UHGV virus genome: UHGV-0248979
Strand: one strand, 5' to 3'
Source of the DNA: a virus
DNA length: 64,000 nucleotides
Under the pieces are notes generated by a model. It worked only from the letters and a program-made list of their open reading frames with translations. It made no database searches and was not told the DNA's origin. This document shows, in pieces, positions 1 through 64,000 of the stretch. Made by a program: the position numbers and the translations under genes. How positions within the stretch are numbered: the first letter of the stretch is position 1; every line of letters begins with the position of its first letter.

Positions 1-172
1 TCAAAAGGATCGACCCCTTGCAGCAAAGGATTATGTAAGGCAAGGTGAATATACCAGTGCTTTACACCCAGCTTTTTTAGGATATTTGCAAACTTGATAA
101 ACGATTTGTTTGTGGTTTTATCATCCACAATTGCGCCCGGATAATAACGCCAATCCGATTCTCGTAGTATCA
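1..172 (-). CDS. hypothetical protein, N-terminal fragment (gene runs off the window start)
   Basis: ATG at 170-172 on minus strand preceded by GGAG; frame open to position 1; N-terminus MILRESDWRYYPGAIVDD. Confidence 0.35.
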
Positions 173-184
173 TACAGACTCCTC

Positions 185-210
185 GCCTCCTACCCTTTCG
201 GGTAGGAGGC
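185..210. terminator. GC-rich palindromic hairpin (putative intrinsic terminator)
   Basis: gcctcctaccc/gggtaggaggc stem, 4-nt loop, T-run on + strand after stem. Confidence 0.45.
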
Positions 211-219
211 TTGTTATTT

Positions 220-1860
220 TTATTCGATGTGGTGCGCCAGCATTGGCGACGCAGCTAAGTTTAGTGTATCTGTCGGTGTGCGACGTATCCAACGAATCAC
301 CAGCGGAGCGTCTAGCGGTACGCGGTAGTCGATAACCTTTTTATCCAACCACTCGTCTACGCTATAGGTGTAAACTTTACCCCCGACGTGGATTTCGAAG
401 TGTGTTGGTTCAGGCGGTTCAGACTCATTACGACGGTCGTACAACGGATAAATCGGTTCGTACAACAGCTTCAACCATTCTGCCTTAGAGGCCACTTTGT
501 TACTGACGTCGATTTCAGAATAATTGACGTTGGAGTATTTAAACTCCGCCCACACGTTTTCCCCATACTTCAAACCGTCTGGTAAGTATTCCAGAATGAA
601 GTTCGAGTTCAGTTCGTTACCTGGGTTTACAAGCGTAATGGCGAATGACTGAGACTGAATAAACGCACGGAATTTGCTGTCTACCTTACTAATATCGACC
701 TGGACGTTAAGACGTTGTTTAACACCCATCAATAACGGATCGAAGGTCGTGCCCGTGGTGTAGTTAACATGCGCCGTTGCATCGTAAACCTTACCGCGTG
801 TCAGGTTATACAGCAAGAAATCCAGACGATAGCCACGTGTGGCATCCAGCCATCTCGGCACAACGAAAAGTTTCATGCTGTAGGCACCATCGACCTGTTC
901 CGTTACCGCCGTATAGTTTTTCACAATGGTGTCACCTACGACATCGGTACCGCCGTAAGTTTCACCTCTGGATAACTTGTAGCTCAGTACACAAGGTAGG
1001 GTGTTACCTGAGTTAGACGCGATGTAGAACGTGTCGTGTGAACCCGCGTTACGTAATCCGTTGAATTTCACACGAGCCTGATCGATAGGTAGTCGTTTTG
1101 TGCCATCGCTGTACACAACGTCACACCAGAGCGGTATAGACTCGATTGGCATGTTGATTGGCAATGTCAGTGTGGTGCCGTCATTGTCTACCAAGAACGG
1201 CGACACCAACTTAATACCCAACACCGTACGTGCTGGCGTTTCTTGCGGCATTACCAGGTTCGTTTTGATGATGTGCGCGTGACCGATTTGCACCACGTTA
1301 CCGACGTCGGAGTAAACCGCGAACATACACTCTTCACCGTTTTCGACCTCAGCCAAGCAAGCACCAGGTAACGTTTGTTTAACGACACGCTCAGCACCCT
1401 CGACAGAAATCGTCTGGACTGGTAAGTAAGTGTATTTTAATTTACCGTCTTTGTAGTAGCCGGAAAGTATTTCAGCACTGTCGTCAACTTTACTGCCTCG
1501 GAAAATGCGCACCCCGTCCACATCCGGCCCTTCAAAGGTGAGTGCGTTATCCAACACCATTGTTGCCGGGAGTTTCGTAGAATCCACGTAGACACGATAT
1601 TTATCGCTACGCAGTGGGTAGTGACCGTTTAGACGGCCGTCTTGATTAGCCACACCCACGCCACCCCACGGTTCGGTTTCCCACGACGGTTTGGAGTAGT
1701 TAACGCTTACGACGATATCGAAACCAGAGGTGATATCGTTAACGATCAGATCTTTCGGGTTCGGTACGTATCCGGTTTGACGTTCCGGCGCATAGAGTTC
1801 TTCAGGACGCCATACACGAAACCCGCGATCCTTATTAATAATGTCGGTTGTTAAGGCCAT
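220..1860 (-). CDS. hypothetical protein, 546 aa, possibly virion-associated
   Basis: Long ORF packed tightly with neighbours in a structural-looking region; no recognisable motif. Confidence 0.6.
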   Translation of the reverse strand: MALTTDIINKDRGFRVWRPEELYAPERQTGYVPNPKDLIVNDITSGFDIVVSVNYSKPSWETEPWGGVGVANQDGRLNGHYPLRSDKYRVYVDSTKLPATMVLDNALTFEGPDVDGVRIFRGSKVDDSAEILSGYYKDGKLKYTYLPVQTISVEGAERVVKQTLPGACLAEVENGEECMFAVYSDVGNVVQIGHAHIIKTNLVMPQETPARTVLGIKLVSPFLVDNDGTTLTLPINMPIESIPLWCDVVYSDGTKRLPIDQARVKFNGLRNAGSHDTFYIASNSGNTLPCVLSYKLSRGETYGGTDVVGDTIVKNYTAVTEQVDGAYSMKLFVVPRWLDATRGYRLDFLLYNLTRGKVYDATAHVNYTTGTTFDPLLMGVKQRLNVQVDISKVDSKFRAFIQSQSFAITLVNPGNELNSNFILEYLPDGLKYGENVWAEFKYSNVNYSEIDVSNKVASKAEWLKLLYEPIYPLYDRRNESEPPEPTHFEIHVGGKVYTYSVDEWLDKKVIDYRVPLDAPLVIRWIRRTPTDTLNLAASPMLAHHIE

Positions 1861-1862
1861 GA

Positions 1863-4379
1863 TTAACCCTTGATTTTCAGATACTGGTTCAGCTGAACTT
1901 CACCATTCAGATACCGCTCGTTAACGCGATCCAAAAACGCGAACCCGAGTTCGTTAACTTCCACGGTTTGGTATTTCACATGCGGATGGAGTTTGACAAA
2001 CGCTTTATCGTAACCGATATACGCGGGGTCGAAAGGAAGCAGGTCTTTATACCGCTCCATAATTTCGTCCAACTGTGTTGTTGAGATACGATAGTCTGGG
2101 TCGTCTTCCACTAGGGTGAGAACACCCCGTAAGTAGTCCCACAGGATTTTATTCAGCGTAGGCGAATAAAGGTGATACAGGTGCGGCAACGGCACAGGAT
2201 TCTGTGGGGGTGGTGTCGGGAACCAGTTAGTCATGTAATTTTCTACACGACTGTCCAGGTCACGGGCTACGTCCCTGAGTGCATACGTGTTCCCCGTTAC
2301 CAGCGTACGCAATGGTATTGTAGGGTCATCGACAGAGTAGGGATAACCATCATCAACAATATTGACACCCACAGTGTTGTCTTCGCGGAACACTACTTCG
2401 TCACGTAATAACAAGGAACCGCCAGCAACGACACGAATAACTTTGTCGTCACGACAATCAAATTGGTTGTTATTTGATAACAACCCGCTCGAGACAAAAC
2501 CGTGTTTCGGAATACGAAGTTCACCGGTGACTCCACGACAACGCACCGCGATGTGGTTTTCATCGGAATCACTCATCCATGCTTTACAGACTACAACGAT
2601 TTCTGGCCAAATGACGTGATAATCGATGCCGTGTACCAGAGGGTGACCGTTTAACCACACTTCAACGGTTTCCATCGGAATCCACAGTGTGCGTTGATTA
2701 CCTTCTTGGTTTCGGGCCAGAATAGGAATACGAATCTCCCCTTCTCTGACTGGCACATCGATTTCGAAATACAGATGGCGATCGTCGTAAATCACCGTAG
2801 GATGACGACGAGTACGGTCCACAGTCCAGGTAATGTTATTACCTTCACGGGTGTAATCCGTCCCTTCTACTGCCTTCAGATATTCGTCCCGTGGAATATC
2901 ATCGATAACTTTACGCAACCACAAGTTAACGTTTTGGCCTTCCTGAATTTCGAAATCATCGGCGTTATCAACGATAGTTACTGCCTCGTCTTTATCACCT
3001 TCAATTGCTTCGATAATTCTGGTGTTAGGGTTGCGTGCTTGGTAAACATCATAACCACGGTTTTGATGTGCTTCTAACAGCAGTCCGTCACCGTCATACT
3101 CGTACACGGTCGAGTTGGTTGCCAGTAACGCAGGTAGGGTAGCGCGGTATCCTCCCTCCGTTAGCGTAAGTCGCTGAGGGGTGTCGGCAGCATAACGACT
3201 TACAGCATTGTAACCGTAGGCATCAGTACACAAATCACGCGTAATATTCTCAAGCTTAGCAGCTGCTAGTCGGTTAAAAGCAGCTTGTTCCAGATTAGCG
3301 GCTTGCCACTCAGTTACGTTTGCATTCGCGCCGATCATCGCGTCGATAATCAGGTCATCTGATAATCGGTATAGATCGTGTATGTGTGCCGAGTTAAACA
3401 ACGGCGCAATATCCAGATAGTCGTCGCGAATAATCAACCTGATGATCAGATCGTCCAGGTCTGTGATTGAGCCACTAAAAACGTTGCGGTATTTTGCAAT
3501 ACGTTCAGTCGGGATTGATAAATCGTTCCATGTTAGCTGACGCAGTGCCTGGTGTCGGTGCCGATGGTAATAACGCCCCCGGCCTTTCCAGTAAAGCTGG
3601 ATTTCCGCATCGTTGTTAAAAATCCAGATGCCATCTTTTTTCGGAATATGGAGCAAGTATTTTCGTTTGCTATCCAGTTTGGACATAAACGTTTGTAAGT
3701 CGCCGCAGCGAAATTCTACAACACGGCGAACACGACCATCGACGCGAATGTCGATATCGTCCCACGTTTTAATATCCGCAGGTTTTGGAGAATCAACCAG
3801 TTCTCCGTTTAACCAGAATTCAACATACCCTTTGTTTTGTTGTTTCAGGTAGTTGAACCGGTCAATAACTTTTTGAACTTGTTCTCGATTCGGCGGTGAA
3901 TAAAACTCAACCGTTGTTGGGTTGATGTACGGTGCGTTCTCACCCCCGCTGTAACCAGGATAAATTCGCAGGTAACAGGGATCGTTGTCCAACCAGGCAT
4001 ACCGATCGGATTGCGGAATAGCCATGTAAACCATTCCTGCGCTGTTACGGTAGAAATAAACGTATTCGGAAGGAATTGTCGTTCCGTTTTCGTTATAGAC
4101 TTGAATCCAGGTGCTAAAACCGTTTACGCAGGTGGAAAGTTTCTTCCAACGGTTTAGGGGAATAGCAAAATTCCCCCAGTTTACGTGAAGCTTATCCACC
4201 GCATAGGCGTGCCACCACGAATTTTCTTTCGGTAAAGCGACCGGAATCCGACCGTGTTTGAAAAAGCCGATCGCCCCGGTCTTGGGTGAAAGACGGAAGG
4301 GTGCGATGTTGAGCACCCCGTCGAGATATGGACGCTGCCACGCTTTTTGGATGGCGTGGGCGACCAGCCAGTTCTCCAT
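1863..4379 (-). CDS. hypothetical protein, 838 aa, possibly structural
   Basis: Long ORF 2 nt from the next gene; no recognisable motif. Confidence 0.6.
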   Translation of the reverse strand: MENWLVAHAIQKAWQRPYLDGVLNIAPFRLSPKTGAIGFFKHGRIPVALPKENSWWHAYAVDKLHVNWGNFAIPLNRWKKLSTCVNGFSTWIQVYNENGTTIPSEYVYFYRNSAGMVYMAIPQSDRYAWLDNDPCYLRIYPGYSGGENAPYINPTTVEFYSPPNREQVQKVIDRFNYLKQQNKGYVEFWLNGELVDSPKPADIKTWDDIDIRVDGRVRRVVEFRCGDLQTFMSKLDSKRKYLLHIPKKDGIWIFNNDAEIQLYWKGRGRYYHRHRHQALRQLTWNDLSIPTERIAKYRNVFSGSITDLDDLIIRLIIRDDYLDIAPLFNSAHIHDLYRLSDDLIIDAMIGANANVTEWQAANLEQAAFNRLAAAKLENITRDLCTDAYGYNAVSRYAADTPQRLTLTEGGYRATLPALLATNSTVYEYDGDGLLLEAHQNRGYDVYQARNPNTRIIEAIEGDKDEAVTIVDNADDFEIQEGQNVNLWLRKVIDDIPRDEYLKAVEGTDYTREGNNITWTVDRTRRHPTVIYDDRHLYFEIDVPVREGEIRIPILARNQEGNQRTLWIPMETVEVWLNGHPLVHGIDYHVIWPEIVVVCKAWMSDSDENHIAVRCRGVTGELRIPKHGFVSSGLLSNNNQFDCRDDKVIRVVAGGSLLLRDEVVFREDNTVGVNIVDDGYPYSVDDPTIPLRTLVTGNTYALRDVARDLDSRVENYMTNWFPTPPPQNPVPLPHLYHLYSPTLNKILWDYLRGVLTLVEDDPDYRISTTQLDEIMERYKDLLPFDPAYIGYDKAFVKLHPHVKYQTVEVNELGFAFLDRVNERYLNGEVQLNQYLKIKG

Positions 4380-4389
4380 AGTGGACCTC

Positions 4390-5298
4390 TTACTGGTTGT
4401 TTATCGGTTTGGTGTTTTGGTTAAGTAATGTGTCGTATGCCATGATAAAAGCGTCTTTACGTTTTGCCACGTCACATTTCTTAATTAGCCCACCTAAACG
4501 GGAGCGGTTGAATACCACGTTCTCTAAGCAAGTGCGGGTAATAACAAAGAGAGACGGCGGGTATTCGATAGCGCTGGTAACAAGTTGACGATCGTAGCTA
4601 ATAAAACTACCCAAGCTCGTTGCCAGCATACCTTGCAAACTTACTACGCTGAGATCTTTTAAGCGTGCGGTAATGTCTGCAGCTTTTACCATCTCGACGA
4701 ATTCACCGATATTGCGTGGGAACAGGAACTCTGTGTTTCCGGTAACGGTTTCAAAAATCTGTGGTCCGAGGCGAAGTTCACGCTCTAACTGCTGCTGCAT
4801 TCTTAACATTTTAACTTCATCTTCGAAGTTGTTGTAGAACTGTCCTACGGAAAACAGGGCAGCGAGTGCCTTGACTTGACCGCTTTGATATGGAGCAAGT
4901 GCGTAGGTGTGTTCAATTGCATCGCTAATCCACCTGCTGAAGATCTCATGGTGATAAGACATACGTGACATTAATGTACCGAGCTTATCATTGTTCCGTT
5001 TCCACACTAATTCCCAACGTGCTTCGTCGAGACGTAATTGGTGCTCAATGGGGTTACGGATTTTCAGTACGCCGTTTTTGTCTAGCGTAGTGAAAGTTCG
5101 TGCGTCAACGTACACGTCATCACCGATGACGATCGGTAACGGGAACGGTTTTACATCGGCGGTTTCGATAACGTAATGTACTTCGTCAGACTGTGCAACA
5201 GTCTGATTGACTTTACGCGCCAGTTCCAAATCCGCGTGTAAGCGGGTAAGGTCTATGGTATTAAACGGAGTACCGTTGTAAGCGTTTTTGAGTGCCAT
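4390..5298 (-). CDS. hypothetical protein, 302 aa
   Basis: ORF with tight spacing, first gene of a leftward unit; divergent from the 5361 gene. Confidence 0.55.
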   Translation of the reverse strand: MALKNAYNGTPFNTIDLTRLHADLELARKVNQTVAQSDEVHYVIETADVKPFPLPIVIGDDVYVDARTFTTLDKNGVLKIRNPIEHQLRLDEARWELVWKRNNDKLGTLMSRMSYHHEIFSRWISDAIEHTYALAPYQSGQVKALAALFSVGQFYNNFEDEVKMLRMQQQLERELRLGPQIFETVTGNTEFLFPRNIGEFVEMVKAADITARLKDLSVVSLQGMLATSLGSFISYDRQLVTSAIEYPPSLFVITRTCLENVVFNRSRLGGLIKKCDVAKRKDAFIMAYDTLLNQNTKPINNQ

Positions 5299-5360
5299 GA
5301 GTATGATACCTTAGTATGACCCTTTTTCAAGGTCTTAAAGACTGAATATGGAGACGTTCC

Positions 5361-7418
5361 ATGAGTTTTATTCCACGAAACGGCGCGCCATTGAATAACA
5401 AGCAAGGGTGGCAGGATAACTCTGTCCCTGAACTTGTCCGGACTCCCACGGGTGATCCGATTCATAAGCCGCTGATCTTCACCTTTGCATCACGCGGGGT
5501 AGACGACGAGGCGTTCCCGTTATCCGGGGATAATGCATTGTCTCTGCTTGGTCGTGATTTGTTCGACCTGCGTGGCGATTACGCGACGTTCAACACACCC
5601 TTCCAGGCGATGTTTAATGCCAATGGTAACGAGTGTATGTATCAGCGTCTGGTACCGGAAGATGCGAAAGTCGCAGCTATCCGTCTGGTGGCTGACGTCC
5701 TCGAAACCAAAGTTCCTTCATACGAGCGTGAGAACGGCATTATCCAGTATGAAACTAACGGTAAGCCGAAGAAGAAAGGGGACATTGATGGCTTGAAAGT
5801 GGTTTTCCGTCTGCAAGTTGTCGAAGATGTAAGCACCCTGAAAAAAGGTGTGGCTACTGAAGGGACAATGACTGACGAAACTACCCAGGCGAAATCAAAG
5901 CTCTATCCGATCTTCGACATTAAAGGCCCGTACGCGGGTGCTGATGTCAACGGTTTCGGTTTTAAACTGGTTCCGCTGAACGAAAAATCCAGCCCATCTA
6001 TCGCGTCTGCTTATCAGACTAACGTAGGTGGACGTATGTACGCACTGCAATGGTTTGAAACCTTAGCAGGGGTTACATCGCCGGTAATTTGGAAGACCCT
6101 TAAAGGTCTTAGCAGCATCAATGTTAGCTTCAAGCCCGATGCATACTATCAGCCGATGGCTACCCAACTGGACTTCGAAGTCGTTGTTCCAGATGCCTAT
6201 CGTCAGACGATGCCAGACATCGGCGGTCTGCCGGACTACGGTCCTTTCGAAGAGTTCTACATTTACCGTGAAAACCTGGAAACTGTTCTGAAACTGGCAC
6301 AGTCTAAAATTCAGAATGCGAAACCAGCGATCACCGATCCGTATATGGTTGATATCTTCGGCGGCCTGGATTTAACCGGTCAAATGTACGATGGTCTGCA
6401 AGTTAGCCCATCTGATGAAGTGGGTAAAGTTGTCTTTTCTGCTTCTAACATTCACTATCTGCAGGGCGGTAGTGACGGGACGATGGGCAATGATAATTAC
6501 GACAAACTCGTGCGTCGTGAGATGAGCCAGTTCCCGGACGGTGGTAAAGTCCGTTACGATAACGAGCTGAAATATTCGTTAGGTTGTTTCTGGGACTCCG
6601 GCTTTAGCATGGATACCAAGAAAATGCTGACCAATTTCATTGGTCGCTCTCGTAACACGTTCCTGACACTCTGTACTCACGTTTATAACCAAGATCGTAA
6701 TGACTTACAAACCGAAGAGAACGTGAAGACAGCGCTGATCGAAATGATTACGTCTGTGCCTGAGTCGTCCTATTACGGTACCCCATCGTGCCGTGGTATG
6801 ATTACTGGCCAGTCTGCATTCATCCGTAACTCGAGCTACAAGAAACCGGTTCCGATGTGTTATAGCATTGCGAACTTCTTCTCGAAGTATCTCGGTTCCG
6901 GTGAAGGACGTGCAAAACCGGCGTATCGTTTCAGCCGTGGTGAAGAGACGATCATCGAAGATCTGTACGATCTGAGTATGCCGTGGAAAGGTAATGAGGT
7001 TTACGCATCCGACTGGGATGTGTCCCTGGTTACCGCACGTTCCCGCGACTACTATCGTTTGTTCATCCCAGCCATCCAGTCCATCTATAGCGAAGAACGT
7101 TCAGTGCTGAACAATGCACTGTTTAACTTTATCCTGACTTACGTTTATCGTGTCAGTGATCAGGTTTGGGCAGATATGTCCGGTGAAAGCCGTATGACGG
7201 ACGACGAACGCGCGAAAATGATTGAAAACAAAATCACCGAGCGTTTGGAAGGTCGCCTGGATAATATTGCCGACATTACCCCGAGTGCGTATATGACAGC
7301 GGACGATAAAGCCAACGGCTACTCTATCACGCTGGACATTAAAGCTGAAGGCGGTGTACTGTTGTCGCAGTTCAACACGACGATCAAAGTTTATCGTCGC
7401 GACAGTACGGAGAGCTAA
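5361..7418 (+). CDS. putative tail sheath-like structural protein (size and gene order only)
   Basis: 685-aa ORF followed 3 nt later by a 291-aa ORF and a strong terminator; sizes and order resemble sheath/tube pairs of large myoviruses; no motif confirmation. Confidence 0.3.
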   Translation: MSFIPRNGAPLNNKQGWQDNSVPELVRTPTGDPIHKPLIFTFASRGVDDEAFPLSGDNALSLLGRDLFDLRGDYATFNTPFQAMFNANGNECMYQRLVPEDAKVAAIRLVADVLETKVPSYERENGIIQYETNGKPKKKGDIDGLKVVFRLQVVEDVSTLKKGVATEGTMTDETTQAKSKLYPIFDIKGPYAGADVNGFGFKLVPLNEKSSPSIASAYQTNVGGRMYALQWFETLAGVTSPVIWKTLKGLSSINVSFKPDAYYQPMATQLDFEVVVPDAYRQTMPDIGGLPDYGPFEEFYIYRENLETVLKLAQSKIQNAKPAITDPYMVDIFGGLDLTGQMYDGLQVSPSDEVGKVVFSASNIHYLQGGSDGTMGNDNYDKLVRREMSQFPDGGKVRYDNELKYSLGCFWDSGFSMDTKKMLTNFIGRSRNTFLTLCTHVYNQDRNDLQTEENVKTALIEMITSVPESSYYGTPSCRGMITGQSAFIRNSSYKKPVPMCYSIANFFSKYLGSGEGRAKPAYRFSRGEETIIEDLYDLSMPWKGNEVYASDWDVSLVTARSRDYYRLFIPAIQSIYSEERSVLNNALFNFILTYVYRVSDQVWADMSGESRMTDDERAKMIENKITERLEGRLDNIADITPSAYMTADDKANGYSITLDIKAEGGVLLSQFNTTIKVYRRDSTES

Positions 7419-7421
7419 TAG

Positions 7422-8297
7422 ATGTCTATTAAAGAACGCATGATTTTACCTGACCAGGGCCTCCACGTCGATGGCGGCCAGTACGATATGGTTAACCCCT
7501 TCTCGTCTGGTCAAAACGGTCCGGTCGGTCAGGTTGGTAAGTTCGTTACCAACGCCCACCGCCTGCGTCGTAACGTAATCGCACGTGTGATGGAATTCCC
7601 TCGTTGGGTTGATTACATGCCGAACCCACAACTGTGGCGTCAGGCAATCAAATCGTTCATCGAGGTTCACACCACGATTACTGGTCTGGACAAATCCCTG
7701 AGTGCTGAGTACGTACAGACCCAGCAGGGACGTAACAACCGCGTTCAGTACGAAGCTGGACTGGTAACAGAAGCGCTGTCTTCTGTTACACACACTACCC
7801 CGGATAAACTGGGTAAAGTGTATCAGAACATGCTCTGGGCGTGGTTGGTTTACGGTGTTTGTGATCCGCACACTGGTCACCCTGGCCTGGCGGCAATCAA
7901 CCCGAACGTACCGGATCACCTGCCGGATATGTACAGCATGACCGTGCTGTATTTCGAACCGGATGCGTATCAGCGTAAACCGCAGAACGCATGGTGGCTG
8001 ACGAACATGGCTCCTGAATCTAACGGTCAGGATATCGGTGAACGTGACCCGAACACCGGACCTCAGACCAACGAACTGTCTATCACCTTCACCTCCCAGC
8101 AATGGACAGGTTGGGGTCCGATGCAGGCAGCTCAGAAAGAACTGGAGCGCATGAAGCTTTACGGTCTGCGTCCTTACGAACGCAAACTGTGGCTTACCCC
8201 GTCTCAGCAGACCAACGGTATCAACCCAGACGTCGATGCTACGGCTGGCGGTTATCGTTCTGTGTCCGATGAGCAGATGGCAAATCAGCTTCGTTAA
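7422..8297 (+). CDS. putative tail tube-like structural protein (size and position only)
   Basis: 291-aa ORF directly after the 685-aa ORF, ending at a bidirectional terminator. Confidence 0.3.
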   Translation: MSIKERMILPDQGLHVDGGQYDMVNPFSSGQNGPVGQVGKFVTNAHRLRRNVIARVMEFPRWVDYMPNPQLWRQAIKSFIEVHTTITGLDKSLSAEYVQTQQGRNNRVQYEAGLVTEALSSVTHTTPDKLGKVYQNMLWAWLVYGVCDPHTGHPGLAAINPNVPDHLPDMYSMTVLYFEPDAYQRKPQNAWWLTNMAPESNGQDIGERDPNTGPQTNELSITFTSQQWTGWGPMQAAQKELERMKLYGLRPYERKLWLTPSQQTNGINPDVDATAGGYRSVSDEQMANQLR

Positions 8298-8313
8298 GCA
8301 AAAAAAATAAGTT

Positions 8314-8340
8314 TACCTACCTCCGTCAAGGAGGTAGGTA
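8314..8340. terminator. bidirectional intrinsic terminator hairpin
   Basis: tacctacctcc / gtcaa loop / ggaggtaggta, A-run upstream and T-run downstream; sits between convergent genes. Confidence 0.7.
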
Positions 8341-8344
8341 GCTT

Positions 8345-8923
8345 TTATTTTTCTTCTTTTTCCAGATGTTTACGGGCAGAAGAACGAATGATTAAGTTTT
8401 TCATCTGCATTAACAGCAGGAACGTAGAGAGTAAATCGAACGTGGTGGGCGGTGTGTTGGTGGCATCACCAGGATAAGCAACGCGCCACAGCGTTAGTTC
8501 TGCGCCACTATTTCCTTTTTCGTTACGTATAATATCGTTGTTGTGCAAGGTAATCAGTTCAGATTCCAACGATTCCAACACACTTTCACCGAATTCGATC
8601 AGTAAGAGTTGTTTGAAACGGATAACGTAACCGGCGACGATATTACCGGCAGAACTGCTACGTATTTCGGTTAAGAAACGCTGGTAGCCGTTGATGGTGT
8701 GTGGGATTGTTTCAGCAGGCCAACCCGCGATATGTGGAAACGCATCACCTAAAGTGGCTTCCATAGACAACGTAAAGACTTCACCGATTTGGTTAAGATG
8801 GCTAATGACTTCTGTACGGTTCATGACGTTAGGAAGCGGGGCAGGCCGTTCTGTATTCGGTTTTTCTTGAGCTATGGGATAGCCATCGAATAAGTTTTGC
8901 ATTGTTTTATCTCCTGAAATCAA
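8345..8923 (-). CDS. hypothetical protein, 192 aa
   Basis: ORF bounded by hairpin terminators on both sides. Confidence 0.5.
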   Translation of the reverse strand: MISGDKTMQNLFDGYPIAQEKPNTERPAPLPNVMNRTEVISHLNQIGEVFTLSMEATLGDAFPHIAGWPAETIPHTINGYQRFLTEIRSSSAGNIVAGYVIRFKQLLLIEFGESVLESLESELITLHNNDIIRNEKGNSGAELTLWRVAYPGDATNTPPTTFDLLSTFLLLMQMKNLIIRSSARKHLEKEEK

Positions 8924-8933
8924 AAAAAAATAA

Positions 8934-8951
8934 GGCGGTCATAAGACCGCC
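8934..8951. terminator. hairpin with flanking A/T runs (putative terminator)
   Basis: ggcggtc / ataa / gaccgcc flanked by A-run and T-run. Confidence 0.4.
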
Positions 8952-9112
8952 CTAGATTTTATTTTCTCCGTCGGTGGCTCAGGTAAACCAGACCATCGAT
9001 TGGTCTAGGTGGTCCTGGCTTCCGAGAAAGAGGTTGTTGCCATTTCGTAGGATTGATTTTCTCTTCAGGAACAAAAGCCCGATATAGTCGGGCCCCTGAA
9101 ATAATGCCGAAC

Positions 9113-9595
9113 TTATTCGTCGTCTTCGTCATCGCCCGCCATCATCGCATCGGCAAACACTTTGCGCATTTTCCCTTCCAGCTCTTTTGACTTAGGTACA
9201 CCGTAACCAAAGCCGATAGAAGCTGCCCATTCAGACGCCCCTACAGTTTCCCCAGTTGGACGTGAGAACACCGTAGAGAACGACGCGTTACCAATATTCG
9301 TGGTAAGGTCTAGTGCGACCAGTTCGTCGTCTGCTTTCGCTTTCTCAACGATAAGTTCTGACGCAACCTTACCGTAGACTTCCAGGAAGTTCGCATCGTG
9401 TTGGCGAACCGCATCCGCATCCTGTAGTGTCAGACGATAATCGGTGTCGTTCACTTTGATGACCGGAAGTGATTCTTCGTAGATTTTGATTAACGGGTCT
9501 GCGTTAAGCAGAGCGCTTTCGTCAAGAGTCATTGCCGGAGTTTCCAGCGCATCGATCATTGCAGCCAGTTCTTTAGTAGACATTACTTGTGCCAT
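9113..9595 (-). CDS. hypothetical protein, 160 aa, acidic C-terminus
   Basis: ORF ending ...MMAGDDEDDE; start region CCTTAAGGAATAAATCAA-ATG. Confidence 0.5.
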   Translation of the reverse strand: MAQVMSTKELAAMIDALETPAMTLDESALLNADPLIKIYEESLPVIKVNDTDYRLTLQDADAVRQHDANFLEVYGKVASELIVEKAKADDELVALDLTTNIGNASFSTVFSRPTGETVGASEWAASIGFGYGVPKSKELEGKMRKVFADAMMAGDDEDDE

Positions 9596-9614
9596 TTGAT
9601 TTATTCCTTAAGGT

Positions 9615-10286
9615 TTACTGTTGTTGAAGACGGCTTTCTAAGCCAGTGATGATTTCGTCGGTGAAATACGCTAAGTCGAGCATTTCAACGTACTCTTGGC
9701 GTTCCAAGATTTCTTTCGCAAACAATGCGTTATACCAATCAGGAACACGAGATTTGCCATTACGACCGAACTTATTTTGCACGTGACTGATTGCATGGAA
9801 CTTTGAATCGGTAACGGATTTTCCATGGTCACGTGCGTATAAGTAAGAGCGGTGCATGTAATTTTTAACTTCTTCGATGGTAGGGATACCACGATCGGCG
9901 GCAGCGACAATTTCAGAAACAATGGAATTATAACCACCTTTGTGGGAACTCCGATGTTCTAATACTGCATACGCTACCTCGGTTACATCGTCGGAACTAA
10001 GTTTAAAGCGACGTCTGAGAATAGGTGCAGAATCAAGCACGTAATTGAATGCTTTGATGTGGTGAGAAGCACGATCTGCGGGTGTGGATAAAATGTCGTG
10101 TGCTGCCACGGCAACCAGAACATTCTTTAAGTGCTGTGTTTCATTCAACAGGTAAGCGATACGAACAGCGTTCGACTTCACTGAAAGAATGTGGTCTAGT
10201 CGGTGTGCGCTATCGGTATAGCGATAGAAATCGCGGAAGTGGCTAAGTACACGTTCCCAGAATTTATTAATTTCAGTAGCTTCCAT
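9615..10286 (-). CDS. HD-domain phosphohydrolase-like protein (possible YfbR-type nucleotidase)
   Basis: Pattern SAHRLDHILSV ... VLVAVAAHDILS ... SHH resembles the HD metal-binding motifs. Confidence 0.4.
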   Translation of the reverse strand: MEATEINKFWERVLSHFRDFYRYTDSAHRLDHILSVKSNAVRIAYLLNETQHLKNVLVAVAAHDILSTPADRASHHIKAFNYVLDSAPILRRRFKLSSDDVTEVAYAVLEHRSSHKGGYNSIVSEIVAAADRGIPTIEEVKNYMHRSYLYARDHGKSVTDSKFHAISHVQNKFGRNGKSRVPDWYNALFAKEILERQEYVEMLDLAYFTDEIITGLESRLQQQ

Positions 10287-10307
10287 TGATAATACCTTAC
10301 AAGTCGA

Positions 10308-10697
10308 TTAAGAGAATGTGAACTGACAGCGTGCCAACAGAATACGATGGTTTTTCCAATCGTCAGGTTCTTGGATAATGTTTCGATAAAGGATATGGTC
10401 AGTGCTTATTGCCCTTGCAAGTTCTTGCACCATATCCGGGAGCGTAGATGCTTTTAGCTGATGCGCTTCACGCCACTTAGAAGACGCCATACGGCACAGA
10501 AATGCATCCTTAGGCTCAATGGTATTACTTTCCTCTTTTAACGCTTCTAAATGCGCCTCAATGCGTTTTACATGGAGCTCAAGAGCTTGAGGGTCTGTTA
10601 CGAAAGTATAGAATCTATCATCGCGACGTAAGCTACACAGAATCCATAAGGTAAAGGGGTCACGACAAATATCAATAAGTTCTTTTGACCATTCCAT
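10308..10697 (-). CDS. hypothetical protein, 129 aa (paralog of the next gene)
   Basis: N-terminus ELIDICRDPFTLWILCSLRRDD resembles ELFKDPFVVLMISTRAVMRPDD of the neighbour. Confidence 0.5.
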   Translation of the reverse strand: MEWSKELIDICRDPFTLWILCSLRRDDRFYTFVTDPQALELHVKRIEAHLEALKEESNTIEPKDAFLCRMASSKWREAHQLKASTLPDMVQELARAISTDHILYRNIIQEPDDWKNHRILLARCQFTFS

Positions 10698-10698
10698 T

Positions 10699-11088
10699 TT
10701 AGCTACCTACGCTAGAAAACACCCAATTGTTTCTGATGGCATTAATTTGTTTAACTGATTCTCGAATACCTTCAAACAGTTCGATGCGCTCTGATGTAGA
10801 AAGACATTGTTTGAGGTCTTTATCGAGGGAGAACAACATCGCCAATTTCGCAAGCGAAACACTCAAGATATCAGACAATTCATTACTTCTACGCCACTCG
10901 GGGTTACGGAAAATAGCCACTAGACGTCCAATACTTTCGCAAGGACATTCTTTGTTCAGTAGTTTGTCACGCTGCTCGCACAGATAAGTTTCATCTGTAA
11001 TTAATCGTTCCAGGTCATCTGGACGCATGACTGCACGAGTAGAAATCATTAATACAACAAACGGGTCTTTAAATAATTCGTTTTTCAT
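10699..11088 (-). CDS. hypothetical protein, 129 aa (paralog of previous)
   Basis: Same length and N-terminal motif as neighbour; start preceded by CCTAAAGGAG. Confidence 0.5.
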   Translation of the reverse strand: MKNELFKDPFVVLMISTRAVMRPDDLERLITDETYLCEQRDKLLNKECPCESIGRLVAIFRNPEWRRSNELSDILSVSLAKLAMLFSLDKDLKQCLSTSERIELFEGIRESVKQINAIRNNWVFSSVGS

Positions 11089-11195
11089 TTTTTAATACTC
11101 CTTTAGGTTAAACAGTCGAATAGCGTGTAATTCTACAACGCTCACCTAAGTAAAATATATCTAAGATAATTTTCAATACGGTTAAAATAAAGGTG

Positions 11196-11224
11196 GGCTA
11201 GTCTATTCGATGAATAGACTAGCC
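11196..11224 (-). terminator. intrinsic terminator hairpin
   Basis: ggctagtctatt / cgatg / aatagactagcc; T-run follows on minus strand. Confidence 0.5.
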
Positions 11225-11232
11225 GAAAGGTT

Positions 11233-11784
11233 TTACTGCACGCACAAAATCTGACCTGAGTATTCGAAGGGATTTTCTGCGAATGTTCTGAGCTGCCGAC
11301 AAACCGCTTCGACGTCAGGTTCATCCGTCCGCGTATAAATCGCGGTCCCGTTCTTTAACACCCACTCACGGCAATTCCGGCCATAGTCATCCACTAACAA
11401 TCTCCCTTTATCAGCGTAAGTCGCTTTTTCCGCAGAGTTTGTAGTTACGATAACTTTGTGACCAGGCACACCAAAGTGTTTCTCGAAGAATAATTTTTTA
11501 CACTCAACAACACGGTCGTGATCGAAATGGTCTTCCGAACCCGACGTTAATATCGCCCAACATTCCCCCAGACTTTCTACCGTTTCGAGGATTTTTGCGG
11601 CCTCGGGTATAGGGTCTAGTTTATAGAAAAGATCCGGGTCTTTTAAATACATTTCCCGGACTAGTGCACGGCGGTGCAATTCCGGCATTCCATGAAATTC
11701 TTGTATGGACATTCCTTGAAAGTGGTGAGTCAGCACGTATTTGCGCCAACTTGCGAATACGCCGTCACTATCTAAATTGAACAT
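11233..11784 (-). CDS. HAD-superfamily 5'(3')-deoxyribonucleotidase-like protein
   Basis: N-terminal MFNLDSDGVFAS matches HAD motif I (DxDGV) as in NT5C-type nucleotidases. Confidence 0.5.
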   Translation of the reverse strand: MFNLDSDGVFASWRKYVLTHHFQGMSIQEFHGMPELHRRALVREMYLKDPDLFYKLDPIPEAAKILETVESLGECWAILTSGSEDHFDHDRVVECKKLFFEKHFGVPGHKVIVTTNSAEKATYADKGRLLVDDYGRNCREWVLKNGTAIYTRTDEPDVEAVCRQLRTFAENPFEYSGQILCVQ

Positions 11785-11851
11785 TTTTGATTATCCTTTT
11801 TTGTAGAAATTCCTCCGACACAATAACGGTAGAAATCGTAAAAATAAAAAA

Positions 11852-12151
11852 TTAGGACTGCTTAATCGAAAGAATGAACCGAAACGGTTCAGTTAACAAG
11901 AGGTAAGTACGTGTAAAGTCGATTTCGGTACCGGCTTGACGCACATCGCAATAAAATTTCGCGATATCTTGTTGTGAAATACCTGCGACAATGTTGTTGA
12001 CTTTACGTTTGGTGTCAAAACGTTCAGCGAGTATCGAAGAAAGCACTTCCTTTCCAGCGCGTTCTTGAACGGCATAGATTGTTAGTGCTTTCAATTCCTC
12101 AGTCGTTAAAGTTTGCAAAGTCGGAGGTATGGCAATGTTAACCACTTTCAT
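11852..12151 (-). CDS. hypothetical protein, 99 aa
   Basis: ORF in operon context. Confidence 0.4.
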   Translation of the reverse strand: MKVVNIAIPPTLQTLTTEELKALTIYAVQERAGKEVLSSILAERFDTKRKVNNIVAGISQQDIAKFYCDVRQAGTEIDFTRTYLLLTEPFRFILSIKQS

Positions 12152-12200
12152 GCTTCCCTCACAATCGACAAATTCGGGTTGCAGACCATGAACTGGGCGA

Positions 12201-12839
12201 TTATGGAGTTACAGTGTATTCGTTTAACGCAGCGTCAAAAATACCCCGAGAGATTTCTTTTGCATCAGAAATCGTAATCTGAGGTTCCCGTTCACTACAC
12301 GTTACAGTAAGTTCGTAGAATGAACCACTTTTTAATAGCTGGTTAGCATTCAAACGAACGTCTTGGTTAAGCGCTACTGCTAACGTGTGAGTGTATCCGT
12401 TATTTGCTAATCGAACTAAACGCAGCTCACCAACCATACTAGGTTTAATTTCCCAGTTTGATAAGCGGTGAGGAACAATCCACACTTCATTGGCGCGGTA
12501 GGGTTCAGCAGACAGTTCTATCGAGGGCTGCACGACATCACGTTCGTCGAACCCATACAGATAAAAACGTGGCACAACGTTTGCGGTTTCCGCAGGTGTA
12601 AAGTAACGTCGAACACCACGCAGGCAACGTTCTAAATCGACAGAACAGCAAATACGGGGCACCGTTTTGTCTTCGTCACTGTAAACGCTATAAGGAATCC
12701 GAGGTGTGAAAACCGGAATCTTTCGATCGCTGATATGTAACGGGGCACTATCTAACTTTTTCAAAGAAACTTTCTTTGCGGTGCGTGGCAGTTGTTGCTC
12801 TAACCACTTCACCAACGAAGGTTCAATAGTATCAGCCAT
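12201..12839 (-). CDS. hypothetical protein, 212 aa
   Basis: ORF abutting the next gene (12839/12840). Confidence 0.5.
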   Translation of the reverse strand: MADTIEPSLVKWLEQQLPRTAKKVSLKKLDSAPLHISDRKIPVFTPRIPYSVYSDEDKTVPRICCSVDLERCLRGVRRYFTPAETANVVPRFYLYGFDERDVVQPSIELSAEPYRANEVWIVPHRLSNWEIKPSMVGELRLVRLANNGYTHTLAVALNQDVRLNANQLLKSGSFYELTVTCSEREPQITISDAKEISRGIFDAALNEYTVTP

Positions 12840-13643
12840 TTACCACTTCCCGTTACCTAAACCCATAACACGTAGGTTAGTTTTCTTATTAGCGATGGCC
12901 AGGTACTCCTGCGCTAACGCACGAACTTCACCACGACGAGATTCTGTCGCGATAGCAGACGTAGTGTTAGGATTTCGCAGAATGTCCTCCAGCGCCTGGA
13001 GAGAAACACGACGGTCCAGCAGTACACGAGTGGATTCTTGCGCCACTTTGCTACCGCGTTGAATTGCAGAGTATTTGTTACAAATCTGCAACCCGTCTTC
13101 GATAACCCAGTCGAACGTCACCAGGCGATCTAAGCGACGTGTTTTCACACCACCTACATAGCCTTCACGTACGATTGCGCGCAGAGAGAAACATACGTTC
13201 TGGTGTGGGTTTTCGAGCGCTTCTGCTAAGTACGGACCACGTTCACGGTTCGGCTTAACCCAGCCCCAGATTTCCATAACCGGCAACCCGTTACAGGTTT
13301 GGTCGGTTGGAATCACTTCAACCTCACGAATGTGCATACAGACGTTTTTCGTCTCAATCCACTCGTTGCGATCGATCCACTGCGCTTCGGTCATGCCAGG
13401 CTCTGGTGCCGGGTGATCTTCTTCCCCGAACAGATTCCCTGCTTTCACTTTACGCATAAAAATATTCGAGCGTTCGAATACGTGTTTAGACTCGTTATAG
13501 GCGTAAAAAATCCCTTCCGAGTTAAAGATATTCAAAGCACCCAACAGTACGCGGTAATAACCATCCGCGTCTTTCTCCAGTGTGGCTGGAGCGTTAACAC
13601 CGGCTAACGCTACACAGTTGTAACGCAGTGTTAAATTGTCCAT
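12840..13643 (-). CDS. hypothetical protein, 267 aa
   Basis: ORF abutting the downstream gene. Confidence 0.5.
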   Translation of the reverse strand: MDNLTLRYNCVALAGVNAPATLEKDADGYYRVLLGALNIFNSEGIFYAYNESKHVFERSNIFMRKVKAGNLFGEEDHPAPEPGMTEAQWIDRNEWIETKNVCMHIREVEVIPTDQTCNGLPVMEIWGWVKPNRERGPYLAEALENPHQNVCFSLRAIVREGYVGGVKTRRLDRLVTFDWVIEDGLQICNKYSAIQRGSKVAQESTRVLLDRRVSLQALEDILRNPNTTSAIATESRRGEVRALAQEYLAIANKKTNLRVMGLGNGKW

Positions 13644-13674
13644 TGTTTTCCCCGAGTAAAAGTAAAAGGTAGGA

Positions 13675-14409
13675 TTACCTCATAAACAAATCTTCGAGCG
13701 GTTCGGCACGCACCGGGTCAACCTGTAACGCGGAACGAATACCACGTTTAAGTTCTACGTCCGCAAGTTTCGCCAGTCTCGACGTTTTGTTAAGTGAACC
13801 ACTGCGCAACGGAATAAATTGCACAGGGTTGTTAAGATCGCTATCTTTCTTCAGCGTGTAACGGAAGAACGTTCTCGGATCACCTACTTTACGCTGTGTG
13901 TGTGCTGCGTAAACGTCAGCGGTAATCTGATCGGCAAATACAGTAAAACCGTTCCATTTCTTGACTTTATCAGGTGCCAAGAGTTCAGCATCATCCGCTG
14001 CAGTAAACCAGAAAGGACGATTACCAAAGTCGTAAATATACGACGCAATGTTGTAAATAGGGTGAGACAACACCTGTAAATTGCGGTTGGGGAAAACCAC
14101 TGTACCGGGATCAAAACGAAATTCGTAATAAGGAACGCCAAAGACGTCGATCTCTTCAAACGCCGTTGGGGTAATTTCCATAAGCGTTGTAACGCTGGAC
14201 ACCCCATATGTTTTACGGTCGGTAGAAATCGCAAAGATCCCTACAATTGTTACCGTAGAAGAAATAACCGCCAACTCCTTCGCCACAAACCCAACGGGGA
14301 TGTAAATGAAACATCCCCCTTTGGTAGTGGTGACCGTGCCGTTATTTACCAAGTCCGCATGAACCTTAGTAGGGTCACGACGGGCTGTTTCAATCGCACT
14401 CACGATCAC
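13675..14409 (-). CDS. hypothetical protein, 244 aa
   Basis: ORF in dense leftward operon. Confidence 0.5.
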   Translation of the reverse strand: MIVSAIETARRDPTKVHADLVNNGTVTTTKGGCFIYIPVGFVAKELAVISSTVTIVGIFAISTDRKTYGVSSVTTLMEITPTAFEEIDVFGVPYYEFRFDPGTVVFPNRNLQVLSHPIYNIASYIYDFGNRPFWFTAADDAELLAPDKVKKWNGFTVFADQITADVYAAHTQRKVGDPRTFFRYTLKKDSDLNNPVQFIPLRSGSLNKTSRLAKLADVELKRGIRSALQVDPVRAEPLEDLFMR

Positions 14410-14421
14410 CTCCTAAGCGCG

Positions 14422-15882
14422 TTAAAGTTTATCGACGAATACTGAACCTGCAATCCAGTTCAGTACATAGTCAATCATCCAACTGGTTGCGGCTTCTGCC
14501 GGGTCGGTGTTCTCAATCATCGCCGTATGAATCGCACGCATCAGCGGATCAATTTCGTAGGCGCAGAATACGGAGTTACATGCAGTCCGGATGATAAACA
14601 ACGTAATGTCTTCGTCTGCGTTGACAAAGAAATCATCACAAAAGCCCATAACAACCTGTTTGACTTCTTCGCGAGTACGCGTTAGTTCGCCAACAGTCAG
14701 GTACCCCTGGTCGAGCTGGTCGATTGCAATCGAGAACGCATTTTTCAGTGCCTGGCGGTTACGACTCACCCAATCGAGTTCGTTTCGTTTTTGAACGATA
14801 ATTGCACGACGATTGTAAGCCTCAACGTAGGCTTTCTGGTTCTCCAGCAGAGACGCAACACGTGCAGAAACGTTATAGTCGCCTTCATCCATCAGGTAAA
14901 TGGCACCCAACAGGGCTTCAACGATACCGCCTTTTTCCAGGTAGTCGTCCATCGTTTCCTGACAGATATAAACGTTTTTCTCGCTGGTATCGTAAGAGTA
15001 AACGATGTTACCTGTGGCGACACGGTTAGCCACCGCTTTTTCGAAACCGTATACCCAGCCGATAGACGTGTAGTAGGCACGACCCATTTCCGCTTTCCAT
15101 TTCAGGGCGTCAACACCTGAGTCAGGCCACGGACGTTCAATGAAGAACGAAGACAACAGCAGTACCAGAACACGTTCTTTTACCAGCTCTGGTGCTTTAT
15201 CTGCAACAGGTACGGTGTAGTTACCTGCCAGCAGCAGTCTTGCTGCGTCGTACATGCTGAGATTCAGGTCGTTCAGTAATTTACGTACCAGTTCATCGTA
15301 CGCTTTTACACCTGTTTCCGGAATCTCGATGTTGGTCGGTACATCGAACTTGATCGGGTCGTAGGTTGTACCGTTACCCATCGGGTTGGCGATTTCTTGA
15401 ATCAGCGCCTGGACGACTGGAGAATCTACACACGGATCGATACCTACTGGAATCAGGTTCCAGTCTTCGACCAACGGTTTGACATCCTCAATCGTGTTAT
15501 TCTGGATAACCAACTGTACAAACGGTTGAACAACGTTACGGGCAAAGTCTAGCATCCCGTTACAACGCTGAATGGCCATGTTCTTCAGTTCGAATAGCGT
15601 GGTTTCGTGATCGTCAACACGCAGTGCTTCAACTTCAACAGCGCCGTCACGAATAATCGAAGCTTCTGCCGTACCGTCTACAGGACGTTTAAGCTGAGTA
15701 ATCGCAGGCAGTTCCTGGAAGAACTGTTCGTCGGTGATTGTGGTATCGAAAACGCGCGTAGGGTCGACCGCACGGTTGAGTAAATCAACCGGAGAGTCAA
15801 CGTCTGTGCCAAGCTGAACATTATGCTGTTTGCACAGTTTCATGGCGTTAGTAACCGCATTCAGCGAGTATAAACTGATCAT
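14422..15882 (-). CDS. hypothetical protein, 486 aa
   Basis: ORF overlapping the upstream gene by 4 nt. Confidence 0.55.
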   Translation of the reverse strand: MISLYSLNAVTNAMKLCKQHNVQLGTDVDSPVDLLNRAVDPTRVFDTTITDEQFFQELPAITQLKRPVDGTAEASIIRDGAVEVEALRVDDHETTLFELKNMAIQRCNGMLDFARNVVQPFVQLVIQNNTIEDVKPLVEDWNLIPVGIDPCVDSPVVQALIQEIANPMGNGTTYDPIKFDVPTNIEIPETGVKAYDELVRKLLNDLNLSMYDAARLLLAGNYTVPVADKAPELVKERVLVLLLSSFFIERPWPDSGVDALKWKAEMGRAYYTSIGWVYGFEKAVANRVATGNIVYSYDTSEKNVYICQETMDDYLEKGGIVEALLGAIYLMDEGDYNVSARVASLLENQKAYVEAYNRRAIIVQKRNELDWVSRNRQALKNAFSIAIDQLDQGYLTVGELTRTREEVKQVVMGFCDDFFVNADEDITLFIIRTACNSVFCAYEIDPLMRAIHTAMIENTDPAEAATSWMIDYVLNWIAGSVFVDKL

Positions 15883-16172
15883 TGTTTAACCTCTTTATTC
15901 GTGCTGATGTTCGCCTGAAGCATCGCGTACAAACGCGCGCCCACCAGAGCTGCGATATCACGTTTCAGCAGTTTCTGATCACCGATACGGTCAGACATTC
16001 CTGAGTTACCGCGAATCAGTCCATGTACAATCTCCGTTGCTAATTCAACGGTATTACCTAAAGACACGTAGTTGGTACGTTGAATGGGACTGTATCCCTC
16101 CACGTTTTGCTGGGTAATATTTTTCCCAGTCGGAATACCGTGCCGCTGTTTGATTTTATCTAGAATAGACAT
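15879..16172 (-). CDS. hypothetical protein, 97 aa
   Basis: Small ORF overlapping the next gene by 4 nt. Confidence 0.45.
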   Translation of the reverse strand: MSILDKIKQRHGIPTGKNITQQNVEGYSPIQRTNYVSLGNTVELATEIVHGLIRGNSGMSDRIGDQKLLKRDIAALVGARLYAMLQANISTNKEVKQ

Positions 16173-16219
16173 TCTCTTCTCCGGAGTTTATCAGGGTGGG
16201 AGCGACCCACCCCTCGAGA

Positions 16220-19200
16220 TTATTTAAGTGTCGCGGGTAAATCAGGCACAGCTTCCCCATCGAGTATACGCCCGATGAGAATCCCGGCTTGTTCACCTAC
16301 AGCATTCGCGGTACCGATACGTTGGATTGAACCTACGATACGCGCATCGACAGAATCACGACCGAACAACACGTCCAGGTCATCACCATCCTCTGTTTTG
16401 TTGTCGCCGTACATGACTTCTTGTACGGTGGTTTTTAGCTGGTTAGCAATAACCATCTTATCCGCAGCGGCCATCTCAACGTCGTGTGTAATAAAGAATC
16501 GAACACAAAGTGAGTTAAAGGCTAATGGTACACCTTCGACACGGTAGTCGCCGTTTACACTGCCTGAAACCGGATCGCCACGCCCGACTGCCAAAGCGGC
16601 TTTACGACGAATTCTGTCGTATTTACGCACCAGTTCAGCAAGGCTTGGTGTCATGTCTTCGGTTTCACCGTGATACACCACTTCGATCTTATCCACGATA
16701 CCACGTACCCCTGCACGAGGTGCGTACGAACTTAAACTTTGCAACGTTGCGGCTGCTTCCTGACTAAAGGCACTCATATCGCCTGTCAAGTCGTCAGTAA
16801 ACGTGCATAGGATTGTATCGACGTCTACGTGGTCTCCTTCATTCACGATTTCCAGAAGCATCTGGTTGCTGTTAATCGTTACTTCTTTCAGCTTTGTTAC
16901 CTGCCCCACCATTTTCTTCGCGAACCGTTCAGAAATTGCGTTGGAGTCTTCGATAACTTCTTCAGCTTCTAATAAAGCAACGGTGGCCAGCACCCCGTTT
17001 TTCCAGGAAACCTGAGTAGGATCGTAAATATCAGGTTCAAAGTGTTGCTCGTTGTACGTAATCACTGCTCCGGCCGGGAGCTTATCACCGGCTTTCCAGC
17101 GTGTTACCAAGGTGTGCGGATAGAAGGTACCTTCGTGGGGGCCGAACCAGCGCCCTAGAGGAAAGGCTTCTTTACTTCCATCTTCGTACGTAATTTCAAT
17201 GTGGTCTTTCGACAGACCAGTAATCTTACCTGCTTTATCAATAACGCGTGCATGTTTCACCGAAGTACGGTGTGCGACGAATTTCTCCTGTTCAGTACGA
17301 TACGGGGTTGTGGTTGCCCCATTACAACTGGTGGCAGAACCTAACTGAATCCCAACGAAGTTTTGACGCTTTGCGTCGTCCATTAACGTATCTGGTACTA
17401 ACCCGTCAATAAACGAAAGGGTGTCGCTTGGTTTCGGGGTTTTCTCTTCACGTTTAAACGTAGTACCGTCAACGGTGTCAAAACGTGGGTTATTGGTGAC
17501 GAAAGCAGTAATACCTACGTCCCCGTTATCTACGGTGTTACCCGAGACTATCCCGATATCGCTGGGTTGGAATTCACGCGTGTGGTGGACCATCGTTTTA
17601 CGATTACGACCGCCTGTACCCCCCATCGTAATAACGTCTTTTTCTTTAATCGACTGAATAGGGTTAGCGCCTGGTGCCAAAAGTACCGACGGGTCGGAGT
17701 TAATTGCACCCCAAACCATGTCTTGCGTCAGTTCGAACTTACGGTTACTACCCGGTGCGTTATTGTAGTTACGCATCGCTCTGACCATCGCGGTATAGAT
17801 GTGGTAGGCAATCCTCTGATTTCCTAAGAACATCATTTCGTCGCCGTTAATCTCTGGTAAAGAGTGGTCAGTTTGTAACAGTTCGTTAGAACGTTCCAGC
17901 AATCCAATAAAGGTTTCCGGTTCACCCATTTTCCTGAGGATACGTGCGTGCATGTCGTCAACAAACGCGGACCGCATCTGTTTCAGCTCGTTGATGTACC
18001 GTGGTGTTAGGCCATCTGCATCACGTAATAAGTTCAGGTAAATGTCTTCACGGTCTGCTTCTGATTCGGTATAAGCAACCAGGTGTTTGAGATAGCGATC
18101 CAAACCATGCAGAATCATCTTCTGTTGATCGTTATCGCAAGTAACTAAAAGTTTACAGTCTTGTAGTCGAATAATGCTGTCGTAGGCATTCTTATCAACA
18201 CGTTGCCCTGCAGGAACCAACTCGTATTGGATACCGAAATGTTTCAACATTCCTTGGAGTCCAAGATAGAACGAGAAGATAAAACCAAGCGACAAAGATT
18301 TACCCATCAAAGACAGCTCGGTCATTTCGCGAGGCACCTTCTGGCTATTAAAGCCCAGTACCTCTGCGATAGTTCCCACTGGCTCAACTTTGTTTCCGTT
18401 CACACCGTAAAGCATGGATTTGTCATCCATTGCCAGGATTGTTTCACTACGCGGACGTTTCGCCACCGGCAGAAGTTTGGCAGCATCGGCGTCTCTGAGC
18501 TGCTCGTCGTTAAAGAAGTTAACGGCTTCTTTGTAGTCGAAGTTCCACATATAGCCGTTTGCATTAAAGCTGGCAATACGGCGTGCAATCTCCGTATACT
18601 GACGTGGCAGATGTTGCGTAGGATCGAACACATTTGCTAAACGTGCATCGGTGACTTCGGTGTTTGTCGGATCAACAGCACGTGTGATAATCGCGTTGGT
18701 TAACCAACGACCGTAATCGTTCGCGACCTTATCACTACGACGAACAAAGTTTTTACCGTAAGCGGTAGTCAGTGCGACTGTATCCGGTGCAACTTTACGA
18801 ATCGGTAAGTCCACACGTTGTCGACGCATGGTGTATTCGACACCGTTAGCTACCCAAGTACCGTCCTCGGTCAAGCCTGGGATGGAGAAGCGAACGGTTG
18901 TTGGTTCACCGCCGACCGGCTGAACACGTAAAGTGTGGTGTTCGATAGTCCCTGTAACAGAAACTTCTTTTTCCACCGTGTGGTTGTGAACTGCCAGACC
19001 CAAACGTTGTGAACTGGCGACCGCCGCCAGCACGTCCTTGGTCATCATGGTCTGGTTGTACTGTTTCACCATCTGGTCAGTGACGTTCTCTGCCCACCCT
19101 TCGTCGGTAACAAGCCGCTGAACTTTTTTCGGTTCAGCTTTAACGACGATATCCTTTTCGTGAACAGTAAGTGCTTCTCCGTAGGTTTCTTTCGGGTTAT

Positions 19201-20386
19201 ACGGGTTAGGCAGCTGAACGAAACGTTTAGACGATTCAGACAGGAACTGATATGCTTTAGAACTTAAGCGGCCCGCTTCAGCTAAGCGTTGTGCTTCCTG
19301 TTTAATAATTTCGTCATGCGGAATGACTTTCTCGACAACAATTGTCGTCGGTTTAACGTCTTCCTTCGGTTCTTCAATAACAACGTCTTCTTTTTCATCG
19401 AAGGTGTTATCGGATTCCACCACAGCGTCATTAACAACGTCATCGTCGTCGACAACATCAACGGTTTCTTCTTCGACGTCTTTAAGGAAAACACGTTCGT
19501 CACCTTCAGGCGTTAGGAACTCCGCTTCGTACGCGTTAGACGGTGCTTGTGTCATTACACGCACCAGCGTACGGTAGAACATCCGCGCCATTTGGTCGTC
19601 ACTTAAACGGCCGCCGGACGATTTACGCATTTTCTCTACAACACCCATGTTCATGGACGTAAAGCCCGTGTTGTGGGTGAAGATAAAGTTCATTCGTGAC
19701 AGCTGAGTTAAATCCATTCCCGCGAATAAGGAATCAGATTGTTTTCCATAAGCCCAAGCAAACAATTCTAATAACCACAGCAAGTTGAAGTCCTGGAACT
19801 TCTCAATCTTGCTCTTAACACGGTCGTTATAGGTTGTTTGAAACTTCTGGAACGAAGGCAATGTCGAACCCAGTTCAATAACGAAATAGTTCTGACGCAT
19901 GTATTCTTGCGTGTCGTATTTGAACTGGTTAATCATCAATAGTTGGATGTTACGCAATCTATCGTACCAGGCTAACTGGGTGTCAGGATAGTAGTAGTGC
20001 GATAACATCGGCGTGTAGTTCTCGATCAGGAGAACTTTTAAGTCTTTGCGAACCAGTTCGTCTGAGGTAAGACGACGCATCGGACGGTTTGCACGGTGGT
20101 AGGCAAAGATAGCACGTTCTTGTCCCTGTACAGGTTTGTTACGAGGATTCCCACTAATACCGTCTTCCGGTAATTTAAAGTGGTGGCGAACCTGCGCAGG
20201 TTTTTCTAACGGTTGAATAATTTCAAGCGTTGCAGGCGGTGCTAATACCACCTGGTCGAGATCAATGACGTGGAGTACAGAACCACGCGGTATCTGTAGC
20301 TTCTCGAGCGGGATAATCCTCGGATTACCAAACTCGTCGGTTTTGCGCACCGAGAAGCGTTGGTTAAACTGTTTAATGAGCAGCAT
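16220..20386 (-). CDS. large hypothetical protein, 1388 aa; candidate partner subunit of a non-canonical RNA polymerase
   Basis: Very long ORF directly downstream of the DYDGD-motif gene; internal acidic low-complexity stretch; no canonical motif confirmed. Confidence 0.6.
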   Translation of the reverse strand: MLLIKQFNQRFSVRKTDEFGNPRIIPLEKLQIPRGSVLHVIDLDQVVLAPPATLEIIQPLEKPAQVRHHFKLPEDGISGNPRNKPVQGQERAIFAYHRANRPMRRLTSDELVRKDLKVLLIENYTPMLSHYYYPDTQLAWYDRLRNIQLLMINQFKYDTQEYMRQNYFVIELGSTLPSFQKFQTTYNDRVKSKIEKFQDFNLLWLLELFAWAYGKQSDSLFAGMDLTQLSRMNFIFTHNTGFTSMNMGVVEKMRKSSGGRLSDDQMARMFYRTLVRVMTQAPSNAYEAEFLTPEGDERVFLKDVEEETVDVVDDDDVVNDAVVESDNTFDEKEDVVIEEPKEDVKPTTIVVEKVIPHDEIIKQEAQRLAEAGRLSSKAYQFLSESSKRFVQLPNPYNPKETYGEALTVHEKDIVVKAEPKKVQRLVTDEGWAENVTDQMVKQYNQTMMTKDVLAAVASSQRLGLAVHNHTVEKEVSVTGTIEHHTLRVQPVGGEPTTVRFSIPGLTEDGTWVANGVEYTMRRQRVDLPIRKVAPDTVALTTAYGKNFVRRSDKVANDYGRWLTNAIITRAVDPTNTEVTDARLANVFDPTQHLPRQYTEIARRIASFNANGYMWNFDYKEAVNFFNDEQLRDADAAKLLPVAKRPRSETILAMDDKSMLYGVNGNKVEPVGTIAEVLGFNSQKVPREMTELSLMGKSLSLGFIFSFYLGLQGMLKHFGIQYELVPAGQRVDKNAYDSIIRLQDCKLLVTCDNDQQKMILHGLDRYLKHLVAYTESEADREDIYLNLLRDADGLTPRYINELKQMRSAFVDDMHARILRKMGEPETFIGLLERSNELLQTDHSLPEINGDEMMFLGNQRIAYHIYTAMVRAMRNYNNAPGSNRKFELTQDMVWGAINSDPSVLLAPGANPIQSIKEKDVITMGGTGGRNRKTMVHHTREFQPSDIGIVSGNTVDNGDVGITAFVTNNPRFDTVDGTTFKREEKTPKPSDTLSFIDGLVPDTLMDDAKRQNFVGIQLGSATSCNGATTTPYRTEQEKFVAHRTSVKHARVIDKAGKITGLSKDHIEITYEDGSKEAFPLGRWFGPHEGTFYPHTLVTRWKAGDKLPAGAVITYNEQHFEPDIYDPTQVSWKNGVLATVALLEAEEVIEDSNAISERFAKKMVGQVTKLKEVTINSNQMLLEIVNEGDHVDVDTILCTFTDDLTGDMSAFSQEAAATLQSLSSYAPRAGVRGIVDKIEVVYHGETEDMTPSLAELVRKYDRIRRKAALAVGRGDPVSGSVNGDYRVEGVPLAFNSLCVRFFITHDVEMAAADKMVIANQLKTTVQEVMYGDNKTEDGDDLDVLFGRDSVDARIVGSIQRIGTANAVGEQAGILIGRILDGEAVPDLPATLK

Positions 20387-20395
20387 TGCTTAGCC

Positions 20396-22015
20396 TTATG
20401 GGTTCTTTAATAACGCTTGCGTTGCACGTTTAATCACGTTGTTGATGGGATTGATTTTAAAGTTCCCATCAGAATCGAACCAGTAGTTTTTCGAGTGTAT
20501 CCAGTTCCGGTTTTCCTCGAGCGCTTCCTGGGACATAGGCGCGTTAAACGAGCCGGTATCACCGTCATAGTCACCCCCTAAGCCACCTAAGCGTGAAGGG
20601 TGTGGTGCCATAGACTCAACGAAGGTAGGAACCGACCGGTCAGGGTAGCTGATAGCCCCTCGGGGTTTTTCAGTTTCCCAGTCATCTTCCAGTTCTTTTA
20701 AATATAAAGATGACGTGGTGGTCTCCAATCTTATGGTCGATGAATACGTCGAGCCTCGGCCTGTAACGGGATAACGTGTAACGAAACCGAAATAATCGTT
20801 CCAAAGTTCGTAGCCCGACAAATAAAGCAATTCGACGAGTGTCATACCGTGAACGAATTTTCGGTCAAACGTTTTAGGAAGTTCTTCAATATCGTAGAAC
20901 ACCTTAAAATGTTTGGTGTCTTGGTAAACCAACGCAATGTAGTGGGTGTCATCCAACATAATCGGCTGATGGCGAAGCTCGCGAGCTTCCATTCGGTTGA
21001 TTAAGGATTCAATCCCATCGTCGGTGGTAAAGGTGTCGTATACACGACCACCTACTTCCAAGAATTCACGTTTAAGGGTTTTGGTGTTTACGCCGTAAAG
21101 GTTGCCATCACCAGCACGGATGTTACCGAGGTAACGTTCACGTATTTGGTACTGCGCAACAGGGAGTAATGCTTTTAAACCCTGGTATAAGCCAATTTTG
21201 GTGTCGGTAGGACGAATAGCGTCTTCACGACCCATGCATTTAGACCCCGTCGAGAACGAGGACAATACGTTACGTGTCCCGTTCATTAATTTACGAGACG
21301 TCACTTTACGACGTTGGAAACCCCCTTTACCATCTTGGATGTTAAAGAAATACATCCAGATATCATTGAAGGTTTGTTGAAGTTTCCAGCGTACGGGGTT
21401 AGTTAATTCGACACGGGTTGCTCGGTCAGGGATTGCCCTGGCGAGAGATACCAACCGACGATACATCCCACCGATTTCTTCTTCTTGCTCTCTGCCATCT
21501 TGCCGAATTACTAAATCGCGTAAACCCGCGGGTAACACGAGAACGTATCGACTAAGACTGACGGGGCGGAATTTCAAAAAGAAATCCACGGTTTCGTCAC
21601 GCTGTAGGGACTCGTTACGCTTAGGTTTTAAATCGTTATAGTGACTGAGGAAGAAGTTAAAACCGGTATCTGCGCCTGGGTCTCCCGGCAAGGCCGGTTC
21701 GAAATCTTTTTCTTTTTCGCTCCACGTTGCGTAGCGTTTTCCAGAACAAATTTCTTCGTAGAGTTGTTTGAGTTGGAATAACGCCAAACACACTGTCGGC
21801 GAAATGATATCGAGCTTAATATCGATATAAGAGAATGTAGAGTCTCGCGCTTCACTACCCGTGAGTCCAAAAATCTCTGTAGAGTAAAGACCTTCGGGGT
21901 GAAAGTTTTTTGTTAACCCCTGGAAAGTATCCGTGGTCGTGACGGGTCGTAATCGCGACACAAGAGACTTGTTTACATTGAGCAGATAAAAGTCAACCCA
22001 ATTAAGTTTATTCAC
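20396..22015 (-). CDS. protein with DxDGD (DYDGD) motif; candidate RNAP beta-prime-like N-terminal fragment
   Basis: GTG start with AGGAGAT SD; ...RYPVTGRGSTYSS... and ...LGGLGGDYDGDTGSFNAPMS... near C-terminus resemble YSGRSV and NADFDGD of RpoC. Confidence 0.6.
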   Translation of the reverse strand: MNKLNWVDFYLLNVNKSLVSRLRPVTTTDTFQGLTKNFHPEGLYSTEIFGLTGSEARDSTFSYIDIKLDIISPTVCLALFQLKQLYEEICSGKRYATWSEKEKDFEPALPGDPGADTGFNFFLSHYNDLKPKRNESLQRDETVDFFLKFRPVSLSRYVLVLPAGLRDLVIRQDGREQEEEIGGMYRRLVSLARAIPDRATRVELTNPVRWKLQQTFNDIWMYFFNIQDGKGGFQRRKVTSRKLMNGTRNVLSSFSTGSKCMGREDAIRPTDTKIGLYQGLKALLPVAQYQIRERYLGNIRAGDGNLYGVNTKTLKREFLEVGGRVYDTFTTDDGIESLINRMEARELRHQPIMLDDTHYIALVYQDTKHFKVFYDIEELPKTFDRKFVHGMTLVELLYLSGYELWNDYFGFVTRYPVTGRGSTYSSTIRLETTTSSLYLKELEDDWETEKPRGAISYPDRSVPTFVESMAPHPSRLGGLGGDYDGDTGSFNAPMSQEALEENRNWIHSKNYWFDSDGNFKINPINNVIKRATQALLKNP

Positions 22016-22044
22016 GCTAAATCTCCTGATACGGATTAAACGTT

Positions 22045-25000
22045 ATGGCTAAAAAAGGTAAAGATGATTTCGATGAAATCGATCTTGATAACATGGACGA
22101 CTGGGACGATTTTGATGAGCCCCCTCGTCAACAAGACCAATCGCGTAACCCGGTCATGGACACATTTCGTGCTGCCCGTAAGTCGGCGTTGTCGACTATC
22201 TGGCCCGAAAACAAACGTGATCAGGTTATTTTAAAAGGGATGCCCAAACCTGCGGCAGAAGCCTACGAAGGCTATCAAAACGTTAAAGCTGCAGGTCAAG
22301 ACATTCTGGCCCATACGAAAGACGAGATTGAAAAGACGTCTCGCGTCGTTAAGATGCAAGCGAGACAGTTAGGCCCAACACTGAAACGGTATTTACCGGA
22401 ATCCGTAACACGGAAAATCGACAAGTGGGCACGTAACGATCAAATCGACTATGGGAATTACGATCCTAAACAAGCGATGATGGATCGTGAGCTGGACAGC
22501 GTGTTCTCAGGTGCACCGCAAACAGCGGACCAGCAACGTGAAACGCAAGAAGGGATGGTTGAAGACCGCCTGCGTGACACGATTAAGGACATGAAGTCCG
22601 ACGCACTGTTCCAGACAGTAATCGGTATTGCAAAAGACGTCAACTTAACGACTAGCTTAAGTCGTGGCGTGTTGTTGAATGTTCAGCGTAAGCAGTTAGA
22701 GCTACAATATCGAACATTGTTTGCTTTGCAGGATATTGCGAAACTCAAACAAGACGAGTTTGCACGCAATACACCGGCATTAGAAGCTATCGTTAAGAAC
22801 ACAGCACTGCCAGACTACGCGAAGGAAGAGTTTTCTGAAGTTCGTTGGGCTAATGTAAAACGTAAAGCTGCGGAGTGGATGAACCCCTTACGCTACGCAG
22901 ATAATTTCGTTGATCAGATTCGTGAAAATGCGAAGAAGAAAATCTCGAACATCTTTAGTGACGGCCGTGGAATTCTAGAACAAGTTCTAGGGATGGCTCA
23001 GGAAGATGACTTTGGCATGTCGGACAGCTCATCGTTGTCCCCTGACCGTCGTAACACAAACTCGCGTAATAAAGCGGCAGGTTTTGCAGGTGGTTGGTTA
23101 GCAAAACGGTTCTTACAACCCCAGATCGAGCGTCTCCAAAACTGGACTCGTGGCGAGTTAGAGAAAAATCCAGAAGTAATGAAGCGGTTGGAAAAGCTGA
23201 ATTACATCGTTAGTAATAAATCGTCACTTTCTAACTCAGCTATTGCGGGGGAGTCGAGCGGATGGTTAGCTGACTTTTTCCGCCTGTTGAACGACGTGGG
23301 ATTGGTTAACCCGCTACGTCGCGAAACGTTAGCATTAGACGATCGCTCTGCGGAATCTCTTTCTGCGGCGGCGAAATTCGATCGTAAAGCTTACCTTAGT
23401 ATCACCGAAGTTATTCCGACGTTACTGTCCGAGATTAACAAATCTATCCGTCGTGGATATGGGGAACACCACGATCAGGTTTATGACCTGACCACACGCG
23501 GTATGGTGGATCGTAAAGTTATTGGTAATCGTGTTCGTAAAGCGGTTGCTAATGACGATCAGCGTAAACGTTTACAGACTTACATCAACGATACTGTTGA
23601 CTTTATCGATAAAGATAAAACGCTCGATCGGAAAACACGCCAAGCATTAGCGGACTACATCGAATCTCGTGCCTCAGAAGGGAAAGCGTTCGACGTAGGG
23701 TCTTTATTGAAAGACCCGATGCACATGTATCGGTACATGAACGCAAACGCTGTGGAAGCGATTCAGGGTGTTTTAGAAGCCCGTTCTGCGGAACTGGTTG
23801 GTGGACACCATGAACTGAGCAACGCGATTTCAAACAAAATCGCCGCTATCCAGTCAACGATTCGCGCACGTCAGGACACTGTTGATGCTGCGTCTGTGAT
23901 TTACGGCGAGAATGCACTTCGTGATTCCGGTATTTTTAAATACGATGCGAAGAAAGACATTTTCGAGGTCGATAAGGACATTAACGATCCCTATACGTTA
24001 TTTAATGACCTGTCGATGGGTAAGACCCGCTCTGGACGTTCGTTAACCCGTGAGCAAGAGATTCAGCGTAAATTGCAAAACGGTTCTGCGCTGGGTGATT
24101 ACTTGCGTCGGATGGGTGCAGGCGCAGAGCCGAGCTTTGAAGACAAAGAACTGTCCAATGTACGTGGCGGTGGAAAAGGAGGTCGTGGTCGCGGTTTAAG
24201 CGCACGCCAACTCGCTGCGGTACTTTATGGAGAGAAATCCACTAACTTTGTTGAACTATTAAGCAGTCGTCCAGACACGAACGCCGGGTTGGAGCATCAA
24301 TTCGACCGTTTGATTGATGCTGTACGTAAACAGCCCGAATCTAGCACAGTGCAAGATATCCTCAAACACGTTAAGAACATGGATGAGGAAGGTATTCTCC
24401 TAGCCAGTTTAGGCGGTAGTCGTGATGACGGTGACGAATCTGAAAGTTCGAGTGACTCGGGTCGTAAACGTCGTCGTAAACGCAAACGTATTGTGCTAGG
24501 CGAGACAGGCTTGTTACGCCGTTGGGCTGGAGTGCTTTGGGATACCGGTTCAGGTGTAGGGCGTTTTGGTAAGAATCTGTTCCTACGTGGGAAAGATCGT
24601 CTGCAGGCTTTAGGTGGTTTTATCCGTGGGAAATTCTCAGGCGGCTCCTCCGAAGGACCCGGTGTATTTAGCCGACTGAAAGGGTTAGTAACAGGTACTC
24701 TATCGACAGGTTGGAATTCTGCTGTAGCTTTCGGTAAAGGCGTTTTAGGTGTTCGTGATATTTACGATGAACGTGGCAACGTCGTATTACAAGGAAGTCG
24801 TTTAGAAGCTGGGGAATATTACCAGGCTGACCCGAAAACTGAGAAGCTGATTCAACTTAAAACCCTCGACGATATTAAACTGGGACGTGATATTGTCGAT
24901 GAAGCGGGTAATTTAATCTTAGCTGCTGCTGATTTGGCTGCCGCAGGTAAACTGCGCTTCTACAAAGGTGGTAAAGTTCAAGCGCTTTTCCAGTACATTT

Positions 25001-28000
25001 CTGGGAAAGCAGGAACGGCGGTAAACAAAGCTGTGACTTTACCGAAGAAACTTTTAGGCTTCATTTCACCTAAAGCGGCTTCGTTGTTCGAGAAAGCACG
25101 TGAGTGGCTAAATGAGGTTCCAGAGGGCGCAGAGAAAACCCGTTTACAAAGCATGATTTCCCGTGTAACTGGAATGCCAGCACGTTTGTGGAACAATGCA
25201 AAACGCGGGTTTGAGAAGCTCAAAGAGTTGGCTTCTGATAACCCTCTGACACGTTGGTGGCAGAACCGTAAGGAAGGGGGTTCTGGTGGTGGGTTTAGTG
25301 TGTTCTCATGGTCGAACGGCCGTAAAACTAACCACATCTTAATCCGTATCTACAAACTCCTTAACCGGAGATTGCCAGGTGAACCAGAAGATGATACCTG
25401 GACAGAACAGATGGAACGGAATACGGGAGCCAGCTCAGTTAAAGGATTATTCCAACGTGCTAAGGACATACGTGAAGGGTTCCGTGAACATTTTCGGGGG
25501 TTCCGGGATTGGCGTGGTCGGATGCGTGACAGAATGTCCCGTTATCGCAGTGCGGTAGGTGGTCGTCTTTCTCGTTGGGGCGGTGCCGCACGTGGTTGGT
25601 TTGATCGTTTCCGTGGCCGTGCAAGCGATATGGTCGATACTTTCCGAGACCCACGTTACGATATCGGCACACGTTATCGAATGGAGAGTCGTTTAGCAGG
25701 ACGCGATGACGATGTTGCTGAGTTTTATCGTCAACACATCTACGCAAGAGGCAAGGTGTCTAAAACACGTATCATCGATGCGGCAAAAGAAGACTTAGAC
25801 ACCGTAACGGATAGCGCTGGACGTGTGATTAATAAAGGGAAACAGAAAGCCCGTAGCGTTGGGTCAGCTTTACTGGAACGCCTGAACCGAATGGTTAATC
25901 TTCAGGAAATGTCATGGTTTAACACCATGCGTGATTCTGCGGAAAAAGCAGGTGCTTCGGAAGGTTTGTTAAGAACTATGTTCAGTAAGTTCGGCCAACG
26001 CAATAAGCCGCCTGCCAGTGATGAAAAACGCGATTACTTCCAGTTCTTCCGACGCCGTCGGCGTTCTAAGGAAGAGGAAAAGGCTAAGAAAGAGGCTGAG
26101 AAGAAAGGTGGTAAACGTGGGGTAATGGATTTCCTTAAAGGATTGCCGTTGGTAGGACCAATCGTGAGTATTTTAGGCACAGTGGGTTCAATCTTAGGTA
26201 AACTTGCAAAATGGGGAATCTTCAAGCCGGTTGGATTTGCAGGCAAAGCGTTGTGGAACGTTGGTAAGTTTGCCGTGACCCGTTTGGCTGTCCCTGCGGT
26301 TAGTGCTGTCGCGACAGCTGCATCTGCAGTGGTAACTGCGGTTGGCTGGCCGATTATCGGTTTGGTAGCCGCTGGCGCAGGGTTAACGTGGTTTTATTAT
26401 AAAACTAAAGATCGTGTAAATGCCCAGTATCTGGATAACATGCGATTGGCACAGTACGGTTTTAGAGACCACGATGAATGGTCTTCCGACGACGGTGCAA
26501 AAGCACGTTATTTAGAAGACAACTTGAAACCGTATATCTCTTATACAGAGAACGGTCAAGCGCAGCTGCGTGGTTTGTCCGGTGACGATGTGAAGAAACT
26601 GGCCGAAGGGTTTGGTACTAACGTAGAAGACAAAGGCGAAATGCTGGCGTTTAGTGCGTTTATGCTACAACGTTTTGTGCCGATCTATTTACGTTGGATT
26701 ACAGCGTTACGTTCAATGGATAACGATATCGCGTTAGCTGACGTCGGTAATCCGTCGAAGGTATCAAAAGCAGACATGCTTACCATCTTTAACAAAATGA
26801 AGATGACAAAAGATGCACCTGCTTTTAAATCGCTGACAGACCCCCGTAAAGTTAACCAAGGTTGGTTCTCTAAAGCGTGGGATTTCGTGACCTTCACACC
26901 GGCAGAATTTTTGTCAGGCGAAGAAGTTGTTGAGGCACAAGATCGTGTTTTCCGTTCGATCAACATGCGCCGCGATGATAAGCGTAAGAAAACAACTGGA
27001 GCCGGTGCTGTGCCTGAAGGACATAAGGTTGCTTCTGTGGCAGAATCTTCGCAGGTACTCGCGAAGAACGATACCGAACGTAACGAAACCGTTGCTAAAG
27101 CTGAGGGTTGGGAAGACGGTACTGAACAGGTTCAAATTCAAGTTGACTGGAGAGTATTACCTGAGAAGAAAGATTTGGACGCGATGGAATCCGTCCGTTG
27201 GAAATCTTACGGTGTGAAATCTGTTAATGAGACAACACGTACCCTCTTTAGGTTGCTTGAGAAAGAAGTGTTGAAAGACACGGATATCAAAAATTGCATT
27301 TATAAGGGTGATTGGAAGAAAGCAATTTCTGCGATTGCGCCTGATGCAATTGGCGGTCCAAAAGAGGAGCGTTACAAGAACTGGTTCTATAATCGATTCT
27401 TACCAGTATTCATGACCTACGTTTATGGTGTAAAACGTTACGTACCTCATGCCGATCCGTTGGATTTGAAACTCACGGGGGGTTTCCTCTATGAGCTGGC
27501 ACTGATGATGCGTGGTGCTTACAACATGAAAGGGGGTATCCGTCAGTCTGTGTGGGAAATCGCATTTAACCCGTTAGGAGGCGATGCGAATACTGACGCG
27601 GGTTCGGTGAAGGAAGAATTAGCAACGTTGAAAGAGTTGTCTAAAGAACCTGATCTGGCTGTAAGGAATATGCTCAAAGAAACACCGAGCACGCCTAAGC
27701 GTATGACATGGAAATCACCAGCGACAAACTCCAGTGTCCATCAGACGAATGAAGATAGCAAAGAGCGTTATAAGGGAATTAACAGCTACGGCGAAGCTTC
27801 AAACGACGGATACTTACCAAAAGGTGGTCAGTACGGTACGCCAGGTGACTTATCACAAGTTGTTGGCGATATGGGTATAGGGAACTATGCGAAGTATTCC
27901 ACTGGACAATCTGGTATCACCCTCGGTGAGTTACAAGACGGTGATTACAAATCGTTAGTGACTAAATACCCAAGGGAAATGCTTGGCAAACCGATGCAGT

Positions 28001-29208
28001 CAAATACCGAAGCCATTAAGTCATTGATTATTGACGCGGCAAACATGGTGGGTGTTCCGCCATCCGTTGCGATTGCAATGGCACAAGCAGAATCTGGCTT
28101 ACAGTATGGCAACTACCCTGGCGCATCCTCTGGTAGACCGAGAAGTAATAAGATGTCTGCCGCTGGACTGTTCCAATTTACCAATGGTACTTGGAACGGG
28201 GTTATGAAGCAGTACGCCCGAAGATACGGTATCCCACAAACCGACCAGTTCGACCCGTGGGCTAACGCAATCTTAGGTGTTAACTTCATTAGAGACAACA
28301 TCAAGACCGCACAAAAGGATCTGGGTGGAATTGCCCCACCTCCGGCAGTAGCGTACCTATACCACTTCTTAGGTCCAGGTGGTGGTGCTGAGTTCCTTAA
28401 AGCCTGGAAAACCAATCCTAACGGGTCGCCCGACAAAGTGAAGTATATTACACCTGCTGTTCTTAACGGCAACGAAGGTGTTTTCTATATCATGAACGGG
28501 AAGAAACGCGTTAGGATGCGTACGATCGGTGAGGTTGTCGAGGAACTGAACCGCCGTATGGGCGCGGTTGGAACTAACGAGATTGCGGCAAATCCTGCGT
28601 CTGCGAAAAACATGACAAAAGGGTTATCGCCAGTTCCATCGTCTCCTGCAATTGCTGCTGGCGCAGCTAACGATCCGTCTATTTCTGGTCCGGCAGATAA
28701 CCTGCCAGCCGCGAACGAGGCGAATCGTGACTCCGCTTTAGCAGACAAAGGAGCGATGGGCGCTGAAGATATTAAAGCTGCAACTGGGGGTGGTCCAGCT
28801 GTGCCGAGTCCTGGCGGTGACGTCACGCCAAGTGATGCGTCTGTCGTTGTTGAAACGGTGGGTCAAAATGCGCGTGCTGATGGCCTGGGCGAAGAGGAAG
28901 TTGCCAAAGTAAAAGAAGGTGCTAGACAGCAAATGGAGAAAACAGCTCGTCCTGCGCCAACGGTAACGTCTGATGCACAGACTGCGCCAACGGTGAACAG
29001 CGGTGATCCGATTAGCGTACAGCAGCTGGCGGTTGCAAAAGAGTCTGCGGGTTATCTGAGAGAGATTGTTACAATTCTTCGTCAGCGACCACAGGCTATG
29101 CAGTCCTCCCCAGCTAGTTCGGCGGCTTCTGCCCCGGGGTCAGCATCACGTAACATCGCGGTTGAACAACCTGCCCGCCAACTCGACGTTGGTCGTAAAC
29201 GGGCGTAA
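22045..29208 (+). CDS. giant virion-type protein with transmembrane cluster and C-terminal lytic transglycosylase (SLT) domain
   Basis: 2387-aa ORF; hydrophobic segment ...LPLVGPIVSILGTVGSILGKLAKWGIF...AVGWPIIGLVAAGAGLTWFYY; SLT-like ...AMAQAESGLQYGNY...AAGLFQFTNGTWNG... near C-terminus. Confidence 0.7.
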   Translation: MAKKGKDDFDEIDLDNMDDWDDFDEPPRQQDQSRNPVMDTFRAARKSALSTIWPENKRDQVILKGMPKPAAEAYEGYQNVKAAGQDILAHTKDEIEKTSRVVKMQARQLGPTLKRYLPESVTRKIDKWARNDQIDYGNYDPKQAMMDRELDSVFSGAPQTADQQRETQEGMVEDRLRDTIKDMKSDALFQTVIGIAKDVNLTTSLSRGVLLNVQRKQLELQYRTLFALQDIAKLKQDEFARNTPALEAIVKNTALPDYAKEEFSEVRWANVKRKAAEWMNPLRYADNFVDQIRENAKKKISNIFSDGRGILEQVLGMAQEDDFGMSDSSSLSPDRRNTNSRNKAAGFAGGWLAKRFLQPQIERLQNWTRGELEKNPEVMKRLEKLNYIVSNKSSLSNSAIAGESSGWLADFFRLLNDVGLVNPLRRETLALDDRSAESLSAAAKFDRKAYLSITEVIPTLLSEINKSIRRGYGEHHDQVYDLTTRGMVDRKVIGNRVRKAVANDDQRKRLQTYINDTVDFIDKDKTLDRKTRQALADYIESRASEGKAFDVGSLLKDPMHMYRYMNANAVEAIQGVLEARSAELVGGHHELSNAISNKIAAIQSTIRARQDTVDAASVIYGENALRDSGIFKYDAKKDIFEVDKDINDPYTLFNDLSMGKTRSGRSLTREQEIQRKLQNGSALGDYLRRMGAGAEPSFEDKELSNVRGGGKGGRGRGLSARQLAAVLYGEKSTNFVELLSSRPDTNAGLEHQFDRLIDAVRKQPESSTVQDILKHVKNMDEEGILLASLGGSRDDGDESESSSDSGRKRRRKRKRIVLGETGLLRRWAGVLWDTGSGVGRFGKNLFLRGKDRLQALGGFIRGKFSGGSSEGPGVFSRLKGLVTGTLSTGWNSAVAFGKGVLGVRDIYDERGNVVLQGSRLEAGEYYQADPKTEKLIQLKTLDDIKLGRDIVDEAGNLILAAADLAAAGKLRFYKGGKVQALFQYISGKAGTAVNKAVTLPKKLLGFISPKAASLFEKAREWLNEVPEGAEKTRLQSMISRVTGMPARLWNNAKRGFEKLKELASDNPLTRWWQNRKEGGSGGGFSVFSWSNGRKTNHILIRIYKLLNRRLPGEPEDDTWTEQMERNTGASSVKGLFQRAKDIREGFREHFRGFRDWRGRMRDRMSRYRSAVGGRLSRWGGAARGWFDRFRGRASDMVDTFRDPRYDIGTRYRMESRLAGRDDDVAEFYRQHIYARGKVSKTRIIDAAKEDLDTVTDSAGRVINKGKQKARSVGSALLERLNRMVNLQEMSWFNTMRDSAEKAGASEGLLRTMFSKFGQRNKPPASDEKRDYFQFFRRRRRSKEEEKAKKEAEKKGGKRGVMDFLKGLPLVGPIVSILGTVGSILGKLAKWGIFKPVGFAGKALWNVGKFAVTRLAVPAVSAVATAASAVVTAVGWPIIGLVAAGAGLTWFYYKTKDRVNAQYLDNMRLAQYGFRDHDEWSSDDGAKARYLEDNLKPYISYTENGQAQLRGLSGDDVKKLAEGFGTNVEDKGEMLAFSAFMLQRFVPIYLRWITALRSMDNDIALADVGNPSKVSKADMLTIFNKMKMTKDAPAFKSLTDPRKVNQGWFSKAWDFVTFTPAEFLSGEEVVEAQDRVFRSINMRRDDKRKKTTGAGAVPEGHKVASVAESSQVLAKNDTERNETVAKAEGWEDGTEQVQIQVDWRVLPEKKDLDAMESVRWKSYGVKSVNETTRTLFRLLEKEVLKDTDIKNCIYKGDWKKAISAIAPDAIGGPKEERYKNWFYNRFLPVFMTYVYGVKRYVPHADPLDLKLTGGFLYELALMMRGAYNMKGGIRQSVWEIAFNPLGGDANTDAGSVKEELATLKELSKEPDLAVRNMLKETPSTPKRMTWKSPATNSSVHQTNEDSKERYKGINSYGEASNDGYLPKGGQYGTPGDLSQVVGDMGIGNYAKYSTGQSGITLGELQDGDYKSLVTKYPREMLGKPMQSNTEAIKSLIIDAANMVGVPPSVAIAMAQAESGLQYGNYPGASSGRPRSNKMSAAGLFQFTNGTWNGVMKQYARRYGIPQTDQFDPWANAILGVNFIRDNIKTAQKDLGGIAPPPAVAYLYHFLGPGGGAEFLKAWKTNPNGSPDKVKYITPAVLNGNEGVFYIMNGKKRVRMRTIGEVVEELNRRMGAVGTNEIAANPASAKNMTKGLSPVPSSPAIAAGAANDPSISGPADNLPAANEANRDSALADKGAMGAEDIKAATGGGPAVPSPGGDVTPSDASVVVETVGQNARADGLGEEEVAKVKEGARQQMEKTARPAPTVTSDAQTAPTVNSGDPISVQQLAVAKESAGYLREIVTILRQRPQAMQSSPASSAASAPGSASRNIAVEQPARQLDVGRKRA

Positions 29209-29216
29209 CAGTAATC

Positions 29217-29236
29217 GGGGGTAGGTAACTACCCCC
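29217..29236 (+). terminator. hairpin after the giant gene (putative terminator or attenuator)
   Basis: gggggtag / gtaa / ctaccccc followed by tactttttag. Confidence 0.45.
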
Positions 29237-29255
29237 TACTTTTTAGAGGTATAAA

Positions 29256-31427
29256 GTGGACGCTAGAACAGCTAACGACTCAAGCTGGGTCAAAAGCCTC
29301 TTTAACGGCGTGTTGGATGGCCGAGATGAACGTTTCCTGGCCTTGCGACGCTACTCCAACGGCATGTTATCGTTCGAGGACACCACGTTAGGTGGCAGTA
29401 AAGCGATTAACACGCCGCCCCAATTTACATGGTTTGCAGATCCGCCGTCGACTGGCGCATTTGCACAACCTGACAACCCGAGAGCCGAAACCAAATCATT
29501 CTCTAATAACCGAGAAACGGGTTCGTATAAACTCGGTACCTATTTCTACGAAAGTATTAATCAGAATTCGTTTTATGTTCATTGTCGGTTTGGTAAACCG
29601 AAATATCTGGGTATGGCCGCGTTCTTTGCGAACATGTACGACTCCAACCTAGCGTACTTGGCCCGTACTGGGGACTATCCAGGTATGATGAGAACGATGG
29701 TTTCGTATTTAGGTGCAGCGGCAATATGGGCCACTGTAGGTACCGTTGCTTTTGCGGTAATTCTTATTACGCCGCGAATTCTAAAAGCGGTATTGAATAA
29801 ACAAACTTCACGTTACTATTACGTTAAGCCAACGATGCATTTGTATTTACGTGCCGTGCAAAACATTCTAAACACGCAACTCATTTATCGTCGTTTGGTT
29901 CCCACAGGCGTGCTCGGTAATTTCAAACTACAAGAAAATACCGATGATGGTACAAATTCATACAGCAATGATAAACAAGACTGGTATGCTTCGTTACCTA
30001 CTATCTGGAAAGATAACGGGGAGTTTGACGTCTACCGAATGATAAACCGCTATCAAACTTTAGCGAATTATCAGACCAAAGCCATAGAGCAAATGCGCGT
30101 TGAAAGCGGTGGGGACGAAGAAGCATTTGCAAGAAAACTACGTGCGTTTTATAACGAAGGGATGTACTCCAAACGCGTTATTAATGATGCGGGTAGTTTC
30201 GAAGTTTCATTGCATGACTTAGAAACGGTTGCTCAAAAAGACAACGCTTATAAAGCGCCTTTTGAAAATATTAACGATCAAGAGTCTAAGTTGGTTGAAG
30301 GGATCACTGGCACACTAACCGCTGGCGGTACCGCAGATGAAATCGATGCGAACACAAAGAAACTTCGAGAATCGATGGCAGCAAACATGGCTGCGGCGGA
30401 AAAAGCTGAAAATGAAATCGGTGGTGAGGATGTCCCCGATATAGCTAAGATACAAGAATGGGCAGATGCTGGTTCTAAAGAAAACGTAGGGACCTTCTTT
30501 AAAGATTTCGTCGAAATGGGTAAAAACTATATCGATGGTATTAAGGAAAATGCGCTTTCTGAAATCCGTAACGGCTCACAATGGGTGTCGTGGCGTATCG
30601 ACGCTAAAGACACGGTTTCTCGTTCGTTCTCCAACTCTACAAAAGAGCCAGAGATTTCAGGCACCGTTAACTCGTTAACCGCGAAAGCACGTTCGTTAGA
30701 AGTCAACCTTTCCGGCGGCCAAACGGGTTTCAGCGCCGTAGATGCTTTAGTTTCCGGGATTAAGTCCGCGATGCGTGGCGTTGCCGACACCTTACATTTG
30801 ACAGGGATCATGTCGTTGTACAACTCTTCGGTAATTGACTTTCCGGAGGTGTGGGATAGTTCGGACGCATCGGGAGATGACATTACGTTAACGATACCGT
30901 TACGTTGTTGGTCTGGCAACGACTTGGATATCTTCCAAGACCTGCTCGTGCCGCTGTCATTCTGGATCGCTGCGGTCTGTCCTCTGGCTACAGGTAAACA
31001 ATCCTTTACTCACCCGTTCTACTTAGAGTGTTACTCACAAGGACGCTTTTCTTTCCGTAACGCGATGGTGACGTCGATGTCGTTACAGTTCGGTGTGGGT
31101 GGTTTAGGTTGGCGGCCAGGTGATTCCGTCCCATTGTCTTGCGACATCTCTGTTACTATTCGTGACTTGACTCGCGTTATGTACATGCCCATTGTTACCG
31201 ACACAGGTGTGTGGGATGATGATAACAAATTCAGTGAATTTATGGCGTGTTTAGGTGGTGCTACGTTGTACGAGCGTACTAACGGTATTGCACGTGCCAA
31301 GATTAATGCGAGCATCTGGGCACAAAACTGGGCATCTGCGTGGTCACAGGGTAGTTTTATTAACTCGGCACTGGATGTTATCCCAGCCCGTCAGATCGCG
31401 AACATCTTCTTGCCGCAAGCACGTTAA
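29256..31427 (+). CDS. hypothetical protein, 723 aa, likely virion-associated
   Basis: GTG start with AGAGG SD; co-directional with and just downstream of the giant gene. Confidence 0.55.
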   Translation: MDARTANDSSWVKSLFNGVLDGRDERFLALRRYSNGMLSFEDTTLGGSKAINTPPQFTWFADPPSTGAFAQPDNPRAETKSFSNNRETGSYKLGTYFYESINQNSFYVHCRFGKPKYLGMAAFFANMYDSNLAYLARTGDYPGMMRTMVSYLGAAAIWATVGTVAFAVILITPRILKAVLNKQTSRYYYVKPTMHLYLRAVQNILNTQLIYRRLVPTGVLGNFKLQENTDDGTNSYSNDKQDWYASLPTIWKDNGEFDVYRMINRYQTLANYQTKAIEQMRVESGGDEEAFARKLRAFYNEGMYSKRVINDAGSFEVSLHDLETVAQKDNAYKAPFENINDQESKLVEGITGTLTAGGTADEIDANTKKLRESMAANMAAAEKAENEIGGEDVPDIAKIQEWADAGSKENVGTFFKDFVEMGKNYIDGIKENALSEIRNGSQWVSWRIDAKDTVSRSFSNSTKEPEISGTVNSLTAKARSLEVNLSGGQTGFSAVDALVSGIKSAMRGVADTLHLTGIMSLYNSSVIDFPEVWDSSDASGDDITLTIPLRCWSGNDLDIFQDLLVPLSFWIAAVCPLATGKQSFTHPFYLECYSQGRFSFRNAMVTSMSLQFGVGGLGWRPGDSVPLSCDISVTIRDLTRVMYMPIVTDTGVWDDDNKFSEFMACLGGATLYERTNGIARAKINASIWAQNWASAWSQGSFINSALDVIPARQIANIFLPQAR

Positions 31428-31443
31428 TGTTTGAGAGGAAATA

Positions 31444-32007
31444 ATGGCTAATACGCTATTAGGTAAATCAGGAAAACAACTGGTTTATGAGTTATTAGTA
31501 AAAAAGAATCCAGGTTTGGTAGAGAAAGGTATTACAATCGATAAGTTGAATTTTGGCACACCGTCACATATTCCCGCGGTAGAAACACCAGAAACTCAAT
31601 TTACGCGATTAAATACCCAACTTAGCGTCCAGGGAATTATTGAACAGAAAACGTTTGGTAAAATTGACGTTATTTATCGTCGGTTGGATTTAGAGCACCT
31701 CTTAGGTGATTTTGTAGTTTCTGTTGCGGGTGTTAATGCGGCTACGGTATCTGAGGTACTACAGCTTTTTCGCACTAAGTACAATTTGCAGATTACCGAC
31801 GATGAAGTTGAGAACCCAACAGCTGCACCAGACAGCAAAGATAAAACCATCATTATCATGAATGGGAGATCTTTGGCGTGGACGGGGCGGTTGGAGGTGT
31901 ACTTGACAGAGCTACCGTCCGACGGTAAGGATATTTCGAAGTTGATTAAAGTCACCGAACTTGACGGTTTAACGTATATCTCTTCTGGGATTGTTCCTGG
32001 CGCTTAA
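31444..32007 (+). CDS. hypothetical protein, 187 aa
   Basis: ORF 16 nt after the previous gene, ends at a bidirectional terminator. Confidence 0.5.
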   Translation: MANTLLGKSGKQLVYELLVKKNPGLVEKGITIDKLNFGTPSHIPAVETPETQFTRLNTQLSVQGIIEQKTFGKIDVIYRRLDLEHLLGDFVVSVAGVNAATVSEVLQLFRTKYNLQITDDEVENPTAAPDSKDKTIIIMNGRSLAWTGRLEVYLTELPSDGKDISKLIKVTELDGLTYISSGIVPGA

Positions 32008-32034
32008 AAAAAAGAAAAAAAAATAAGAAAGTTA

Positions 32035-32058
32035 ACCTACCTCCGAAGGGAGGTAGGT
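32035..32058. terminator. bidirectional intrinsic terminator hairpin
   Basis: acctacctcc / gaag / ggaggtaggt with long A-run upstream and T-run downstream between convergent genes. Confidence 0.7.
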
Positions 32059-32066
32059 GCTTTTAT

Positions 32067-32924
32067 TTATTTCGCCAAGTCTGCTTCTTTTACAAAGATG
32101 CCGTCGGCGTTCAGGTAACCTTTACGGTCTTTGATTTCATGCCAGGCTAAAGAGAAGCAATGGCGAATATCCAATTTATAATACAAGGCGATACGAGCAA
32201 GATGGGCTAAACCCAGGCTAACGAAATCGAAACCATGATCTTTACCTTCCATAAAGGTTGTGGCAAAACTTTCAATAGCGTGAAGGTATTGTTGATGTGG
32301 GTATCCAGCGTTGTTTAAATTTTCTTCAACTTCAGCTACATCTTCCACGTCTAAGCGTAGACCAGACTCGATGCAGTCTTCTGCCACTGTAAGGTAACCA
32401 GAATTCGCATCCCCTAATTCGATGATGTTTACCAGAACCACCAACGCATCGCCGATACCATCCATGATCATTTCAGGTTTGTTTTTACTGATGCCCGCCG
32501 CAATTTCACCTAACTCTTCAAAGAACTTCGTGATTTGGGTTTCCAGTTTGCCGTTATCGAGAATCCCACGTTCTTTAGACCAACCTTTAACGAGTTTTAC
32601 ACATTTTGCGATCGTGCAAACTAGAACAGATTCTGTATGCATTACCGTACCGTTATAAACGGCATCGGTAAGCTTAATAGGCGCTACAATCGTTTCAATA
32701 TCCAGTTCTTGATTACCGGTGTGGCGTTTACCTTCTACACGAATACGGCTGGTACCAGGGTTTACACCAATTGTGTAAATAGCGTCGAACTGTACTGCAT
32801 TCTCATTCAGAGCGCGCAGTTGCGCGTTAACTTCTTCCAGGTGTTGGCCAGGATTAACCACGATGTTGTAAATAGTGTTGATGTCAAAACGTTCGCCCAT
32901 TTTAAACTCCATTAGATTAAACAA
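32067..32924 (-). CDS. MazG-like nucleotide pyrophosphohydrolase domain protein
   Basis: ...ITKFFEELGEIAAG...DGIGDALVVLVNIIE... resembles the EExxE / DxxD metal-binding helices of MazG-type all-alpha NTP pyrophosphatases. Confidence 0.45.
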   Translation of the reverse strand: MFNLMEFKMGERFDINTIYNIVVNPGQHLEEVNAQLRALNENAVQFDAIYTIGVNPGTSRIRVEGKRHTGNQELDIETIVAPIKLTDAVYNGTVMHTESVLVCTIAKCVKLVKGWSKERGILDNGKLETQITKFFEELGEIAAGISKNKPEMIMDGIGDALVVLVNIIELGDANSGYLTVAEDCIESGLRLDVEDVAEVEENLNNAGYPHQQYLHAIESFATTFMEGKDHGFDFVSLGLAHLARIALYYKLDIRHCFSLAWHEIKDRKGYLNADGIFVKEADLAK

Positions 32925-32940
32925 AAAAGAATAAGGATTA

Positions 32941-32962
32941 GGGGTGCTACATAAGCACCCCG
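32941..32962 (-). terminator. intrinsic terminator hairpin
   Basis: ggggtgct / acataa / agcacccc; T-run follows on minus strand. Confidence 0.5.
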
Positions 32963-32969
32963 TGAACTG

Positions 32970-33113
32970 TTAAATTTTGCAAGCCCCGCCTGAGCAGTTA
33001 TCGTCTTCCGTAGTTGGGTCAGCACCCTTCTCTACGGTTGCTTCTGGGTCTAAGCCAGGGATTGCAAATTCGTCAGTTTCTTTAACGGTTTCTACTTTAA
33101 CTTCTTCAGTCAT
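32970..33113 (-). CDS. small acidic peptide, 47 aa (below the ORF-track cutoff)
   Basis: Hand-translated: MTEEVKVETVKETDEFAIPGLDPEATVEKGADPTTEDDNCSGGACKI; terminator hairpin immediately downstream; weak SD. Confidence 0.3.
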   Translation of the reverse strand: MTEEVKVETVKETDEFAIPGLDPEATVEKGADPTTEDDNCSGGACKI

Positions 33114-33155
33114 TTTAGTTCCCAAATTTCTTACAAAGGTGTTAGCAGTTTTGAT

Positions 33156-33338
33156 TTAACGATGGCGAATGTGAGACAGAAGCAGGCCCATCCGTAATGG
33201 AACTGTCGCTGTCATTGCCTTTTTATACTGCACAGTGCGTACTTTCGATTTACCAGGTCCCTTACGTACGCGGTTGTAGCCAATAAAATATAGAGTACCT
33301 GTAAAGAATCTGAGGTTATGAAAATATGGCTTCTTCAT
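33156..33338 (-). CDS. small basic protein, 60 aa
   Basis: Strong SD (GAAGGAGGAACA-ATG); start overlaps stop of upstream small ORF (ATGA). Confidence 0.45.
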   Translation of the reverse strand: MKKPYFHNLRFFTGTLYFIGYNRVRKGPGKSKVRTVQYKKAMTATVPLRMGLLLSHIRHR

Positions 33339-33508
33339 TGTTCCTCCTTCTCGAATGGGTTAGCTTCAAGGAACTTGGAATAAGAAAATTGAATTACTTG
33401 GAAACGTTTACGTCCTTTACGTGGCCCTTTGCACCAACGTGTAACAATGGTACGGAACTTCTTCGGCTCGAAATACGTTATCGTGAAATTAAGAACATCG
33501 TCCAACAT
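33335..33508 (-). CDS. small basic protein, 57 aa (below the ORF-track cutoff)
   Basis: Hand-translated MLDDVLNFTITYFEPKKFRTIVTRWCKGPRKGRKRF...; stop overlaps next start. Confidence 0.3.
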   Translation of the reverse strand: MLDDVLNFTITYFEPKKFRTIVTRWCKGPRKGRKRFQVIQFSYSKFLEANPFEKEEQ

Positions 33509-33529
33509 ATCAATTCCCCACAGGTTACC

Positions 33530-33919
33530 TTAATCGGTGTGGATAGTGAGATAATTGCTTTCAAAATCGAAGGTTTCGATTAGTTTTTGCAATTCTTCCA
33601 ACGCGCGCTGTTTCCATTCATCGCGTGGAATGAGCTGATCCAATTCTTCAATATATTGTTTAAAAGCGGTGAGTTGTTCTTTATTGATTGCGAACTCACT
33701 GCTACCGCATACCGTCGTTATATTGAATTCGGATTTAAGTTTGTTAAACGCGTTCCAACAAAACGACAGCCTTTCTGTCCACACCAACTCACCCTGATCA
33801 GATATTTCGCCGTGTATGTCGTCAACATGATCGACAAATTGTTGGTTGTCCCAAGCCTGACGCACGGATTCTTTTACAGCGGATTTTGAGTATGAATAAA
33901 CGTAGATATCGATTGACAT
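33530..33919 (-). CDS. hypothetical protein, 129 aa
   Basis: ORF with GGGAG upstream. Confidence 0.5.
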   Translation of the reverse strand: MSIDIYVYSYSKSAVKESVRQAWDNQQFVDHVDDIHGEISDQGELVWTERLSFCWNAFNKLKSEFNITTVCGSSEFAINKEQLTAFKQYIEELDQLIPRDEWKQRALEELQKLIETFDFESNYLTIHTD

Positions 33920-33947
33920 AATGAATTTACTCCCTGAGTTAATTTAA

Positions 33948-34118
33948 TCAGTAAGGTCGGATTATAACCTTTTCGAAGTATTTATAAATAAATACCTTCT
34001 TGTTTTGATGTTTTCTTGGACCTTTCTTGATACGAGAGATCAAAATACGATCGATGTAACATTCTTTTATAACACGTCTTCTAGGAATGTAACAGGGAAC
34101 CGCCTCTAATTCTTCCAT
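33948..34118 (-). CDS. possible small basic protein, 56 aa, in an otherwise 216-bp gap
   Basis: Hand-translated MEELEAVPCYIPRRRVIKECYIDRILISRIKKGPRKHQNKK...; weak SD. Confidence 0.2.
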   Translation of the reverse strand: MEELEAVPCYIPRRRVIKECYIDRILISRIKKGPRKHQNKKVFIYKYFEKVIIRPY

Positions 34119-34135
34119 AGAACTAACCCCACTGA

Positions 34136-34582
34136 TTAACCCATTAAATGTATTACGACGTCTTTAGTTACTGAGTTTGCTAGTAAGCGGAAAAACTTCA
34201 TGTAACGGAAAATGCTAAAGAAAACCCCAGCGTCGTCTACAATAACAAGGCTGTATTTTTCTTTTTCTGTACCCATCTGATAACCGATGATTTGTGTGAT
34301 ATTCTCCGGTAAGTCTTCGAGACCCAAACGGAATAGCACATCGTCCTCTAAGAACCCTTTTGGATTAACGAATAATACCTTCCCTTTATGGTTCTTAGCT
34401 AACTCGACACCGAAGTCTGTAAGTCCTGTCTGCCTGCCCGTACCGTAACGAATAGTTCGAAATTCAGATAAGGCTTTGGGACCATAACGATCGGTAAACG
34501 GATTATCTTTGGAATCCAGATCAGTTAAACCTTTTGATAATTCTTCTACTACGATGTTATAGTTAACATGAGTTTTAGACAT
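34136..34582 (-). CDS. hypothetical protein, 148 aa
   Basis: ORF in operon. Confidence 0.5.
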   Translation of the reverse strand: MSKTHVNYNIVVEELSKGLTDLDSKDNPFTDRYGPKALSEFRTIRYGTGRQTGLTDFGVELAKNHKGKVLFVNPKGFLEDDVLFRLGLEDLPENITQIIGYQMGTEKEKYSLVIVDDAGVFFSIFRYMKFFRLLANSVTKDVVIHLMG

Positions 34583-34639
34583 TTCAATGTTCCTTTTAGT
34601 TTCGAGGTGGTTCAGATATAGATTGCATGTGAAACAACT

Positions 34640-34936
34640 TTACTGAAAATCACGTTTAGCCTTGCTAATGATTTGAGATATTCGGCTTGGCGTCACCCCG
34701 TGTATTTCGGCCAATTTCTTGTTACTTAGGCCACCCAATTTACCAACAAGAATGTTTAATAGACGCAAGTCTTTTAACGTTGCCGAAATCTTTTCTAAGA
34801 TCTCGATATCGTCTTGATCAAACTTACCTTTGGTCTGCAAAGCTATCCCAGCACGCTCGGTAATAGTTTTTAGCTCAGCTAATCGACTAATGCCGAAAGA
34901 AGTTAACTCCACGTACGATTTCTCATTAATCATCAT
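34640..34936 (-). CDS. small HTH protein resembling sigma-70 region 4
   Basis: C-terminal ...LSNKKLAEIHGVTPSRISQIISKAKRDFQ resembles sigma region 4.2 / LuxR-type HTH. Confidence 0.45.
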   Translation of the reverse strand: MMINEKSYVELTSFGISRLAELKTITERAGIALQTKGKFDQDDIEILEKISATLKDLRLLNILVGKLGGLSNKKLAEIHGVTPSRISQIISKAKRDFQ

Positions 34937-34943
34937 GTACCCC

Positions 34944-35978
34944 TTAGACAGCTATGGGAGCTTTAATTGTGTCGTGTGATTGATACCCAACCAATTCGAA
35001 GTCTTCGTATTTGTAATCGAAGATAGAATCAGGTTTACGTTTGATAACCAGTTTAGGTAGCGGGTAAGGTTCGCGAGTAAGTTGAAGTTTTGCCTGCTCC
35101 AGATGGTTAGAGTAAAGATGAACGTCTACACCACTATAAACCAACTCGTCTGGAACCATATTCAACTGCTGTGCAATCATGTGGGTTAGCAACGCGTACG
35201 AAGCGACGTTAAACGGCGCGCCAAGTAGGTAATCGTTGCTCCGCATCATGTAAAAACATGAAAGCTTACGGCGTGGAATACCTTCACGATCTAAAGTTTC
35301 ATGAAGACGTTCTTCATCATCAATATCTTCGTGATTAATAAGCGGTGCGCTCGCAAATTTTTCCGGCTCGTTTATTTCGTACCAATCCAGTCGCTCAAGC
35401 AGTGTCATTTCTGTAGTGTAGAATTGGAAATAGTTGTGGCATGGGTTAAGTGCCATATCGTCCAGGTCACCTACATTCCAGGCACTAACAATAATACGAC
35501 GGGAGTCAGGGTCTTCACGAAGTTGTTGGATAACTTTACTGATCTGGTCATGTGCTTTCTCATAGACCAAATACGTCGTACCATCTTCCTTCATATTCCC
35601 AATATACTTGTAACCCCGCTGCATTAGTTGTTGTGTACGTCTTACGTCATGACACTCCACAACTTTACAGTCACGCCATTCGCGCCACTGTTTACCATAA
35701 ACTGGTCCTAAGTTCCCCTCCTCGTCACTCCATTCGTTCCAAATTTTTACCCCGTTCTCTTGCAGGTACTTCACGTTAGTGTCACCATTTAAGAACCACA
35801 GCAGTTCATGAATGATACTTTTCAGGTGAACCTTTTTCGTAGTAACTAATGGGAAACCTTCTTTTAGGTCGAAACGTAGTTGGCGACCAAATACAGAAAG
35901 TGTCCCTACGCCTGTACGGTCTTTCTTGACAACACCGTTATCTAGAATGTCTTGCATTAACGCTAAATACTGTTTCAT
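34944..35978 (-). CDS. thyA: thymidylate synthase (ThyA) with two insertions
   Basis: [15 protein letters not shown]...[12 protein letters not shown]...GPVYGKQWR...[14 protein letters not shown]...[10 protein letters not shown]...HLYSNH... nearly colinear with E. coli ThyA, including the catalytic Cys. Confidence 0.9.
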
Positions 35979-36292
35979 TTGTTATTCTCCATACGTTTCG
36001 TTAAAATGTCTAAATTACGTTGCGCTTGCTCAGGACTAAAAATAATGTTTTCCTGGCTATACGTTACATGGAAATGTTTTTTGTTAACAATCTCAACCTT
36101 AAGGCCACGAACTTCGAATTGCCGTTTAGCCTCTTCAACCTTTTTTGGTGAGATTCTAAGAAGACCTGGAAATAGTTCGTCTGCAGGAACGTAGTATTTG
36201 ATTTCCTTAGTTTCGGGAATTAATTCGATCCTATCTAAACTGACGCTTATGATTTCGTCAATCTTTTTCTTTATATTGTCGTTCACAGTCAT
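35975..36292 (-). CDS. hypothetical protein, 105 aa
   Basis: ORF overlapping thyA start by 4 nt. Confidence 0.45.
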
Positions 36293-36600
36293 CAGATTTT
36301 GTCCTTTTCGAGTTCAGTTAAAATTTCAAACAGGTCTGCGTTGGACTGCAGTACGATTTCACTGCCTTCTGCTACAACAGTAATTAAAGGCTTCTTACCA
36401 CGTAGCAAGAACTCCCAACGCATTGTTCTTACGTGGCTGTCGAGTAACTGTTTTAATTTGTGGTTAACTTCAACTTCCAATTTGCCCAGTAACTGTGGTG
36501 TAATGCTTTCACCTGAGTTTTTGTTATAAAGTGTACGCACTAAAGAACGTAAAGAATAGCCAATGCACTGCGAAATTGCCCAACCCGAATAGTTTTCCAT
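36292..36600 (-). CDS. hypothetical protein, 102 aa
   Basis: ORF overlapping the next gene by 1 nt. Confidence 0.45.
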   Translation of the reverse strand: MENYSGWAISQCIGYSLRSLVRTLYNKNSGESITPQLLGKLEVEVNHKLKQLLDSHVRTMRWEFLLRGKKPLITVVAEGSEIVLQSNADLFEILTELEKDKI

Positions 36601-36601
36601 G

Positions 36602-37147
36602 TTAATCCTTCAAAATGTCTTTAAGTTTTAGTTTTGTATAGAACGGAGAACTACTTAGTTCTTCTGTCCAACTTATACGTCCGTTCTGTAGAACCCGGTC
36701 GAAGATTAGGCCGTTCATCTTTATAATTCTGGCCAATTGATAAAAGAGCGTCGCGAGATGTAGACGTCGCTCCATTTGTGCGCGAGCGGTACAACTTCGT
36801 ACCGCTTTGATAGCAAGTACCGCTTCTGGCATCAACGTAACCGCGATTGACTCAGAATGTTCGTTTTTCCATTTCTTAATGGCTAGTAGTCGGTGTAGTG
36901 ATTTTTCAAGGGGACGTAAATCCCCGTTATTCATCACGTAAACTAGAGCAGCAATATCCCACAAGGCGTTACCCACCGCTTTAGCAACAAACAACCCGTC
37001 GTGTGATGTCGTGGATTCACAGACTTTGCCAATACTTCCATAAACACGTGCAGTCCATGCGTCTGTCTGTTCGCCGGGTTTTATACCCGCGTTATCCAGA
37101 AAGTGTTTAAACGCATTAACGTGATCAGTTAACTGTATTTGTTTCAT
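36602..37147 (-). CDS. hypothetical protein, 181 aa
   Basis: ORF in operon. Confidence 0.5.
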   Translation of the reverse strand: MKQIQLTDHVNAFKHFLDNAGIKPGEQTDAWTARVYGSIGKVCESTTSHDGLFVAKAVGNALWDIAALVYVMNNGDLRPLEKSLHRLLAIKKWKNEHSESIAVTLMPEAVLAIKAVRSCTARAQMERRLHLATLFYQLARIIKMNGLIFDRVLQNGRISWTEELSSSPFYTKLKLKDILKD

Positions 37148-37161
37148 TTCCGATACCCGAT

Positions 37162-37626
37162 TTAGTCACGAGACTTTATTTTAAGGTACGCAACCGCAGC
37201 TCCCACGATTGCAATACCGGCGCCCCAACCTATCTTTTCTATTACACTCATATCGTCCCATCTTTTCTCTTCGTTACGTCGTTTGGCCTCGTCTGCCCGT
37301 TCTCTCCACATCGCTTCGCGTTCCAGACAGCTGGGATTTATTTCCTCTTCACAACGACGTTTCCGCTCTTCTTCCCTAACCAGTTCTTCTAAATAGAGCC
37401 TCGTTTCTTCCACAGCTTGTTCATAGACGTCTATGCGTTCGGGAAGAATTCTCCTGTGAGCGGCTTTGTTGCGAACGGAAGCAATCATGTGGAGTTTCCG
37501 TTCGTATTTTGGTTCGAGAAGATGAGCTATGCTTTTGGTCTTCCCATGAAGCCCATGACCGGTACCGCCGAGTTTTTCCACAAGTTCTTCTACAGAAATT
37601 GCAAGATCGAGAATATATCCACGCAT
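37162..37626 (-). CDS. HEPN-like protein with C-terminal transmembrane anchor
   Basis: Start moved to internal ATG with GGAGAAA SD (track start is TTG); ...HMIASVRNKAAHRR... fits the Rx4H HEPN motif; C-terminus IGWGAGIAIVGAAVAYLKI is hydrophobic. Confidence 0.4.
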   Translation of the reverse strand: MRGYILDLAISVEELVEKLGGTGHGLHGKTKSIAHLLEPKYERKLHMIASVRNKAAHRRILPERIDVYEQAVEETRLYLEELVREEERKRRCEEEINPSCLEREAMWRERADEAKRRNEEKRWDDMSVIEKIGWGAGIAIVGAAVAYLKIKSRD

Positions 37627-37686
37627 AATTGTTTCTCCGCTTAAACGCAGTCTTGGGAGACATAAGTCTGTTCCCAACTGTAAAAA

Positions 37687-38055
37687 TCATTTCAACAAAA
37701 CAAGATGAATTTGGTATTCGTCATCAGCAGGAGAAGAATAATCGCCAGCTTCAGGTAACGTTATATCTCCCAGTAGAGCGTGGAAGGGTAATCCACGAGC
37801 AGCCTCAACTATTCGTACAAGCGGAAAACCTGTTCTTTTAATCCAATTGTAATCAACAAACATAACACCACCAGGACTTCCCGAACCTTCCCACACACGA
37901 ATTTCCACAGTCTTTCCCGAAAAGTTGGCAAGTACGGTGCGTAGTCCTAATCGCACATAACTGGGAAAGGGTACTTCAATAACTTGTTTTGGTAAAACAA
38001 ATTCAGGGAATTTAAAACCGAAACCTTTGGGTGTACTAAAAAACTGAGCTTGCAT
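37687..38055 (-). CDS. hypothetical protein, 122 aa
   Basis: ORF preceded by CCCTAAAGGAG. Confidence 0.5.
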   Translation of the reverse strand: MQAQFFSTPKGFGFKFPEFVLPKQVIEVPFPSYVRLGLRTVLANFSGKTVEIRVWEGSGSPGGVMFVDYNWIKRTGFPLVRIVEAARGLPFHALLGDITLPEAGDYSSPADDEYQIHLVLLK

Positions 38056-38087
38056 GATAATTCTCCTTTAGGGTAAAAAATGAAAAT

Positions 38088-38113
38088 ACCCTACTCCTGT
38101 CTAGGAGTAGGGT
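38088..38113 (-). terminator. intrinsic terminator hairpin
   Basis: accctactcct / gtcta / ggagtagggt; T-run follows on minus strand. Confidence 0.55.
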
Positions 38114-38118
38114 AGGTA

Positions 38119-38778
38119 TTACATACGGGTAACTGAATCCCAGTAATCGCGAAGATATTCTTGATCTTCAGGATCTTTCGGTGTAGCCGGAATGTGGCCG
38201 TCAAACTCAAACGGAATTACAGACAGAACATCCGCAATCTCGTAACGCTCGACTTCCAGTTCAACTTTCACCCAGTCACCGACGCTGGTACTACTACGCA
38301 TCTCGGTGAGGAGATCGTTAAAGTCAGCCGAAACTTCAATTGCAGGGTGTCCGGTGGTGATAGTGAAAATATCAATATCCCAATGCTTAGCGCCTTTATC
38401 GGCTAATTCACCCGGTTCTAAGTGGATACGTTTCACCAGGTGAGCCAAATAACCGTCCTTGTAAAAAGAGAGTGCAGAACTAATACCGATATCCGAATTC
38501 TCTTCAACCTTTCCGTCCAGGAATTTACGCTTAAGCGTTAGCTGTGCTGTACCGTCTTCTTTAATACGGATACGACGACGCCCACCTTCTATCGGCATGA
38601 GAATGTCCATGAACATCTTAGTGGACTGTGCGTGTAGCCAATCCCATCCCGCTTGCGTGGGTTTTACCCAAACGCAATATTCCTTTTCCACTTCACGTTT
38701 AATGGATTCGCCTGCAACGCGAATAACTTCTTCTTCCTGCGCTTTTTCCAATTGCGCAAGGGTATCGAATAATCCCAT
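38119..38778 (-). CDS. CYTH / triphosphate-tunnel-like domain protein
   Basis: REVEKEY (ExExK), GGRRRIRIKEDGTAQLTLK (RxR...K), DIDIFT and VKVELEVE appear in the order of CYTH signature motifs (compare YgiF EIELKF / LRIRGENGRYEMTMK / ELELEL). Confidence 0.5.
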   Translation of the reverse strand: MGLFDTLAQLEKAQEEEVIRVAGESIKREVEKEYCVWVKPTQAGWDWLHAQSTKMFMDILMPIEGGRRRIRIKEDGTAQLTLKRKFLDGKVEENSDIGISSALSFYKDGYLAHLVKRIHLEPGELADKGAKHWDIDIFTITTGHPAIEVSADFNDLLTEMRSSTSVGDWVKVELEVERYEIADVLSVIPFEFDGHIPATPKDPEDQEYLRDYWDSVTRM

Positions 38779-39620
38779 TAGATTAATCCCATACTTTCAC
38801 TGACGCTCGTAATGTCGAACGTTGTGTCGTTAAAGTCGATGTTTTCTACAATAGAAACCACCAGATTAGGAAGCCATTCTGAATGGGGTGGTGTAATAAC
38901 CCGGCCGTTCATAACGTAGTAATGCAAGAACGGTAGTCCCATCGAATGGCAGTACGATAACACATTACCTAAGCAACTCCCGTCAAACTTCAAGAGTCGG
39001 AGCTTACGCAGCAATGCGTTTTGAAATGCACCGTTCGCGTAATTGCTAAACTCGCCAGGTCGATAATCCGTGCCCCCGTAGATACTCGCCTTTAATCGCC
39101 GACCGCGTTGTATACATTCAGCCCCAGTCAGGGTTCGTAATAAACGAATGTCTGGATATTCAGTTTCCAAACGACCCAAAGCGTTTATTCCGTAGCCCTT
39201 GTAGAACAGATAGTCTACGATCCTTAAATAATGATAGTAACCTTCCAACGTTAAAAACTGACCGTGAATTGTGTCGAATTTAGCACCGTTAGGTTGCGCG
39301 TAGAAGTTACTGATCATTTTCCCTACGGTAGTGCGACCGTTAGAGTAAAGATTAAGATGGTTGATACCGTCGGTAAAAGGGAGTTTTTCGGGTAACGCAC
39401 AAACGTAGCCTAAACGACGAAGGTATAGGACATAAACAAAGCGCTCATCAGGAGTAAGCACAATGTTCGACGCGCTAACGTATGTATTAGGATTATTTCG
39501 GCCAGGCTGATAACCCAGCGTTAAAGCCAATGCTTGATTGTCTTCGCTCTGACTTTTGATCTTCTTTAATACGGAACGCAGTAATTGTGGTTCGGTCATA
39601 ACCGGCCTCTTAAATTGCAA
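38778..39620 (-). CDS. hypothetical protein, 280 aa
   Basis: ORF overlapping neighbours at both ends. Confidence 0.5.
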   Translation of the reverse strand: MQFKRPVMTEPQLLRSVLKKIKSQSEDNQALALTLGYQPGRNNPNTYVSASNIVLTPDERFVYVLYLRRLGYVCALPEKLPFTDGINHLNLYSNGRTTVGKMISNFYAQPNGAKFDTIHGQFLTLEGYYHYLRIVDYLFYKGYGINALGRLETEYPDIRLLRTLTGAECIQRGRRLKASIYGGTDYRPGEFSNYANGAFQNALLRKLRLLKFDGSCLGNVLSYCHSMGLPFLHYYVMNGRVITPPHSEWLPNLVVSIVENIDFNDTTFDITSVSESMGLI

Positions 39621-40884
39621 AATAGTCTTCCACGATTTTATCGGTAGACTGGTAACTTACACTGCCTGCAGCAATCACGTAATTACGTTTCTCAGTGGTC
39701 AGTAGTGCCTGAATCGCATTTACGCCCGCGTAGGTGTAAAGTTTAAGTTCAGTCATCTCCGGCGTGATGTTCTTCGCTTTGTCCCACTTTGCATCTAATC
39801 CTTTAAATAGCGTTAATAGGCGAGTACCATACGTTTTGAAACTGACACCAGGTTCAACCCGAAGGTTAGCCATGAGGTTTTGGATAACGGTGGTTGCGAT
39901 CTGGGTTCCTTGTCCTGGTTGGAGTTTATCCAGATAGTATTCCGTTGAATCCAGATTACCTGTCGCTGCCGCCTGAATCATCAACTCGCCGTACAGTACC
40001 TCTTTTGCTTGTGTGTCGGTAATCGCTTGAAGCATCGGTTCGATTTTAGCCGGTAAACCATAACTGTTCAGTTTGGTAGATAGGCCATAAATCAGTGCTG
40101 AAGAGGTATTAATGTCTAACGTGGAGAAACTGTCGCTGCCTTTAAAGCTGTTAATCAGGTTATCGATGGCTAAGAAGTCGTCTAAGTCTTTGTAGCTGTC
40201 GAAAGTATGTTGTACGTCATCAACGATCGAGGTGATTTGATAACGCATACTGTTGACTTCGGACATAAACCCGTTGACTTCTTGACTAACTTCCGAGGGG
40301 AGTTTAGCCAATTGCCCAGCAATGTTCATCGTCCCTTCGAGACGTTTTTTCACCGAGTTAAAGTCAGTACCGATACCGGATAAAACGGAGTCGGTTAAGC
40401 TGCCGATACTATCCCACCCTTTACCTAACAGCTTCCCCATCCCACCTGGACTTAGGTAGTCTAGTGCTTTTAGGCCATCTTCATCCTTTTTCTTAAAGGG
40501 TTCAGAAACGTCACGCTTTTGTGGGTCGAGGACAGGAAGCGTTTCTTTGGTATTAGATGCAAAACCGGGAACCTTTTGTCCTGGCGACACCCCGGAGGCT
40601 GAACTCCCCGCAGTCTTAGTTCCCCCAACACTGGCGGTATCGCTACCGCCAAAAAGGTTACCAATTTTACTGGTCAGCTCGTTGCCGCCGCTAATGAGTT
40701 TGTTGAAAGTTTCACCAGCGCGGTCTGATAGTCGGCTGACGCTATCGACCGTGTTCTTAATACCACGCTCCGCATTTTCCACTGTTGTTTGTACGCGGTT
40801 TGTGGCGCTCTTTGCCGTATTAACGGAATTATCGATTGCCGACTGACCTTTATTTATCTGACTGGTTATTTGGTCGATTTTCAT
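39610..40884 (-). CDS. hypothetical protein, about 424 aa
   Basis: Start moved to ATG with GGAG SD (track start is TTG); Ser/Thr/Gly-rich middle region. Confidence 0.5.
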   Translation of the reverse strand: MKIDQITSQINKGQSAIDNSVNTAKSATNRVQTTVENAERGIKNTVDSVSRLSDRAGETFNKLISGGNELTSKIGNLFGGSDTASVGGTKTAGSSASGVSPGQKVPGFASNTKETLPVLDPQKRDVSEPFKKKDEDGLKALDYLSPGGMGKLLGKGWDSIGSLTDSVLSGIGTDFNSVKKRLEGTMNIAGQLAKLPSEVSQEVNGFMSEVNSMRYQITSIVDDVQHTFDSYKDLDDFLAIDNLINSFKGSDSFSTLDINTSSALIYGLSTKLNSYGLPAKIEPMLQAITDTQAKEVLYGELMIQAAATGNLDSTEYYLDKLQPGQGTQIATTVIQNLMANLRVEPGVSFKTYGTRLLTLFKGLDAKWDKAKNITPEMTELKLYTYAGVNAIQALLTTEKRNYVIAAGSVSYQSTDKIVEDYFAI

Positions 40885-41695
40885 TCTGGTCTCCAATTTG
40901 GTATTCGTCAAGGTTTACCGTGACCTGAACTTCGTAGATCTTATTGTCTTTCTGACGCCTTAAGGTCAAAAGGATTTCGAAACTACGAACATCAATTGCC
41001 TTGAGTACCCTCATAAACCATTTCCAGGAAAACTTCTTTTTTAACCTTAGATTGTGCTGCATATTGTGCCGCAAATCATTTCGTTTCGACGGCGTCTGCT
41101 CACAGTTAGCGGGATCGTTAACGAAGTTTGTGGAAAGACGGTACCACCAATCCGCATTCATTTTCATGTTTGCGAAGATAGTCCAAGTTAACCGAGATAA
41201 CGGATGTACCATCATCTTTGCGGTCTCACCACAGTTCTGGAAATAACGGTTCAGTTGCGCCGTTGCAGACTCCTTAGGTCGTTCGTCGTTATCTTCGAAC
41301 AAATCCCGAGCGAGATCTTCACGCACGCGTGTGGTAACTTCAGATACGGTTTTTGTTTTGAAGTGTCCTCGGTAAGTGGTTACACAAATCCGCAGTGTTT
41401 CCACTCCGGTAATCACCAACCCTTCTGTAAAACCTCGCCAGGTAAGATCGACAGGTAGTGCAGGGATGTTACCTGAACTCAGCTTCGTGGAGATACGTTG
41501 TATTCGATCGTCCATCGTTGCTTTTGAACGTGTTTTAAATTCTGGAGACAGAATATGTTTGGCGACGGCGAGTTTGTAATCCGAAGGCTTCCATCCGATC
41601 AATTCTTTATAATTCCAATAAAGCGTTTGAAGTGGTCCGCCAGCACGTTCGTCTTCAGCGTCCACGACCACACTTACTTTTTTGCTATCCATCAC
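40850..41695 (-). CDS. hypothetical protein, 281 aa
   Basis: ORF whose 3' end overlaps the next start by about 35 nt. Confidence 0.5.
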   Translation of the reverse strand: MMDSKKVSVVVDAEDERAGGPLQTLYWNYKELIGWKPSDYKLAVAKHILSPEFKTRSKATMDDRIQRISTKLSSGNIPALPVDLTWRGFTEGLVITGVETLRICVTTYRGHFKTKTVSEVTTRVREDLARDLFEDNDERPKESATAQLNRYFQNCGETAKMMVHPLSRLTWTIFANMKMNADWWYRLSTNFVNDPANCEQTPSKRNDLRHNMQHNLRLKKKFSWKWFMRVLKAIDVRSFEILLTLRRQKDNKIYEVQVTVNLDEYQIGDQNENRPNNQSDK

Positions 41696-41725
41696 ATCAC
41701 CTTGTTACAAGGGGTTACTGGTTTG

Positions 41726-42274
41726 TTAAATAGGGCGTTCTAAAAGGTAGTGTTCGATCAGTGTTTCCAACTCCCGGAATAAATGCGCTGTTTGGTTTAC
41801 CAACGCTTTGTCTTCGTCGGACTCCGGTTTAAGGAACGTCGATTCATAAGGTTGAATTAGCGCGAGTAATTTACCCAATTTATAAGCGGCAACCTCAGGA
41901 CTGGACGTCCCAAAATAAGTGTCTAGCCATCGGTATTCTGCCAAGTCGTTTCGTTTATTTAAAGCATCGGGCAATGGTAGCCATTCAATTGAACTCCTGT
42001 TAATTGCTCGTTGGTATTCGTTAATGAGAAATGCTAAACGTTGATAAAGAATGTCAATGTTATTAACGCGCAATTCGAGGAAACCGCGAAGGCTGGGGCG
42101 AAAGGGTTCTTCATTTATGTTTAAAGGCAATGTAAGCAATTGTAAGCCGGTAAAGACTCTGACATAGGGGTTGTGGGTGTTCTTATGGAACTCCTGCTTC
42201 AAAGACTCTCTGAGGGCTTTTAAACGGTTATTCTCTAACCGTTGTTTAAAACGAGTTATTATTCCTGTTAACAT
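41726..42274 (-). CDS. hypothetical protein, 182 aa
   Basis: ORF preceded by TCTTTAGGAGTGAATT-ATG. Confidence 0.5.
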   Translation of the reverse strand: MLTGIITRFKQRLENNRLKALRESLKQEFHKNTHNPYVRVFTGLQLLTLPLNINEEPFRPSLRGFLELRVNNIDILYQRLAFLINEYQRAINRSSIEWLPLPDALNKRNDLAEYRWLDTYFGTSSPEVAAYKLGKLLALIQPYESTFLKPESDEDKALVNQTAHLFRELETLIEHYLLERPI

Positions 42275-42345
42275 AATTCACTCCTAAAGAATGTCTCACG
42301 TAGATAATATCTGTCTGACTTCTTTTTGAAATTGAGGTAGTAAGA

Positions 42346-42810
42346 ATGGCTGACGAAGAAGTGAAATATCAGGCGTTTGATGGAGATGTGGACGACGAAG
42401 AATCGCTTCTCCGCCAAACGCAACAAGCCCGTGTACGGATTGTGAACCTCATCTTAGACGATCCACAAGCACACAAAGACTTGAAAACGGTAGACCGTCT
42501 AGGGTCTTTGCTTAACGACGTTGATAAACAAATCATTTCCAAACGTCGTGTCGCCGCTGCACAGAAAAACAGCGAAGCTAACCAAGATTTGGCGAATGCA
42601 CTTAATAGCATCCTCATGCAACGTGGTAATATCAAAATACGACGTCATGATGAGGAAATCGAAGAAACCCAGGGCTACCAGCCCCCCGTTCCTGCTATTC
42701 CCAATGTTGAGGTAACAGAAGGGGAGCTGGCACCAGTAGGTGAACAAATCGATGTTAAGTCCATTATGATGGCGGCGTTTGCACGTCCTGAACAGGACGA
42801 GCAAGACTAA
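42346..42810 (+). CDS. acidic hypothetical protein, 154 aa
   Basis: GAGGT SD 9 nt upstream; isolated + strand gene; 3' end overlaps a convergent ORF. Confidence 0.45.
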   Translation: MADEEVKYQAFDGDVDDEESLLRQTQQARVRIVNLILDDPQAHKDLKTVDRLGSLLNDVDKQIISKRRVAAAQKNSEANQDLANALNSILMQRGNIKIRRHDEEIEETQGYQPPVPAIPNVEVTEGELAPVGEQIDVKSIMMAAFARPEQDEQD

Positions 42811-43486
42811 ATAAAGCAGCATCCCGTGGGTCGACACCGACCCACTCTGCCATAAACCGGATATGTTCCTTAAACGGGTTAACGCCGTCTTGTTTGATTT
42901 GTTCAACCAACACGCCGGTCAATTCTGGTGTGAGCATGGCAGGGTGTGTGATGGTAAAGCTTGGAATCGGTTTTTTCAAGTGCGAAGCGTTAAGCTTAAT
43001 CCACTCGAACCAATCGTACATTATCCAGCAATCCCACGCCAATGATAATCTCCCCGGTGTGAGGTCTTCTAACGACCAAGACACCAATTCGACTTGTACG
43101 TTATTGTAATACATCCGAAACAGATTCAAAAAGGCTTGAAGTTCTTCGCCTGTTAAATCCGTATAAGGCCATGTATTGATGGTCAGAGTAGGTTTTTCAA
43201 TTGGCGAATGCATTTCGATTTCAAGCATCATACACTCGAATTCGTTTTTCATCGTTGCCAATAATTCAGTAGGCTGCGCATTAATCAAAGCGCGCTTATC
43301 CCGCTTCCGCCACTCTTCATCCCATTTTTCAAACCCGAGTACACCCGCCCATGCTTCTGTATAGCGACGCCGATAAACATCGTAGTCTAGTAAGGCTAAG
43401 CTTTCAGGCTTAATGGCTTTTACCCAACCTAAACGCGTATCAAATAACGTATCAATATCGATTAAGAAACGTCGAGATAATCTCAT
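42764..43486 (-). CDS. hypothetical protein, 240 aa
   Basis: ORF overlapping the next gene by 4 nt. Confidence 0.5.
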   Translation of the reverse strand: MRLSRRFLIDIDTLFDTRLGWVKAIKPESLALLDYDVYRRRYTEAWAGVLGFEKWDEEWRKRDKRALINAQPTELLATMKNEFECMMLEIEMHSPIEKPTLTINTWPYTDLTGEELQAFLNLFRMYYNNVQVELVSWSLEDLTPGRLSLAWDCWIMYDWFEWIKLNASHLKKPIPSFTITHPAMLTPELTGVLVEQIKQDGVNPFKEHIRFMAEWVGVDPRDAALFSLARPVQDVQTPPS

Positions 43487-44151
43487 GACGGATGGCCTAT
43501 GTTGTTACCGATATGCATCGCTTTGAGGTACGCTGACCACGTCCGTGTTGCTTTAGAACTCGTTCGCTCAGCTCCAGGCAAATCGATACGTCCTTTACCG
43601 GTTTGGCGCAGCGACTGATAGAAAGCACGTTGTAGTGCGTCGTTACCACCACGCGCCCACAAGAACTCTTTCAGTGTCCAGTCGTGACCATCGGAATACA
43701 TGATGTATGCTTCTGGGAAGGAGACCCCGGATGCTTTGGAAGGACCGACAACTTGACCGGAGAGTTTATCGCGAACTTTGTCGTTCTTCGCAACCGCCAT
43801 TTTCTTCTCTTGCATCTGCGTCTGACGACGGACAGGCAAGCGTAAGACCAAGTGAGGGTAACGAGTACGGTGATAAACACCTGTTTTTGGTTCTGTTAGC
43901 CACAACCGTTGCTCCAGGTTTACCCCTAGGATTTTGCACACCTCGATATTGCGCAGGTGGTCAATTTCGACTTTACTTCCCACCGGGTTGTAAATAGGTA
44001 AACCGTTACGAAGTCGGTTAAACTGTTCGTCGGTCATTCGTGCGAAGGCTTTCTTCGCGGCTTCGGCATTAATGCCAGAAGGGTCTACCAACTTTAAGAT
44101 TTGTAAGGCGTAGGCTTCCGCCTTTTTACGCCGCGCTGGTTCGAGTTTCAT
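43483..44151 (-). CDS. hypothetical protein, 222 aa
   Basis: ORF in operon. Confidence 0.5.
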   Translation of the reverse strand: MKLEPARRKKAEAYALQILKLVDPSGINAEAAKKAFARMTDEQFNRLRNGLPIYNPVGSKVEIDHLRNIEVCKILGVNLEQRLWLTEPKTGVYHRTRYPHLVLRLPVRRQTQMQEKKMAVAKNDKVRDKLSGQVVGPSKASGVSFPEAYIMYSDGHDWTLKEFLWARGGNDALQRAFYQSLRQTGKGRIDLPGAERTSSKATRTWSAYLKAMHIGNNIGHPS

Positions 44152-44425
44152 TGTCTACCGCCTTACGTAAATTGGATAACGTTTCTGCTTCAAGCAGGTC
44201 AATCCAGTAGCTGATAGCTTCCGTGTTTTCAGGAAGTTCGGAACGTACTGGCGCATACCCGTAACGTACTAATAGATTCGAGTAATACTCAGCGACCTTT
44301 AAACAAAAGGATTCCAGATCGGGAAACGGAAGAGTGAAGGCTTCACGAAATTCGGCCGCTGTTTCTAAATTAACACTTGCCAATCCTTCACTTAAGCGTT
44401 CCACAATCTCCGTTTGATAACGCAT
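44126..44425 (-). CDS. hypothetical protein, 99 aa
   Basis: ORF overlapping neighbour by 26 nt. Confidence 0.4.
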   Translation of the reverse strand: MRYQTEIVERLSEGLASVNLETAAEFREAFTLPFPDLESFCLKVAEYYSNLLVRYGYAPVRSELPENTEAISYWIDLLEAETLSNLRKAVDNETRTSAA

Positions 44426-44439
44426 GATGACTCCTTAGG

Positions 44440-44463
44440 TCGGGTAGGGTTTACCCTACCCGA
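44440..44463. terminator. GC-rich palindromic hairpin
   Basis: tcgggtaggg / ttta / ccctacccga; T-run on + side overlaps the stop of the 44470 gene. Confidence 0.4.
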
Positions 44464-44469
44464 TCCTAT

Positions 44470-45966
44470 TTATTTCTTTTTCGTCAGGAACTTCGGTTCT
44501 AGTCCATCGACAGCCATACCCAGAATAGTACGTGCAGTCAGTGTACGTTTACCACCTTTGGTTTCCTGGTCTTTAAACATCCAGTATTCTACCGTGTTAT
44601 CCAGAATTTCATTCCAGTCCCACTTCTCGTCAATCAGTTTGTAAATCTCACCCATGCTGAGATGATACTTCATTTCAAGACGGTGGTAGTTGTTTTGCAT
44701 ATACGCGATTGCCGCCGTGATTTCTAAAGCGCGACGTAAGCGTGCGTTATCAGAAATCATATCACGGATTGTCGTACGTTGGAATTTCACACCAGGTAAA
44801 ATGTCCAGTTCTTTGATAGAACCGCCACTACCGCTTGACGTAAAACCAAAGTCTGACTTCTTCAGCGTGTCACTTAAATAGTGCCACAGGCTCAGGTGAT
44901 ATAACAGACCCATTTCCTGAGAGAAGATCATCTGGAATTTCACACCGGTGTGACCACCCTTCGCACGATACTGAGTAAAGGTGATAATCTTCAAGTCGTT
45001 TACCGAAGCATTCATCGCTTTAGAACGTGACGTCGGATAAAGTTCTTCGTTAACACCGGTCTGTGCGTTATAGCTCTGGTCTTTCTTCAACTCCCCTGAT
45101 TTCGTCGCGACGATAAAAGAGTTTGTTAAAAAGCTAAGCTGACGGCGAGGAATACCTGCGAATTTTAAATCGTCGTTGGCATCGTCAAGAATTTTCGCAT
45201 TTGCTTTTTGTGCCTGACGACCACCTGCCATCGCTTTCCCAGAGTCATCGGCCATCTGTGCCACGAAACCCATATAGAAACCACCGCGTGCAAACGCAGA
45301 CGGCCAGCGGCTCATCATGTTCGATTTTTGCAGTGCATCGTGGGCGTTCAGGATGTTCTGATCAGAATCACCGATATCTGTTTTTGCGTGTTTGTCTTCC
45401 AGCGAACTGGAATGCCACTCTGACAAAGAGTCGATAGAATAAAGCCAGGGGTCCAGGATTTCTTTTAACTTCCGACGAACCGGATCGGGGAACGGCGTTA
45501 CACGGGTTTTACCAGACATATACTGCTTGAAGCGTTTTTCAACTTCGTCACGAATATAATCACTGTAATACTGTTCCCCAGGCATTACATCAGAACCGAC
45601 CAGGTTATAACGACCTTCGTGGATGAGTTCCAATACGGACGTTCCGTCGTCGATACCGTTGGCGTTCATGGCAGAGATGTACCCAGTTTCTAAACGATCG
45701 AGGGCGGCGGACACTTCTGTATCGTACTTAGAACCCCACTCTGCTTTATAACGTTGCAGGATTTGGAAGATACAGAAATCTAACAAAGTGGATTTAAAGG
45801 TGTTACCGCGACCTGCGAAACCCATGATGTGGGCAAAACCACCGTTAAGGTAGTACAAACCATCTTCACCTTTTTCGTAGTTACCTAAGGCATGATCCAT
45901 GATGGTGTAAACGTTAAAACGTGGACGAATTACTTCACCGATAACTTGCTTAGTTGGGCCTGCCAT
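44470..45966 (-). CDS. UvsX/RecA-family recombinase-like ATPase
   Basis: ...HIMGFAGRGNTFKSTLLDF... closely resembles the T4 UvsX Walker A region ...LILAGPSKSFKSNFGLT... Confidence 0.5.
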   Translation of the reverse strand: MAGPTKQVIGEVIRPRFNVYTIMDHALGNYEKGEDGLYYLNGGFAHIMGFAGRGNTFKSTLLDFCIFQILQRYKAEWGSKYDTEVSAALDRLETGYISAMNANGIDDGTSVLELIHEGRYNLVGSDVMPGEQYYSDYIRDEVEKRFKQYMSGKTRVTPFPDPVRRKLKEILDPWLYSIDSLSEWHSSSLEDKHAKTDIGDSDQNILNAHDALQKSNMMSRWPSAFARGGFYMGFVAQMADDSGKAMAGGRQAQKANAKILDDANDDLKFAGIPRRQLSFLTNSFIVATKSGELKKDQSYNAQTGVNEELYPTSRSKAMNASVNDLKIITFTQYRAKGGHTGVKFQMIFSQEMGLLYHLSLWHYLSDTLKKSDFGFTSSGSGGSIKELDILPGVKFQRTTIRDMISDNARLRRALEITAAIAYMQNNYHRLEMKYHLSMGEIYKLIDEKWDWNEILDNTVEYWMFKDQETKGGKRTLTARTILGMAVDGLEPKFLTKKK

Positions 45967-45981
45967 TTAGCGCTCCGATAA

Positions 45982-46281
45982 TTAACGATTCTTGGTCGGA
46001 AGAAGAAGACGGCGGTTGTGCCAGAATTCAAAGTAGGTCTCTACCCACTCAGTAACTTCTTCCGCATTTTCAGGATAAGGGTTTTCAATAGACTCGAAAC
46101 GGCGTTTGTTACGCTCGTCAATTTCCAGTTCCATAACACGTTTACCGCTCGGGCACGACGTTACGCTCAAGACTTTTCCAACTTGAATAGGCTTACCGTT
46201 CTGACCTTTTTTAACAGGGCTCAGATAAATTTCCGGTTCTAAACGCGGTGTGGTGTTTCGAGTCAGTAATTTGATTTTCAT
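45982..46281 (-). CDS. hypothetical protein, 99 aa
   Basis: ORF 16 nt downstream of the recombinase-like gene. Confidence 0.45.
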   Translation of the reverse strand: MKIKLLTRNTTPRLEPEIYLSPVKKGQNGKPIQVGKVLSVTSCPSGKRVMELEIDERNKRRFESIENPYPENAEEVTEWVETYFEFWHNRRLLLPTKNR

Positions 46282-46379
46282 CGAGCTTTACCTTTATGGA
46301 ATTGTCTCGGTCATAAGGTTTGGGTGAACTGTAAAAAGACTTTACTATGTAACCCTGACTTATAATCCGAGGTTTTAGA

Positions 46380-47135
46380 ATGAATGTAAATCCACTTGCA
46401 GCGTTATCTAGCTTCGCCGCTAAAGCGTCTGCAATCTTACCGAAAGGCTTTAGTGGCCCTCAACAAGAGATTGCATTAACCACTTATGACGAGATGTCGG
46501 ACGTTTCCAAGTGGATGCAACAAGAAAAATTCCTTCACTTTGCGGGAATGTTGGTTATCGTTCCACCTGGGTTTAATACCTACGTGATGGATCATTTGAA
46601 CCGCTTAGAATCCGTATGGAGTTCACTGCAAAACATTTATACGGGTATTCTGTTCCCGGTCGATAAACAACTTTCGGCCCTTACACATGATGTGGGTGTA
46701 CTGTCATTACCGATTGGTTTCCGTTACAAAAATGTTAATATACCTTTACGTAACGTTAACCCGAAAGATCTGGTTAACTTGTTAGCGAAATCGTACACTA
46801 ACAACGTTATTGACCAGCGACCAATCGAGAAGACGTATCACAGCGCGTCCGAAATTGATGTTGCGTTCAATCGTGCTAAGGCACTGAACGTTGAAATCAC
46901 AAAACGTCTACGGACAAACATCGACAAGTCAATCGAGTCTATTCGCACTACGTCAGAAATCTTGTCAGAACAAAACATTCATCCGAATGTAGCAAAAGAA
47001 CTGACGATGATGTTAGATTTTGCTTCCGATTGGGTGGAGCTGTTTGGTTTGTTCATGAAACAGGTTAACGAATTAATCGAATGCCTGAACGTTACTGCCG
47101 AACGCTTAAAAGCGCTTAAGGCAAACAAAAAATAA
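46380..47135 (+). CDS. hypothetical protein, 251 aa
   Basis: + strand ORF ending at a bidirectional terminator. Confidence 0.5.
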   Translation: MNVNPLAALSSFAAKASAILPKGFSGPQQEIALTTYDEMSDVSKWMQQEKFLHFAGMLVIVPPGFNTYVMDHLNRLESVWSSLQNIYTGILFPVDKQLSALTHDVGVLSLPIGFRYKNVNIPLRNVNPKDLVNLLAKSYTNNVIDQRPIEKTYHSASEIDVAFNRAKALNVEITKRLRTNIDKSIESIRTTSEILSEQNIHPNVAKELTMMLDFASDWVELFGLFMKQVNELIECLNVTAERLKALKANKK

Positions 47136-47149
47136 AAAAGTAAAGCTAC

Positions 47150-47173
47150 CCCTAGACCACACGGTCTAGGGGT
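47150..47173. terminator. bidirectional intrinsic terminator hairpin
   Basis: cccctagacc / loop / ggtctagggg with A-run upstream and T-rich downstream between convergent genes. Confidence 0.6.
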
Positions 47174-47180
47174 AAACTAT

Positions 47181-48080
47181 TTATTTCCCACGATAAAATC
47201 CAGAGATGTAGCTTGGCGCTATCCATCGCCATTCGCGCCAACGCATTTCTGACATTTTACCACACCATACACGCTTCCAATGAGCACGACGGATATGTGC
47301 TGCGCAATAAATCGCCAAACAAACCTCGTGTCCCTCCTTGCGTTGTTGTTCTATATCTTCCCATTGTACCGGACTTACGTCTAAAACGACCGCTTCACTA
47401 CGTGGGCGAATCTCTGTATCAGGAACATAACGAATGGTCCTCCCGCGAAATTCTTTCTTCTCACGTTCAGTTCGTTTAATTCGCGATGAAAGATATAGTC
47501 CGATATAGACGGCGTCGAGTAGTCGTTGATTCTCCTTAACCGAAGTAAGGAGCGGCTTTAACTCCACGAAATCATCATTACTTTTATCGATCGTGTAAAT
47601 CTCAAACTCCATGTATACCGACTCGTCATGTTCTTCGCATGACATCACAAAGAGAACTTCTTCACCTTCGTAAAGACGTCTTCCGATAAATAACGTGATT
47701 GGACATTCGTCGAGATTTACGGTAACCGAGAAAGTAAATGAAGGGATGGTTTCTATCCAGAAGTACGGGATATTTTTTAGTCTCTCAGTTTTTGCTAAGA
47801 GCGCCATCAGTTCTTCATCCGAGATGATTTCAACAGCAGCGTATTGCCATCCTAGTCCCAGGGACTGCTTAATCAGTCTGGGAATCTGTTCGGTAACGCC
47901 ATATTCACGATAGGTCGGATCTTTAACTGGCATAAACGTTACGGGTATTTGTCGTTTATGCTCGTTAATGAACCGAATAAAACGGCACTGATCTAATCCG
48001 TGAATTGTTTGGTGTGCTTTTTCTATCTGTTCGCTCATGCGTCTTAGCGCTTTCCCGTAAAGTCTATTATTCGTTGTCAT
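47181..48080 (-). CDS. hypothetical protein, about 300 aa, with C-terminal His/Arg/Trp-rich motif (paralog A)
   Basis: Start moved to ATG at 48080 with AGGAG SD; C-terminal ...CAAHIRRAHWKRVWCGK...RWIAPSYISGFY. Confidence 0.55.
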   Translation of the reverse strand: MTTNNRLYGKALRRMSEQIEKAHQTIHGLDQCRFIRFINEHKRQIPVTFMPVKDPTYREYGVTEQIPRLIKQSLGLGWQYAAVEIISDEELMALLAKTERLKNIPYFWIETIPSFTFSVTVNLDECPITLFIGRRLYEGEEVLFVMSCEEHDESVYMEFEIYTIDKSNDDFVELKPLLTSVKENQRLLDAVYIGLYLSSRIKRTEREKKEFRGRTIRYVPDTEIRPRSEAVVLDVSPVQWEDIEQQRKEGHEVCLAIYCAAHIRRAHWKRVWCGKMSEMRWREWRWIAPSYISGFYRGK

Positions 48081-48105
48081 TTTAATGCTCCTAAACACTT
48101 TTAGC

Positions 48106-49032
48106 TTAATTGTGGGGTACGTAGCCACGGACAAATGTAGGTGGAATCCAACAAAGTTTTCTTTTTCTTTCCCCATCTCTTGGACCGACCCAATATCTGC
48201 GCCAGTGCGCGCGACGAATATGTGCGGCCTTGGCGTGTTTGATACCTTCCATGGTTTTCAAGTCGGTGTTAAATCCCTTTAGATATTTCACTTGTTCTGG
48301 TGTGATGTCTATTTTAACGTCACGTTCACGAGGTTTGATTTCGTGACTTATGCTACCATTCTTTTTGATTTCTTTGAACTTAATGTCATTGAAAGACCCT
48401 CTGAGATTGGGCGGGATTAGCGTACAGAGAAATATCAACGATATGGCGGTTTTGGCCAGTGATAACCATAACGTCTTCTCTTGTTCGGTCTGTACGCCAG
48501 TTGTATAATCGATTTCAACAAGCCCGTTTCCAACACTACATATCTCTAACGAGCAGGTGGCGATTGTGGTAACGCCTTCTGTTAACCCGTAATCAGTATT
48601 TGTAGCAATTATAATAAACCTTCTATTCCCATTTTTTCGATAACCGAGAAAGAAAGTCTCATCTTCTTTACCTACATCGATTGCTACAGTCCAAGTAGGT
48701 ATAAAGTCTAACCACTCTTCAGGGAATTTACTGGGCATCTCAGTCTCGAAAACAAGTTCTCTAAGTGCTCGATCGGATATTAAGGAAGCACCACCGTATA
48801 GCCATCCAATTGCCAATGTTTGAGCGTGAAGAGAACGGGGATCTTTGAGACCTAACTCAGCGTCGTAGGGTATAAAGGCATTAGTTAAATGCTTACGATT
48901 CTTTTTTATCCATTTCGAGACGGGATTTTCTTTTGTTTGATTTTCTTCCATGACATTTTCTAGATGCTGACTCCCCATTTGTCTAAGGCAGTCTTTAACA
49001 CCTTTTACTTTTTTACTTTTGTACAAATACAC
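48106..49032 (-). CDS. hypothetical protein, 308 aa, with C-terminal His/Arg/Trp-rich motif (paralog B)
   Basis: GTG start with AGGAG SD; C-terminal ...AAHIRRAHWRRYWVGP...LCWIPPTFVRGY. Confidence 0.55.
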   Translation of the reverse strand: MYLYKSKKVKGVKDCLRQMGSQHLENVMEENQTKENPVSKWIKKNRKHLTNAFIPYDAELGLKDPRSLHAQTLAIGWLYGGASLISDRALRELVFETEMPSKFPEEWLDFIPTWTVAIDVGKEDETFFLGYRKNGNRRFIIIATNTDYGLTEGVTTIATCSLEICSVGNGLVEIDYTTGVQTEQEKTLWLSLAKTAISLIFLCTLIPPNLRGSFNDIKFKEIKKNGSISHEIKPRERDVKIDITPEQVKYLKGFNTDLKTMEGIKHAKAAHIRRAHWRRYWVGPRDGERKRKLCWIPPTFVRGYVPHN

Positions 49033-49065
49033 GGTATATTCTCCTAAAATGGTTAAAAATAAAGT

Positions 49066-49087
49066 TACCCTAGCCGAAGCTAGGGTG
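49066..49087 (-). terminator. intrinsic terminator hairpin
   Basis: taccctagc / cgaa / gctagggtg; T-run follows on minus strand. Confidence 0.5.
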
Positions 49088-49091
49088 TCTA

Positions 49092-49580
49092 TTAGTCGAT
49101 TTTGACGTAGTCGGGATAGTTAGCTTTTAACCACTCCCATAGCTGTAAGGAAAGTAGGTTTTCACTACGTTCGATGATTTCCATGATATCTGCCACGTAA
49201 GACCCACCAATCCAAATTCGTCTATAAAAATTTTCCCATTCCGGTTCTGTATAGGGAACAATCGGTGTAGGAAATTTCTCTAAATTGTACGCATCGGTAA
49301 CTTTTCTTAAGAACTGATACCGGCAATCGCGAAGGCGTTGTCGAACGTCTGTTTCTGTTATGTGGTCGTTTGATGGATTGAAGAAATCAAACAGGTTAGC
49401 TGTGTATGCTATTATGCTCTGGCAACTGAAGTAGGCCGCAGCGTAATCTGCCATCCAAGGAGTGGAAGCAACCATTGGGGCCAACTTTTCTTCTATTTCT
49501 TTTCTTACACGCGCACCGTGATTGAGAAATTCATGCACAATATCACTTTTACTAAGATTGATAATATCATTTACGTTCAT
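49092..49580 (-). CDS. hypothetical protein, 162 aa
   Basis: ORF in operon. Confidence 0.5.
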   Translation of the reverse strand: MNVNDIINLSKSDIVHEFLNHGARVRKEIEEKLAPMVASTPWMADYAAAYFSCQSIIAYTANLFDFFNPSNDHITETDVRQRLRDCRYQFLRKVTDAYNLEKFPTPIVPYTEPEWENFYRRIWIGGSYVADIMEIIERSENLLSLQLWEWLKANYPDYVKID

Positions 49581-49581
49581 T

Positions 49582-50106
49582 TTACTGTCCTAAAATTGGG
49601 GTGAGTCTGTCTGCGGTGTTTAACAATGCTTTTGTAATTTCGTGGTTGGTCTCTTTTAGGATGGCGCAGCAGAGAGTGGTATAAACCTCGATTGCTAAAC
49701 CGATTTCTTGTTCAGTCAGACACGGTTCGGTGCCGCCAATCCCGTAACGCTGCGCTGCATACTCAATTTCAAGTTTCAAACGTTTTCGTAGTGCCTCGTC
49801 ATCAGTTAAACGCGCGCACGCCCGATCGAAACGTCTATTGTAAGCCTCGATCTTGTGGACAATTTCGCGTCGCAGTTGGTCGACCTTTACGTTATCATCA
49901 AGAGTGATGGTGACGTTGTCAACTAAACAGTAATGCACCGCGTGTCGTAAGTTGTGTAATGTGGCGGCAGTAACGACCCGCTCCTGATGGTCGCTAAAGC
50001 CGTGGGCACCACAGAGCTTGCGTGCAACCGCGCCAGAGATTTTCTCCTCTAACGCTATCGGCGTGGCAATGGTTGTTTTCTTACGAAGCTGAATTAAAAT
50101 ATCCAC
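49582..50106 (-). CDS. hypothetical protein, 174 aa
   Basis: GTG start preceded by CCTAAAGGAG. Confidence 0.5.
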   Translation of the reverse strand: MDILIQLRKKTTIATPIALEEKISGAVARKLCGAHGFSDHQERVVTAATLHNLRHAVHYCLVDNVTITLDDNVKVDQLRREIVHKIEAYNRRFDRACARLTDDEALRKRLKLEIEYAAQRYGIGGTEPCLTEQEIGLAIEVYTTLCCAILKETNHEITKALLNTADRLTPILGQ

Positions 50107-50108
50107 GG

Positions 50109-50651
50109 TTATACTCCTTTAGGTTGTCCGTATTTTGACGATAGGTAGATGAGTTCAGCATGGCAGATTTTCTCAACTAACCCGAGTGTCTCAAGGAAAA
50201 TATCCCGGATACGGGACATCGTTTCGTTGGTAAGAATATCGCTCCAACATGTTGTGTCTATTATATCCGTCGTTGAAGATTGGCGCTGCAATATTGCGAC
50301 ATACACTTCGTCGAGGCTATCTGGTGCATTATTCTGTAAGTAATGGGCGGCATGTAGAAAGGCTTTCTCAAGAATCAGCTGAATATCCGTATCGGGATCA
50401 GTTACCCGTACTAAATGCGGGTATGTCATAGCCGAACTGATTTTTATCACTAACTGCTCAACGAGGTTATTCACCATCGCTTCTGAATCCAGGATAGTAA
50501 TATCAGCTCCATCGTGTTCTTCAGAAATCTTATTCTCATGCACTGCTATCGCATCGTGTAATTCAAACGCAACGCGACTTCGCATCTCACTTAACACTTT
50601 GTTTAATTTGTCCCGTGACTCGCTGAGTGAGAAATCGATAAGTATTTTCAT
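50109..50651 (-). CDS. hypothetical protein, 180 aa
   Basis: Start overlaps stop of upstream gene. Confidence 0.5.
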   Translation of the reverse strand: MKILIDFSLSESRDKLNKVLSEMRSRVAFELHDAIAVHENKISEEHDGADITILDSEAMVNNLVEQLVIKISSAMTYPHLVRVTDPDTDIQLILEKAFLHAAHYLQNNAPDSLDEVYVAILQRQSSTTDIIDTTCWSDILTNETMSRIRDIFLETLGLVEKICHAELIYLSSKYGQPKGV

Positions 50652-51394
50652 TATACGTACTCCTGATAAATTGGCCGACCCCGATCTTCTCGAATCTGGC
50701 AGTATGTTACAACAATACCGTTAGGGATTTGTGCGCCGCTGTCTTCAAGGTAAATAACGCCCGTAGCTTCACAGAGATAAAACGACCACAATCGTGAGAT
50801 ACCAAGCCGTGCGTTCTCGTAGTGACTGAATGGCCAGAAACCACAGTGAATCTCATCATAGTCTCCCCGTTCTATCCCGTAAGCAATCATTTCTTTTTCC
50901 CACAACGTACATTCAGCGTCGTAAGTCGAAAACCAGAAACCAACGAGATTCTTTGTCCGCTTAACGTTCATTAAGTCGTTATAAATGGGAAAGAGTGCTT
51001 TATTGAAATTTTCTAACATCTCTGGAGAGAATAGAAAATTCATGTAGTATTCTAGCCATTGATAAACGGCTTCCCAGACATCTTCAGAAGAGAAATGTTC
51101 GAATACGGCGTCATCGCAATCGTAGTTATCGAAGATCCCTGAGAGATCTATTTCGACGACGCCGCGAAGGTCAAAGTTTCTGTTGGTATTGACAGCGTCA
51201 ATAACCTCAGCGATGAGACGAGTAAAGACGATTGTGCAGGCGGTTTGTGCGGTATAAAAGAATTCTCCTTGTACGGTTGACCACTTCGGGTCCTTCAAAT
51301 GTTCATTGAAGTATTGTGGCCAAATTTTATAAAAGATTCCCTCGAACAACGAGGGATTGATACGTTGTAATTGAGGGACATAAACTTTTAGCAT
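50651..51394 (-). CDS. hypothetical protein, 247 aa
   Basis: ORF with GGAG SD. Confidence 0.5.
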   Translation of the reverse strand: MLKVYVPQLQRINPSLFEGIFYKIWPQYFNEHLKDPKWSTVQGEFFYTAQTACTIVFTRLIAEVIDAVNTNRNFDLRGVVEIDLSGIFDNYDCDDAVFEHFSSEDVWEAVYQWLEYYMNFLFSPEMLENFNKALFPIYNDLMNVKRTKNLVGFWFSTYDAECTLWEKEMIAYGIERGDYDEIHCGFWPFSHYENARLGISRLWSFYLCEATGVIYLEDSGAQIPNGIVVTYCQIREDRGRPIYQEYV

Positions 51395-51430
51395 TCTAAT
51401 AACTCCAATGGTGTTACACCTGGATAATAT

Positions 51431-52099
51431 CTATCTAAGAATATTTTTAATGAAAAAAGGATCGGCTGTAAACTCCTTCACTTGTGAGTCATAACCCGAA
51501 TGTATTTGATCGCTACTGAGCAAATACTGGTCTAGGTCGTGCGGAAGAATCCAAGAATCACCTTGCTTAAAAATACCATAATCTGCTGTTCCTGCGGAAA
51601 AAATGATTTCCTCTGGAAACGAATAGACACGGCGTAAGGCAAGATCGGATGGCTTTAACACGATTAATCGAACGGGATGTTGACTGACTGCCTCTTTAAT
51701 AAACTGTTCACGATTAAACCAAATTATTTTTTCGGGGTAAGTTTCGAATTCAGCCCATGCCCGCGTGATAACTAATTTGGAAATCTTTCTCAATTCTTCA
51801 GAACGCTCTGCGTAGCCGATGCACTCCTTGCGTACTTCATGATTTTCTATCGATGTTGTGAATTTTTGGAATAGGTGTTGTTGGAAAAAGCCGTTCTCCG
51901 GGATATCACAACCCGCGTTGTATAGTGCAATGATCTCCCACAACAACGAAAGAGAAAACACAAATGCTAACTTTTCCACAACTTCCCAATCTTCGGAGTA
52001 AGGGGCTTTAAAGCCCCAATACTGCCGTGCGTTATACATAAAGTGAGTTTGTAAAAACCGAGGGGCTTTTGACAAGACCTCACTATAAACGATCAGCAT
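51431..52099 (-). CDS. hypothetical protein, 222 aa
   Basis: ORF overlapping the RNase H gene end by 7 nt. Confidence 0.5.
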   Translation of the reverse strand: MLIVYSEVLSKAPRFLQTHFMYNARQYWGFKAPYSEDWEVVEKLAFVFSLSLLWEIIALYNAGCDIPENGFFQQHLFQKFTTSIENHEVRKECIGYAERSEELRKISKLVITRAWAEFETYPEKIIWFNREQFIKEAVSQHPVRLIVLKPSDLALRRVYSFPEEIIFSAGTADYGIFKQGDSWILPHDLDQYLLSSDQIHSGYDSQVKEFTADPFFIKNILR

Positions 52100-53613
52100 T
52101 CAAGCTCCTTATCCGTCAATATTCGTTTGTTTGAATAATAGCCGCACCACAAACCATGATATTTTTCCCCGATATAAACCAACGCGTATTCGATATACTG
52201 CCGTTCTGGACGACGTACAGCCACGTAAAACCGCCCTTCCGGTTCTTTGATACGGTTGATTTCCGTACGCGTCGGTATGTCGATACCTCGAGTAAGGATA
52301 GCTTTAACCTTGTTTTTACTACCAGGGATCTTGATGGTTACGTCAAAACCTTTATCTACGTTACGATAAATGTCTTTCTTCGGCTTACCTTTCTCATCGT
52401 AAAGTACGTCAGTAATGTCATTCAACACTACTGAGTTTTTCCCTTCCATGGCATCGCGTAACCAACCTGCAAGCTCATCACGAATCGCAATACAACGATA
52501 AGATAATAGCGCAGGACGAAGAATTCGTGTAATCGAAAGATCTTCAAACATCCACAGGTTTTTGTCTTCACTAAAATGCATCCGATCGATAGGAATGCCG
52601 TTAGCAGCGGCTTCTGCGAACTTCTTGCGCTTTACGAATAAGTTAAAAACAACGGCGATTGGATCAAATTGACGTAAACGGGGCACCCCTTCCCACGCTT
52701 TCGCAGAATGGGTATTTACCAACTCGTATACGTTATCCCACGGTTCTTTGGTAAACATTACGCAGAATTGTGCATCTGGAATGTACTTACCAACGAAGAC
52801 GATATCATCCTTCTGTTTTGCGTGGTTTCCACCGAACATGTAATAAAGTTTATTACCGTTAACTGTAACAGTGGGGTGAGGCTCGTTCACCATCGGGTAA
52901 CAGAACTTCGTAACACAGATATCGGGAAAAGTGGACAAATTGACACCCTCACCAACAACTTCCGGTTGCTGTTCTTCCTCAGGCAGTTCGTCTTTTGACC
53001 AATACGGTGTATAGTCTAACCCCTCCCCTCGGGCAGAGATAATTGAGCCTTTCCGCGCTAACTCGTCTGCGCGTTCGTTTCCATAACGTCCAGAGTGGCC
53101 TTTAATTTTAAGGACACGAACACCTTTCCCTTCTTTCTTTAAGCGCTGTTTAACCACCCACATCCGTTGGATTAATTCCAGATTCGCAATAGGTGTACCG
53201 TCCGCACGACGCCAACCACGTGCTGCCCAACCATCAATCCAGTCGTTATACGTGTTGACAACGTAAGATGCGTCGATATAGATAACGTAGTTTTTGGCAA
53301 CGAAGGGGGCGTGTTCGAAGACGGTCAGGAAAGCCACGAGTTCTGCAACGTCGGAGTGTGACATTTTTGGTACAGGAACAACTCCGTCAATAAACTCCAC
53401 GGTTTCTGGTAAAGGCGGAAGTTTTTCATCTTTGTTTATCTGGCGGTATCCTGACGTCGTAATCCCCTCGGGAATAGTGGGATGGCGGTAAACCCGACCA
53501 TCCTCAATCGCTTCACGATTAAATAAGTATCCATGAATCCCCGCCCCTGTACCGAGCGGGGAAGTCAAATGGCTACCGTCCGTGTAAATTACTGCAACAT
53601 CAACGTTCTTCAT
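52093..53613 (-). CDS. RNase HI domain protein fused to a ~330-aa C-terminal region of unknown function
   Basis: N-terminal ...VAVIYTDGS...IDASYVVNTYNDWIDGWAARGW...KIKGHSGRYGNERADELARKG matches RNase HI catalytic motifs. Confidence 0.7.
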   Translation of the reverse strand: MKNVDVAVIYTDGSHLTSPLGTGAGIHGYLFNREAIEDGRVYRHPTIPEGITTSGYRQINKDEKLPPLPETVEFIDGVVPVPKMSHSDVAELVAFLTVFEHAPFVAKNYVIYIDASYVVNTYNDWIDGWAARGWRRADGTPIANLELIQRMWVVKQRLKKEGKGVRVLKIKGHSGRYGNERADELARKGSIISARGEGLDYTPYWSKDELPEEEQQPEVVGEGVNLSTFPDICVTKFCYPMVNEPHPTVTVNGNKLYYMFGGNHAKQKDDIVFVGKYIPDAQFCVMFTKEPWDNVYELVNTHSAKAWEGVPRLRQFDPIAVVFNLFVKRKKFAEAAANGIPIDRMHFSEDKNLWMFEDLSITRILRPALLSYRCIAIRDELAGWLRDAMEGKNSVVLNDITDVLYDEKGKPKKDIYRNVDKGFDVTIKIPGSKNKVKAILTRGIDIPTRTEINRIKEPEGRFYVAVRRPERQYIEYALVYIGEKYHGLWCGYYSNKRILTDKELEC

Positions 53614-53615
53614 TC

Positions 53616-54350
53616 TTAATCCCTGGTTAATTGATCACGAATCTGCGGCGCAACATACTCGCCAGTTTTCAGTTCTTCGTGACAGGCTTTGGCGCGTTCA
53701 AACCCGTATTGGCGGGTGACCAAAGCGAGGTGATAAATACGTGCCGTGGTGTAGGCTTCTTTTGCTGCATCCCACATTGCGTGGTGCTCAAAAGCGGGCT
53801 TACCGCGTGTCCAATAAACTTGCTCTACCGTTAAGTCGGGTTCGAAACCAAACGCAAAAGCTAAACGCTCTGCGGTACGATCGCTATCCAACGCACTAAA
53901 TTTACGGAACTTCCCTGGCGGAATATCGCATTGTGCGAAAGCGTTTATGAAAATCGGCGCATCGAAGTCGGGACCGCGCATGGTAATAACAAACTCATGT
54001 TTTGCGGTGATCTCCCCGAGCCATTTTTGCATCGCCCACAGAGCATCAGGCAATGCTGTTGTTCCACCCCATGCTTCCGCATAGGCTTCACGAGACGGCG
54101 CGTATTCAGGTTCGCCTTTACCTTCCCACCATCCAACCGTTTGTGGGTCTTCGTGGAAAATAGCTTTTGCTTTAGGGTCATTAGGATCGATACGGATGTA
54201 TGAGGAACCAACCATTTTCAAGGTAGGGACGTCAAACGCCACTAAACCTGCACTCAACAGATAAGCGTCGGGACGTAACGATTTGGTTTCTGCATCGGCA
54301 CCAATAACCAACGTCGGTGTGTACGGGGTGATAATTTTTGGGTAGGTCAT
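53616..54350 (-). CDS. DEDDh-type 3'-5' exonuclease-like protein
   Basis: ...LVIGADAETKSL... (Exo I-like D-x-E) and ...FEHHAMWDAAKEAY... (Exo III-like H-x4-D). Confidence 0.5.
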   Translation of the reverse strand: MTYPKIITPYTPTLVIGADAETKSLRPDAYLLSAGLVAFDVPTLKMVGSSYIRIDPNDPKAKAIFHEDPQTVGWWEGKGEPEYAPSREAYAEAWGGTTALPDALWAMQKWLGEITAKHEFVITMRGPDFDAPIFINAFAQCDIPPGKFRKFSALDSDRTAERLAFAFGFEPDLTVEQVYWTRGKPAFEHHAMWDAAKEAYTTARIYHLALVTRQYGFERAKACHEELKTGEYVAPQIRDQLTRD

Positions 54351-54405
54351 GTTGAATTCTCCTGTTAGTCTACATTAAAATAGTCGTAAACGTTAAAAAG
54401 AAAGG

Positions 54406-54435
54406 CCCTCCTGTACCTCGAAGGGTACAGGAGGG
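54406..54435 (-). terminator. intrinsic terminator hairpin
   Basis: ccctcctgtacc / tcgaa / gggtacaggaggg; A-rich on + side upstream gives T-run on minus strand. Confidence 0.6.
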
Positions 54436-54439
54436 AGTG

Positions 54440-54898
54440 TCAGTACAAACACGATGTCAAGTATTGGTTATACGAATCGAGCAGTGCCTGACGGTCGGAA
54501 CGGTAATTCCACAACAAATTATTGAGTTTACGCGATAAATCACGGCTAATCTCCTGGGCCGTTAAAGAGCTCTCATCAAGAAACATGCGCTCAGGTACAA
54601 CGTGTAATTTCGGTAACTCATAGCGTTCACAAAGTGGAGCCAACATTGGTGGACTCCAGCCACGTTTAGCGGCTTGCTGGTTTAAATTTCGTGTGTAGAC
54701 ATAAACGTAATAAGCATAGGTGTTGACATCTGCAACATACTCACGCATTGCATTCTTGTCAATTTTCCAATTCACCATTATTGGCGGTTCAGGAGGAAGT
54801 TCCAGTGGTCTATAAGCTGGACGTTTAACTTCGTCACCGTAGCTATTACTCACCAACCCCACGAACACTACCATGATGAATAATAGCATTTTCATCAA
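54440..54898 (-). CDS. secreted/periplasmic hypothetical protein, 152 aa
   Basis: N-terminal MMKMLLFIMVVFVGLVSNSYG looks like a signal peptide; no lipobox Cys. Confidence 0.5.
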   Translation of the reverse strand: MMKMLLFIMVVFVGLVSNSYGDEVKRPAYRPLELPPEPPIMVNWKIDKNAMREYVADVNTYAYYVYVYTRNLNQQAAKRGWSPPMLAPLCERYELPKLHVVPERMFLDESSLTAQEISRDLSRKLNNLLWNYRSDRQALLDSYNQYLTSCLY

Positions 54899-55402
54899 TC
54901 ACTCCTTAGAAGACGATAGCGTCTTTATGATCTCCTGTCGAAAACTGTTCGCGTTTAAATTACCAACAGGTCTCGCCGAAGCCTCTTTACGTTGTTCTGG
55001 TGTTGAAGCCGGATTAACAGGAGTTTCTGGTTTTGCCGAGGACAGATCCTTCGTCGTACCGCTCGCTTTCGATGAATTAAACGTGCTTTCATATGGCGGT
55101 TTCTGGCCGAGGCAAACGAAGAGTCTGTCGTATAACTTATCATTATCTTCTTTTAGTTTATCTCGATCTTGTTTCATCTCTTGGTAAGACTGTGACATAT
55201 AAGTGTCATGAGACTGCACTGCAACGAGCGCGTGAAACTGTTGTACATAGGCGTAGGAGACGAAGCCAGAATACGACAACAAGATCGTGATGATTAAAGT
55301 CATTATCTTGCTTGCTCTTGATACGTTTTCTCCTTCTCCTGGTTTAAATGCTTCCATTAACATCTGAAGGAAGAACGGAAGCACTTTAAAAAATGAACCC
55401 AT
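54899..55402 (-). CDS. membrane-anchored hypothetical protein, 167 aa
   Basis: Hydrophobic segment IMTLIITILLSYSGFVSYAYV followed by a charged, probably helical region; contiguous with next gene. Confidence 0.5.
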   Translation of the reverse strand: MGSFFKVLPFFLQMLMEAFKPGEGENVSRASKIMTLIITILLSYSGFVSYAYVQQFHALVAVQSHDTYMSQSYQEMKQDRDKLKEDNDKLYDRLFVCLGQKPPYESTFNSSKASGTTKDLSSAKPETPVNPASTPEQRKEASARPVGNLNANSFRQEIIKTLSSSKE

Positions 55403-55427
55403 TGCTCACCTCGGAGTATTTTTAATT

Positions 55428-56801
55428 ATGTTAGACTTACAAGGTTTTATTCAGATACCGGCACTGTTTGACAATCAGGACGGCGTCACCGCTCCGGTGG
55501 GCGAGCTGTCGGATTTGACACTCTCGTACGCGAAGAGTAAACAGACGTTTACCAAAACCAATTTGCAAGTTCAATTGGTGACTTTTACGTCTAAACGAGA
55601 AAAACAGACGGTTGTTGTACCAGCCGAATTTTCTGATCATATTCTAACCGTTTCTCAATGGATATACCAGCAAGCCATCTTGGGGAATCTGAGAAATGAC
55701 GAACTTGAATTCCAGCGCCTGTTACTAGGACAATTCCAATCAACCATTTCTGGCGTTCAGTCCGGTGCGATGATTCAGACGAACAGTAATTGGTTCCCAC
55801 GCTGGGTGAGCTGGAAATATGAAGCAACAGCAGATCAAGTACAAGATGACACTGATGTAGATAATCAGATCATTGTTTGGTTCTCGGATGAAGACTTCGA
55901 TCAAGATTACACAGGGTTCGAAATCGAAGTGCAGATGCCGATTTCACCAATCGACACATTTTTGTCGACCAAGTCAGTCGTTGAAAAGGCGATGGAAGGG
56001 TTTAACCTTACCGAACACCATAAGAAAATCAATGAGTTAATGGCAGGATTTCCTTACACCGCTATCCAAACCAACTACTATACTTGGCACGATAAAGAAA
56101 ACTACGAGTCCACCCTAGTTGTCCCAATGTCGGTTATTATTTACGGCCGCGCGGGAAAAAACCCAACGAAAATAAAGCAAGCATTGCGAGAACATATTCT
56201 TGCCAATTCTAGCTTTACTGTCCCCGTCGGGGTAAAGGTATTTCCTGAAATTTTCACTACCACGAAATTTACAATTGTTCCTGGATGGAAAATTCGTGGA
56301 ATACCTAATGAGGAAGACGTAGCGGCGCTTTATTCCCCTATCCTTCCATATGATTTCTGGGTCAAAGCTATCAGTCGGTTTGGAGAATGGGCAGACCTGA
56401 CGGTAGCGGAAAGAAATACTAAAACGATCAGTAAGCCTACGACAGATGTAACTGACTTACCAACCGTTTATAAATCATTAAACTGTGTTGTAATCAGTGG
56501 GCCGGAAAATGATACGCGGAAAGCGACCTTACACGAAACTATCCCGGATTATGCGTTAATTGCGACGACTAACCCTGATATTGCACGTATGTCGAAAACA
56601 ACGACCGAATGGTTGGCGTTATTCTTCCAGGCACTTATTGCTGCGGAAGAATACCACCCGTATCAAACCAGCTTAGACATTGTAAAACTGGTCGATGAGG
56701 CAGACCCTGATAACTATTTCTGGGTATTTGAGTACGATAATGTGGAATATCGAATCCTGTCTCGGAAAGCGAAATGGTACAGCGAGTTAGACAAGGAGTA
56801 A
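55428..56801 (+). CDS. hypothetical protein, 457 aa
   Basis: + strand ORF. Confidence 0.55.
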   Translation: MLDLQGFIQIPALFDNQDGVTAPVGELSDLTLSYAKSKQTFTKTNLQVQLVTFTSKREKQTVVVPAEFSDHILTVSQWIYQQAILGNLRNDELEFQRLLLGQFQSTISGVQSGAMIQTNSNWFPRWVSWKYEATADQVQDDTDVDNQIIVWFSDEDFDQDYTGFEIEVQMPISPIDTFLSTKSVVEKAMEGFNLTEHHKKINELMAGFPYTAIQTNYYTWHDKENYESTLVVPMSVIIYGRAGKNPTKIKQALREHILANSSFTVPVGVKVFPEIFTTTKFTIVPGWKIRGIPNEEDVAALYSPILPYDFWVKAISRFGEWADLTVAERNTKTISKPTTDVTDLPTVYKSLNCVVISGPENDTRKATLHETIPDYALIATTNPDIARMSKTTTEWLALFFQALIAAEEYHPYQTSLDIVKLVDEADPDNYFWVFEYDNVEYRILSRKAKWYSELDKE

Positions 56802-56804
56802 TGA

Positions 56805-57428
56805 ATGGCTACGCGTTTACCACTACAGGTACCAGTCAACACCACGGGTCTGTTTAAAGTAAAAACACCATTTACTTTAGCCGAGACAGTCATTTATACG
56901 GTAGAGGCATCGCGTACCTTCCCAGATTTAGTACGTCAGAATATCGACGTTTATAATTCGTATTACCAGCCAGCAGGGCTAGGGCGTGAAGAATATTTAG
57001 CAGATGCGAATGTTAGTGCGTCGATTTTGACATTTAAATCTCGTGATGGTCAAGTTGTATACATACCTGACACCTACCTGGAATCGTACCCAGGTTTATC
57101 CGGGATCACGTATCAACGAAATGTGTTAGTGGTAGATTTGGCACTAGTACCGGATTACGTGAAAGTGTCGTCTATAACAAAAGACGTTTCAGATATTCTC
57201 ACGCATACTCTGGGGATTGAACCGAAAGTTGAAATTACAACTCTCGAGTATGAGGGGAAGGTAACGGAGGAACAACACTTGCAGATGGAAGCGGCACGAA
57301 AAAATAAAATTCGTGAGTCTATTCCGTTGGGCGAGAAAGTTGCTGCGTTGACAGAAGAAAACAAAAAATTAAAAGAGTTAAACAACCAAATGTTAGAGAT
57401 TCTTAAAGCTAACGGGTTAGTTAACTAA
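56805..57428 (+). CDS. hypothetical protein, 207 aa, C-terminal coiled-coil-like region
   Basis: ORF 3 nt after previous gene; ends at a terminator. Confidence 0.5.
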   Translation: MATRLPLQVPVNTTGLFKVKTPFTLAETVIYTVEASRTFPDLVRQNIDVYNSYYQPAGLGREEYLADANVSASILTFKSRDGQVVYIPDTYLESYPGLSGITYQRNVLVVDLALVPDYVKVSSITKDVSDILTHTLGIEPKVEITTLEYEGKVTEEQHLQMEAARKNKIRESIPLGEKVAALTEENKKLKELNNQMLEILKANGLVN

Positions 57429-57435
57429 AAAAGAT

Positions 57436-57461
57436 TACCCTACTCCTTCGGGAGTAGGGTA
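57436..57461. terminator. bidirectional intrinsic terminator hairpin
   Basis: taccctactcc / ttcg / ggagtagggta with A-run upstream and T-run downstream. Confidence 0.7.
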
Positions 57462-57470
57462 GCTTTTATT

Positions 57471-58019
57471 TTAAATGTCGACTTCTAGTTTACGGTAATC
57501 GATGACGCCTTGAGCAATCATAGCAGCAACATCGTTCCAAGTACGAAAAATGAAGTAAACGGTATCCCCGTTTAAATAGATATTGGATTCTTTATCCGGG
57601 AAATCATCTTCGCTAAGGTAATAGTAGGGCCTGTCGAATGGGAAGTCGCGTTCATCAGAGGAGCCAAGTACCGCATAACGATTGCCACAATCAAACAGAA
57701 TCTTCCAACCAGACATTTCACTATTAATGTCAATACGATCGGCGATTTCAACGGTAATAGGGGAATGATCAAGAAAACTGATTGTAATATCACCGTTATA
57801 ACGCTTGAATCGCCAAATATCTGTAGGTACGATTTCAGACGCCGCTATAAGGGAATAAAGTTGTGTTGAGGTGATCTTTTTGTAAACGTTAGTTCCATCT
57901 CCAAAATGGTTATATAAGAAATTAGCCAGGAAATTTATATCCTTTAAACGTGTGCGGAAAACAGAACCACGGCGAATACCGTAAGCCAGATGAGTTAAAT
58001 ATTCAGACGATGGAAACAT
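57471..58019 (-). CDS. hypothetical protein, 182 aa (paralog family, member 1)
   Basis: N-terminus FPSSEYLTHLAYGIRRGSVFRTRLKDINFLANFLYNHF resembles that of the 58081 gene. Confidence 0.5.
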   Translation of the reverse strand: MFPSSEYLTHLAYGIRRGSVFRTRLKDINFLANFLYNHFGDGTNVYKKITSTQLYSLIAASEIVPTDIWRFKRYNGDITISFLDHSPITVEIADRIDINSEMSGWKILFDCGNRYAVLGSSDERDFPFDRPYYYLSEDDFPDKESNIYLNGDTVYFIFRTWNDVAAMIAQGVIDYRKLEVDI

Positions 58020-58050
58020 TTTAATACTCCTAAGATGGAAAAAGAATTAA

Positions 58051-58073
58051 CCCTACTCCCGGAGGAGTAGGGG
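58051..58073 (-). terminator. intrinsic terminator hairpin
   Basis: ccctactcc / cgga / ggagtagggg; T-run follows on minus strand. Confidence 0.55.
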
Positions 58074-58080
58074 TCTTAGA

Positions 58081-59025
58081 TTATTTTTTGGTTTGGCCCA
58101 GCTTTTCAAGAACCAGTTCACGAATGTACTTTTGAGTACGTTTCTTCGGTGGTAAAGCCATAAGTGTGTCAACAATTTCCTGGCCACCGATAACCTTGCT
58201 GACGAGTTGTTGAACTTGGAAGAGTTCTGCTTCTTCGTCGCTAATTTCGTTAGCTTGGTCTTTCTGACACAATGCTTCTACCAGGTCAGCTACGGATATT
58301 TCATTTTCGTCACCAGGGAAATCCAGGTTTAACGATTCGAAAACATCGCGTTTAACGAGCACAGATTTCAGATCGTCGTAGTTTTCACAGACGGCGACTT
58401 CTGTGCCAGGTACCGCCGGTTCATTGTACGCAGCAAACAAATCTTCCATTACTTTCTGATTGTGCTCTACTTTCAAAGCGTGGAAAGTTTTGGAGGCGCT
58501 GGTTAAAACGTAACCAATTTGCGGCCAGCTGCTCAGAATGAAGCAAACCGTGTTTCCAGTTAGACCGATATTGCCCTGACGTGCGTCAAAAAAGATTTCT
58601 TCGGTGCGAGAAATCTGTCCAAGTTCGAAATAGGTTTCTTTTTTGGCCGCGACGACTTCATACTGATTCTTACCCTGCTCTACAACAACTAACCAGTTAC
58701 CAAGAATTTCGTGTTGGTAGTTTGATACGGAAAGTGACTCGTTGCCCGCGTGCGGCTTAATGTCAATGGACGCCCGACGCATACCCATTGAGAAGTTGAA
58801 CTTAACCCCGTCATGATACGCTGAGGCGTAGTCGATCGGGATAATTTCCGAGACACGTTCGATATCCATAATTGTTTCCTGCGTAACACATGCAGGATCG
58901 GTACCAATTAGATAATTATACAGAAAGTCGGCTGTAACATCTACTGATTTCCGGAAGATTGGGAAATTATGGCTGCGACGGAAAATGTTAGCCAGTGTGT
59001 AAATTACTTCAGATGGAAAAGTCAT
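58081..59025 (-). CDS. hypothetical protein, 314 aa (paralog family, member 2)
   Basis: N-terminus FPSEVIYTLANIFRRSHNFPIFRKSVDVTADFLYNYL. Confidence 0.5.
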   Translation of the reverse strand: MTFPSEVIYTLANIFRRSHNFPIFRKSVDVTADFLYNYLIGTDPACVTQETIMDIERVSEIIPIDYASAYHDGVKFNFSMGMRRASIDIKPHAGNESLSVSNYQHEILGNWLVVVEQGKNQYEVVAAKKETYFELGQISRTEEIFFDARQGNIGLTGNTVCFILSSWPQIGYVLTSASKTFHALKVEHNQKVMEDLFAAYNEPAVPGTEVAVCENYDDLKSVLVKRDVFESLNLDFPGDENEISVADLVEALCQKDQANEISDEEAELFQVQQLVSKVIGGQEIVDTLMALPPKKRTQKYIRELVLEKLGQTKK

Positions 59026-59078
59026 TTTAATAGTCCTCTTTTAGGTTTGTTCAAATCAACTAAGGGTTATGTAAAAAG

Positions 59079-59558
59079 TTAAAACAGTGGTAAGTTACGC
59101 CATTGACCTACCGAGTAAAAAGCTTTTGGATGTTTGCGGATATACGCTTTCGCTTCTTCTGGCAACCAACGATCGCCTACCAGTTTTTGTTGCGCAACAA
59201 TTACCGCCAACAGTAAATACGGGTTTTTCGCACCGGGGAACTTTGCATTGGTTTCTAGCGCAATATCTAACATTGACGACCAGCCCAGTAATTTACGTTG
59301 CGCCGGTAAACGTCCTTCAATAAACATTAGCCAGTCCATGATTTGTCTGGGTTTATACGGACACGTATAATTCGCCCAACTCACCATGGCGAACTTAATA
59401 GCCTTCGCAATAACCCATACAGGAACTGCCACGAAAAGACAGAAAATGGTCAACTGTGAGGCAGGTGCATCGATAAAAGTAACCGCTACAAGAACCATAC
59501 ACAGTTCAAGCACCACAAACCAAAAACGTGTTGGATAACGCCAAATGAATTTTATCAT
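59079..59558 (-). CDS. membrane protein with two predicted TM helices (holin-like candidate)
   Basis: Hydrophobic segments FWFVVLELCMVLVAVTFI and LTIFCLFVAVPVWVIAKAI. Confidence 0.45.
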   Translation of the reverse strand: MIKFIWRYPTRFWFVVLELCMVLVAVTFIDAPASQLTIFCLFVAVPVWVIAKAIKFAMVSWANYTCPYKPRQIMDWLMFIEGRLPAQRKLLGWSSMLDIALETNAKFPGAKNPYLLLAVIVAQQKLVGDRWLPEEAKAYIRKHPKAFYSVGQWRNLPLF

Positions 59559-59590
59559 ATCTCTGTTCCTTTAGGGAATGAAAATAAAAT

Positions 59591-59620
59591 TACCCCTTAC
59601 TCCGTAAAGGGTAAGGGGTA
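59591..59620 (-). terminator. intrinsic terminator hairpin
   Basis: taccccttac ... gtaaggggta; T-run follows on minus strand. Confidence 0.55.
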
Positions 59621-59624
59621 GAGA

Positions 59625-60134
59625 TTAGAAGAACGGCCGATTTGGAATGACAGCGTACTCTAAAATGAACATGTGCTCTGGGGCGTCTTCTTTACGCCAG
59701 ACTTTGTGTGTTAACACAAGTTTTTCCAGAATCGTTAGAAAACTACGCTGGCAGTATGTGTTTTCGCCAAGTAGCAGTTTCTGAAGTTCTACAGTAGCGT
59801 CCATATACGCCTGTTTAAAGACTAGGCTACGGTTATACTGTCCGGTAAAATTCCAAAGCAAGACTTTCCCTTCTTCGGTTTCTTTTACCGTTGGACGTAA
59901 ACCACAAATCCACAGCAAGGCAAGGTTGACGTTCCAGTCAAACTCTAAACCTTCCTCTTCGTCATCACCGAATGCTGTAGGTAAAGCATCGTAAAATTCG
60001 TGTTTCTCTGCGAATTCTTCATCCGATTTAATCTCGTCTTCGATGCTGCTTCGGACGATACCGTAAATGTCTTTCGCGGTTAGTTGTGCGGCTTTTGTAA
60101 TGCCTTTATACCAATCGGTTACAACGATGCTCAA
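59625..60134 (-). CDS. hypothetical protein, 169 aa
   Basis: ORF overlapping the SLT gene by 4 nt. Confidence 0.5.
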   Translation of the reverse strand: MSIVVTDWYKGITKAAQLTAKDIYGIVRSSIEDEIKSDEEFAEKHEFYDALPTAFGDDEEEGLEFDWNVNLALLWICGLRPTVKETEEGKVLLWNFTGQYNRSLVFKQAYMDATVELQKLLLGENTYCQRSFLTILEKLVLTHKVWRKEDAPEHMFILEYAVIPNRPFF

Positions 60135-60856
60135 AGGGTAACTCCTCTATTGATTGGAAAACTCGTGTTTATCGTATCCCAAATTTTACTAACTTCCGCC
60201 AATTGAATCTGACGTGATGTTTTCTTCGCAAACGCAAGCTGACGTGGGGCCGAGCCCACAACAACAGGCACATCGATTTTCGCGCTATAGAACGCGGCAT
60301 CTTTCATAAAGCCTGCCATTTCTCGTTGTGCTGCTCGAGATTTGCTTTTGATTCGCGTGTGAGCGCCACTTTCACCCCAGTGGTAAGCTAACGCAACTTC
60401 AGCCATGGTGGGCTTGCGTTTGAGTCGTTTGGTTAACCCCTTCTCAAGATGTTTAACATACGCGGTAGCCAGCAAAACAGCGTTACGCGGATTATACAAA
60501 TCGGCGTTCTGACTAAGACCTAATTCTTTTCCATAAAGCTTTAGCAGACTACGCTTGGTACTTGGAAGCATCTGTACCAGGCTGTGTGCCCGTGAGCTTT
60601 TGTTGTAAGCCTTGGGATCAAAACGTGATTCGCGATAAATCAGCGTAATCATCAGCTTAGGATCAACGCCTTGCTTTCGTGAGATTTCCACAATTAACGG
60701 ACTGACTTTTTCGAACCGATGTTGGATTTGTGTAAACTCACGCTGATGTTTAGTTTGTGGCGTTGACGTTGACGCCTGTGCGTTAAACGCGAAAAGTGTT
60801 ACCAGTAAAAGAAAGAAGATACGAAACATTTTGTTTCTCCAGTTGGATTTATACAT
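60131..60856 (-). CDS. secreted lytic transglycosylase (SLT domain), candidate endolysin
   Basis: N-terminal hydrophobic signal-like FRIFFLLLVTLFAFNAQA; ...LIYRESRFDPKAYNKSSRAHSLVQMLPST... resembles the SLT catalytic E-S ... GLMQ region. Confidence 0.6.
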   Translation of the reverse strand: MYKSNWRNKMFRIFFLLLVTLFAFNAQASTSTPQTKHQREFTQIQHRFEKVSPLIVEISRKQGVDPKLMITLIYRESRFDPKAYNKSSRAHSLVQMLPSTKRSLLKLYGKELGLSQNADLYNPRNAVLLATAYVKHLEKGLTKRLKRKPTMAEVALAYHWGESGAHTRIKSKSRAAQREMAGFMKDAAFYSAKIDVPVVVGSAPRQLAFAKKTSRQIQLAEVSKIWDTINTSFPINRGVTL

Positions 60857-60929
60857 TTCCGTATTCCGTAAGACGAAATGACGGCGCGGACAGCTAATAC
60901 TCCTTTGTTGTGTGCCCTAATGATAATAT

Positions 60930-61490
60930 CTATTTAAAAGAGTTTGGAATTAATGACTCTGCTTCTCGGTACAGCTTATCGGGTAAGTATAACGTGTAGT
61001 GTTGCCTCCTCGGTTCAAGTTTTTTGTAAAGCCACAAGAAGATTTCTTGCCTTTCCCAGGAATCTAACCACCCATTTGCCATTCCCAGTGGAGGGATAGC
61101 AACGCTGGTATCCAGTTCCTCAACACAATCTGCTAATGCGGTAATGCCCGCAGTAACATAAGAAACCTTGGACTTTAAACGCCAATGTGTTTTCGTGGGG
61201 AGCAAGATGCACTTTTCATCAGGGTAAACGTAAACACTTCCAATCTTGATTTCGTCTTCGCGACACCGCTTACGGTAATCTTGATAAAGGTTGGGGTAGC
61301 GTTCACGGCACGCCAGTGCAATACCGCGACCCATTGCTCCTACACAGTTAATGGTAACGACTTTATAGTCTTCGGGCGCATTAAAAAGATCGTTACCAAT
61401 TTTAGATTCTTTACGTACCGTTAACATAACGAATCGGCCATAGTTGATGTGTAGTATTAAAACGTGTACCGCCGATTGATAGCTCGACAA
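60930..61490 (-). CDS. macro domain protein, OARD1/TARG1-like
   Basis: ...[35 protein letters not shown]... and ...[10 protein letters not shown]...[17 protein letters not shown]... parallel human OARD1 GDLFACP...[22 protein letters not shown] and YLITKKRASHKP...LSMPRIGCGLDRLQWE; start uncertain (TTG at 61490 or ATG at 61427). Confidence 0.6.
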   Translation of the reverse strand: [186 protein letters not shown]

Positions 61491-61514
61491 GTATAGCGAT
61501 ATATGTTTTACCCA

Positions 61515-61883
61515 TTAGCGATTTTTTGTAATCCATTGTTTGACCGCCGTTTCTAAACCTTCGTGTTGTAAGCCCAGGCGTTGCATAGTCAGTGCCAAGT
61601 TGAGCGTGTGGACAACCTGTTCACGGAACTGATGATCGTTCATGCGGTCCCAGACCTTTTCTACTGAAATATTGTGTTTCCACAGCAAATAAGCTTCGCG
61701 ACACGATGCACGACGAACCAAGCTGGGTTTAACAAAAGGTAGCTCGATTTCAGGTAAGTAACCTAAAAGCTTAACTAGCTCTGTTACCTGCGTCTTACCA
61801 AAGTCGTCGCACTGATAACAAATTTGTAGAATGTCAATTTCATTCAACGGTATGCCGTAAATTGATGGGTTCACTGTGAACAT
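61515..61883 (-). CDS. hypothetical protein, 122 aa
   Basis: ORF with GAGGAG SD. Confidence 0.5.
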   Translation of the reverse strand: MFTVNPSIYGIPLNEIDILQICYQCDDFGKTQVTELVKLLGYLPEIELPFVKPSLVRRASCREAYLLWKHNISVEKVWDRMNDHQFREQVVHTLNLALTMQRLGLQHEGLETAVKQWITKNR

Positions 61884-62085
61884 TCGTATTCTCCTCAGGC
61901 TCGAAATATGGTTCGGGTGGCAACGTCCCTAAAGCCCCTTGGATACAAGCCGTCAATGAAGGTTTGCCGAAACAGACCTTACCTATTGTCCCTACATTGG
62001 GATGTTGTAAGAACGCTTTTGCACGTTCGTATTCTTTCCAACAAATACTCGTATCCAAACCACCCACTCCGTACGATTTTAACAT
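61840..62085 (-). CDS. hypothetical small protein, about 81 aa
   Basis: Start moved to internal ATG with AGGAGAG SD, avoiding overlap with the GNAT gene. Confidence 0.35.
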   Translation of the reverse strand: MLKSYGVGGLDTSICWKEYERAKAFLQHPNVGTIGKVCFGKPSLTACIQGALGTLPPEPYFEPEENTNVHSEPINLRHTVE

Positions 62086-62152
62086 AATTAGCTCTCCTGA
62101 CGTAAATTTCTCACACTCATAGTGAGGTACGCCAAGAGAGCTTTTATTGTTT

Positions 62153-62596
62153 TTAGAATGTTTTGCTAAAATCGACCCACTCACGATCGTGTGAGTAAAC
62201 CGCCTGATAGCCGCGTCGGATGAAATACTCTTTTGCTTCTTTACATTTCGCATACATGCCAGTAACAATTTCACCGAAAACTTCATCAGCGGCAATTGCT
62301 TTGAAAATCTCTTTCATTACACCCCGCTGACGATAGTCTGGGAGCACGTATACCGAACGTATCTTAAGTGAACCGTTACGATTCCGATAACTACAGTATC
62401 CTACCGCGACATCATCCTGATACACCAGAACTATGCAGTTACCTTCGATCAGTTGCCGAGCTTTTAATTTCGGTACCGACGTTTTTATTTTTAGTAATGT
62501 AGCCTGGTGGTCCAAGTAACGGTAGTGTAGTTTGAGTAAATCGGCAGCTTGTCGTTCGCCGACTTTAGAAGATGCGTTCAACAAATAAATTTCCAT
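62153..62596 (-). CDS. GNAT-family N-acetyltransferase
   Basis: ...VGYCSYRNRNGSLKIRSVYVLPDYRQRGVMKEIFKAI... fits the GNAT acetyl-CoA-binding motif A; start taken at ATG rather than the track's TTG. Confidence 0.6.
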   Translation of the reverse strand: MEIYLLNASSKVGERQAADLLKLHYRYLDHQATLLKIKTSVPKLKARQLIEGNCIVLVYQDDVAVGYCSYRNRNGSLKIRSVYVLPDYRQRGVMKEIFKAIAADEVFGEIVTGMYAKCKEAKEYFIRRGYQAVYSHDREWVDFSKTF

Positions 62597-62627
62597 TTGC
62601 AAACCTTAGAGACGCAAAAAAGTAAAA

Positions 62628-62756
62628 TTAAAACCAACGCGCGATGACGAATGCCGCTGCGGCTAATATGGCCGTGGTGATTATCAACCCACCCCATGAA
62701 AGTTCCGCATCGTATAATGCGGATATCGCTACATTCGTAGTGTTTATCGAGGTCAT
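62628..62756 (-). CDS. small hydrophobic peptide, 42 aa (below the ORF-track cutoff)
   Basis: Hand-translated MTSINTTNVAISALYDAELSWGGLIITTAILAAAAFVIARWF; AGGAG SD 6 nt upstream. Confidence 0.4.
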   Translation of the reverse strand: MTSINTTNVAISALYDAELSWGGLIITTAILAAAAFVIARWF

Positions 62757-62814
62757 TTTCTGCTCCTAGTAATACCCTCACGCCGGAGGGTATTTTCCGG
62801 ATTATTTGGGTGTT

Positions 62815-62913
62815 TAGTCTTCAAACGCCCATCTGTGTTGTTTAACCAGCAAGTTTAAACCTTTACCGATTAACCACATCGCACCAAGTGTTAACAGAAC
62901 CCCTTCAACCATA
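62815..62913 (-). CDS. small hydrophobic peptide, 32 aa (below the ORF-track cutoff)
   Basis: Hand-translated MVEGVLLTLGAMWLIGKGLNLLVKQHRWAFED; AGGAGAAGGG upstream. Confidence 0.35.
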
Positions 62914-62923
62914 TTCCCTTCTC

Positions 62924-63109
62924 CTAATTCCGCCATTCGCATTCACGTTGACGCCAAATTGAACCCCATGATAGTTTAATCAGATAAGATGAAACTACCC
63001 ATAAAATCATCACCACGCAAAACATGACATAAAGAACCGCTAGAATGGACATGAAACCAAACCCCGCCGCGTCCATAAAACGACGGAACCAATCAGTTTG
63101 CATAAACAA
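62924..63109 (-). CDS. small membrane protein, 61 aa
   Basis: Hydrophobic segment FGFMSILAVLYVMFCVVMILWVVSSYLI; AGGAG 6 nt before the TTG start. Confidence 0.4.
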   Translation of the reverse strand: MFMQTDWFRRFMDAAGFGFMSILAVLYVMFCVVMILWVVSSYLIKLSWGSIWRQRECEWRN

Positions 63110-63995
63110 TTTTTACTCCTTCGTTATACACCGCAGGCAATGTCACTCCTTCCGGTTCGATGACACAGTACGATGCTTCATTAAGTTTAGAATGGACCTC
63201 AGCTTCGTGGGAAACTACCAAGAGTTGTGAAAATTCTCCCGAGTTTGCTAACGTTTTAATAAAGCCGACCAGGTTATTACGGTGTTCCTCGTCCATGCCT
63301 TCCGAAGGCTCATCCAAAAGCAACGGAAACTGATGCAACTTCAGCGCTTTGTACGCAGTCAGTCTGAACATCAGATTAAATATAGCACGCTGTGCCTTAG
63401 ACCCTTTACGCACGTCAGGAACAGGCTCAGGGTGCGTTTTTAGCTGGACAGGAAAAGTATAATCCAAATCACCGTCAGTGAGATCACAGGGCATAACACG
63501 CATGGGGTACGTCCAGACCTGTTCGATATAACGCGTCATTAACTCTGTGATTCTAACGATAGCGTTGTAAAAATACTTTCTAAGTACACCCTTTTCTGGC
63601 GAGAAGGCTTGAATCATCAGTTTGTTATTGAACTGTTGGGCTTGTAAGTCTGTAAGTTCGCGCTCCAAACTGTTGAGCTGATTCAATTCATTTTCCATCT
63701 GACGATAACGTTCGCGTGCAGTTGTAAAAGCATCCAGCTTCCCTTCCCGCACTCGTAAGAGTTCCTCGACGACCGTATTTGTCAACGTAACCTTAACATC
63801 ACTCTCTAACCGTTCGAATAACGCACTGAAATCATCTACAGCACGTTTAACATTCACTAGATAGGTAAGTGTCGTGTTAGCCAGTTCGTGCTCTCTACGA
63901 CGCATTGAGAGCATCTCTGTGGCTTTACCTAACCGTGACTGTTGGAAGGCGATCTTTTGTTGTAAAGCACCATCGACGTTACCAACGGCCGCCAC
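63093..63995 (-). CDS. Rad50/SbcC-like ABC ATPase, C-terminal portion (may extend past the window end)
   Basis: Long coiled-coil-like region, then ...LHQFPLLLDEPSEGMDEEHRNNL...LLVVSHEAEV (Walker B, D-loop, H-loop-like). Confidence 0.45.
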   Translation of the reverse strand: MAAVGNVDGALQQKIAFQQSRLGKATEMLSMRRREHELANTTLTYLVNVKRAVDDFSALFERLESDVKVTLTNTVVEELLRVREGKLDAFTTARERYRQMENELNQLNSLERELTDLQAQQFNNKLMIQAFSPEKGVLRKYFYNAIVRITELMTRYIEQVWTYPMRVMPCDLTDGDLDYTFPVQLKTHPEPVPDVRKGSKAQRAIFNLMFRLTAYKALKLHQFPLLLDEPSEGMDEEHRNNLVGFIKTLANSGEFSQLLVVSHEAEVHSKLNEASYCVIEPEGVTLPAVYNEGVKIVYAN

Positions 63996-64000
63996 GGCAT

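What the first reader, a model, noticed from the sequence alone, without database searches (positions are those of the whole stretch)
185..59620. Family of near-identical GC-rich palindromic hairpins at gene ends
Seen: at least twelve hairpins with related stems built on CCCTAC(T)CC / GGAG(T)AGGG or ACCTACCTCC / GGAGGTAGGT and 4-5-nt loops (185-210, 8314-8340, 29217-29236, 32035-32058, 38088-38113, 44440-44463, 47150-47173, 49066-49087, 54406-54435, 57436-57461, 58051-58073, 59591-59620). Most are flanked by A and/or T runs and sit between convergent genes or between operons. Established: such structures act as Rho-independent terminators. Inference: the sequence conservation of the stems exceeds what termination alone needs, so they may also be RNA processing or stability elements or protein recognition sites.
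Basis: partly seen in the sequence, partly recalled or inferred. Interest (0 to 1): 0.45.

Follow-up and report, generated by a model that had tools for sequence, protein, structure and literature searches.

The report
Jumbo-phage terminator hairpins with shared stems
The repeated GC-rich hairpins are the transcription-stop signals of a giant phiKZ-like phage; they share a clade-wide stem sequence, as already mapped experimentally in phiKZ and 201phi2-1, so the finding is real but mostly ordinary.

Summary
All 12 hairpins exist (some coordinates are off by 1-3 nt) and far exceed chance. The window is part of an uncultivated phiKZ-like jumbo phage (Chimalliviridae) related to SPN3US and phiEaH2.

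Ten hairpins share a pyrimidine-rich 5' arm close to (C)TACC(C/T)ACTCC paired with GGAGT(G/A)GGTA. Two (29217, 44440) have the opposite polarity, and their orthologues are GGGCGGG-type stems, so they are not true members.

Hairpins sit at 4 of 5 convergent gene junctions, at 0 of 5 divergent junctions, and at some co-directional gene ends. Ten of 12 have a T-run on the sense strand. Positions are conserved across genera, with compensatory stem changes. Sense-strand UUCG/GNRA loops (26 vs 0) show they act as RNA.

Best reading: intrinsic, often bidirectional, terminators and 3'-end hairpins. Two conserved U-tract-less intercistronic hairpins are included.

The stem consensus holds across at least five genera and is tied to convergent junctions, which is more than a hairpin needs. 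This parallels the conserved terminator motif mapped by ONT-cappable-seq in phiKZ and 201phi2-1. The architecture is the same but the sequence differs (0 matches to the phiKZ motif).

Why the sequence is conserved is unresolved. Interest is modest.

The parts
185..210 (-). Intercistronic hairpin GCCUCCUACCC-GAAA-GGGUAGGAGGC between the virion-protein gene (220-1860) and the terminase large-subunit gene (start about 170). It has no U-tract on the sense strand and is followed directly by GAGGAG plus ATG.
   Evidence: -24.8 kcal/mol. The position is conserved in phiEaH2, SPN3US, Machina, CR5 and IMG/VR relatives. Four stem pairs have changed on both sides and none on one side only. Sense-strand loops are GNRA or UUCG.
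8314..8340 (.). Bidirectional terminator at a convergent junction (7422-8297 on + / 8345-8923 on -). Stem TACCTACCTCC, with an A-run upstream and a TTTTATTTTT tail downstream.
   Evidence: Orthologous hairpins in phiEaH2, SPN3US, Machina, CR5, L013 and L014 all have a pyrimidine-rich 5' arm.
29217..29236 (+). Unidirectional terminator after the 2387-aa virion gene. It has a G-rich 5' arm (GGGGGTAG), a GUAA loop and a CUUUUU tail. It is not a true family member.
   Evidence: (orthologues are GGGGGCA in phiEaH2 and (A)GGGGGTG in SPN3US, also G-first), 46, 55.
32035..32058 (.). Bidirectional terminator at a convergent junction (31444-32007 on + / 32067-32924 on -). Its stem ACCTACCTCC is identical to that of 8314.
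   Evidence: The orthologous sites in phiEaH2 and SPN3US carry an unrelated stem, CGAGTA(G/C)CCC. This points to copying or conversion within the genome.
38087..38114 (-). Unidirectional terminator between co-directional genes. Stem TACCCTACTCCT, sense-strand tail UUUUCAUUUUUU.
   Evidence: The stem is invariant in four close relatives while the loop varies.
44440..44463 (-). Intercistronic hairpin after the UvsX-like recombinase gene. It has a G-rich 5' arm (TCGGGTAGGG) and no sense-strand U-tract in this phage. It is not a true family member.
   Evidence: All orthologues are G-first GGGCGGG-type stems with GNRA loops, and some have a T-run. A compensatory C-G to A-T change is seen in L029 and L030.
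47147..47174 (.). Bidirectional terminator at a convergent junction (46380-47135 on + / 47181-48176 on -). Stem TACCCCTAGACC.
   Evidence: Orthologues in 14 relatives (67-100% UvsX identity) are all variants of (C)TACC(C/T)ACTCC.
49067..49086 (-). Unidirectional terminator. Stem ACCCTAGC, UUCG loop on the sense strand, tail AACUUUAUUUUU.
54406..54435 (-). Unidirectional terminator. Stem CCCTCCTGTACC, loop containing UUCG on the sense strand, tail CCUUUCUUUUU.
   Evidence: (the orthologues in phiEaH2 and SPN3US are also pyrimidine-first with UUCG on the sense strand).
57436..57461 (.). Bidirectional terminator at a convergent junction (56805-57428 on + / 57471-58019 on -). It carries the consensus stem TACCCTACTCC and forms an extended palindrome AAAAG..CUUUU.
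   Evidence: It is the best nhmmer hit. The stem is identical in five relatives while loops differ and are flipped.
58051..58072 (-). Unidirectional terminator. Stem CCCTACTCC, UCCG loop on the sense strand, tail UUAAUUCUUUUU.
59591..59620 (-). Unidirectional terminator. Bulged stem TACCCCTTAC(T)CC, tail AUUUUAUUUU.
   Evidence: -18.9 kcal/mol. The orthologue in relatives is CCCCTAATCC, with compensated changes.
8934..8951 (-). Non-family terminator hairpin GGCGGTC/GACCGCC with a long T-run on the minus strand.
   Evidence: An orthologous hairpin is present in phiEaH2 and SPN3US.
11196..11224 (-). Non-family terminator hairpin with a 13-bp stem (GGCTAGTCTATTC). A conserved promoter-like block follows it.
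16194..16212 (-). Non-family hairpin GGGTGGG-(UCGCU)-CCCACCC after the virion RNA polymerase beta-like gene. It has no U-tract.
   Evidence: The stem and the 5-nt loop are conserved in phiEaH2, SPN3US, Machina and CR5.

Best explanation
The window belongs to a phiKZ-like nucleus-forming jumbo phage (Chimalliviridae, SPN3US/phiEaH2 group) that encodes its own multisubunit RNA polymerases.

The hairpins act as RNA. They are intrinsic transcription terminators and 3'-end hairpins that delimit transcription units.
- At convergent gene junctions the element is a symmetric module of an A-run, a 10-12 bp stem and a T-rich tail (often TTTTATTT). It stops transcription from both sides.
- Between co-directional genes it is a shorter unidirectional hairpin, usually with a UUCG or GNRA loop and a U-rich tail.
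- A minority (185, 44440, and the non-family 16194) are position-conserved intercistronic hairpins without a U-tract. These more likely pause or attenuate the polymerase, or protect a processed 3' end.

Ten of the 12 belong to a clade-wide sequence family. The 5' arm is close to (C)TACC(C/T)ACTCC and the 3' arm to GGAGT(G/A)GGTA. This is the SPN3US-group counterpart of the conserved terminator motif (CCYCCCC...GGGRRGG...TTAT) mapped at transcript 3' ends in phiKZ and 201phi2-1.

Shown here: existence, enrichment, placement, RNA-level strand asymmetry, positional conservation with compensatory change, and cross-genus sequence consensus.

Inferred by analogy: that transcripts actually end at these hairpins.

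Unresolved: why the stem sequence, and not only the structure, is conserved. Candidate explanations are a requirement of the phage polymerases, fast and unambiguous folding with the C-rich arm transcribed first, copying between sites, or a combination of these.
For: Identity of the phage:
- PHROG and Pfam hits to the phiKZ tail sheath, virion RNA polymerase beta-like subunits and DUF7193.
- 81% amino-acid identity of the tail sheath to phiEaH2 and SPN3US.
- Collinearity with both genomes.

Enrichment and stability.

Placement:
- All hairpins are intergenic. They occupy 4 of 5 convergent junctions and 0 of 5 divergent junctions.
- Ten of 12 have a sense-strand T-rich tail.

RNA-level function:
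- Among 50 unidirectional intergenic hairpins in the window, phiEaH2 and SPN3US, the sense strand carries UNCG loops 20 times and their reverse complement 0 times.
- The same comparison for GNRA is 6 versus 0 (binomial p = 3e-8).
- The loop-closing pair is C-G in 25 of 25 convergent-site hairpins.

Positional conservation with compensatory change:
-.
- Formal count at site 185: 4 pairs changed on both sides, 0 on one side only, 93% of cells paired, 0 of 500 shuffles reach the covariation score.

Sequence family beyond structure:
- A sequence-only profile built from the window's hairpins finds sites at E < 0.01 in phiEaH2, SPN3US and relatives at 67% identity.
- BLAST of one 42-nt element hits 161 places in 70 phage records. 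Nearly all belong to known jumbo-phage groups, with up to 9 places per genome. It hits no E. coli chromosome.
- The core motif is carried by 17 of 25 convergent-junction hairpins and 10 of 51 others (Fisher p = 8e-5). Polarity at convergent sites is 17 pyrimidine-first to 2 purine-first.
- One orthologous convergent site keeps variants of the consensus in 14 relatives.

Experimental precedent:
- phiKZ has 133 mapped termination sites. Sixty-one intrinsic terminators share BCCYCCCCHWWDGGGRRGGBYTTATKYYGT, 6 are bidirectional between convergent genes, and 9% of the terminators mapped across the six phages of that study are antisense.
- In 201phi2-1 a similar motif occurs in 59 terminators, and 8 terminators were validated in vivo.
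- My own census of phiKZ-like SL2 and 201phi2-1 loci shows the same design: a C-rich 5' arm ending in CTCC(C).
Against: - No transcript-end data exist for this phage or, as far as the searchable literature shows, for any SPN3US-group phage.
- Hairpins 185 and 44440 lack a U-tract on the strand of their flanking genes. Their only T-rich tail is antisense.
- The published phiKZ motif itself does not match anywhere in the window at up to 3 mismatches. The link to that family is therefore architectural, not by sequence.
- Termination does not explain why the stem sequence is held constant across genera.
Confidence: 0.8

Rival explanations
1. The conserved stem is a sequence-specific recognition element read by phage machinery. 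The reader could be the virion or non-virion RNA polymerase, or a phage termination, antitermination, RNA-stability or nuclear-export factor. On this view the hairpins form a virus-specific 3'-end code rather than generic terminators.
For: - The stem consensus is kept across genera, at non-homologous sites, and with free loop sequence and length.
- Stems are about 97% identical in relatives whose flanks are about 75% identical.
- A loop-proximal CUCC/GGAG core is shared from phiKZ-like to SPN3US-like lineages.
- These phages transcribe inside a nucleus-like compartment from which host factors are thought to be excluded, and they must export mRNA.
Against: - 201phi2-1 motif terminators work with host polymerase in uninfected cells, so no phage factor is required for termination itself.
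- ChmC eCLIP in PhiPA3 found no motif and showed binding near start codons, not 3' ends.
- Many terminators in the same genomes use unrelated stems.
- Short-term stem invariance is expected from structural constraint alone.
- Copying between sites occurs (site 32035).
Confidence: 0.18
2. The hairpins are mainly mRNA 3'-end stabilisers or processing boundaries. They block 3'-5' exonucleases or mark endonucleolytic maturation of polycistronic RNAs, and are not sites where the polymerase stops.
For: - Hairpins 185, 44440 and 16194 have no sense-strand U-tract, yet their position is conserved across genera. They sit directly in front of the next gene's ribosome-binding site.
- All are very stable.
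- Motif hairpins also occur among terminators classed as factor-dependent in 201phi2-1.
Against: - Ten of 12 carry the U-rich tail that defines intrinsic terminators.
- The convergent-junction modules are symmetric A-run/T-run elements.
- Equivalent elements in 201phi2-1 terminate transcription in reporter assays.
- The two roles are not exclusive.
Confidence: 0.12
3. The hairpins are DNA-level repeats. They could be REP/MITE-like mobile palindromes, binding sites for a dimeric DNA-binding protein, or recombination modules (like T4-type PeSL cassettes). In this case their similarity reflects spread or recombination rather than RNA function.
For: - Near-identical copies occur at several sites per genome.
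- Site 32035 appears to have been overwritten by the 8314-type stem.
- Loops are inverted between close relatives (tccg/cgga, ttcg/cgaa, ttttcg/cgaaaa), which is a DNA-level event.
- Six of 10 family hairpins abut genes without homologues in phiEaH2 or SPN3US.
- One block boundary lies at 57460.
Against: - Most sites are orthologous across genera, not recent insertions.
- Loop length varies from 4 to 7 nt with fixed stems, which fits a hairpin and not a fixed-spacing dimer site.
- There is a strict sense-strand UNCG/GNRA bias.
- Mosaic breakpoints between relatives mostly fall inside genes or at other boundaries.
- No conserved promoter accompanies the hairpins.
- The element is absent from E. 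coli chromosomes.
Confidence: 0.05

Closest known systems
Conserved intrinsic-terminator motif of phiKZ (Putzeys et al. 2024, PMC10914365) and motif A of 201phi2-1 (Poppeliers et al. 2024, PMC11512511)
   Same: - Same virus family and the same phage-encoded polymerases.
- Many intergenic GC-rich hairpins with a C/pyrimidine-rich 5' arm, a G/purine-rich 3' arm containing GGAG, a short loop and a T-rich tail with TTAT.
- Bidirectional versions between convergent genes, and some antisense or U-tract-less instances.
- The motif is shared among many sites of one genome and between genera.
   Different: - The sequence differs. The phiKZ pattern has 0 matches in the window at up to 3 mismatches.
- The SPN3US-group stem is longer (10-12 bp) and interrupted by A, as TACC(C/T)ACTCC, rather than a C-run.
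- Here the consensus is concentrated at convergent junctions.
- No transcript mapping exists for this clade.
Canonical bacterial Rho-independent and bidirectional terminators
   Same: A GC-rich stem-loop followed by a U-tract. An A-tract upstream makes the element work in both directions. Located after stop codons.
   Different: Bacterial terminators of one genome do not normally share a stem sequence. Here a 10-nt consensus recurs within and between genomes, and two members lack the U-tract.
REP/BIME repeated extragenic palindromes of enterobacteria
   Same: Multi-copy, sequence-conserved imperfect palindromes at gene 3' ends that can stabilise upstream mRNA.
   Different: - No RAYT-type transposase is evident.
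- Sites are orthologous across genera.
- The element is absent from E. coli chromosomes.
- U-tracts and UUCG/GNRA loops point to terminator function.
PeSL (promoter-early stem-loop) cassettes of T4-type phages (recalled from memory: Arbiol et al. 2010; not checked here)
   Same: Repeated stem-loops flanking small novel genes in variable regions of large phage genomes.
   Different: No conserved promoter is attached to the hairpins. Mosaic breakpoints are not concentrated at the hairpins.

Membership tests
Intrinsic (Rho-independent) terminator | Stable GC-rich RNA hairpin | tested here: met
   Folding energies of -14.3 to -24.8 kcal/mol and z-scores of -3.0 to -7.8 for all 12. Hairpins are enriched over shuffles.
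Intrinsic (Rho-independent) terminator | U-rich tract immediately 3' of the stem on the transcribed strand | tested here: inconclusive
   Met for 10 of 12, and on both strands for the four convergent-junction hairpins. Not met for 185 and 44440, whose T-rich tail lies on the antisense strand.
Intrinsic (Rho-independent) terminator | Located downstream of a stop codon at the end of a transcription unit; absent from promoter regions | tested here: met
   All are intergenic. They occupy 4 of 5 convergent junctions and 0 of 5 divergent junctions.
Intrinsic (Rho-independent) terminator | Transcript 3' ends map just after the hairpin | not testable with these tools
   No RNA data are available for this phage or its clade. 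Such mapping exists only for phiKZ and 201phi2-1.
phiKZ/201phi2-1 conserved terminator motif | Host genome is a Chimalliviridae phage with its own multisubunit RNA polymerases | tested here: met
   Virion RNA polymerase beta-like genes at 16220-20386 and 20396-22015, a phiKZ gp29-type sheath and DUF7193. Collinear with SPN3US and phiEaH2.
phiKZ/201phi2-1 conserved terminator motif | Match to BCCYCCCCHWWDGGGRRGGBYTTAT | tested here: not met
   No matches in the window at up to 3 mismatches.
phiKZ/201phi2-1 conserved terminator motif | Architecture: C/pyrimidine-rich 5' arm, G/purine-rich 3' arm, short loop, T-rich tail containing TTAT | tested here: met
   Ten of 12 have a pyrimidine-rich 5' arm. 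By my reading of the tails listed, TTAT occurs in 9 of the 15 sense-oriented tails. A CTCC-loop-GGAG core is shared with the SL2 and 201phi2-1 loci.
REP-like mobile extragenic palindromes | Copies inserted at non-orthologous sites; associated RAYT transposase; present in the host chromosome | tested here: not met
   Most sites are orthologous across genera. There are no hits in 5,426 E. coli chromosomes. No systematic transposase search was done; none of the window proteins scanned against PHROGs or Pfam is a transposase.
PeSL-type shuffling cassettes | Stem-loop coupled to a conserved promoter; recombination breakpoints at the stem-loops | tested here: inconclusive
   No shared promoter-like motif was seen by eye in the sequences flanking the hairpins; no motif search was run. 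Identity profiles against four relatives show one boundary at 57460 and one near 49030-49180. Most breakpoints lie elsewhere.
Palindromic operator for a dimeric DNA-binding protein | Fixed spacing between half-sites; no strand-specific loop bias | tested here: not met
   Spacers vary from 4 to 7 nt with identical stems. Sense-strand UNCG plus GNRA loops outnumber their reverse complements 26 to 0.

The most novel reading that the evidence does not exclude
The stem sequence itself would be a signal specific to nucleus-forming jumbo phages. The candidate signal is the C-rich-first polarity with a CUCC...GGAG core, conserved from phiKZ-like to SPN3US-like phages and concentrated at bidirectional sites. 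It might be a termination or 3'-end code tuned to their non-canonical RNA polymerases or to an unidentified RNA-binding, export or stability factor. It might also be tuned to avoid R-loops, given that transcription is uncoupled from translation inside the phage nucleus.
Probability: 0.2. Interest if true: 0.6.

Novelty: new variant of a known kind. Interest (0 to 1): 0.3.

Why it matters
Practical value: the hairpins give a ready map of transcription-unit ends for an uncultivated E. coli-associated jumbo phage. They also provide compact, probably strong, bidirectional terminators for synthetic biology, as was done with 201phi2-1 terminators.

Conceptual value: a terminator stem consensus is maintained across at least five genera of SPN3US-group phages (Erskinevirus, Seoulvirus, Machinavirus, Derbicusvirus and this clade). 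It shares its design with phiKZ and 201phi2-1. This strengthens the case that Chimalliviridae terminators are under sequence-level as well as structural constraint. That makes one question testable: do their unusual multisubunit polymerases, or the uncoupled nuclear transcription, need a particular hairpin?

If the constraint turns out to be only folding kinetics or copying between sites, the finding is ordinary.

Tried and rejected
- Megablast of 10 kb against phages gave no hit. Identification needed protein and blastn modes.
- Rfam at gathering thresholds gave no match in the window. tRNA scan found none.
- The phiKZ consensus pattern has 0 matches.
- My first IUPAC consensus was mis-registered and found only 2 sites. 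I replaced it with an nhmmer profile.
- I did not build a covariance model. MAFFT alignments of the instances (A2) and of the 8314 orthologues (A4) were not in structural register. I used a sequence profile, my own hairpin census, and a formal pair count on the well-aligned site-185 set (A3).
- Recombination-module (PeSL-like) idea: identity profiles against four relatives show mosaicism. Breakpoints are mostly inside genes, with only loose coincidences at 57460 and about 49030-49180. Not supported.
- Host mimicry: the element is absent from E. coli chromosomes.
- ChmC as a binder: the published eCLIP shows no motif.
- The jumbo-phage review does not mention terminators.
- Supplementary terminator tables of the phiKZ paper are not held.
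- Literature searches for SPN3US-group transcript mapping found nothing.
- I looked by eye for a promoter attached to the hairpins. Only an extended Shine-Dalgarno sequence (CCTAAAGGAG) recurs.
Full report
**1. The observation**

All twelve hairpins are in the sequence.

An unbiased scan finds 26 perfect hairpins with stems of at least 8 bp and loops of 3-8 nt. Dinucleotide shuffles give 6.0 +/- 2.8. With at least 5 GC pairs the count is 17 against 1.2. With stems of at least 10 bp it is 10 against 0.7.

As RNA the hairpins fold at -14.3 to -24.8 kcal/mol, with z-scores of -3.0 to -7.8. All twelve lie between genes.

Folding every intergenic region shows four more strong hairpins with unrelated stems: 8934-8951, 11196-11224, 16194-16212 and 32941-32961.

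The stem similarity is not a by-product of composition. The mean longest common substring between 5' arms has z = 8.6 for the twelve. Both are measured against arm-wise shuffles. The similarity survives alignment.

Ten hairpins have a pyrimidine-rich 5' arm. Because the stems are perfect palindromes, this holds on both strands. The arms are built around (T)ACC(C/T)AC(T/C)CC. Hairpins 29217 and 44440 have the opposite polarity and align only through their 3' arm.

**2. What genome this is**

The large ORFs match the phiKZ-type tail sheath, virion RNA polymerase beta-like subunits, a 2387-aa virion protein with an SLT domain, and DUF7193.

- The tail sheath is 81% identical to those of Erwinia phage phiEaH2 and Salmonella phage SPN3US.
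- The polymerase gene is about 75% identical at the DNA level.
- Nothing in the phage collection matches by megablast.
- Gene order is collinear with phiEaH2 (94-158 kb) and SPN3US (170-240 kb), with protein identities of 23-95%.
- IMG/VR holds near-identical uncultivated genomes of 221-225 kb.

The window is therefore part of a new SPN3US-group member of the Chimalliviridae. These are phages that transcribe with their own multisubunit polymerases (for phiKZ).

**3. Placement and orientation**

- Four hairpins (8314, 32035, 47147, 57436) sit at four of the five convergent gene junctions. They are symmetric: an A-run, the stem, and a T-rich tail, often GCTTTTATTT.
- None of the five divergent junctions has a hairpin.
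- Six hairpins (29217, 38087, 49067, 54406, 58051, 59591) lie between co-directional genes, with the T-rich tail on the sense strand.
- Two (185, 44440) have no sense-strand U-tract and are followed at once by the next gene's ribosome-binding site.

**4. Evidence that they act as RNA**

I pooled the window, phiEaH2 (240 kb) and 70 kb of SPN3US, giving 50 unidirectional intergenic hairpins.

- Twenty carry a UNCG loop on the sense strand and none carries its reverse complement.
- GNRA loops are 6 versus 0. The combined binomial p is 3e-8.
- The loop-closing pair is C-G in 25 of 25 convergent-site hairpins.
- Loop length varies from 4 to 7 nt between copies with identical stems. That suits a hairpin and does not suit a fixed-spacing dimer site on duplex DNA.

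**5. Conservation**

The hairpins are position-conserved in phiEaH2 and SPN3US, and the stems change by paired substitutions.

At the site before the terminase gene (185), seven genomes give four stem pairs changed on both sides, none changed on one side only, and 93% of cells paired. No shuffle out of 500 reaches the covariation score.

Relatives with about 75% flank identity keep the stems about 97% identical. Variation falls in the loops and flanks.

Conservation also goes beyond structure:

- phiEaH2 carries ACCCTACTCC three times, CTACCCACTCC twice (plus two more stems ending in TACCCACTCC), TACCTACTCC twice, and other variants.
- A sequence-only profile of the window's hairpins finds E < 0.01 hits in phiEaH2, SPN3US and relatives at 67% identity, and finds no further sites in the window.
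- One 42-nt element hits 161 places in 70 phage records. These are SPN3US-like Salmonella phages and Erwinia jumbo phages, plus Vibrio, Edwardsiella, Ralstonia and Proteus phages and two unannotated faecal 'Bacteriophage sp.' contigs. It hits no E. coli chromosome.
- The convergent junction upstream of the recombinase operon carries a variant of (C)TACC(C/T)ACTCC in all 14 relatives examined. The most distant (67-69% identity) have ACCCTACTCC or CCCTACTCC.
- The core motif is present in 17 of 25 convergent-junction hairpins and 10 of 51 others (p = 8e-5). Polarity at convergent sites is 17 pyrimidine-first to 2 purine-first. Convergent-site stems are longer, at a mean of 10.5 bp against 8.7 bp.
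- Copying between sites also happens. Site 32035 carries the 8314-type stem, while its orthologues carry CGAGTA(G/C)CCC.

The two inverse-polarity hairpins are not members. Their orthologues are GGGGGYR and GGGCGGG-type stems.

**6. Comparison with what is known**

ONT-cappable-seq of phiKZ mapped 133 termination sites.

- Sixty-one intrinsic terminators share BCCYCCCCHWWDGGGRRGGBYTTATKYYGT.
- Six are bidirectional and lie between convergent genes.
- Nine per cent of the terminators mapped across the six phages of that study are antisense (PMC10914365).

In 201phi2-1, a motif resembling the phiKZ one occurs in 59 of 132 terminators. Motif hairpins occur among both intrinsic and 'factor-dependent' sites. 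Eight terminators worked in a reporter assay in uninfected Pseudomonas (PMC11512511).

My census of a phiKZ-like locus (SL2) and a 201phi2-1 locus shows the same design. The 5' arm is C-rich and ends in CTCC(C), the 3' arm contains GGAG, and TTAT-type flanks follow.

The window's hairpins share this architecture, but none matches the phiKZ pattern itself at up to 3 mismatches. They are best described as the SPN3US-group variant of a known kind of element.

I found no paper describing terminators in SPN3US-group phages.

**7. Mechanism**

Most likely (about 0.8): these are RNA hairpins that end transcription units.

- At convergent junctions the symmetric A-run/stem/T-run module stops polymerases from both sides.
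- Between co-directional genes, shorter hairpins with UUCG or GNRA loops act in one direction.
- The U-tract-less, position-conserved hairpins are 185, 44440 and the non-family 16194, whose 5-nt loop is conserved in five genera. They more probably pause or attenuate the polymerase, or protect a 3' end.

That transcripts actually end at these hairpins is inferred from the related phages. It is not shown for this one.

Why the sequence is conserved remains open.

- A phage-specific reader (polymerase or RNA-binding factor) is possible, at about 0.2. The host-polymerase activity of 201phi2-1 terminators weakens it. So does the absence of a motif in the ChmC eCLIP data.
- A kinetic explanation is plausible but speculative. 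If the C-rich arm is transcribed first, the G-rich arm is captured at once, which would limit misfolding or R-loops where transcription is uncoupled from translation (context).
- A DNA-level or mobile-repeat explanation is unlikely (section 4).
- The hairpins are not clear recombination boundaries.

**8. Verdict**

This is a lineage variant of a published phenomenon. The small new points are:

- the SPN3US-group consensus;
- its concentration at convergent junctions;
- its persistence across at least five genera;
- conserved U-tract-less intercistronic hairpins.

Interest is modest, at 0.3.

Noticed in passing
whole window; NZ_CP173450.1 (L044): A 221,873-bp circular 'plasmid' (p98232-contig_4) in the complete genome of a clinical E. 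coli (urine, Egypt) matches window 30000-50000 at 85% identity over 84% of the query. It carries the same hairpins. It is evidently a jumbo-phage genome of this clade, carried by or co-assembled with E. coli. This is a host clue and a possible carrier state.
   Followed up: partly
window 57436-57461, 58051-58072, 38087-38114; L015-L018, L029-L031, L044: Between close relatives the stems are identical but the loops are reverse-complemented (tccg/cgga, ttcg/cgaa, ttttcg/cgaaaa, agac/gtct-like). These are small inversions of the loop between the inverted-repeat arms.
   Followed up: partly
window about 11140-11162 (minus strand); phiEaH2 147965-148101; SPN3US 223200-223801 (L007 3200-3801): Downstream of the non-family terminator 11196-11224 lies an intergenic block conserved in three genera. 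On the minus strand it reads AGATATATTTTACTTAGGTGAG. It may be a promoter. The resemblance to the AT-rich phiKZ early promoter is from memory and was not tested.
   Followed up: no
window 16194-16212: The hairpin GGGTGGG-AGCGA-CCCACCC after the virion RNA polymerase beta-like gene is conserved, including its 5-nt loop, in phiEaH2, SPN3US, Machina and CR5. It has no U-tract and its role is unknown.
   Followed up: partly
window 58400-59050 and 49092-49620: Two genes (58081-59025 and 49092-49580) have patches only 43-70% identical to otherwise 98-100% identical IMG/VR genomes. These are local hypervariable or replaced segments. Gene 35975-36292 is absent from two relatives.
   Followed up: partly
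window 42346-42810 (+) / 42764-43486 (-): This is the only convergent gene pair without a hairpin, and the two genes overlap by 47 nt. The next plus-strand T-tailed hairpin is 44440, 1.6 kb downstream and antisense to three genes.
   Followed up: no
L026 (Cronobacter phage CR5) 21644-21669 vs window 47147-47174: The CR5 hairpin before the terminase gene is AGGTCTAGGGG-gcaa-CCCCTAGACCT. It contains the same 10-mer arms as the window's 47147 hairpin but with the arms swapped.
   Followed up: no
window 52093-53613 (-): A 506-aa protein with an RNase H domain (phrog_3265, phrog_531). By its PHROG hits, length and conserved position it is probably the homologue of the Chimalliviridae RNase H-clamp protein Rhc described in Goslar; no direct comparison was made.
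   Followed up: no

What the first reader, a model, noticed from the sequence alone, without database searches (positions are those of the whole stretch)
16220..22015. Candidate split, highly divergent multisubunit-type RNA polymerase (DYDGD motif) beside the giant virion protein gene
Seen: the 539-aa product of 20396-22015 carries ...SRLGGLGGDYDGDTGSFNAPMS... about 35 residues from its C-terminus, with ...RYPVTGRGSTYSS... upstream, followed on the same strand by a 1388-aa ORF. Established: NADFDGD is the Mg-binding motif of the beta-prime double-psi beta-barrel, preceded by YSGRSV; DxDGD also defines other two-barrel RNAPs (YonO-like, crAss-like virion RNAP), and phiKZ/AR9-type jumbo phages encode RNAPs split into several divergent fragments. 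Inference: these two genes may encode fragments of a non-canonical, possibly virion-packaged RNAP. Alternative: DxD-G could be part of a TOPRIM-like fold.
Basis: partly seen in the sequence, partly recalled or inferred. Interest (0 to 1): 0.7.

Follow-up and report, generated by a model that had tools for sequence, protein, structure and literature searches.

The report
Jumbo-phage virion RNA polymerase genes
These two genes encode the beta-prime N-terminal piece and the main beta piece of the split RNA polymerase that phiKZ-like giant phages pack into their heads; this enzyme is already known and was studied experimentally in the close relative Salmonella phage SPN3US, so the finding is correct but ordinary.

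Summary
On the minus strand, a 539-aa ORF (20396-22015) carries GGDYDGD at residues 480-486, and a 1388-aa ORF (16220-20386) follows after a 9-nt gap.

The window comes from a phiKZ-like jumbo phage of the SPN3US/phiEaH2 group. The two proteins are full-length orthologues of SPN3US gp240 (86% identity, beta'N) and gp241 (77%, beta). They correspond to phiKZ gp180 and gp178 and sit in the same head-gene module. Published mass spectrometry and amber mutants place these SPN3US proteins in an essential five-subunit, head-packaged, ejected RNAP.

Profiles, hhalign and an AlphaFold model independently tie the 539-aa protein to beta' (AR9 nvRNAP 7S01_d, E 1e-13). DYDGD aligns with E. coli D460/462/464. 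The 1388-aa protein aligns with beta 516-1107.

Two more subunit genes lie in the window: betaC (43483-44151) and the gp244-like protein (13675-14409). The beta'M gene is absent from the window.

Two corrections apply. The DYSGRSV counterpart is NGTRNVLS (245-252), not RYPVTGRGSTY. The motif lies 53 residues from the C-terminus, not about 35.

Two items remain open: the RNAP-unrelated N-terminal domain of beta, and the beta'C homology of gp244, which could not be reproduced.

Novelty: already known. Interest: low.

The parts
20396..22015 (-). Gene for the virion RNAP beta' N-terminal subunit (539 aa). It is the orthologue of SPN3US gp240 and phiKZ gp180.
   Evidence: The ORF is listed. It matches phrog_2986 at E 7e-234. 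It is 86% identical over its full length to SPN3US gp240. The family profile hits the AR9 nvRNAP beta' chain 7s01_d at E 3.7e-13, then plastid and bacterial beta'. The AF2 model has pLDDT 80. Foldseek against the PDB gives 7s01_d at E 1e-13 first, followed by hundreds of beta' chains.
20558..20572 (-). Codons for DYDGD (residues 482-486), the catalytic Mg-binding Asp triad of the beta' double-psi beta-barrel.
   Evidence: D482 is invariant and D484, G485 and D486 are at least 90% conserved across 33 homologues; the family consensus is GADFDGD. HMMER and hhalign align the motif with NADFDGD, E. coli beta' D460/D462/D464.
21260..21283 (-). Codons for NGTRNVLS (residues 245-252), the counterpart of beta' DYSGRSVI.
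   Evidence: hhalign aligns residues 139-252 with E. coli beta' 217-356 (probability 89%, E 2.5e-6). G246, T247, R248 and V250 are invariant.
16220..20386 (-). Gene for the virion RNAP beta subunit (1388 aa), comprising a lineage-specific N-terminal extension plus the beta N-half and catalytic core. It is the orthologue of SPN3US gp241 and phiKZ gp178.
   Evidence: The ORF is listed. It matches phrog_3148 at E 0. It is 77% identical over its full length to gp241. The family profile hits Thermus beta at E 8.8e-14 with three collinear stretches. hhalign aligns residues 905-1350 with E. coli beta 516-1107 (probability 93%).
16427..16465 (-). Codons for ADKMVIANQLKTT (residues 1308-1320), the beta barrel motif equivalent to GDKMAGRHGNKGV with its two lysines.
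   Evidence: The alignments are. D1309, K1310 and K1318 are invariant in the family.
19517..20386 (-). The N-terminal roughly 290-aa alpha/beta domain of the beta subunit, which has no counterpart in cellular beta.
19343..19507 (-). Acidic linker (residues 294-348; 23 D/E against 5 K/R), predicted to be disordered.
   Evidence: pLDDT is below 50 over residues 294-327 and 341-348. This is the least conserved segment, at 43%.
43483..44151 (-). Gene for the virion RNAP beta C-terminal subunit (222 aa). It is the orthologue of SPN3US gp218.
   Evidence: It matches phrog_3233 at E 6e-93 and is 83% identical to gp218. A 12-sequence profile hits E. coli beta 1158-1310 (E 9.7e-5). hhalign aligns residues 33-193 with beta 1158-1319 (probability 90%).
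13675..14409 (-). Gene for the fifth virion-RNAP-associated protein (244 aa by the mechanical ORF call; the true start is probably 2 codons downstream). It is the orthologue of SPN3US gp244 and phiKZ gp176, which the literature calls beta'C.
   Evidence: It is 86% identical to gp244 and matches phrog_2926. In SPN3US it is packaged co-dependently with the other four subunits, and its amber mutant loses all five. Its homology to beta' was not reproducible here.

Best explanation
The two ORFs encode two of the five polypeptides of the virion RNA polymerase (vRNAP) of a phiKZ-like, nucleus-forming jumbo phage of the SPN3US/phiEaH2 group. The 539-aa protein is the N-terminal third of beta', covering roughly E. 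coli beta' 1-520. It carries the clamp helices and the barrel with the Mg-chelating triad D482/D484/D486. The 1388-aa protein is beta without its last ~200 residues, and it is preceded by a phage-specific ~450-residue extension. It supplies the second barrel with K1310 and K1318, the DDAKR motif and the fork-loop region. The rest of beta is the 222-aa protein encoded at 43483-44151. The middle of beta' (bridge helix and trigger loop; gp42 in SPN3US) is encoded outside the window. A fifth gp244-like protein is encoded at 13675-14409. By analogy with SPN3US and phiKZ, the subunits are made late in infection and assemble into one complex, which is incorporated into the prohead. The complex is ejected with the DNA and transcribes the early genes without host RNAP. 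The sequence, fold, orthology and synteny steps are shown here. Packaging, ejection and early transcription are inferred from experiments on orthologues.
For: Orthology: the window proteins are 86%, 77%, 86% and 83% identical over full length to SPN3US gp240, gp241, gp244 and gp218. Gene order is identical to SPN3US gp237-260, phiEaH2 gp157-178 and phiKZ gp175-182: giant lytic virion protein, beta'N, beta, two small genes, gp244-like, prohead protease.

Homology to RNAP: profile A1 hits AR9 nvRNAP beta' at E 3.7e-13 and bacterial and plastid beta' at E 5e-10 to 4e-6, in two collinear stretches. hhalign aligns residues 139-252 with beta' 217-356 and residues 468-538 with beta' 446-516. The AF2 model (pLDDT 80) has a run of strands between residues 409 and 491 around the triad. 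Foldseek gives 537 PDB hits at E<=1e-3, and all 50 listed hits are RNAP entries, led by the AR9 nvRNAP beta' chain. Profile A2 hits beta at E 8.8e-14, and hhalign aligns 431 columns against E. coli beta 516-1107. The betaC profile hits beta 1158-1310.

Catalytic residues are invariant across the families.

Function in orthologues: SPN3US mass spectrometry finds gp240, gp241, gp218, gp42 and gp244 in heads. Amber mutants in gp241, gp218 or gp244 lose all five subunits and are non-viable (PMC5105663, PMC5694885). The phiKZ vRNAP is gp178/gp149/gp180/gp80 and is injected to express early genes (PMC8287921).
Against: There is no experimental evidence for this particular phage. The beta'M gene, which should hold the bridge helix and trigger loop, is not in the window, so completeness of the enzyme cannot be shown here. 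Homology of residues ~461-904 to the N-half of beta is supported only by one non-significant collinear stretch, residues 505-530 against Thermus beta 117-142. Pfam models detect nothing in either protein. The beta'C label of the gp244-like protein could not be reproduced. TM-scores to solved beta' chains are low (about 0.3). That is expected for an isolated multi-domain fragment, but it means the global arrangement of the model is not verified.
Confidence: 0.95

Rival explanations
1. The two genes encode subunits of the second, non-virion RNAP (nvRNAP) of the phage, which transcribes middle and late genes inside the phage nucleus, rather than the packaged enzyme.
For: phiKZ-like phages carry two paralogous sets of split beta/beta' genes. 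The best solved-structure match is an nvRNAP, AR9 7s01_d, but this reflects the absence of any jumbo-phage vRNAP structure among the hits.
Against: Identity to the virion set gp240/gp241 is full-length at 86% and 77%. The SPN3US nvRNAP genes gp34 and gp35 give only chance-level matches to these proteins (E >= 0.02) and to the window (E >= 0.12). The genes lie in the head-gene module next to the prohead protease, as in SPN3US and phiKZ.
Confidence: 0.02
2. The proteins are catalytically dead relics of an RNAP that are retained as structural or ejection proteins of the head.
For: The proteins are extremely diverged from cellular RNAP (12-14% identity in the structural alignments). The N-terminal zinc ribbon is missing, with only three Cys at 76, 90 and 260. 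Pfam finds nothing. The beta subunit carries a large non-RNAP extension.
Against: The Asp triad, the barrel lysines, the DDAKR motif and the GGxGGR motif are invariant or nearly so across families that span down to 19-38% identity. Early transcription of phiKZ-like phages is independent of host RNAP, and loss of vRNAP subunits gives intact but non-viable particles.
Confidence: 0.02
3. The proteins belong to a single-chain two-barrel polymerase family (YonO-like, crAss-like gp66, or RdRP/QDE-1-like), and the DxDGD-containing protein works on its own.
Against: The two barrels lie on separate polypeptides. Each aligns collinearly over hundreds of residues with bacterial beta' or beta, including clamp, fork-loop and flap-proximal regions. 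No single-chain two-barrel polymerase appears among the top sequence or fold hits.
Confidence: 0.005
4. DYDGD is part of a TOPRIM-like or other acidic metal-binding fold unrelated to RNAP.
For: A DxD followed by G occurs in TOPRIM domains. By composition the pentapeptide is expected about 0.18 times per window.
Against: There is no TOPRIM or primase hit in Pfam, PDB sequence, profile or fold searches. All significant hits are RNAP beta' chains.
Confidence: 0.002

Closest known systems
Salmonella phage SPN3US virion RNAP: gp240 (beta'N), gp241 (beta), gp218 (betaC), gp244, gp42 (beta'M)
   Same: Four of the five subunits have full-length orthologues in the window, at 77-86% identity. Gene order and orientation are identical, including the neighbouring giant lytic protein, gp242/gp243 and the prohead protease. 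Subunit lengths and split sites are the same.
   Different: DNA identity to any phage in the collection is only about 75-76%, so this is a distinct species or genus-level relative. The acidic linker of beta is 13 residues shorter than in gp241. The beta'M gene lies outside the window.
Pseudomonas phage phiKZ virion RNAP: gp180, gp178, gp149, gp80 (plus gp176)
   Same: The module order is the same: gp181 giant lytic protein, gp180, gp178, gp177, gp176, gp175 protease. Identity of the beta'N fragment is about 32%. The split architecture is the same.
   Different: phiKZ has an extra gene (gp179) between the two RNAP genes, whereas here the gap is 9 nt. phiKZ-level relatives of the beta subunit are only about 20% identical, and their N-terminal region is not alignable at sequence level.
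Bacillus phage AR9 non-virion RNAP (PDB 7S00/7S01), the nearest solved structure
   Same: It is the best sequence-profile and fold match for the beta'N fragment (E 4e-13 and 1e-13). It is also a split beta'. It also lacks cysteines in the aligned segment where cellular beta' has its zinc ribbon, and it also reads DYDGD at the triad.
   Different: It is the paralogous non-virion enzyme of a distant Gram-positive phage, at 13-14% identity. It is not packaged.
Bacterial, plastid and cyanobacterial RNAP beta and beta' (including the naturally split cyanobacterial/plastid beta')
   Same: The two-barrel catalytic core is shared. The Asp triad aligns with E. coli D460/462/464. DYSGRSV aligns with NGTRNVL, GPGGLTRER with GGTGGRNRK, DDANR with DDAKR, and GDK...NKG with ADK...LKT.
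   Different: Identity is 12-13%. The four-Cys zinc ribbon is absent. The split sites differ: beta' is cut near E. coli residue ~520, and beta between ~1107 and ~1158. Beta carries an extra ~450-residue N-terminal module. By alignment, the rifampicin-contact positions D516, H526, R529 and S531 read P905, E915, V918 and T920; calling these contact residues rests on my own knowledge. This is consistent with the rifampicin-insensitive infection reported for phiKZ. No alpha or omega homologue is known in this family.

Membership tests
RNAP beta' subunit (two-barrel multisubunit RNAP) | Double-psi beta-barrel carrying the NADFDGD Mg-binding Asp triad | tested here: met
   GGDYDGD lies at residues 480-486 and the family consensus is GADFDGD. 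D482 is invariant and D484, G485 and D486 are at least 90% conserved. The motif aligns with E. coli beta' 458-464. The model shows strands between residues 409 and 491 around it, and the fold hits are beta' chains.
RNAP beta' subunit (two-barrel multisubunit RNAP) | Clamp helices and the R..GKRVDYSGRSVI segment upstream of the barrel, collinear with the triad | tested here: met
   hhalign aligns residues 139-252 with E. coli beta' 217-356 (probability 89%, E 2.5e-6). HMMER finds two collinear stretches in more than 50 beta' chains.
RNAP beta' subunit (two-barrel multisubunit RNAP) | N-terminal four-cysteine zinc ribbon (E. coli C70/C72/C85/C88; positions from my own knowledge) | tested here: not met
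   The protein has only three Cys, at 76, 90 and 260, and no CxC...CxxC pattern. The AR9 chain also has no cysteines in the aligned segment. This appears to be a lineage trait of the phage enzymes, so it does not bar membership of the phage family.
RNAP beta' subunit (two-barrel multisubunit RNAP) | Bridge helix and trigger loop | not testable with these tools
   These lie beyond E. coli beta' residue ~520, where the 539-aa protein ends. The expected carrier, the gp42-like beta'M, is not encoded in the window (tblastn best E 2.5).
RNAP beta subunit | Collinear fork-loop/rif region, DDANR motif and second barrel with GDK...NKG lysines | tested here: met
   The family profile hits Thermus beta at E 8.8e-14. 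hhalign aligns residues 905-1350 with E. coli beta 516-1107. D1309, K1310 and K1318 are invariant, and D1003 and R1007 of the DDAKR motif are invariant.
RNAP beta subunit | N-terminal half of beta (protrusion and lobe) | tested here: inconclusive
   Only one short collinear stretch was found, residues 505-530 against Thermus beta 117-142, and it is not significant on its own (i-E 3e2). No structure prediction was run for residues 461-904.
RNAP beta subunit | C-terminal ~200 residues of beta (clamp-proximal region) | tested here: met
   This region is absent from the 1388-aa protein, which ends near beta residue 1107. It is supplied by the separate 222-aa ORF at 43483-44151, whose profile hits E. 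coli beta 1158-1310 (E 9.7e-5; hhalign probability 90%).
phiKZ-like (Chimalliviridae) virion RNAP | Orthology to subunits shown by proteomics to be in the head (SPN3US gp240, gp241, gp218, gp244) | tested here: met
   Full-length identities are 86%, 77%, 83% and 86%. The virion location and co-dependent packaging of the SPN3US proteins are reported in PMC5105663 and PMC5694885.
phiKZ-like (Chimalliviridae) virion RNAP | Location in the conserved head-gene module beside the prohead protease and the giant lytic virion protein | tested here: met
   Gene order is identical to phiEaH2, SPN3US and phiKZ.
phiKZ-like (Chimalliviridae) virion RNAP | Physical packaging in the capsid, ejection with the DNA, and transcription of early genes | not testable with these tools
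   This requires virion mass spectrometry and transcription assays on this phage.
phiKZ-like (Chimalliviridae) virion RNAP | Fifth subunit (gp244/gp176-like) being the C-terminal end of beta' | tested here: not met
   A profile of 59 diverse family members gives no RNAP hit in the PDB (best E 0.79, to unrelated proteins). hhalign against full E. coli beta' gives probability 0.2%. The protein's association with the complex rests on SPN3US genetics.
Single-chain two-barrel RNAPs (YonO, crAss-like gp66) | Both barrels in one polypeptide, with only motif-level similarity to beta/beta' | tested here: not met
   The barrels lie on two polypeptides, each with extended collinear similarity to bacterial subunits.
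TOPRIM-fold enzymes | TOPRIM fold around the acidic motif | tested here: not met
   No TOPRIM hit was found in Pfam, PDB sequence or profile searches or the fold search.

The most novel reading that the evidence does not exclude
The parts of this enzyme with no cellular counterpart may not be degenerate RNAP pieces. These parts are the conserved ~290-aa N-terminal alpha/beta domain plus acidic linker of beta, and the 244-aa gp244-like protein, which shows no detectable beta' homology. They could instead form a dedicated module for capsid targeting and ejection or for early-promoter recognition. For example, the gp244-like protein could be a vRNAP-specific initiation or assembly factor rather than 'beta'C'.
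Probability: 0.25. Interest if true: 0.4.

Novelty: already known. Interest (0 to 1): 0.12.

Why it matters
The finding matters little as a discovery. The split virion RNAP is a hallmark of phiKZ-like jumbo phages. It is annotated in PHROGs and GenBank and was dissected genetically and proteomically in SPN3US, whose subunits are 77-86% identical to these. Proteins 94-96% identical to the two found here are already in public databases. The finding is useful as a positive control, because the first-stage reader recognised a 12-14%-identity RNAP from motifs alone.

Open questions remain for the family as a whole. No jumbo-phage vRNAP structure appeared among the sequence or fold hits or in the literature search. 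How a ~300-kDa complex is packaged and passed through the tail is unknown. So are the function of the N-terminal module of beta, the true nature of the gp244-like subunit, and what recognises early promoters.

Tried and rejected
- **Pfam scans:** neither RNAP protein gave a hit, and the betaC ORF, the gp244-like ORF and the N-terminal extension gave none either. The curated cellular RNAP models are too distant.
- **Single-sequence phmmer against the PDB:** the 539-aa protein gave only a sub-threshold beta' hit (E 0.4). The 1388-aa protein gave spurious laccase hits, and betaC gave nothing. Family profiles were needed.
- **Pairwise BLASTP of betaC and gp244-like against the E. coli C-termini:** uninformative, apart from one collinear E 0.009 segment for betaC.
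- **hhalign of the beta'N profile against E. coli beta' 395-455:** this tested whether RYPVTGRGSTY matches NRAPTLHR. It found no support (probability 0.3%). That equivalence is plausible from position and predicted strands but remains untested.
- **afdb50 fold library:** not available.
- **Rejected readings:** TOPRIM, YonO/crAss-like and nvRNAP. See the rival explanations.
- The betaC profile was built from phage records instead.

Full report
**Observation**

Both ORFs exist as described, on the minus strand. The first runs 20396-22015 (539 aa). It has a GTG start with an AGGAG 7 nt upstream. The second runs 16220-20386 (1388 aa) and follows after a 9-nt spacer.

DYDGD lies at residues 482-486, with 53 residues after it rather than about 35. 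RYPVTGRGSTYSS lies at residues 414-426. DxDGD occurs once in all six frames of the window, against 0.18 expected from composition. The pentapeptide alone is therefore weak evidence, and the surrounding sequence has to carry the case.

**What the genome is**

The region matches phiKZ-like jumbo phages of Erwinia and Salmonella. The closest are phiEaH2, Stratton, Asesino and the SPN3US-like phages. DNA identity is only about 75-76%, and protein identity is about 85%. Proteins 96% and 94% identical to the two found here already exist in NCBI Salmonella enterica assemblies, on contigs of about 220 kb.

Gene order across the window matches phiEaH2 gp157-178 and SPN3US gp237-260. It also matches phiKZ gp175-182. 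The order is: giant lytic virion protein (divergently transcribed), beta'N, beta, two small genes, the gp244-like gene, then the prohead protease. In phiKZ terms the 539-aa ORF corresponds to gp180 and the 1388-aa ORF to gp178.

**Identity of the 539-aa protein**

- Pfam finds nothing.
- PHROGs places it in phrog_2986, 'RNA polymerase beta subunit', at E 7e-234.
- It is 86% identical over its full length to SPN3US gp240.
- A 33-sequence family alignment has the consensus GADFDGD at the motif. D482 is invariant and D484, G485 and D486 are at least 90% conserved.
- The family profile hits the beta' N-terminal chain of the AR9 non-virion RNAP (7s01_d) at E 3.7e-13. It then hits plastid and bacterial beta', with two collinear stretches.
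- hhalign against E. coli RpoC aligns residues 139-252 with beta' 217-356. It aligns residues 468-538 with beta' 446-516.
- DYDGD therefore corresponds to D460/D462/D464, and the polypeptide ends near beta' residue 520.
- An AlphaFold2 model (mean pLDDT 80) predicts a run of beta-strands between residues 409 and 491 around the triad.
- Foldseek against the PDB returns 7s01_d first (E 1e-13). It gives 537 hits at E<=1e-3, and all 50 listed hits are RNAP entries. TM-scores are low (about 0.3), as expected for an isolated multidomain fragment.
- The four-Cys zinc ribbon of cellular beta' is absent. The AR9 chain also has no cysteines in the aligned segment.
- I could not confirm by hhalign that RYPVTGRGSTY corresponds to NRAPTLHR of the first barrel half. 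That remains an inference.

**Identity of the 1388-aa protein**

- It matches phrog_3148 at E 0.
- It is 77% identical over its full length to SPN3US gp241.
- The family profile hits Thermus beta at E 8.8e-14 with three collinear stretches.
- hhalign aligns residues 905-1350 with E. coli beta 516-1107 (probability 93%).
- Recognisable motifs are GGTGGRNRK (for GPGGLTRER), DDAKR (for DDANR) and ADKMVIANQLKTT (for GDKMAGRHGNKGV). D1309, K1310 and K1318 are invariant.
- By that alignment, the positions opposite E. coli D516, H526, R529 and S531 are P905, E915, V918 and T920. These are rifampicin-contact residues by my own knowledge. This inference fits the rifampicin-insensitive infection reported for phiKZ.
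- The alignment stops near beta residue 1107, so the last ~200 residues of beta are missing from this protein.

**Other subunits in the window**

*betaC.* The 222-aa ORF at 43483-44151 (minus strand) matches phrog_3233. It is 83% identical to SPN3US gp218. A 12-sequence profile built from diverse phage records hits E. coli beta 1158-1310 at E 9.7e-5. hhalign gives probability 90%. The 1388-aa and 222-aa proteins together account for the whole of beta.

*gp244-like.* The 244-aa ORF at 13675-14409 (minus strand) is 86% identical to SPN3US gp244. The literature calls gp244 beta'C on the strength of an HHpred E of 0.05. An exhaustive HMMER search found 428 clusters in this family, the best 150 of them mostly about 240 aa. 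A 59-sequence profile gives no RNAP hit in the PDB (best E 0.79). hhalign against E. coli beta' gives probability 0.2%. The beta' homology is therefore not reproducible here by sequence. The protein's link to the enzyme rests on SPN3US genetics.

*Not present.* SPN3US gp42 (beta'M) has no homologue in the window, and neither do the nvRNAP genes gp34 and gp35 (best E 2.5 and 0.12).

**The non-RNAP part of beta**

Residues 1-290 fold confidently (pLDDT about 90) into an alpha/beta domain. An acidic disordered linker follows (residues 294-348; 23 D/E against 5 K/R), and then helices.

Within the SPN3US-like group the domain is as conserved as the catalytic core, 60% against 62-65%. Thomas et al. 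hypothesise that it targets the complex to the head. I could not test that.

**Mechanism**

The sequence, fold, orthology and synteny results above are shown here. The functional steps are inferred from orthologues:

- SPN3US mass spectrometry finds gp240, gp241, gp218, gp42 and gp244 in heads.
- Amber mutants in gp241, gp218 or gp244 lose all five subunits together and give non-viable particles.
- This implies that the complex assembles before it is incorporated into the prohead (PMC5105663, PMC5694885).
- The phiKZ vRNAP is injected with the DNA to express the early genes (PMC8287921).

**Verdict**

The TOPRIM and single-chain polymerase alternatives are rejected. The system is already known and annotated, so interest is low. 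The residual open points are the N-terminal module of beta and the nature of the gp244-like subunit.

Noticed in passing
window 13675-14409 (-): The gp244/gp176-like 'beta'C' protein belongs to a large family (428 clusters at 50% identity), the best 150 hits mostly about 240 aa. A 59-sequence profile of this family shows no detectable similarity to any solved RNAP chain or to E. coli beta'. The literature label rests on an HHpred E of 0.05. The mechanical ORF starts at a GTG two codons upstream of the position where SPN3US gp244 starts.
   Followed up: partly
window 19517-20386 (-), residues 1-290 of the 1388-aa protein: This is a confidently predicted alpha/beta domain with no meaningful PDB match. 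Its fold is found only in other jumbo-phage vRNAP beta proteins, sometimes as a separate protein of about 461 aa. It is followed by a 55-residue acidic disordered linker.
   Followed up: partly
window 22016-22044: Only 29 bp separate the divergently transcribed beta'N gene (GTG start) from the 2387-aa giant virion protein gene. Any promoters for the two genes must be very compact or lie inside coding sequence. No promoter analysis was run.
   Followed up: no
window 22045-29208 (+): The 2387-aa protein matches phrog_3201 'tail fiber protein' and has a transglycosylase domain at residues ~1985-2180. It is the counterpart of phiKZ gp181 (annotated as a tail-associated endolysin) and SPN3US gp239.
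   Followed up: partly
window 12840-13643 (-), 14422-15882 (-), 15879-16172 (-): The 12840-13643 ORF is the prohead protease (phrog_3014), at the position of SPN3US gp245. The other two ORFs are the gp243-like (486 aa) and gp242-like (97 aa) genes. In SPN3US, gp243 is required for incorporating abundant ejection proteins into the head (PMC5694885).
   Followed up: partly
window 47181-48176 (-) and 48106-49032 (-): Two adjacent ORFs both match phrog_6160 (unknown function). As called, they overlap by about 70 nt. They look like tandem paralogues.
   Followed up: no
L005 10493-11566 (phiKZ gp179): phiKZ has an extra gene of about 357 aa between its beta'N and beta genes. It is absent here and in SPN3US and phiEaH2. 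Mobile introns and homing endonucleases in jumbo-phage RNAP genes are reported in the literature (bioRxiv 10.1101/2023.09.30.560319, title and abstract only).
   Followed up: no
(Salmonella phages SPFM1, SPFM6, SPFM12): Some SPFM records give odd partial matches: high HMMER scores but only 2-10% BLAST coverage of the RNAP subunits. This suggests frameshifts or sequence-quality problems in those records.
   Followed up: no
window 32000-38000: GC content dips to 0.41-0.43, against 0.45-0.50 in the structural module. This stretch contains the MazG-like pyrophosphatase and thymidylate synthase genes plus several small ORFs.
   Followed up: no

What the first reader, a model, noticed from the sequence alone, without database searches (positions are those of the whole stretch)
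22045..29208. 2387-aa giant protein with a central membrane-spanning cluster and a C-terminal lytic transglycosylase domain
Seen: acidic N-terminus (MAKKGKDDFDEIDLDNMDDWDDFDEP), Gly/Arg-rich low-complexity patches (GGGKGGRGRG, RKRRRKRKR), a hydrophobic cluster near residues 1370-1450, an SLT-like segment (...AQAESGLQYGNY...AAGLFQFTNGTWNG...) near residue 2050, and an Ala/Pro-rich tail. Established: jumbo myoviruses such as phiKZ carry a >2000-aa virion protein with a C-terminal transglycosylase used for cell-wall penetration. Inference: an ejection or tape-measure-like protein that breaches peptidoglycan and possibly inserts into membranes.
Basis: partly seen in the sequence, partly recalled or inferred. 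Interest (0 to 1): 0.5.

Follow-up and report, generated by a model that had tools for sequence, protein, structure and literature searches.

The report
Jumbo-phage tape-measure-like tail lysin protein
This 2387-residue protein is a jumbo phage's version of the giant tail protein already known as phiKZ gp181 and SPN3US gp239, which carries a cell-wall-cutting enzyme, so it is an ordinary member of a known but mechanistically poorly understood family.

The parts
22045..29208 (+). Giant gene, 2387 aa. Orthologue of SPN3US gp239, phiKZ gp181 and Goslar gp204 (PHROG 3201).
   Evidence: ORF. PHROG 3201 matches full-length at E 0. tblastn gives 60% identity over 100% of the query to SPN3US and about 23% to phiKZ gp181. 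120 homologues were found, mostly 2200-2570 aa.
22045..22125 (+). Conserved acidic N-terminus (residues 1-27, MAKKGKDDFDEIDLDNMDDWDDFDEPP).
   Evidence: The family consensus keeps the pattern MAKKxxDxDDxDLDD...DDFDEPP. Net charge over residues 1-30 is -8. Function is unknown. By analogy with other tape measure proteins it would be the head-proximal end (inference).
22150..23454 (+). Long-helix region (residues 36-470), containing the invariant motif KNTALPDYAKEEF (residues 251-263, nt 22795-22833).
   Evidence: AlphaFold2 predicts five helices of 35-45 residues here, with pLDDT mostly 55-90. N252, T253, L255, P256, D257, Y258, A259, K260, E261 and F263 are invariant in 44 sequences.
23392..24114 (+). 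Compact, mostly helical domain (residues about 450-690).
24142..26118 (+). Basic, Gly/Arg-rich, largely low-confidence region (residues 700-1358). It contains GGGKGGRGRG (708-717), RKRRRKRKR (807-815), a pair of short motifs DIYDERGNVVL / DIVDEAGNLIL (905-960) and a conserved helix KTNHILIRIYKLLNRRL (1094-1110).
   Evidence: Net charge is +47. pLDDT is mostly below 50, with helices at 823-864, 874-900 and 1135-1199. L1099, I1102, L1106 and R1109 are invariant.
26119..26394 (+). Hydrophobic, small-residue-rich cluster (residues 1359-1450). It has two or three segments, 1363-1387 and 1412-1450, flanked by basic residues.
   Evidence: The Kyte-Doolittle 90-residue window is reached by 0 of 2000 shuffles. 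107 of 120 homologues have a peak of 1.6 or more at relative position 0.54-0.65. The cluster is strong in SPN3US, Goslar and Deimos-Minion, and weak in phiKZ, 201phi2-1 and PCH45. It is marginal on the insertion free-energy scale, with a best window of +2.9 kcal/mol.
26389..27651 (+). Family-specific helical domain (residues 1449-1869), beginning with the conserved MRLAQYG motif (1466-1472).
   Evidence: AlphaFold2 pLDDT is about 80-90. This domain alone finds 373 cluster representatives at E<=1e-3, nearly all 2100-2700-aa proteins with the domain at the same relative position. No convincing PDB fold match was found, and the family profile finds no PDB sequence relative.
27982..28569 (+). Lytic transglycosylase (SLT, goose-lysozyme-like) domain, residues about 1980-2175. 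The catalytic Glu2016 is at nt 28090-28092.
28612..29205 (+). Ala/Pro/Ser/Gly-rich C-terminal tail (residues 2190-2387) with three predicted helices.
   Evidence: Composition. pLDDT is mostly low, with helices at 2222-2247, 2264-2301 and 2323-2346. Conservation is low except for QLxVQ...L..I around residue 2327. By analogy with other tape measure proteins, this end would dock in the baseplate hub (inference).
29217..29245 (+). Terminator-like hairpin plus T-run directly after the stop codon.
   Evidence: GGGGGTAGGTAACTACCCCC followed by TACTTTTT, with 8 pairs of which 6 are G-C. It is the strongest such site in 21500-31600.
29256..31427 (+). Downstream partner gene (723 aa). Orthologue of the phiKZ gp182 'spacer' ring and Goslar gp203 'tail tube initiator complex protein'.
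   Evidence: phmmer to PDB 11lx_H (Goslar gp203), E 5.6e-56, and 9xqs_K (PHIKZ182), E 5.9e-53. PHROG 3181. Structural roles come from PMC13250141 and bioRxiv 10.64898/2026.04.21.720040.

Best explanation
The protein is this phage's orthologue of SPN3US gp239, phiKZ gp181 and Goslar gp204. This is the single giant internal tail protein of phiKZ-like (Chimalliviridae-type) jumbo myophages, usually called the tape measure protein.

Proposed mechanism, with shown and inferred steps marked:
1. Shown for the SPN3US orthologue: it is built into the tail, and is missing when no tail tube is made.
2. Inferred: it lies inside the tube, with its C-terminal part near the tube-initiator/spacer rings encoded by the neighbouring gene, and it helps set or template tube assembly.
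3. Inferred by analogy with T5 pb2 and other tape measure proteins: on sheath contraction it is expelled ahead of the DNA.
4. Fold and catalytic residues shown here, and activity shown for phiKZ gp181: its SLT domain cleaves peptidoglycan locally in the periplasm.
5. Inferred: the hydrophobic, small-residue-rich cluster at 1359-1450, together with the family-specific domain that follows it, engages the inner membrane and helps form the conduit for the genome and the co-injected proteins.
For: - Homology: PHROG 3201 matches at full length. Identity to SPN3US is 60% over 100% of the length, and the chain of homologues reaches phiKZ gp181.
- Gene order: divergent virion RNAP beta-subunit genes, then the giant gene, then the gp182-like gene. 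This order holds in SPN3US, phiKZ, 201phi2-1, PCH45, Deimos-Minion and Goslar.
- Neighbour: the downstream gene is the tube-initiator/spacer ring protein (PMC13250141).
- Tail location: SPN3US gp239 gave 1710 PSMs in virions against 8 in tail-tube-amber heads, and is labelled Tail. It is called the tape measure protein in PMC10052503 and PMC5105663.
- Length: family length is tightly held, with 5th-95th percentiles of 2212-2762 aa and a median of 2399 aa.
- Secondary structure: helix content is 64% in the N-terminal half, with seven helices of 35-45 residues.
- Hydrophobic cluster: it is conserved in position.
- Infection imaging: cryo-ET shows the phiKZ inner tube attached to the early-infection vesicle during injection (review PMC13282480).
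Against: - No member of the family has had its length changed to test the ruler role.
- The protein is about twice too long for a simple extended-helix ruler. phiKZ has 2237 aa for 43 tube rings of 37.73 A, which is 0.73 A per residue against 1.5 A for an alpha-helix.
- Goslar has 46 tube rings with a 2252-aa protein and phiKZ has 43 with 2237 aa, so length and ring number are not proportional.
- Three compact domains are predicted.
- There is no tail-chaperone gene pair upstream, and no Pfam tape-measure family matches.
- The text of the phiKZ and Goslar atlases does not mention the protein, so its position in the lumen has not been seen, and no PDB chain matches it.
- The hydrophobic cluster does not exceed shuffles in phiKZ gp181, 201phi2-1 gp276 or PCH45.
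- The cluster is marginal for membrane insertion on an additive free-energy scale.
Confidence: 0.72

Rival explanations
1. The protein is an internal tail 'ejection' protein but not a ruler. It would be lumen or baseplate cargo that is expelled to digest peptidoglycan and prepare the inner membrane, while tail length is set by something else.
For: The length does not fit an extended-helix ruler (0.73 A per residue in phiKZ). Length and ring number are not proportional between phiKZ and Goslar. Several compact domains are predicted. There is no chaperone pair upstream and no Pfam tape-measure match.
Against: No other candidate ruler is known in these phages. Family length is tightly conserved even when the enzyme module is exchanged. 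The gene sits next to the tube-initiator/spacer gene. SPN3US incorporation depends on tail tube assembly.
Confidence: 0.18
2. The protein is the central cell-puncturing needle of the baseplate. This is the older reading of phiKZ gp181 and of the 201phi2-1 gp276 annotation.
For: A review table lists gp181 as a 'needle-like cell-puncturing device' (PMC5380687). The 201phi2-1 record note says 'putative cell-puncturing device'. T4 gp5 sets the precedent of a spike that carries a lysozyme.
Against: The 2026 phiKZ atlas assigns the spike to gp164, the tip to gp163.1 and the hub to gp101. Its text never mentions gp181, and gp181 has no PDB chain of its own. No OB-fold, beta-helix or gp27/gp5-like match appears in either model. 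Only about 60 residues are predicted as strand.
Confidence: 0.04
3. The protein is a tail fibre, as most GenBank records and PHROG 3201 label it.
For: The only support is annotation labels.
Against: The protein is predicted to be helical, not a beta-rich fibre. It has no receptor-binding or fibre domain in Pfam. phiKZ fibres are built from the gp131 paralogue family and gp145/146. A muralytic domain and a hydrophobic cluster do not fit a fibre.
Confidence: 0.02
4. The protein is a capsid-internal ejection protein like T7 gp16, stored in the head and ejected to build a trans-envelope channel.
For: The SLT domain is 31-35% identical to the internal virion protein D of T7-like phages. These phages do package many ejection proteins in the head.
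Against: The SPN3US orthologue is nearly absent from DNA-filled tailless heads (8 against 1710 PSMs), whereas the neighbouring virion RNAP subunits are retained.
Confidence: 0.03

Closest known systems
Salmonella phage SPN3US gp239 (SPN3US_0239, 2372 aa, 259 kDa), 'tail tape measure protein'
   Same: It is 60% identical over the full length. It has the same neighbours: gp240/241 virion RNAP subunits upstream and gp238 downstream. It has the same hydrophobic cluster (1350-1439, 0 of 500 shuffles), the same SLT motifs and the same MRLAQYG junction.
   Different: 40% of residues differ. The window protein has a 9-residue insertion between SLT motifs I and II. Closer relatives, up to 96% identical, exist only as unnamed metagenome proteins.
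Pseudomonas phage phiKZ gp181 (2237 aa), 'tail-associated endolysin' and structural peptidoglycan hydrolase
   Same: It shares the architecture, with homology at the N-terminus and at the post-cluster domain plus SLT domain (about 23% identity over 51% of the query). It shares the synteny. It is essential and is regarded as the likely tape measure. Its muralytic activity has been measured.
   Different: gp181 has no hydrophobic cluster above chance, only a Gly/Ala-rich stretch at the same place. It is 150 residues shorter.
Escherichia phage Goslar gp204 (2252 aa)
   Same: It has the same synteny, next to gp203, which is the solved tail-tube-initiator complex protein. It has a significant hydrophobic cluster at relative position 0.57-0.59, directly before LRLIAYG.
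   Different: According to its record note, its enzyme module is of the COG3179/GH19 type, not SLT. It was not picked up in the listed tblastn rows.
Tape measure proteins with wall-degrading and membrane-active parts, such as T5 pb2 (from my own knowledge; listed as muralytic in PMC5380687)
   Same: The proposed logic is the same. A long, mostly helical protein inside the tail is expelled first, carries a peptidoglycan hydrolase module and hydrophobic segments, and is thought to form the channel across the envelope.
   Different: No sequence relationship was detected, and no Pfam tape-measure family matches. This protein is two to three times longer, and about twice too long for its tail if fully helical. 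It belongs to a contractile tail that already has a separate spike. No chaperone gene pair lies upstream.
phiKZ gp144 endolysin (PDB 3bkh) and T7 gp16 N-terminal transglycosylase
   Different: Those are, respectively, a 260-aa protein with a peptidoglycan-binding domain and a head-stored core protein. Only about 8% of the giant protein is related to them.

Membership tests
phiKZ gp181 / SPN3US gp239 giant tail protein family (PHROG 3201) | Homology along the full length | tested here: met
   PHROG 3201 matches at E 0 and 2053 bits, in two matched stretches, the best covering residues 1-1038. Identity to SPN3US is 60% over 100% of the query. 120 homologues were found.
phiKZ gp181 / SPN3US gp239 giant tail protein family (PHROG 3201) | Conserved gene order: divergent virion RNAP beta-subunit genes upstream and the gp182/gp238/gp203-like gene downstream | tested here: met
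phiKZ gp181 / SPN3US gp239 giant tail protein family (PHROG 3201) | Family-specific helical domain after a hydrophobic or Gly/Ala-rich stretch, starting with the (M/L)R(L/M)xQYG motif | tested here: met
   Residues 1449-1869 find 373 cluster representatives, almost all giant proteins with the domain at the same relative position. The motif aligns in seven phages.
phiKZ gp181 / SPN3US gp239 giant tail protein family (PHROG 3201) | Component of the virion tail | not testable with these tools
   Shown for the SPN3US orthologue only: 1710 PSMs in virions against 8 in tailless heads.
Tail tape measure proteins (functional class) | Protein length determines tail length | tested here: inconclusive
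   No genetic test exists for any member. phiKZ (2237 aa, 43 tube rings) and Goslar (2252 aa, 46 rings) show no proportionality. phiKZ works out at 0.73 A per residue against 1.5 A for a helix.
Tail tape measure proteins (functional class) | Lies in the lumen of the tail tube in the virion | not testable with these tools
   The text of the 2026 phiKZ and Goslar virion papers does not mention it. No PDB chain exists for it.
Tail tape measure proteins (functional class) | Long and predominantly alpha-helical | tested here: inconclusive
   Helix content is 64% in residues 1-1200 and 48% in 1340-2387, with seven helices of 35-45 residues. However, mean pLDDT is only 57 and 70, and three compact domains are predicted.
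Tail tape measure proteins (functional class) | Gene preceded by a tail-chaperone pair with a programmed frameshift | tested here: not met
   The upstream neighbours are virion RNAP subunit genes on the opposite strand, 29 nt away.
Tail tape measure proteins (functional class) | Gene followed by baseplate-hub or tube-initiator genes | tested here: met
   The downstream gene is the orthologue of the phiKZ gp182 spacer ring and Goslar gp203 tube-initiator complex protein.
Tail tape measure proteins (functional class) | Match to a curated tape-measure sequence family (Pfam or NCBIfam) | tested here: not met
   Pfam at E<=1 returns only SLT. NCBIfam returns nothing.
SLT / family-1 lytic transglycosylase domain (PF01464), gp144-like | Sequence match above the curated threshold | tested here: met
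   33.9 bits against a cut-off of 21.3, residues 1994-2092.
SLT / family-1 lytic transglycosylase domain (PF01464), gp144-like | Catalytic Glu in the Glu-Ser motif, plus the GLxQ and Tyr motifs | tested here: met
   E2016 aligns with gp144 E115. E2016, S2017, G2041, Q2044 and F2045 are invariant, and Y2104 and H2107 nearly so, across 44 sequences.
SLT / family-1 lytic transglycosylase domain (PF01464), gp144-like | Goose-lysozyme-like fold | tested here: met
SLT / family-1 lytic transglycosylase domain (PF01464), gp144-like | Peptidoglycan-cleaving activity | not testable with these tools
   Activity has been measured only for phiKZ gp181 (PMC5380687, citing Briers 2008).
Integral membrane / membrane-inserting segment | Hydrophobic helices long and hydrophobic enough to span a bilayer | tested here: inconclusive
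   The 90-residue block is beyond all 2000 shuffles, and its position is conserved. Single 19-residue windows are not beyond chance. AlphaFold2 confidence is low in this region. No dedicated transmembrane predictor was available.
Tail fibre (database label) | Beta-rich trimeric fibre or receptor-binding domain | tested here: not met
Central spike (T4 gp5/gp27, VgrG-like) | OB-fold plus beta-helix spike, or gp27-like hub fold | tested here: not met

The most novel reading that the evidence does not exclude
The hydrophobic cluster (1359-1450) and the family-specific domain behind it (1449-1869) might be the missing device that couples the tail tube to the inner membrane. In that reading they start the lipid-bounded early-infection (EPI) vesicle into which these phages inject their genome. 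The giant 'tape measure' would then be a membrane-remodelling ejection machine as well as a ruler.

This fits two published statements. Cryo-ET shows the phiKZ tube attached to the vesicle (PMC13282480). The Goslar structure paper names, as a key open question, how the genome is delivered into a lipid vesicle.

It is weakened by two findings. The cluster is weak in phiKZ gp181 and 201phi2-1 gp276, although early-infection vesicles have been reported for 201phi2-1 and Goslar and the phiKZ tube has been seen attached to one. The 64-kb window shows no chimallin or PhuZ gene, so it gives no direct evidence that this phage uses such a vesicle.
Probability: 0.12. Interest if true: 0.7.

Novelty: new member of a known kind. 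Interest (0 to 1): 0.22.

Why it matters
As a sequence it is routine: one more orthologue of a core chimallivirus tail gene. It also corrects the widespread 'tail fibre' label.

The family is worth attention for three reasons.
- It is the largest and an essential protein of these phages.
- About 90% of it has no solved or recognisable fold.
- The text of the two 2026 virion structure papers does not mention it.

It is also the obvious candidate for the first phage protein to meet the peptidoglycan and the inner membrane, in a group whose genome delivery into a lipid vesicle is unexplained. Three results from this analysis give concrete handles for experiments in the SPN3US amber-mutant system:
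- the domain map;
- the invariant motifs KNTALPDYAKEEF, KTNxILIRIYKLLNxRL and MRLAQYG;
- the variable strength of the hydrophobic cluster between phages.

Tried and rejected
- **Solved relatives:** a family profile against all PDB sequences found only the SLT domain. Neither phiKZ gp181 nor the window protein has a PDB chain.
- **Curated families:** NCBIfam gave no hit, and Pfam gave nothing but SLT.
- **Internal repeats:** self-BLAST found none. Only a two-copy short motif, DIYDxxGNxxL, is visible by eye.
- **Ruler test:** the comparison of phiKZ and Goslar ring numbers with protein lengths was inconclusive.
- **Exact-sequence look-up:** the protein is not on record. The closest is a 96%-identical unnamed metagenome protein.
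- **Leaderless 'TATG' start:** I considered a start shared with SPN3US and phiKZ and dropped it as uninformative.
- **Rejected readings:** I considered and rejected the tail-fibre, central-spike and capsid-internal readings. See the rival explanations.
- **Window-wide scans:** the tRNA, Rfam and tandem-repeat scans were all empty. The window contains no chimallin or PhuZ homologue.
Full report
**Observation**

The window has an uninterrupted ORF at 22045..29208 on the + strand. It starts with ATG and encodes 2387 aa.
- an acidic N-terminus, residues 1-27;
- GGGKGGRGRG at 708-717 and RKRRRKRKR at 807-815, both inside a strongly basic stretch (700-1358, net charge +47);
- a hydrophobic cluster at 1359-1450;
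- the motifs AQAES (2013-2017) and GLFQF (2041-2045);
- an Ala/Pro/Ser/Gly-rich tail, 2190-2387.

The hydrophobic cluster needs care. A single 19-residue Kyte-Doolittle window of 1.88 is not unusual for a protein this long, because 444 of 2000 shuffles reach 1.8. As a 90-residue block the cluster is beyond all 2000 shuffles, and as a 40-residue block only 4 of 2000 reach it. The segments are rich in Gly, Ala, Val, Ser and Thr. So 'hydrophobic cluster' is confirmed, but 'membrane-spanning' is not established.

**What the window is**

The DNA is about 75% identical to Erwinia phage phiEaH2 and to SPN3US-like Salmonella phages over long stretches. Neighbouring genes are typical of phiKZ-like jumbo phages:
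- tail sheath, 5361..7418;
- prohead protease, 12840..13643;
- two virion RNA polymerase beta-subunit genes, 16220..20386 and 20396..22015, on the minus strand and divergent from the giant gene;
- thymidylate synthase, a UvsX-like recombinase and others.

**Identity of the giant protein**

PHROG 3201 matches at E 0, with homology extending over the full length. tblastn gives 60% identity over 100% of the query to SPN3US_0239, 38-47% to several Erwinia and Cronobacter jumbo phages, and about 23% over 51% to phiKZ gp181.

The gene order is divergent virion RNAP subunit genes, then the giant gene, then a 650-780-aa gene. This order is the same in SPN3US, phiKZ, 201phi2-1, PCH45, Deimos-Minion and Goslar.

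The downstream gene here (29256..31427) matches two solved chains: Goslar gp203, 'tail tube initiator complex protein' (11lx_H, E 5.6e-56), and PHIKZ182 (9xqs_K, E 5.9e-53). In the phiKZ atlas gp182 is the hexameric spacer ring under the tube initiator (PMC13250141).

**What is known about the orthologues**

- SPN3US gp239 (259.1 kDa) is called the tail tape measure protein. It is absent from tailless particles (PMC5105663, PMC10052503).
- The supplementary table gives 521, 595 and 594 spectra in wild-type virions against 0, 4 and 4 in tail-tube-amber heads, and labels the protein 'Tail'. The neighbouring virion RNAP subunits stay with the head.
- phiKZ orf181 has no transposon insertions in 6.7 kb. 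[quoted passage not shown]
- Muralytic activity of gp181 has been measured (PMC5380687, citing Briers 2008).
- That review's placement of gp181 as the cell-puncturing needle is superseded. The 2026 atlas assigns the spike to gp164, the tip to gp163.1 and the hub to gp101, and its text does not mention gp181 or a tape measure.
- The text of the Goslar structure paper likewise does not mention gp204, its orthologue.
- No PDB chain corresponds to this protein family outside the SLT domain.

**Anatomy**

I aligned the protein with 43 homologues and made AlphaFold2 models of residues 1-1200 and 1340-2387. Together they give the following map.

| Residues | Feature | Evidence |
|---|---|---|
| 1-27 | Conserved acidic N-terminus | |
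| 36-470 | Long helices of 35-45 residues, with the invariant motif KNTALPDYAKEEF at 251-263 | |
| 700-1358 | Basic, low-confidence region with scattered helices, a pair of short motifs at 905-960 and the conserved helix KTNHILIRIYKLLNRRL | |
| 1359-1450 | Hydrophobic cluster | |
| 1449-1869 | Well-predicted helical domain (pLDDT about 80-90) beginning MRLAQYG | |
| 1870-1979 | Variable linker | |
| ~1980-2175 | SLT domain | |
| 2190-2387 | Low-complexity tail with three helices | |

The 1449-1869 domain, searched on its own against 1.84 billion cluster representatives, finds 373 proteins at E<=1e-3. Nearly all are 2100-2700 aa long and carry the domain at the same relative position. It is therefore a signature of this family and occurs nowhere else.

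**The enzyme domain**

- Pfam SLT scores 33.9 bits against a cut-off of 21.3.
- The best solved relative is the phiKZ endolysin gp144. Glu2016 aligns with the gp144 Glu115 of its Ile-Glu-Ser motif. I recall Glu115 as the catalytic residue from my own knowledge of Fokine et al. 2008.
- Glu2016, Ser2017, Gly2041, Gln2044, Phe2045 and Trp2050 are invariant, and Tyr2104 and His2107 nearly so, across 44 sequences down to about 20% identity.
- In other members of the family the module at this position is different: GH19 (P0041, and Goslar gp204 by its record note), glucosaminidase plus VanY, VanY plus SLT, or SLT plus DUF5675. The overall length stays at about 2200-2600 aa.

This module swapping indicates that what is selected is a wall-degrading function at this place in a protein of fixed size.

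**The hydrophobic cluster across the family**

107 of 120 homologues have a Kyte-Doolittle peak of 1.6 or more, at relative position 0.54-0.65. Among characterised phages the picture varies:
- The cluster is significant in SPN3US gp239, Goslar gp204 and Deimos-Minion gp168. In Deimos-Minion it is a glycine-zipper-like run.
- It is not above shuffles in phiKZ gp181, 201phi2-1 gp276 or PCH45.
- All of them keep at least a short hydrophobic or Gly/Ala-rich stretch directly before the conserved (M/L)R(L/M)xQYG motif.

**Is it a ruler?**

This is the weakest link. phiKZ has 43 tube rings with a rise of 37.73 A, giving 162 nm of tube in a 200-nm tail. For 2237 residues that is 0.73 A per residue, half the 1.5 A of an alpha-helix. 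Classical tape measure proteins are close to 1.5 A per residue (my own knowledge of lambda gpH and T4 gp29).

Goslar has 46 rings with 2252 residues, so length and ring number are not proportional. In the window protein the part before the hydrophobic cluster (1358 aa) would span 204 nm if it were fully helical. This suggests that only the N-terminal 57% could act as a ruler. However, that part contains a compact domain and low-confidence regions, so this is speculation.

There is no chaperone gene pair upstream, and no tape-measure family matches in Pfam or NCBIfam. The tight conservation of length, the neighbouring tube-initiator gene, the dependence on the tail tube for incorporation and the lack of any other candidate all support a tape-measure-like role. 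None of them proves it.

**Most likely mechanism**

- Shown: homology, tail location of the orthologue, SLT fold and catalytic residues, muralytic activity of gp181, essentiality in phiKZ.
- Inferred: the protein lies inside the tube with its C-terminal part at the initiator/spacer rings.
- Inferred: it is expelled when the sheath contracts and the spike has breached the outer membrane.
- Inferred: the SLT domain then opens the peptidoglycan locally.
- Inferred: the hydrophobic cluster and the following domain engage the inner membrane to form or prime the conduit for DNA and co-injected proteins.

A tube lumen given as about 68 A in the atlas could hold folded domains one after another. An earlier estimate was 4.5 nm.

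**Rival explanations**

- A non-ruler lumen cargo protein is plausible (0.18).
- The central spike is contradicted by the phiKZ atlas and by the absence of any spike fold.
- A tail fibre is supported only by a database label and is contradicted by the predicted structure.
- A capsid-stored T7 gp16-like protein is contradicted by the SPN3US proteomics.

**Novelty and interest**

The sequence is a new member of a known family. Its closest named relative is 60% identical, and an unnamed metagenome protein is 96% identical.

The family remains mechanistically open. A 2026 review reports that cryo-ET shows the phiKZ inner tube attached to the early-infection vesicle (PMC13282480). The Goslar paper names delivery of the genome into a lipid vesicle as a key open question.

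The most novel reading the evidence does not exclude is that this protein's hydrophobic cluster and family-specific domain do that job. I give it about 0.12, mainly because the cluster is weak in phiKZ and 201phi2-1.

Noticed in passing
window 60131..60856 (-): A second, free-standing SLT-type transglycosylase of 241 aa (Pfam SLT E 5e-15; PHROG 4067 E 1.7e-48). It is 25% identical over 149 residues to the SLT domain of the giant protein and has its own Glu-Ser motif (YRES). It is probably the endolysin or a gp144-like virion lysin. In phiKZ, gp144 sits at the neck as a structural wedge (PMC13250141).
   Followed up: partly
window 29217..29245 (+): A strong terminator-like hairpin (GGGGGTAGGTAACTACCCCC plus a T-run) lies between the giant gene's stop codon and the GTG start of the tube-initiator/spacer gene at 29256. 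It suggests the two tail genes are not simply co-transcribed, or that read-through is regulated.
   Followed up: partly
window 22016..22044: Only 29 nt separate the divergent start codons of the virion RNAP subunit gene (GTG at 22015, good AGGAG ribosome-binding site on the minus strand) and the giant gene (ATG at 22045, no clear Shine-Dalgarno sequence). Any promoters must overlap the coding sequences. SPN3US has the same tight arrangement.
   Followed up: partly
window 47181..48176 and 48106..49032 (-): Two adjacent paralogous genes both match PHROG 6160 (unknown function). The listed ORFs overlap by about 70 nt, probably because the downstream gene's listed start lies too far upstream.
   Followed up: no
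homologues P0096, P0094, P0101 and others; P0096 residues 724-778: Some distant giant homologues carry a Peptidase_S74 (self-cleaving intramolecular chaperone) domain in the N-terminal third, plus VanY and SLT domains. This hints that some family members are cut into two pieces after assembly.
   Followed up: no
PDB entry 36za chain rp, hit: A 648-aa chain deposited as 'Capsid decorator gp77' matches the window's gp182-like tube-initiator/spacer protein at E 7e-55 over about 600 residues. Either this fold is reused on a capsid in another phage, or the chain name does not reflect the same role.
   Followed up: no
GenBank and PHROG annotations of the family: Most records label this protein 'tail fiber protein'. 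The label is contradicted by the predicted helical structure, by the SPN3US literature and by the phiKZ atlas, where the fibres are other proteins. It appears to be propagated misannotation.
   Followed up: yes
window 31444..32007 (+): A 187-aa protein matches DUF7941 (E 1.2e-22). The Goslar structure paper reports this family as abundant virion proteins that may form fibres. Its SPN3US counterpart by position, gp237, is a tail protein by mass spectrometry (273 against 12 PSMs).
   Followed up: partly
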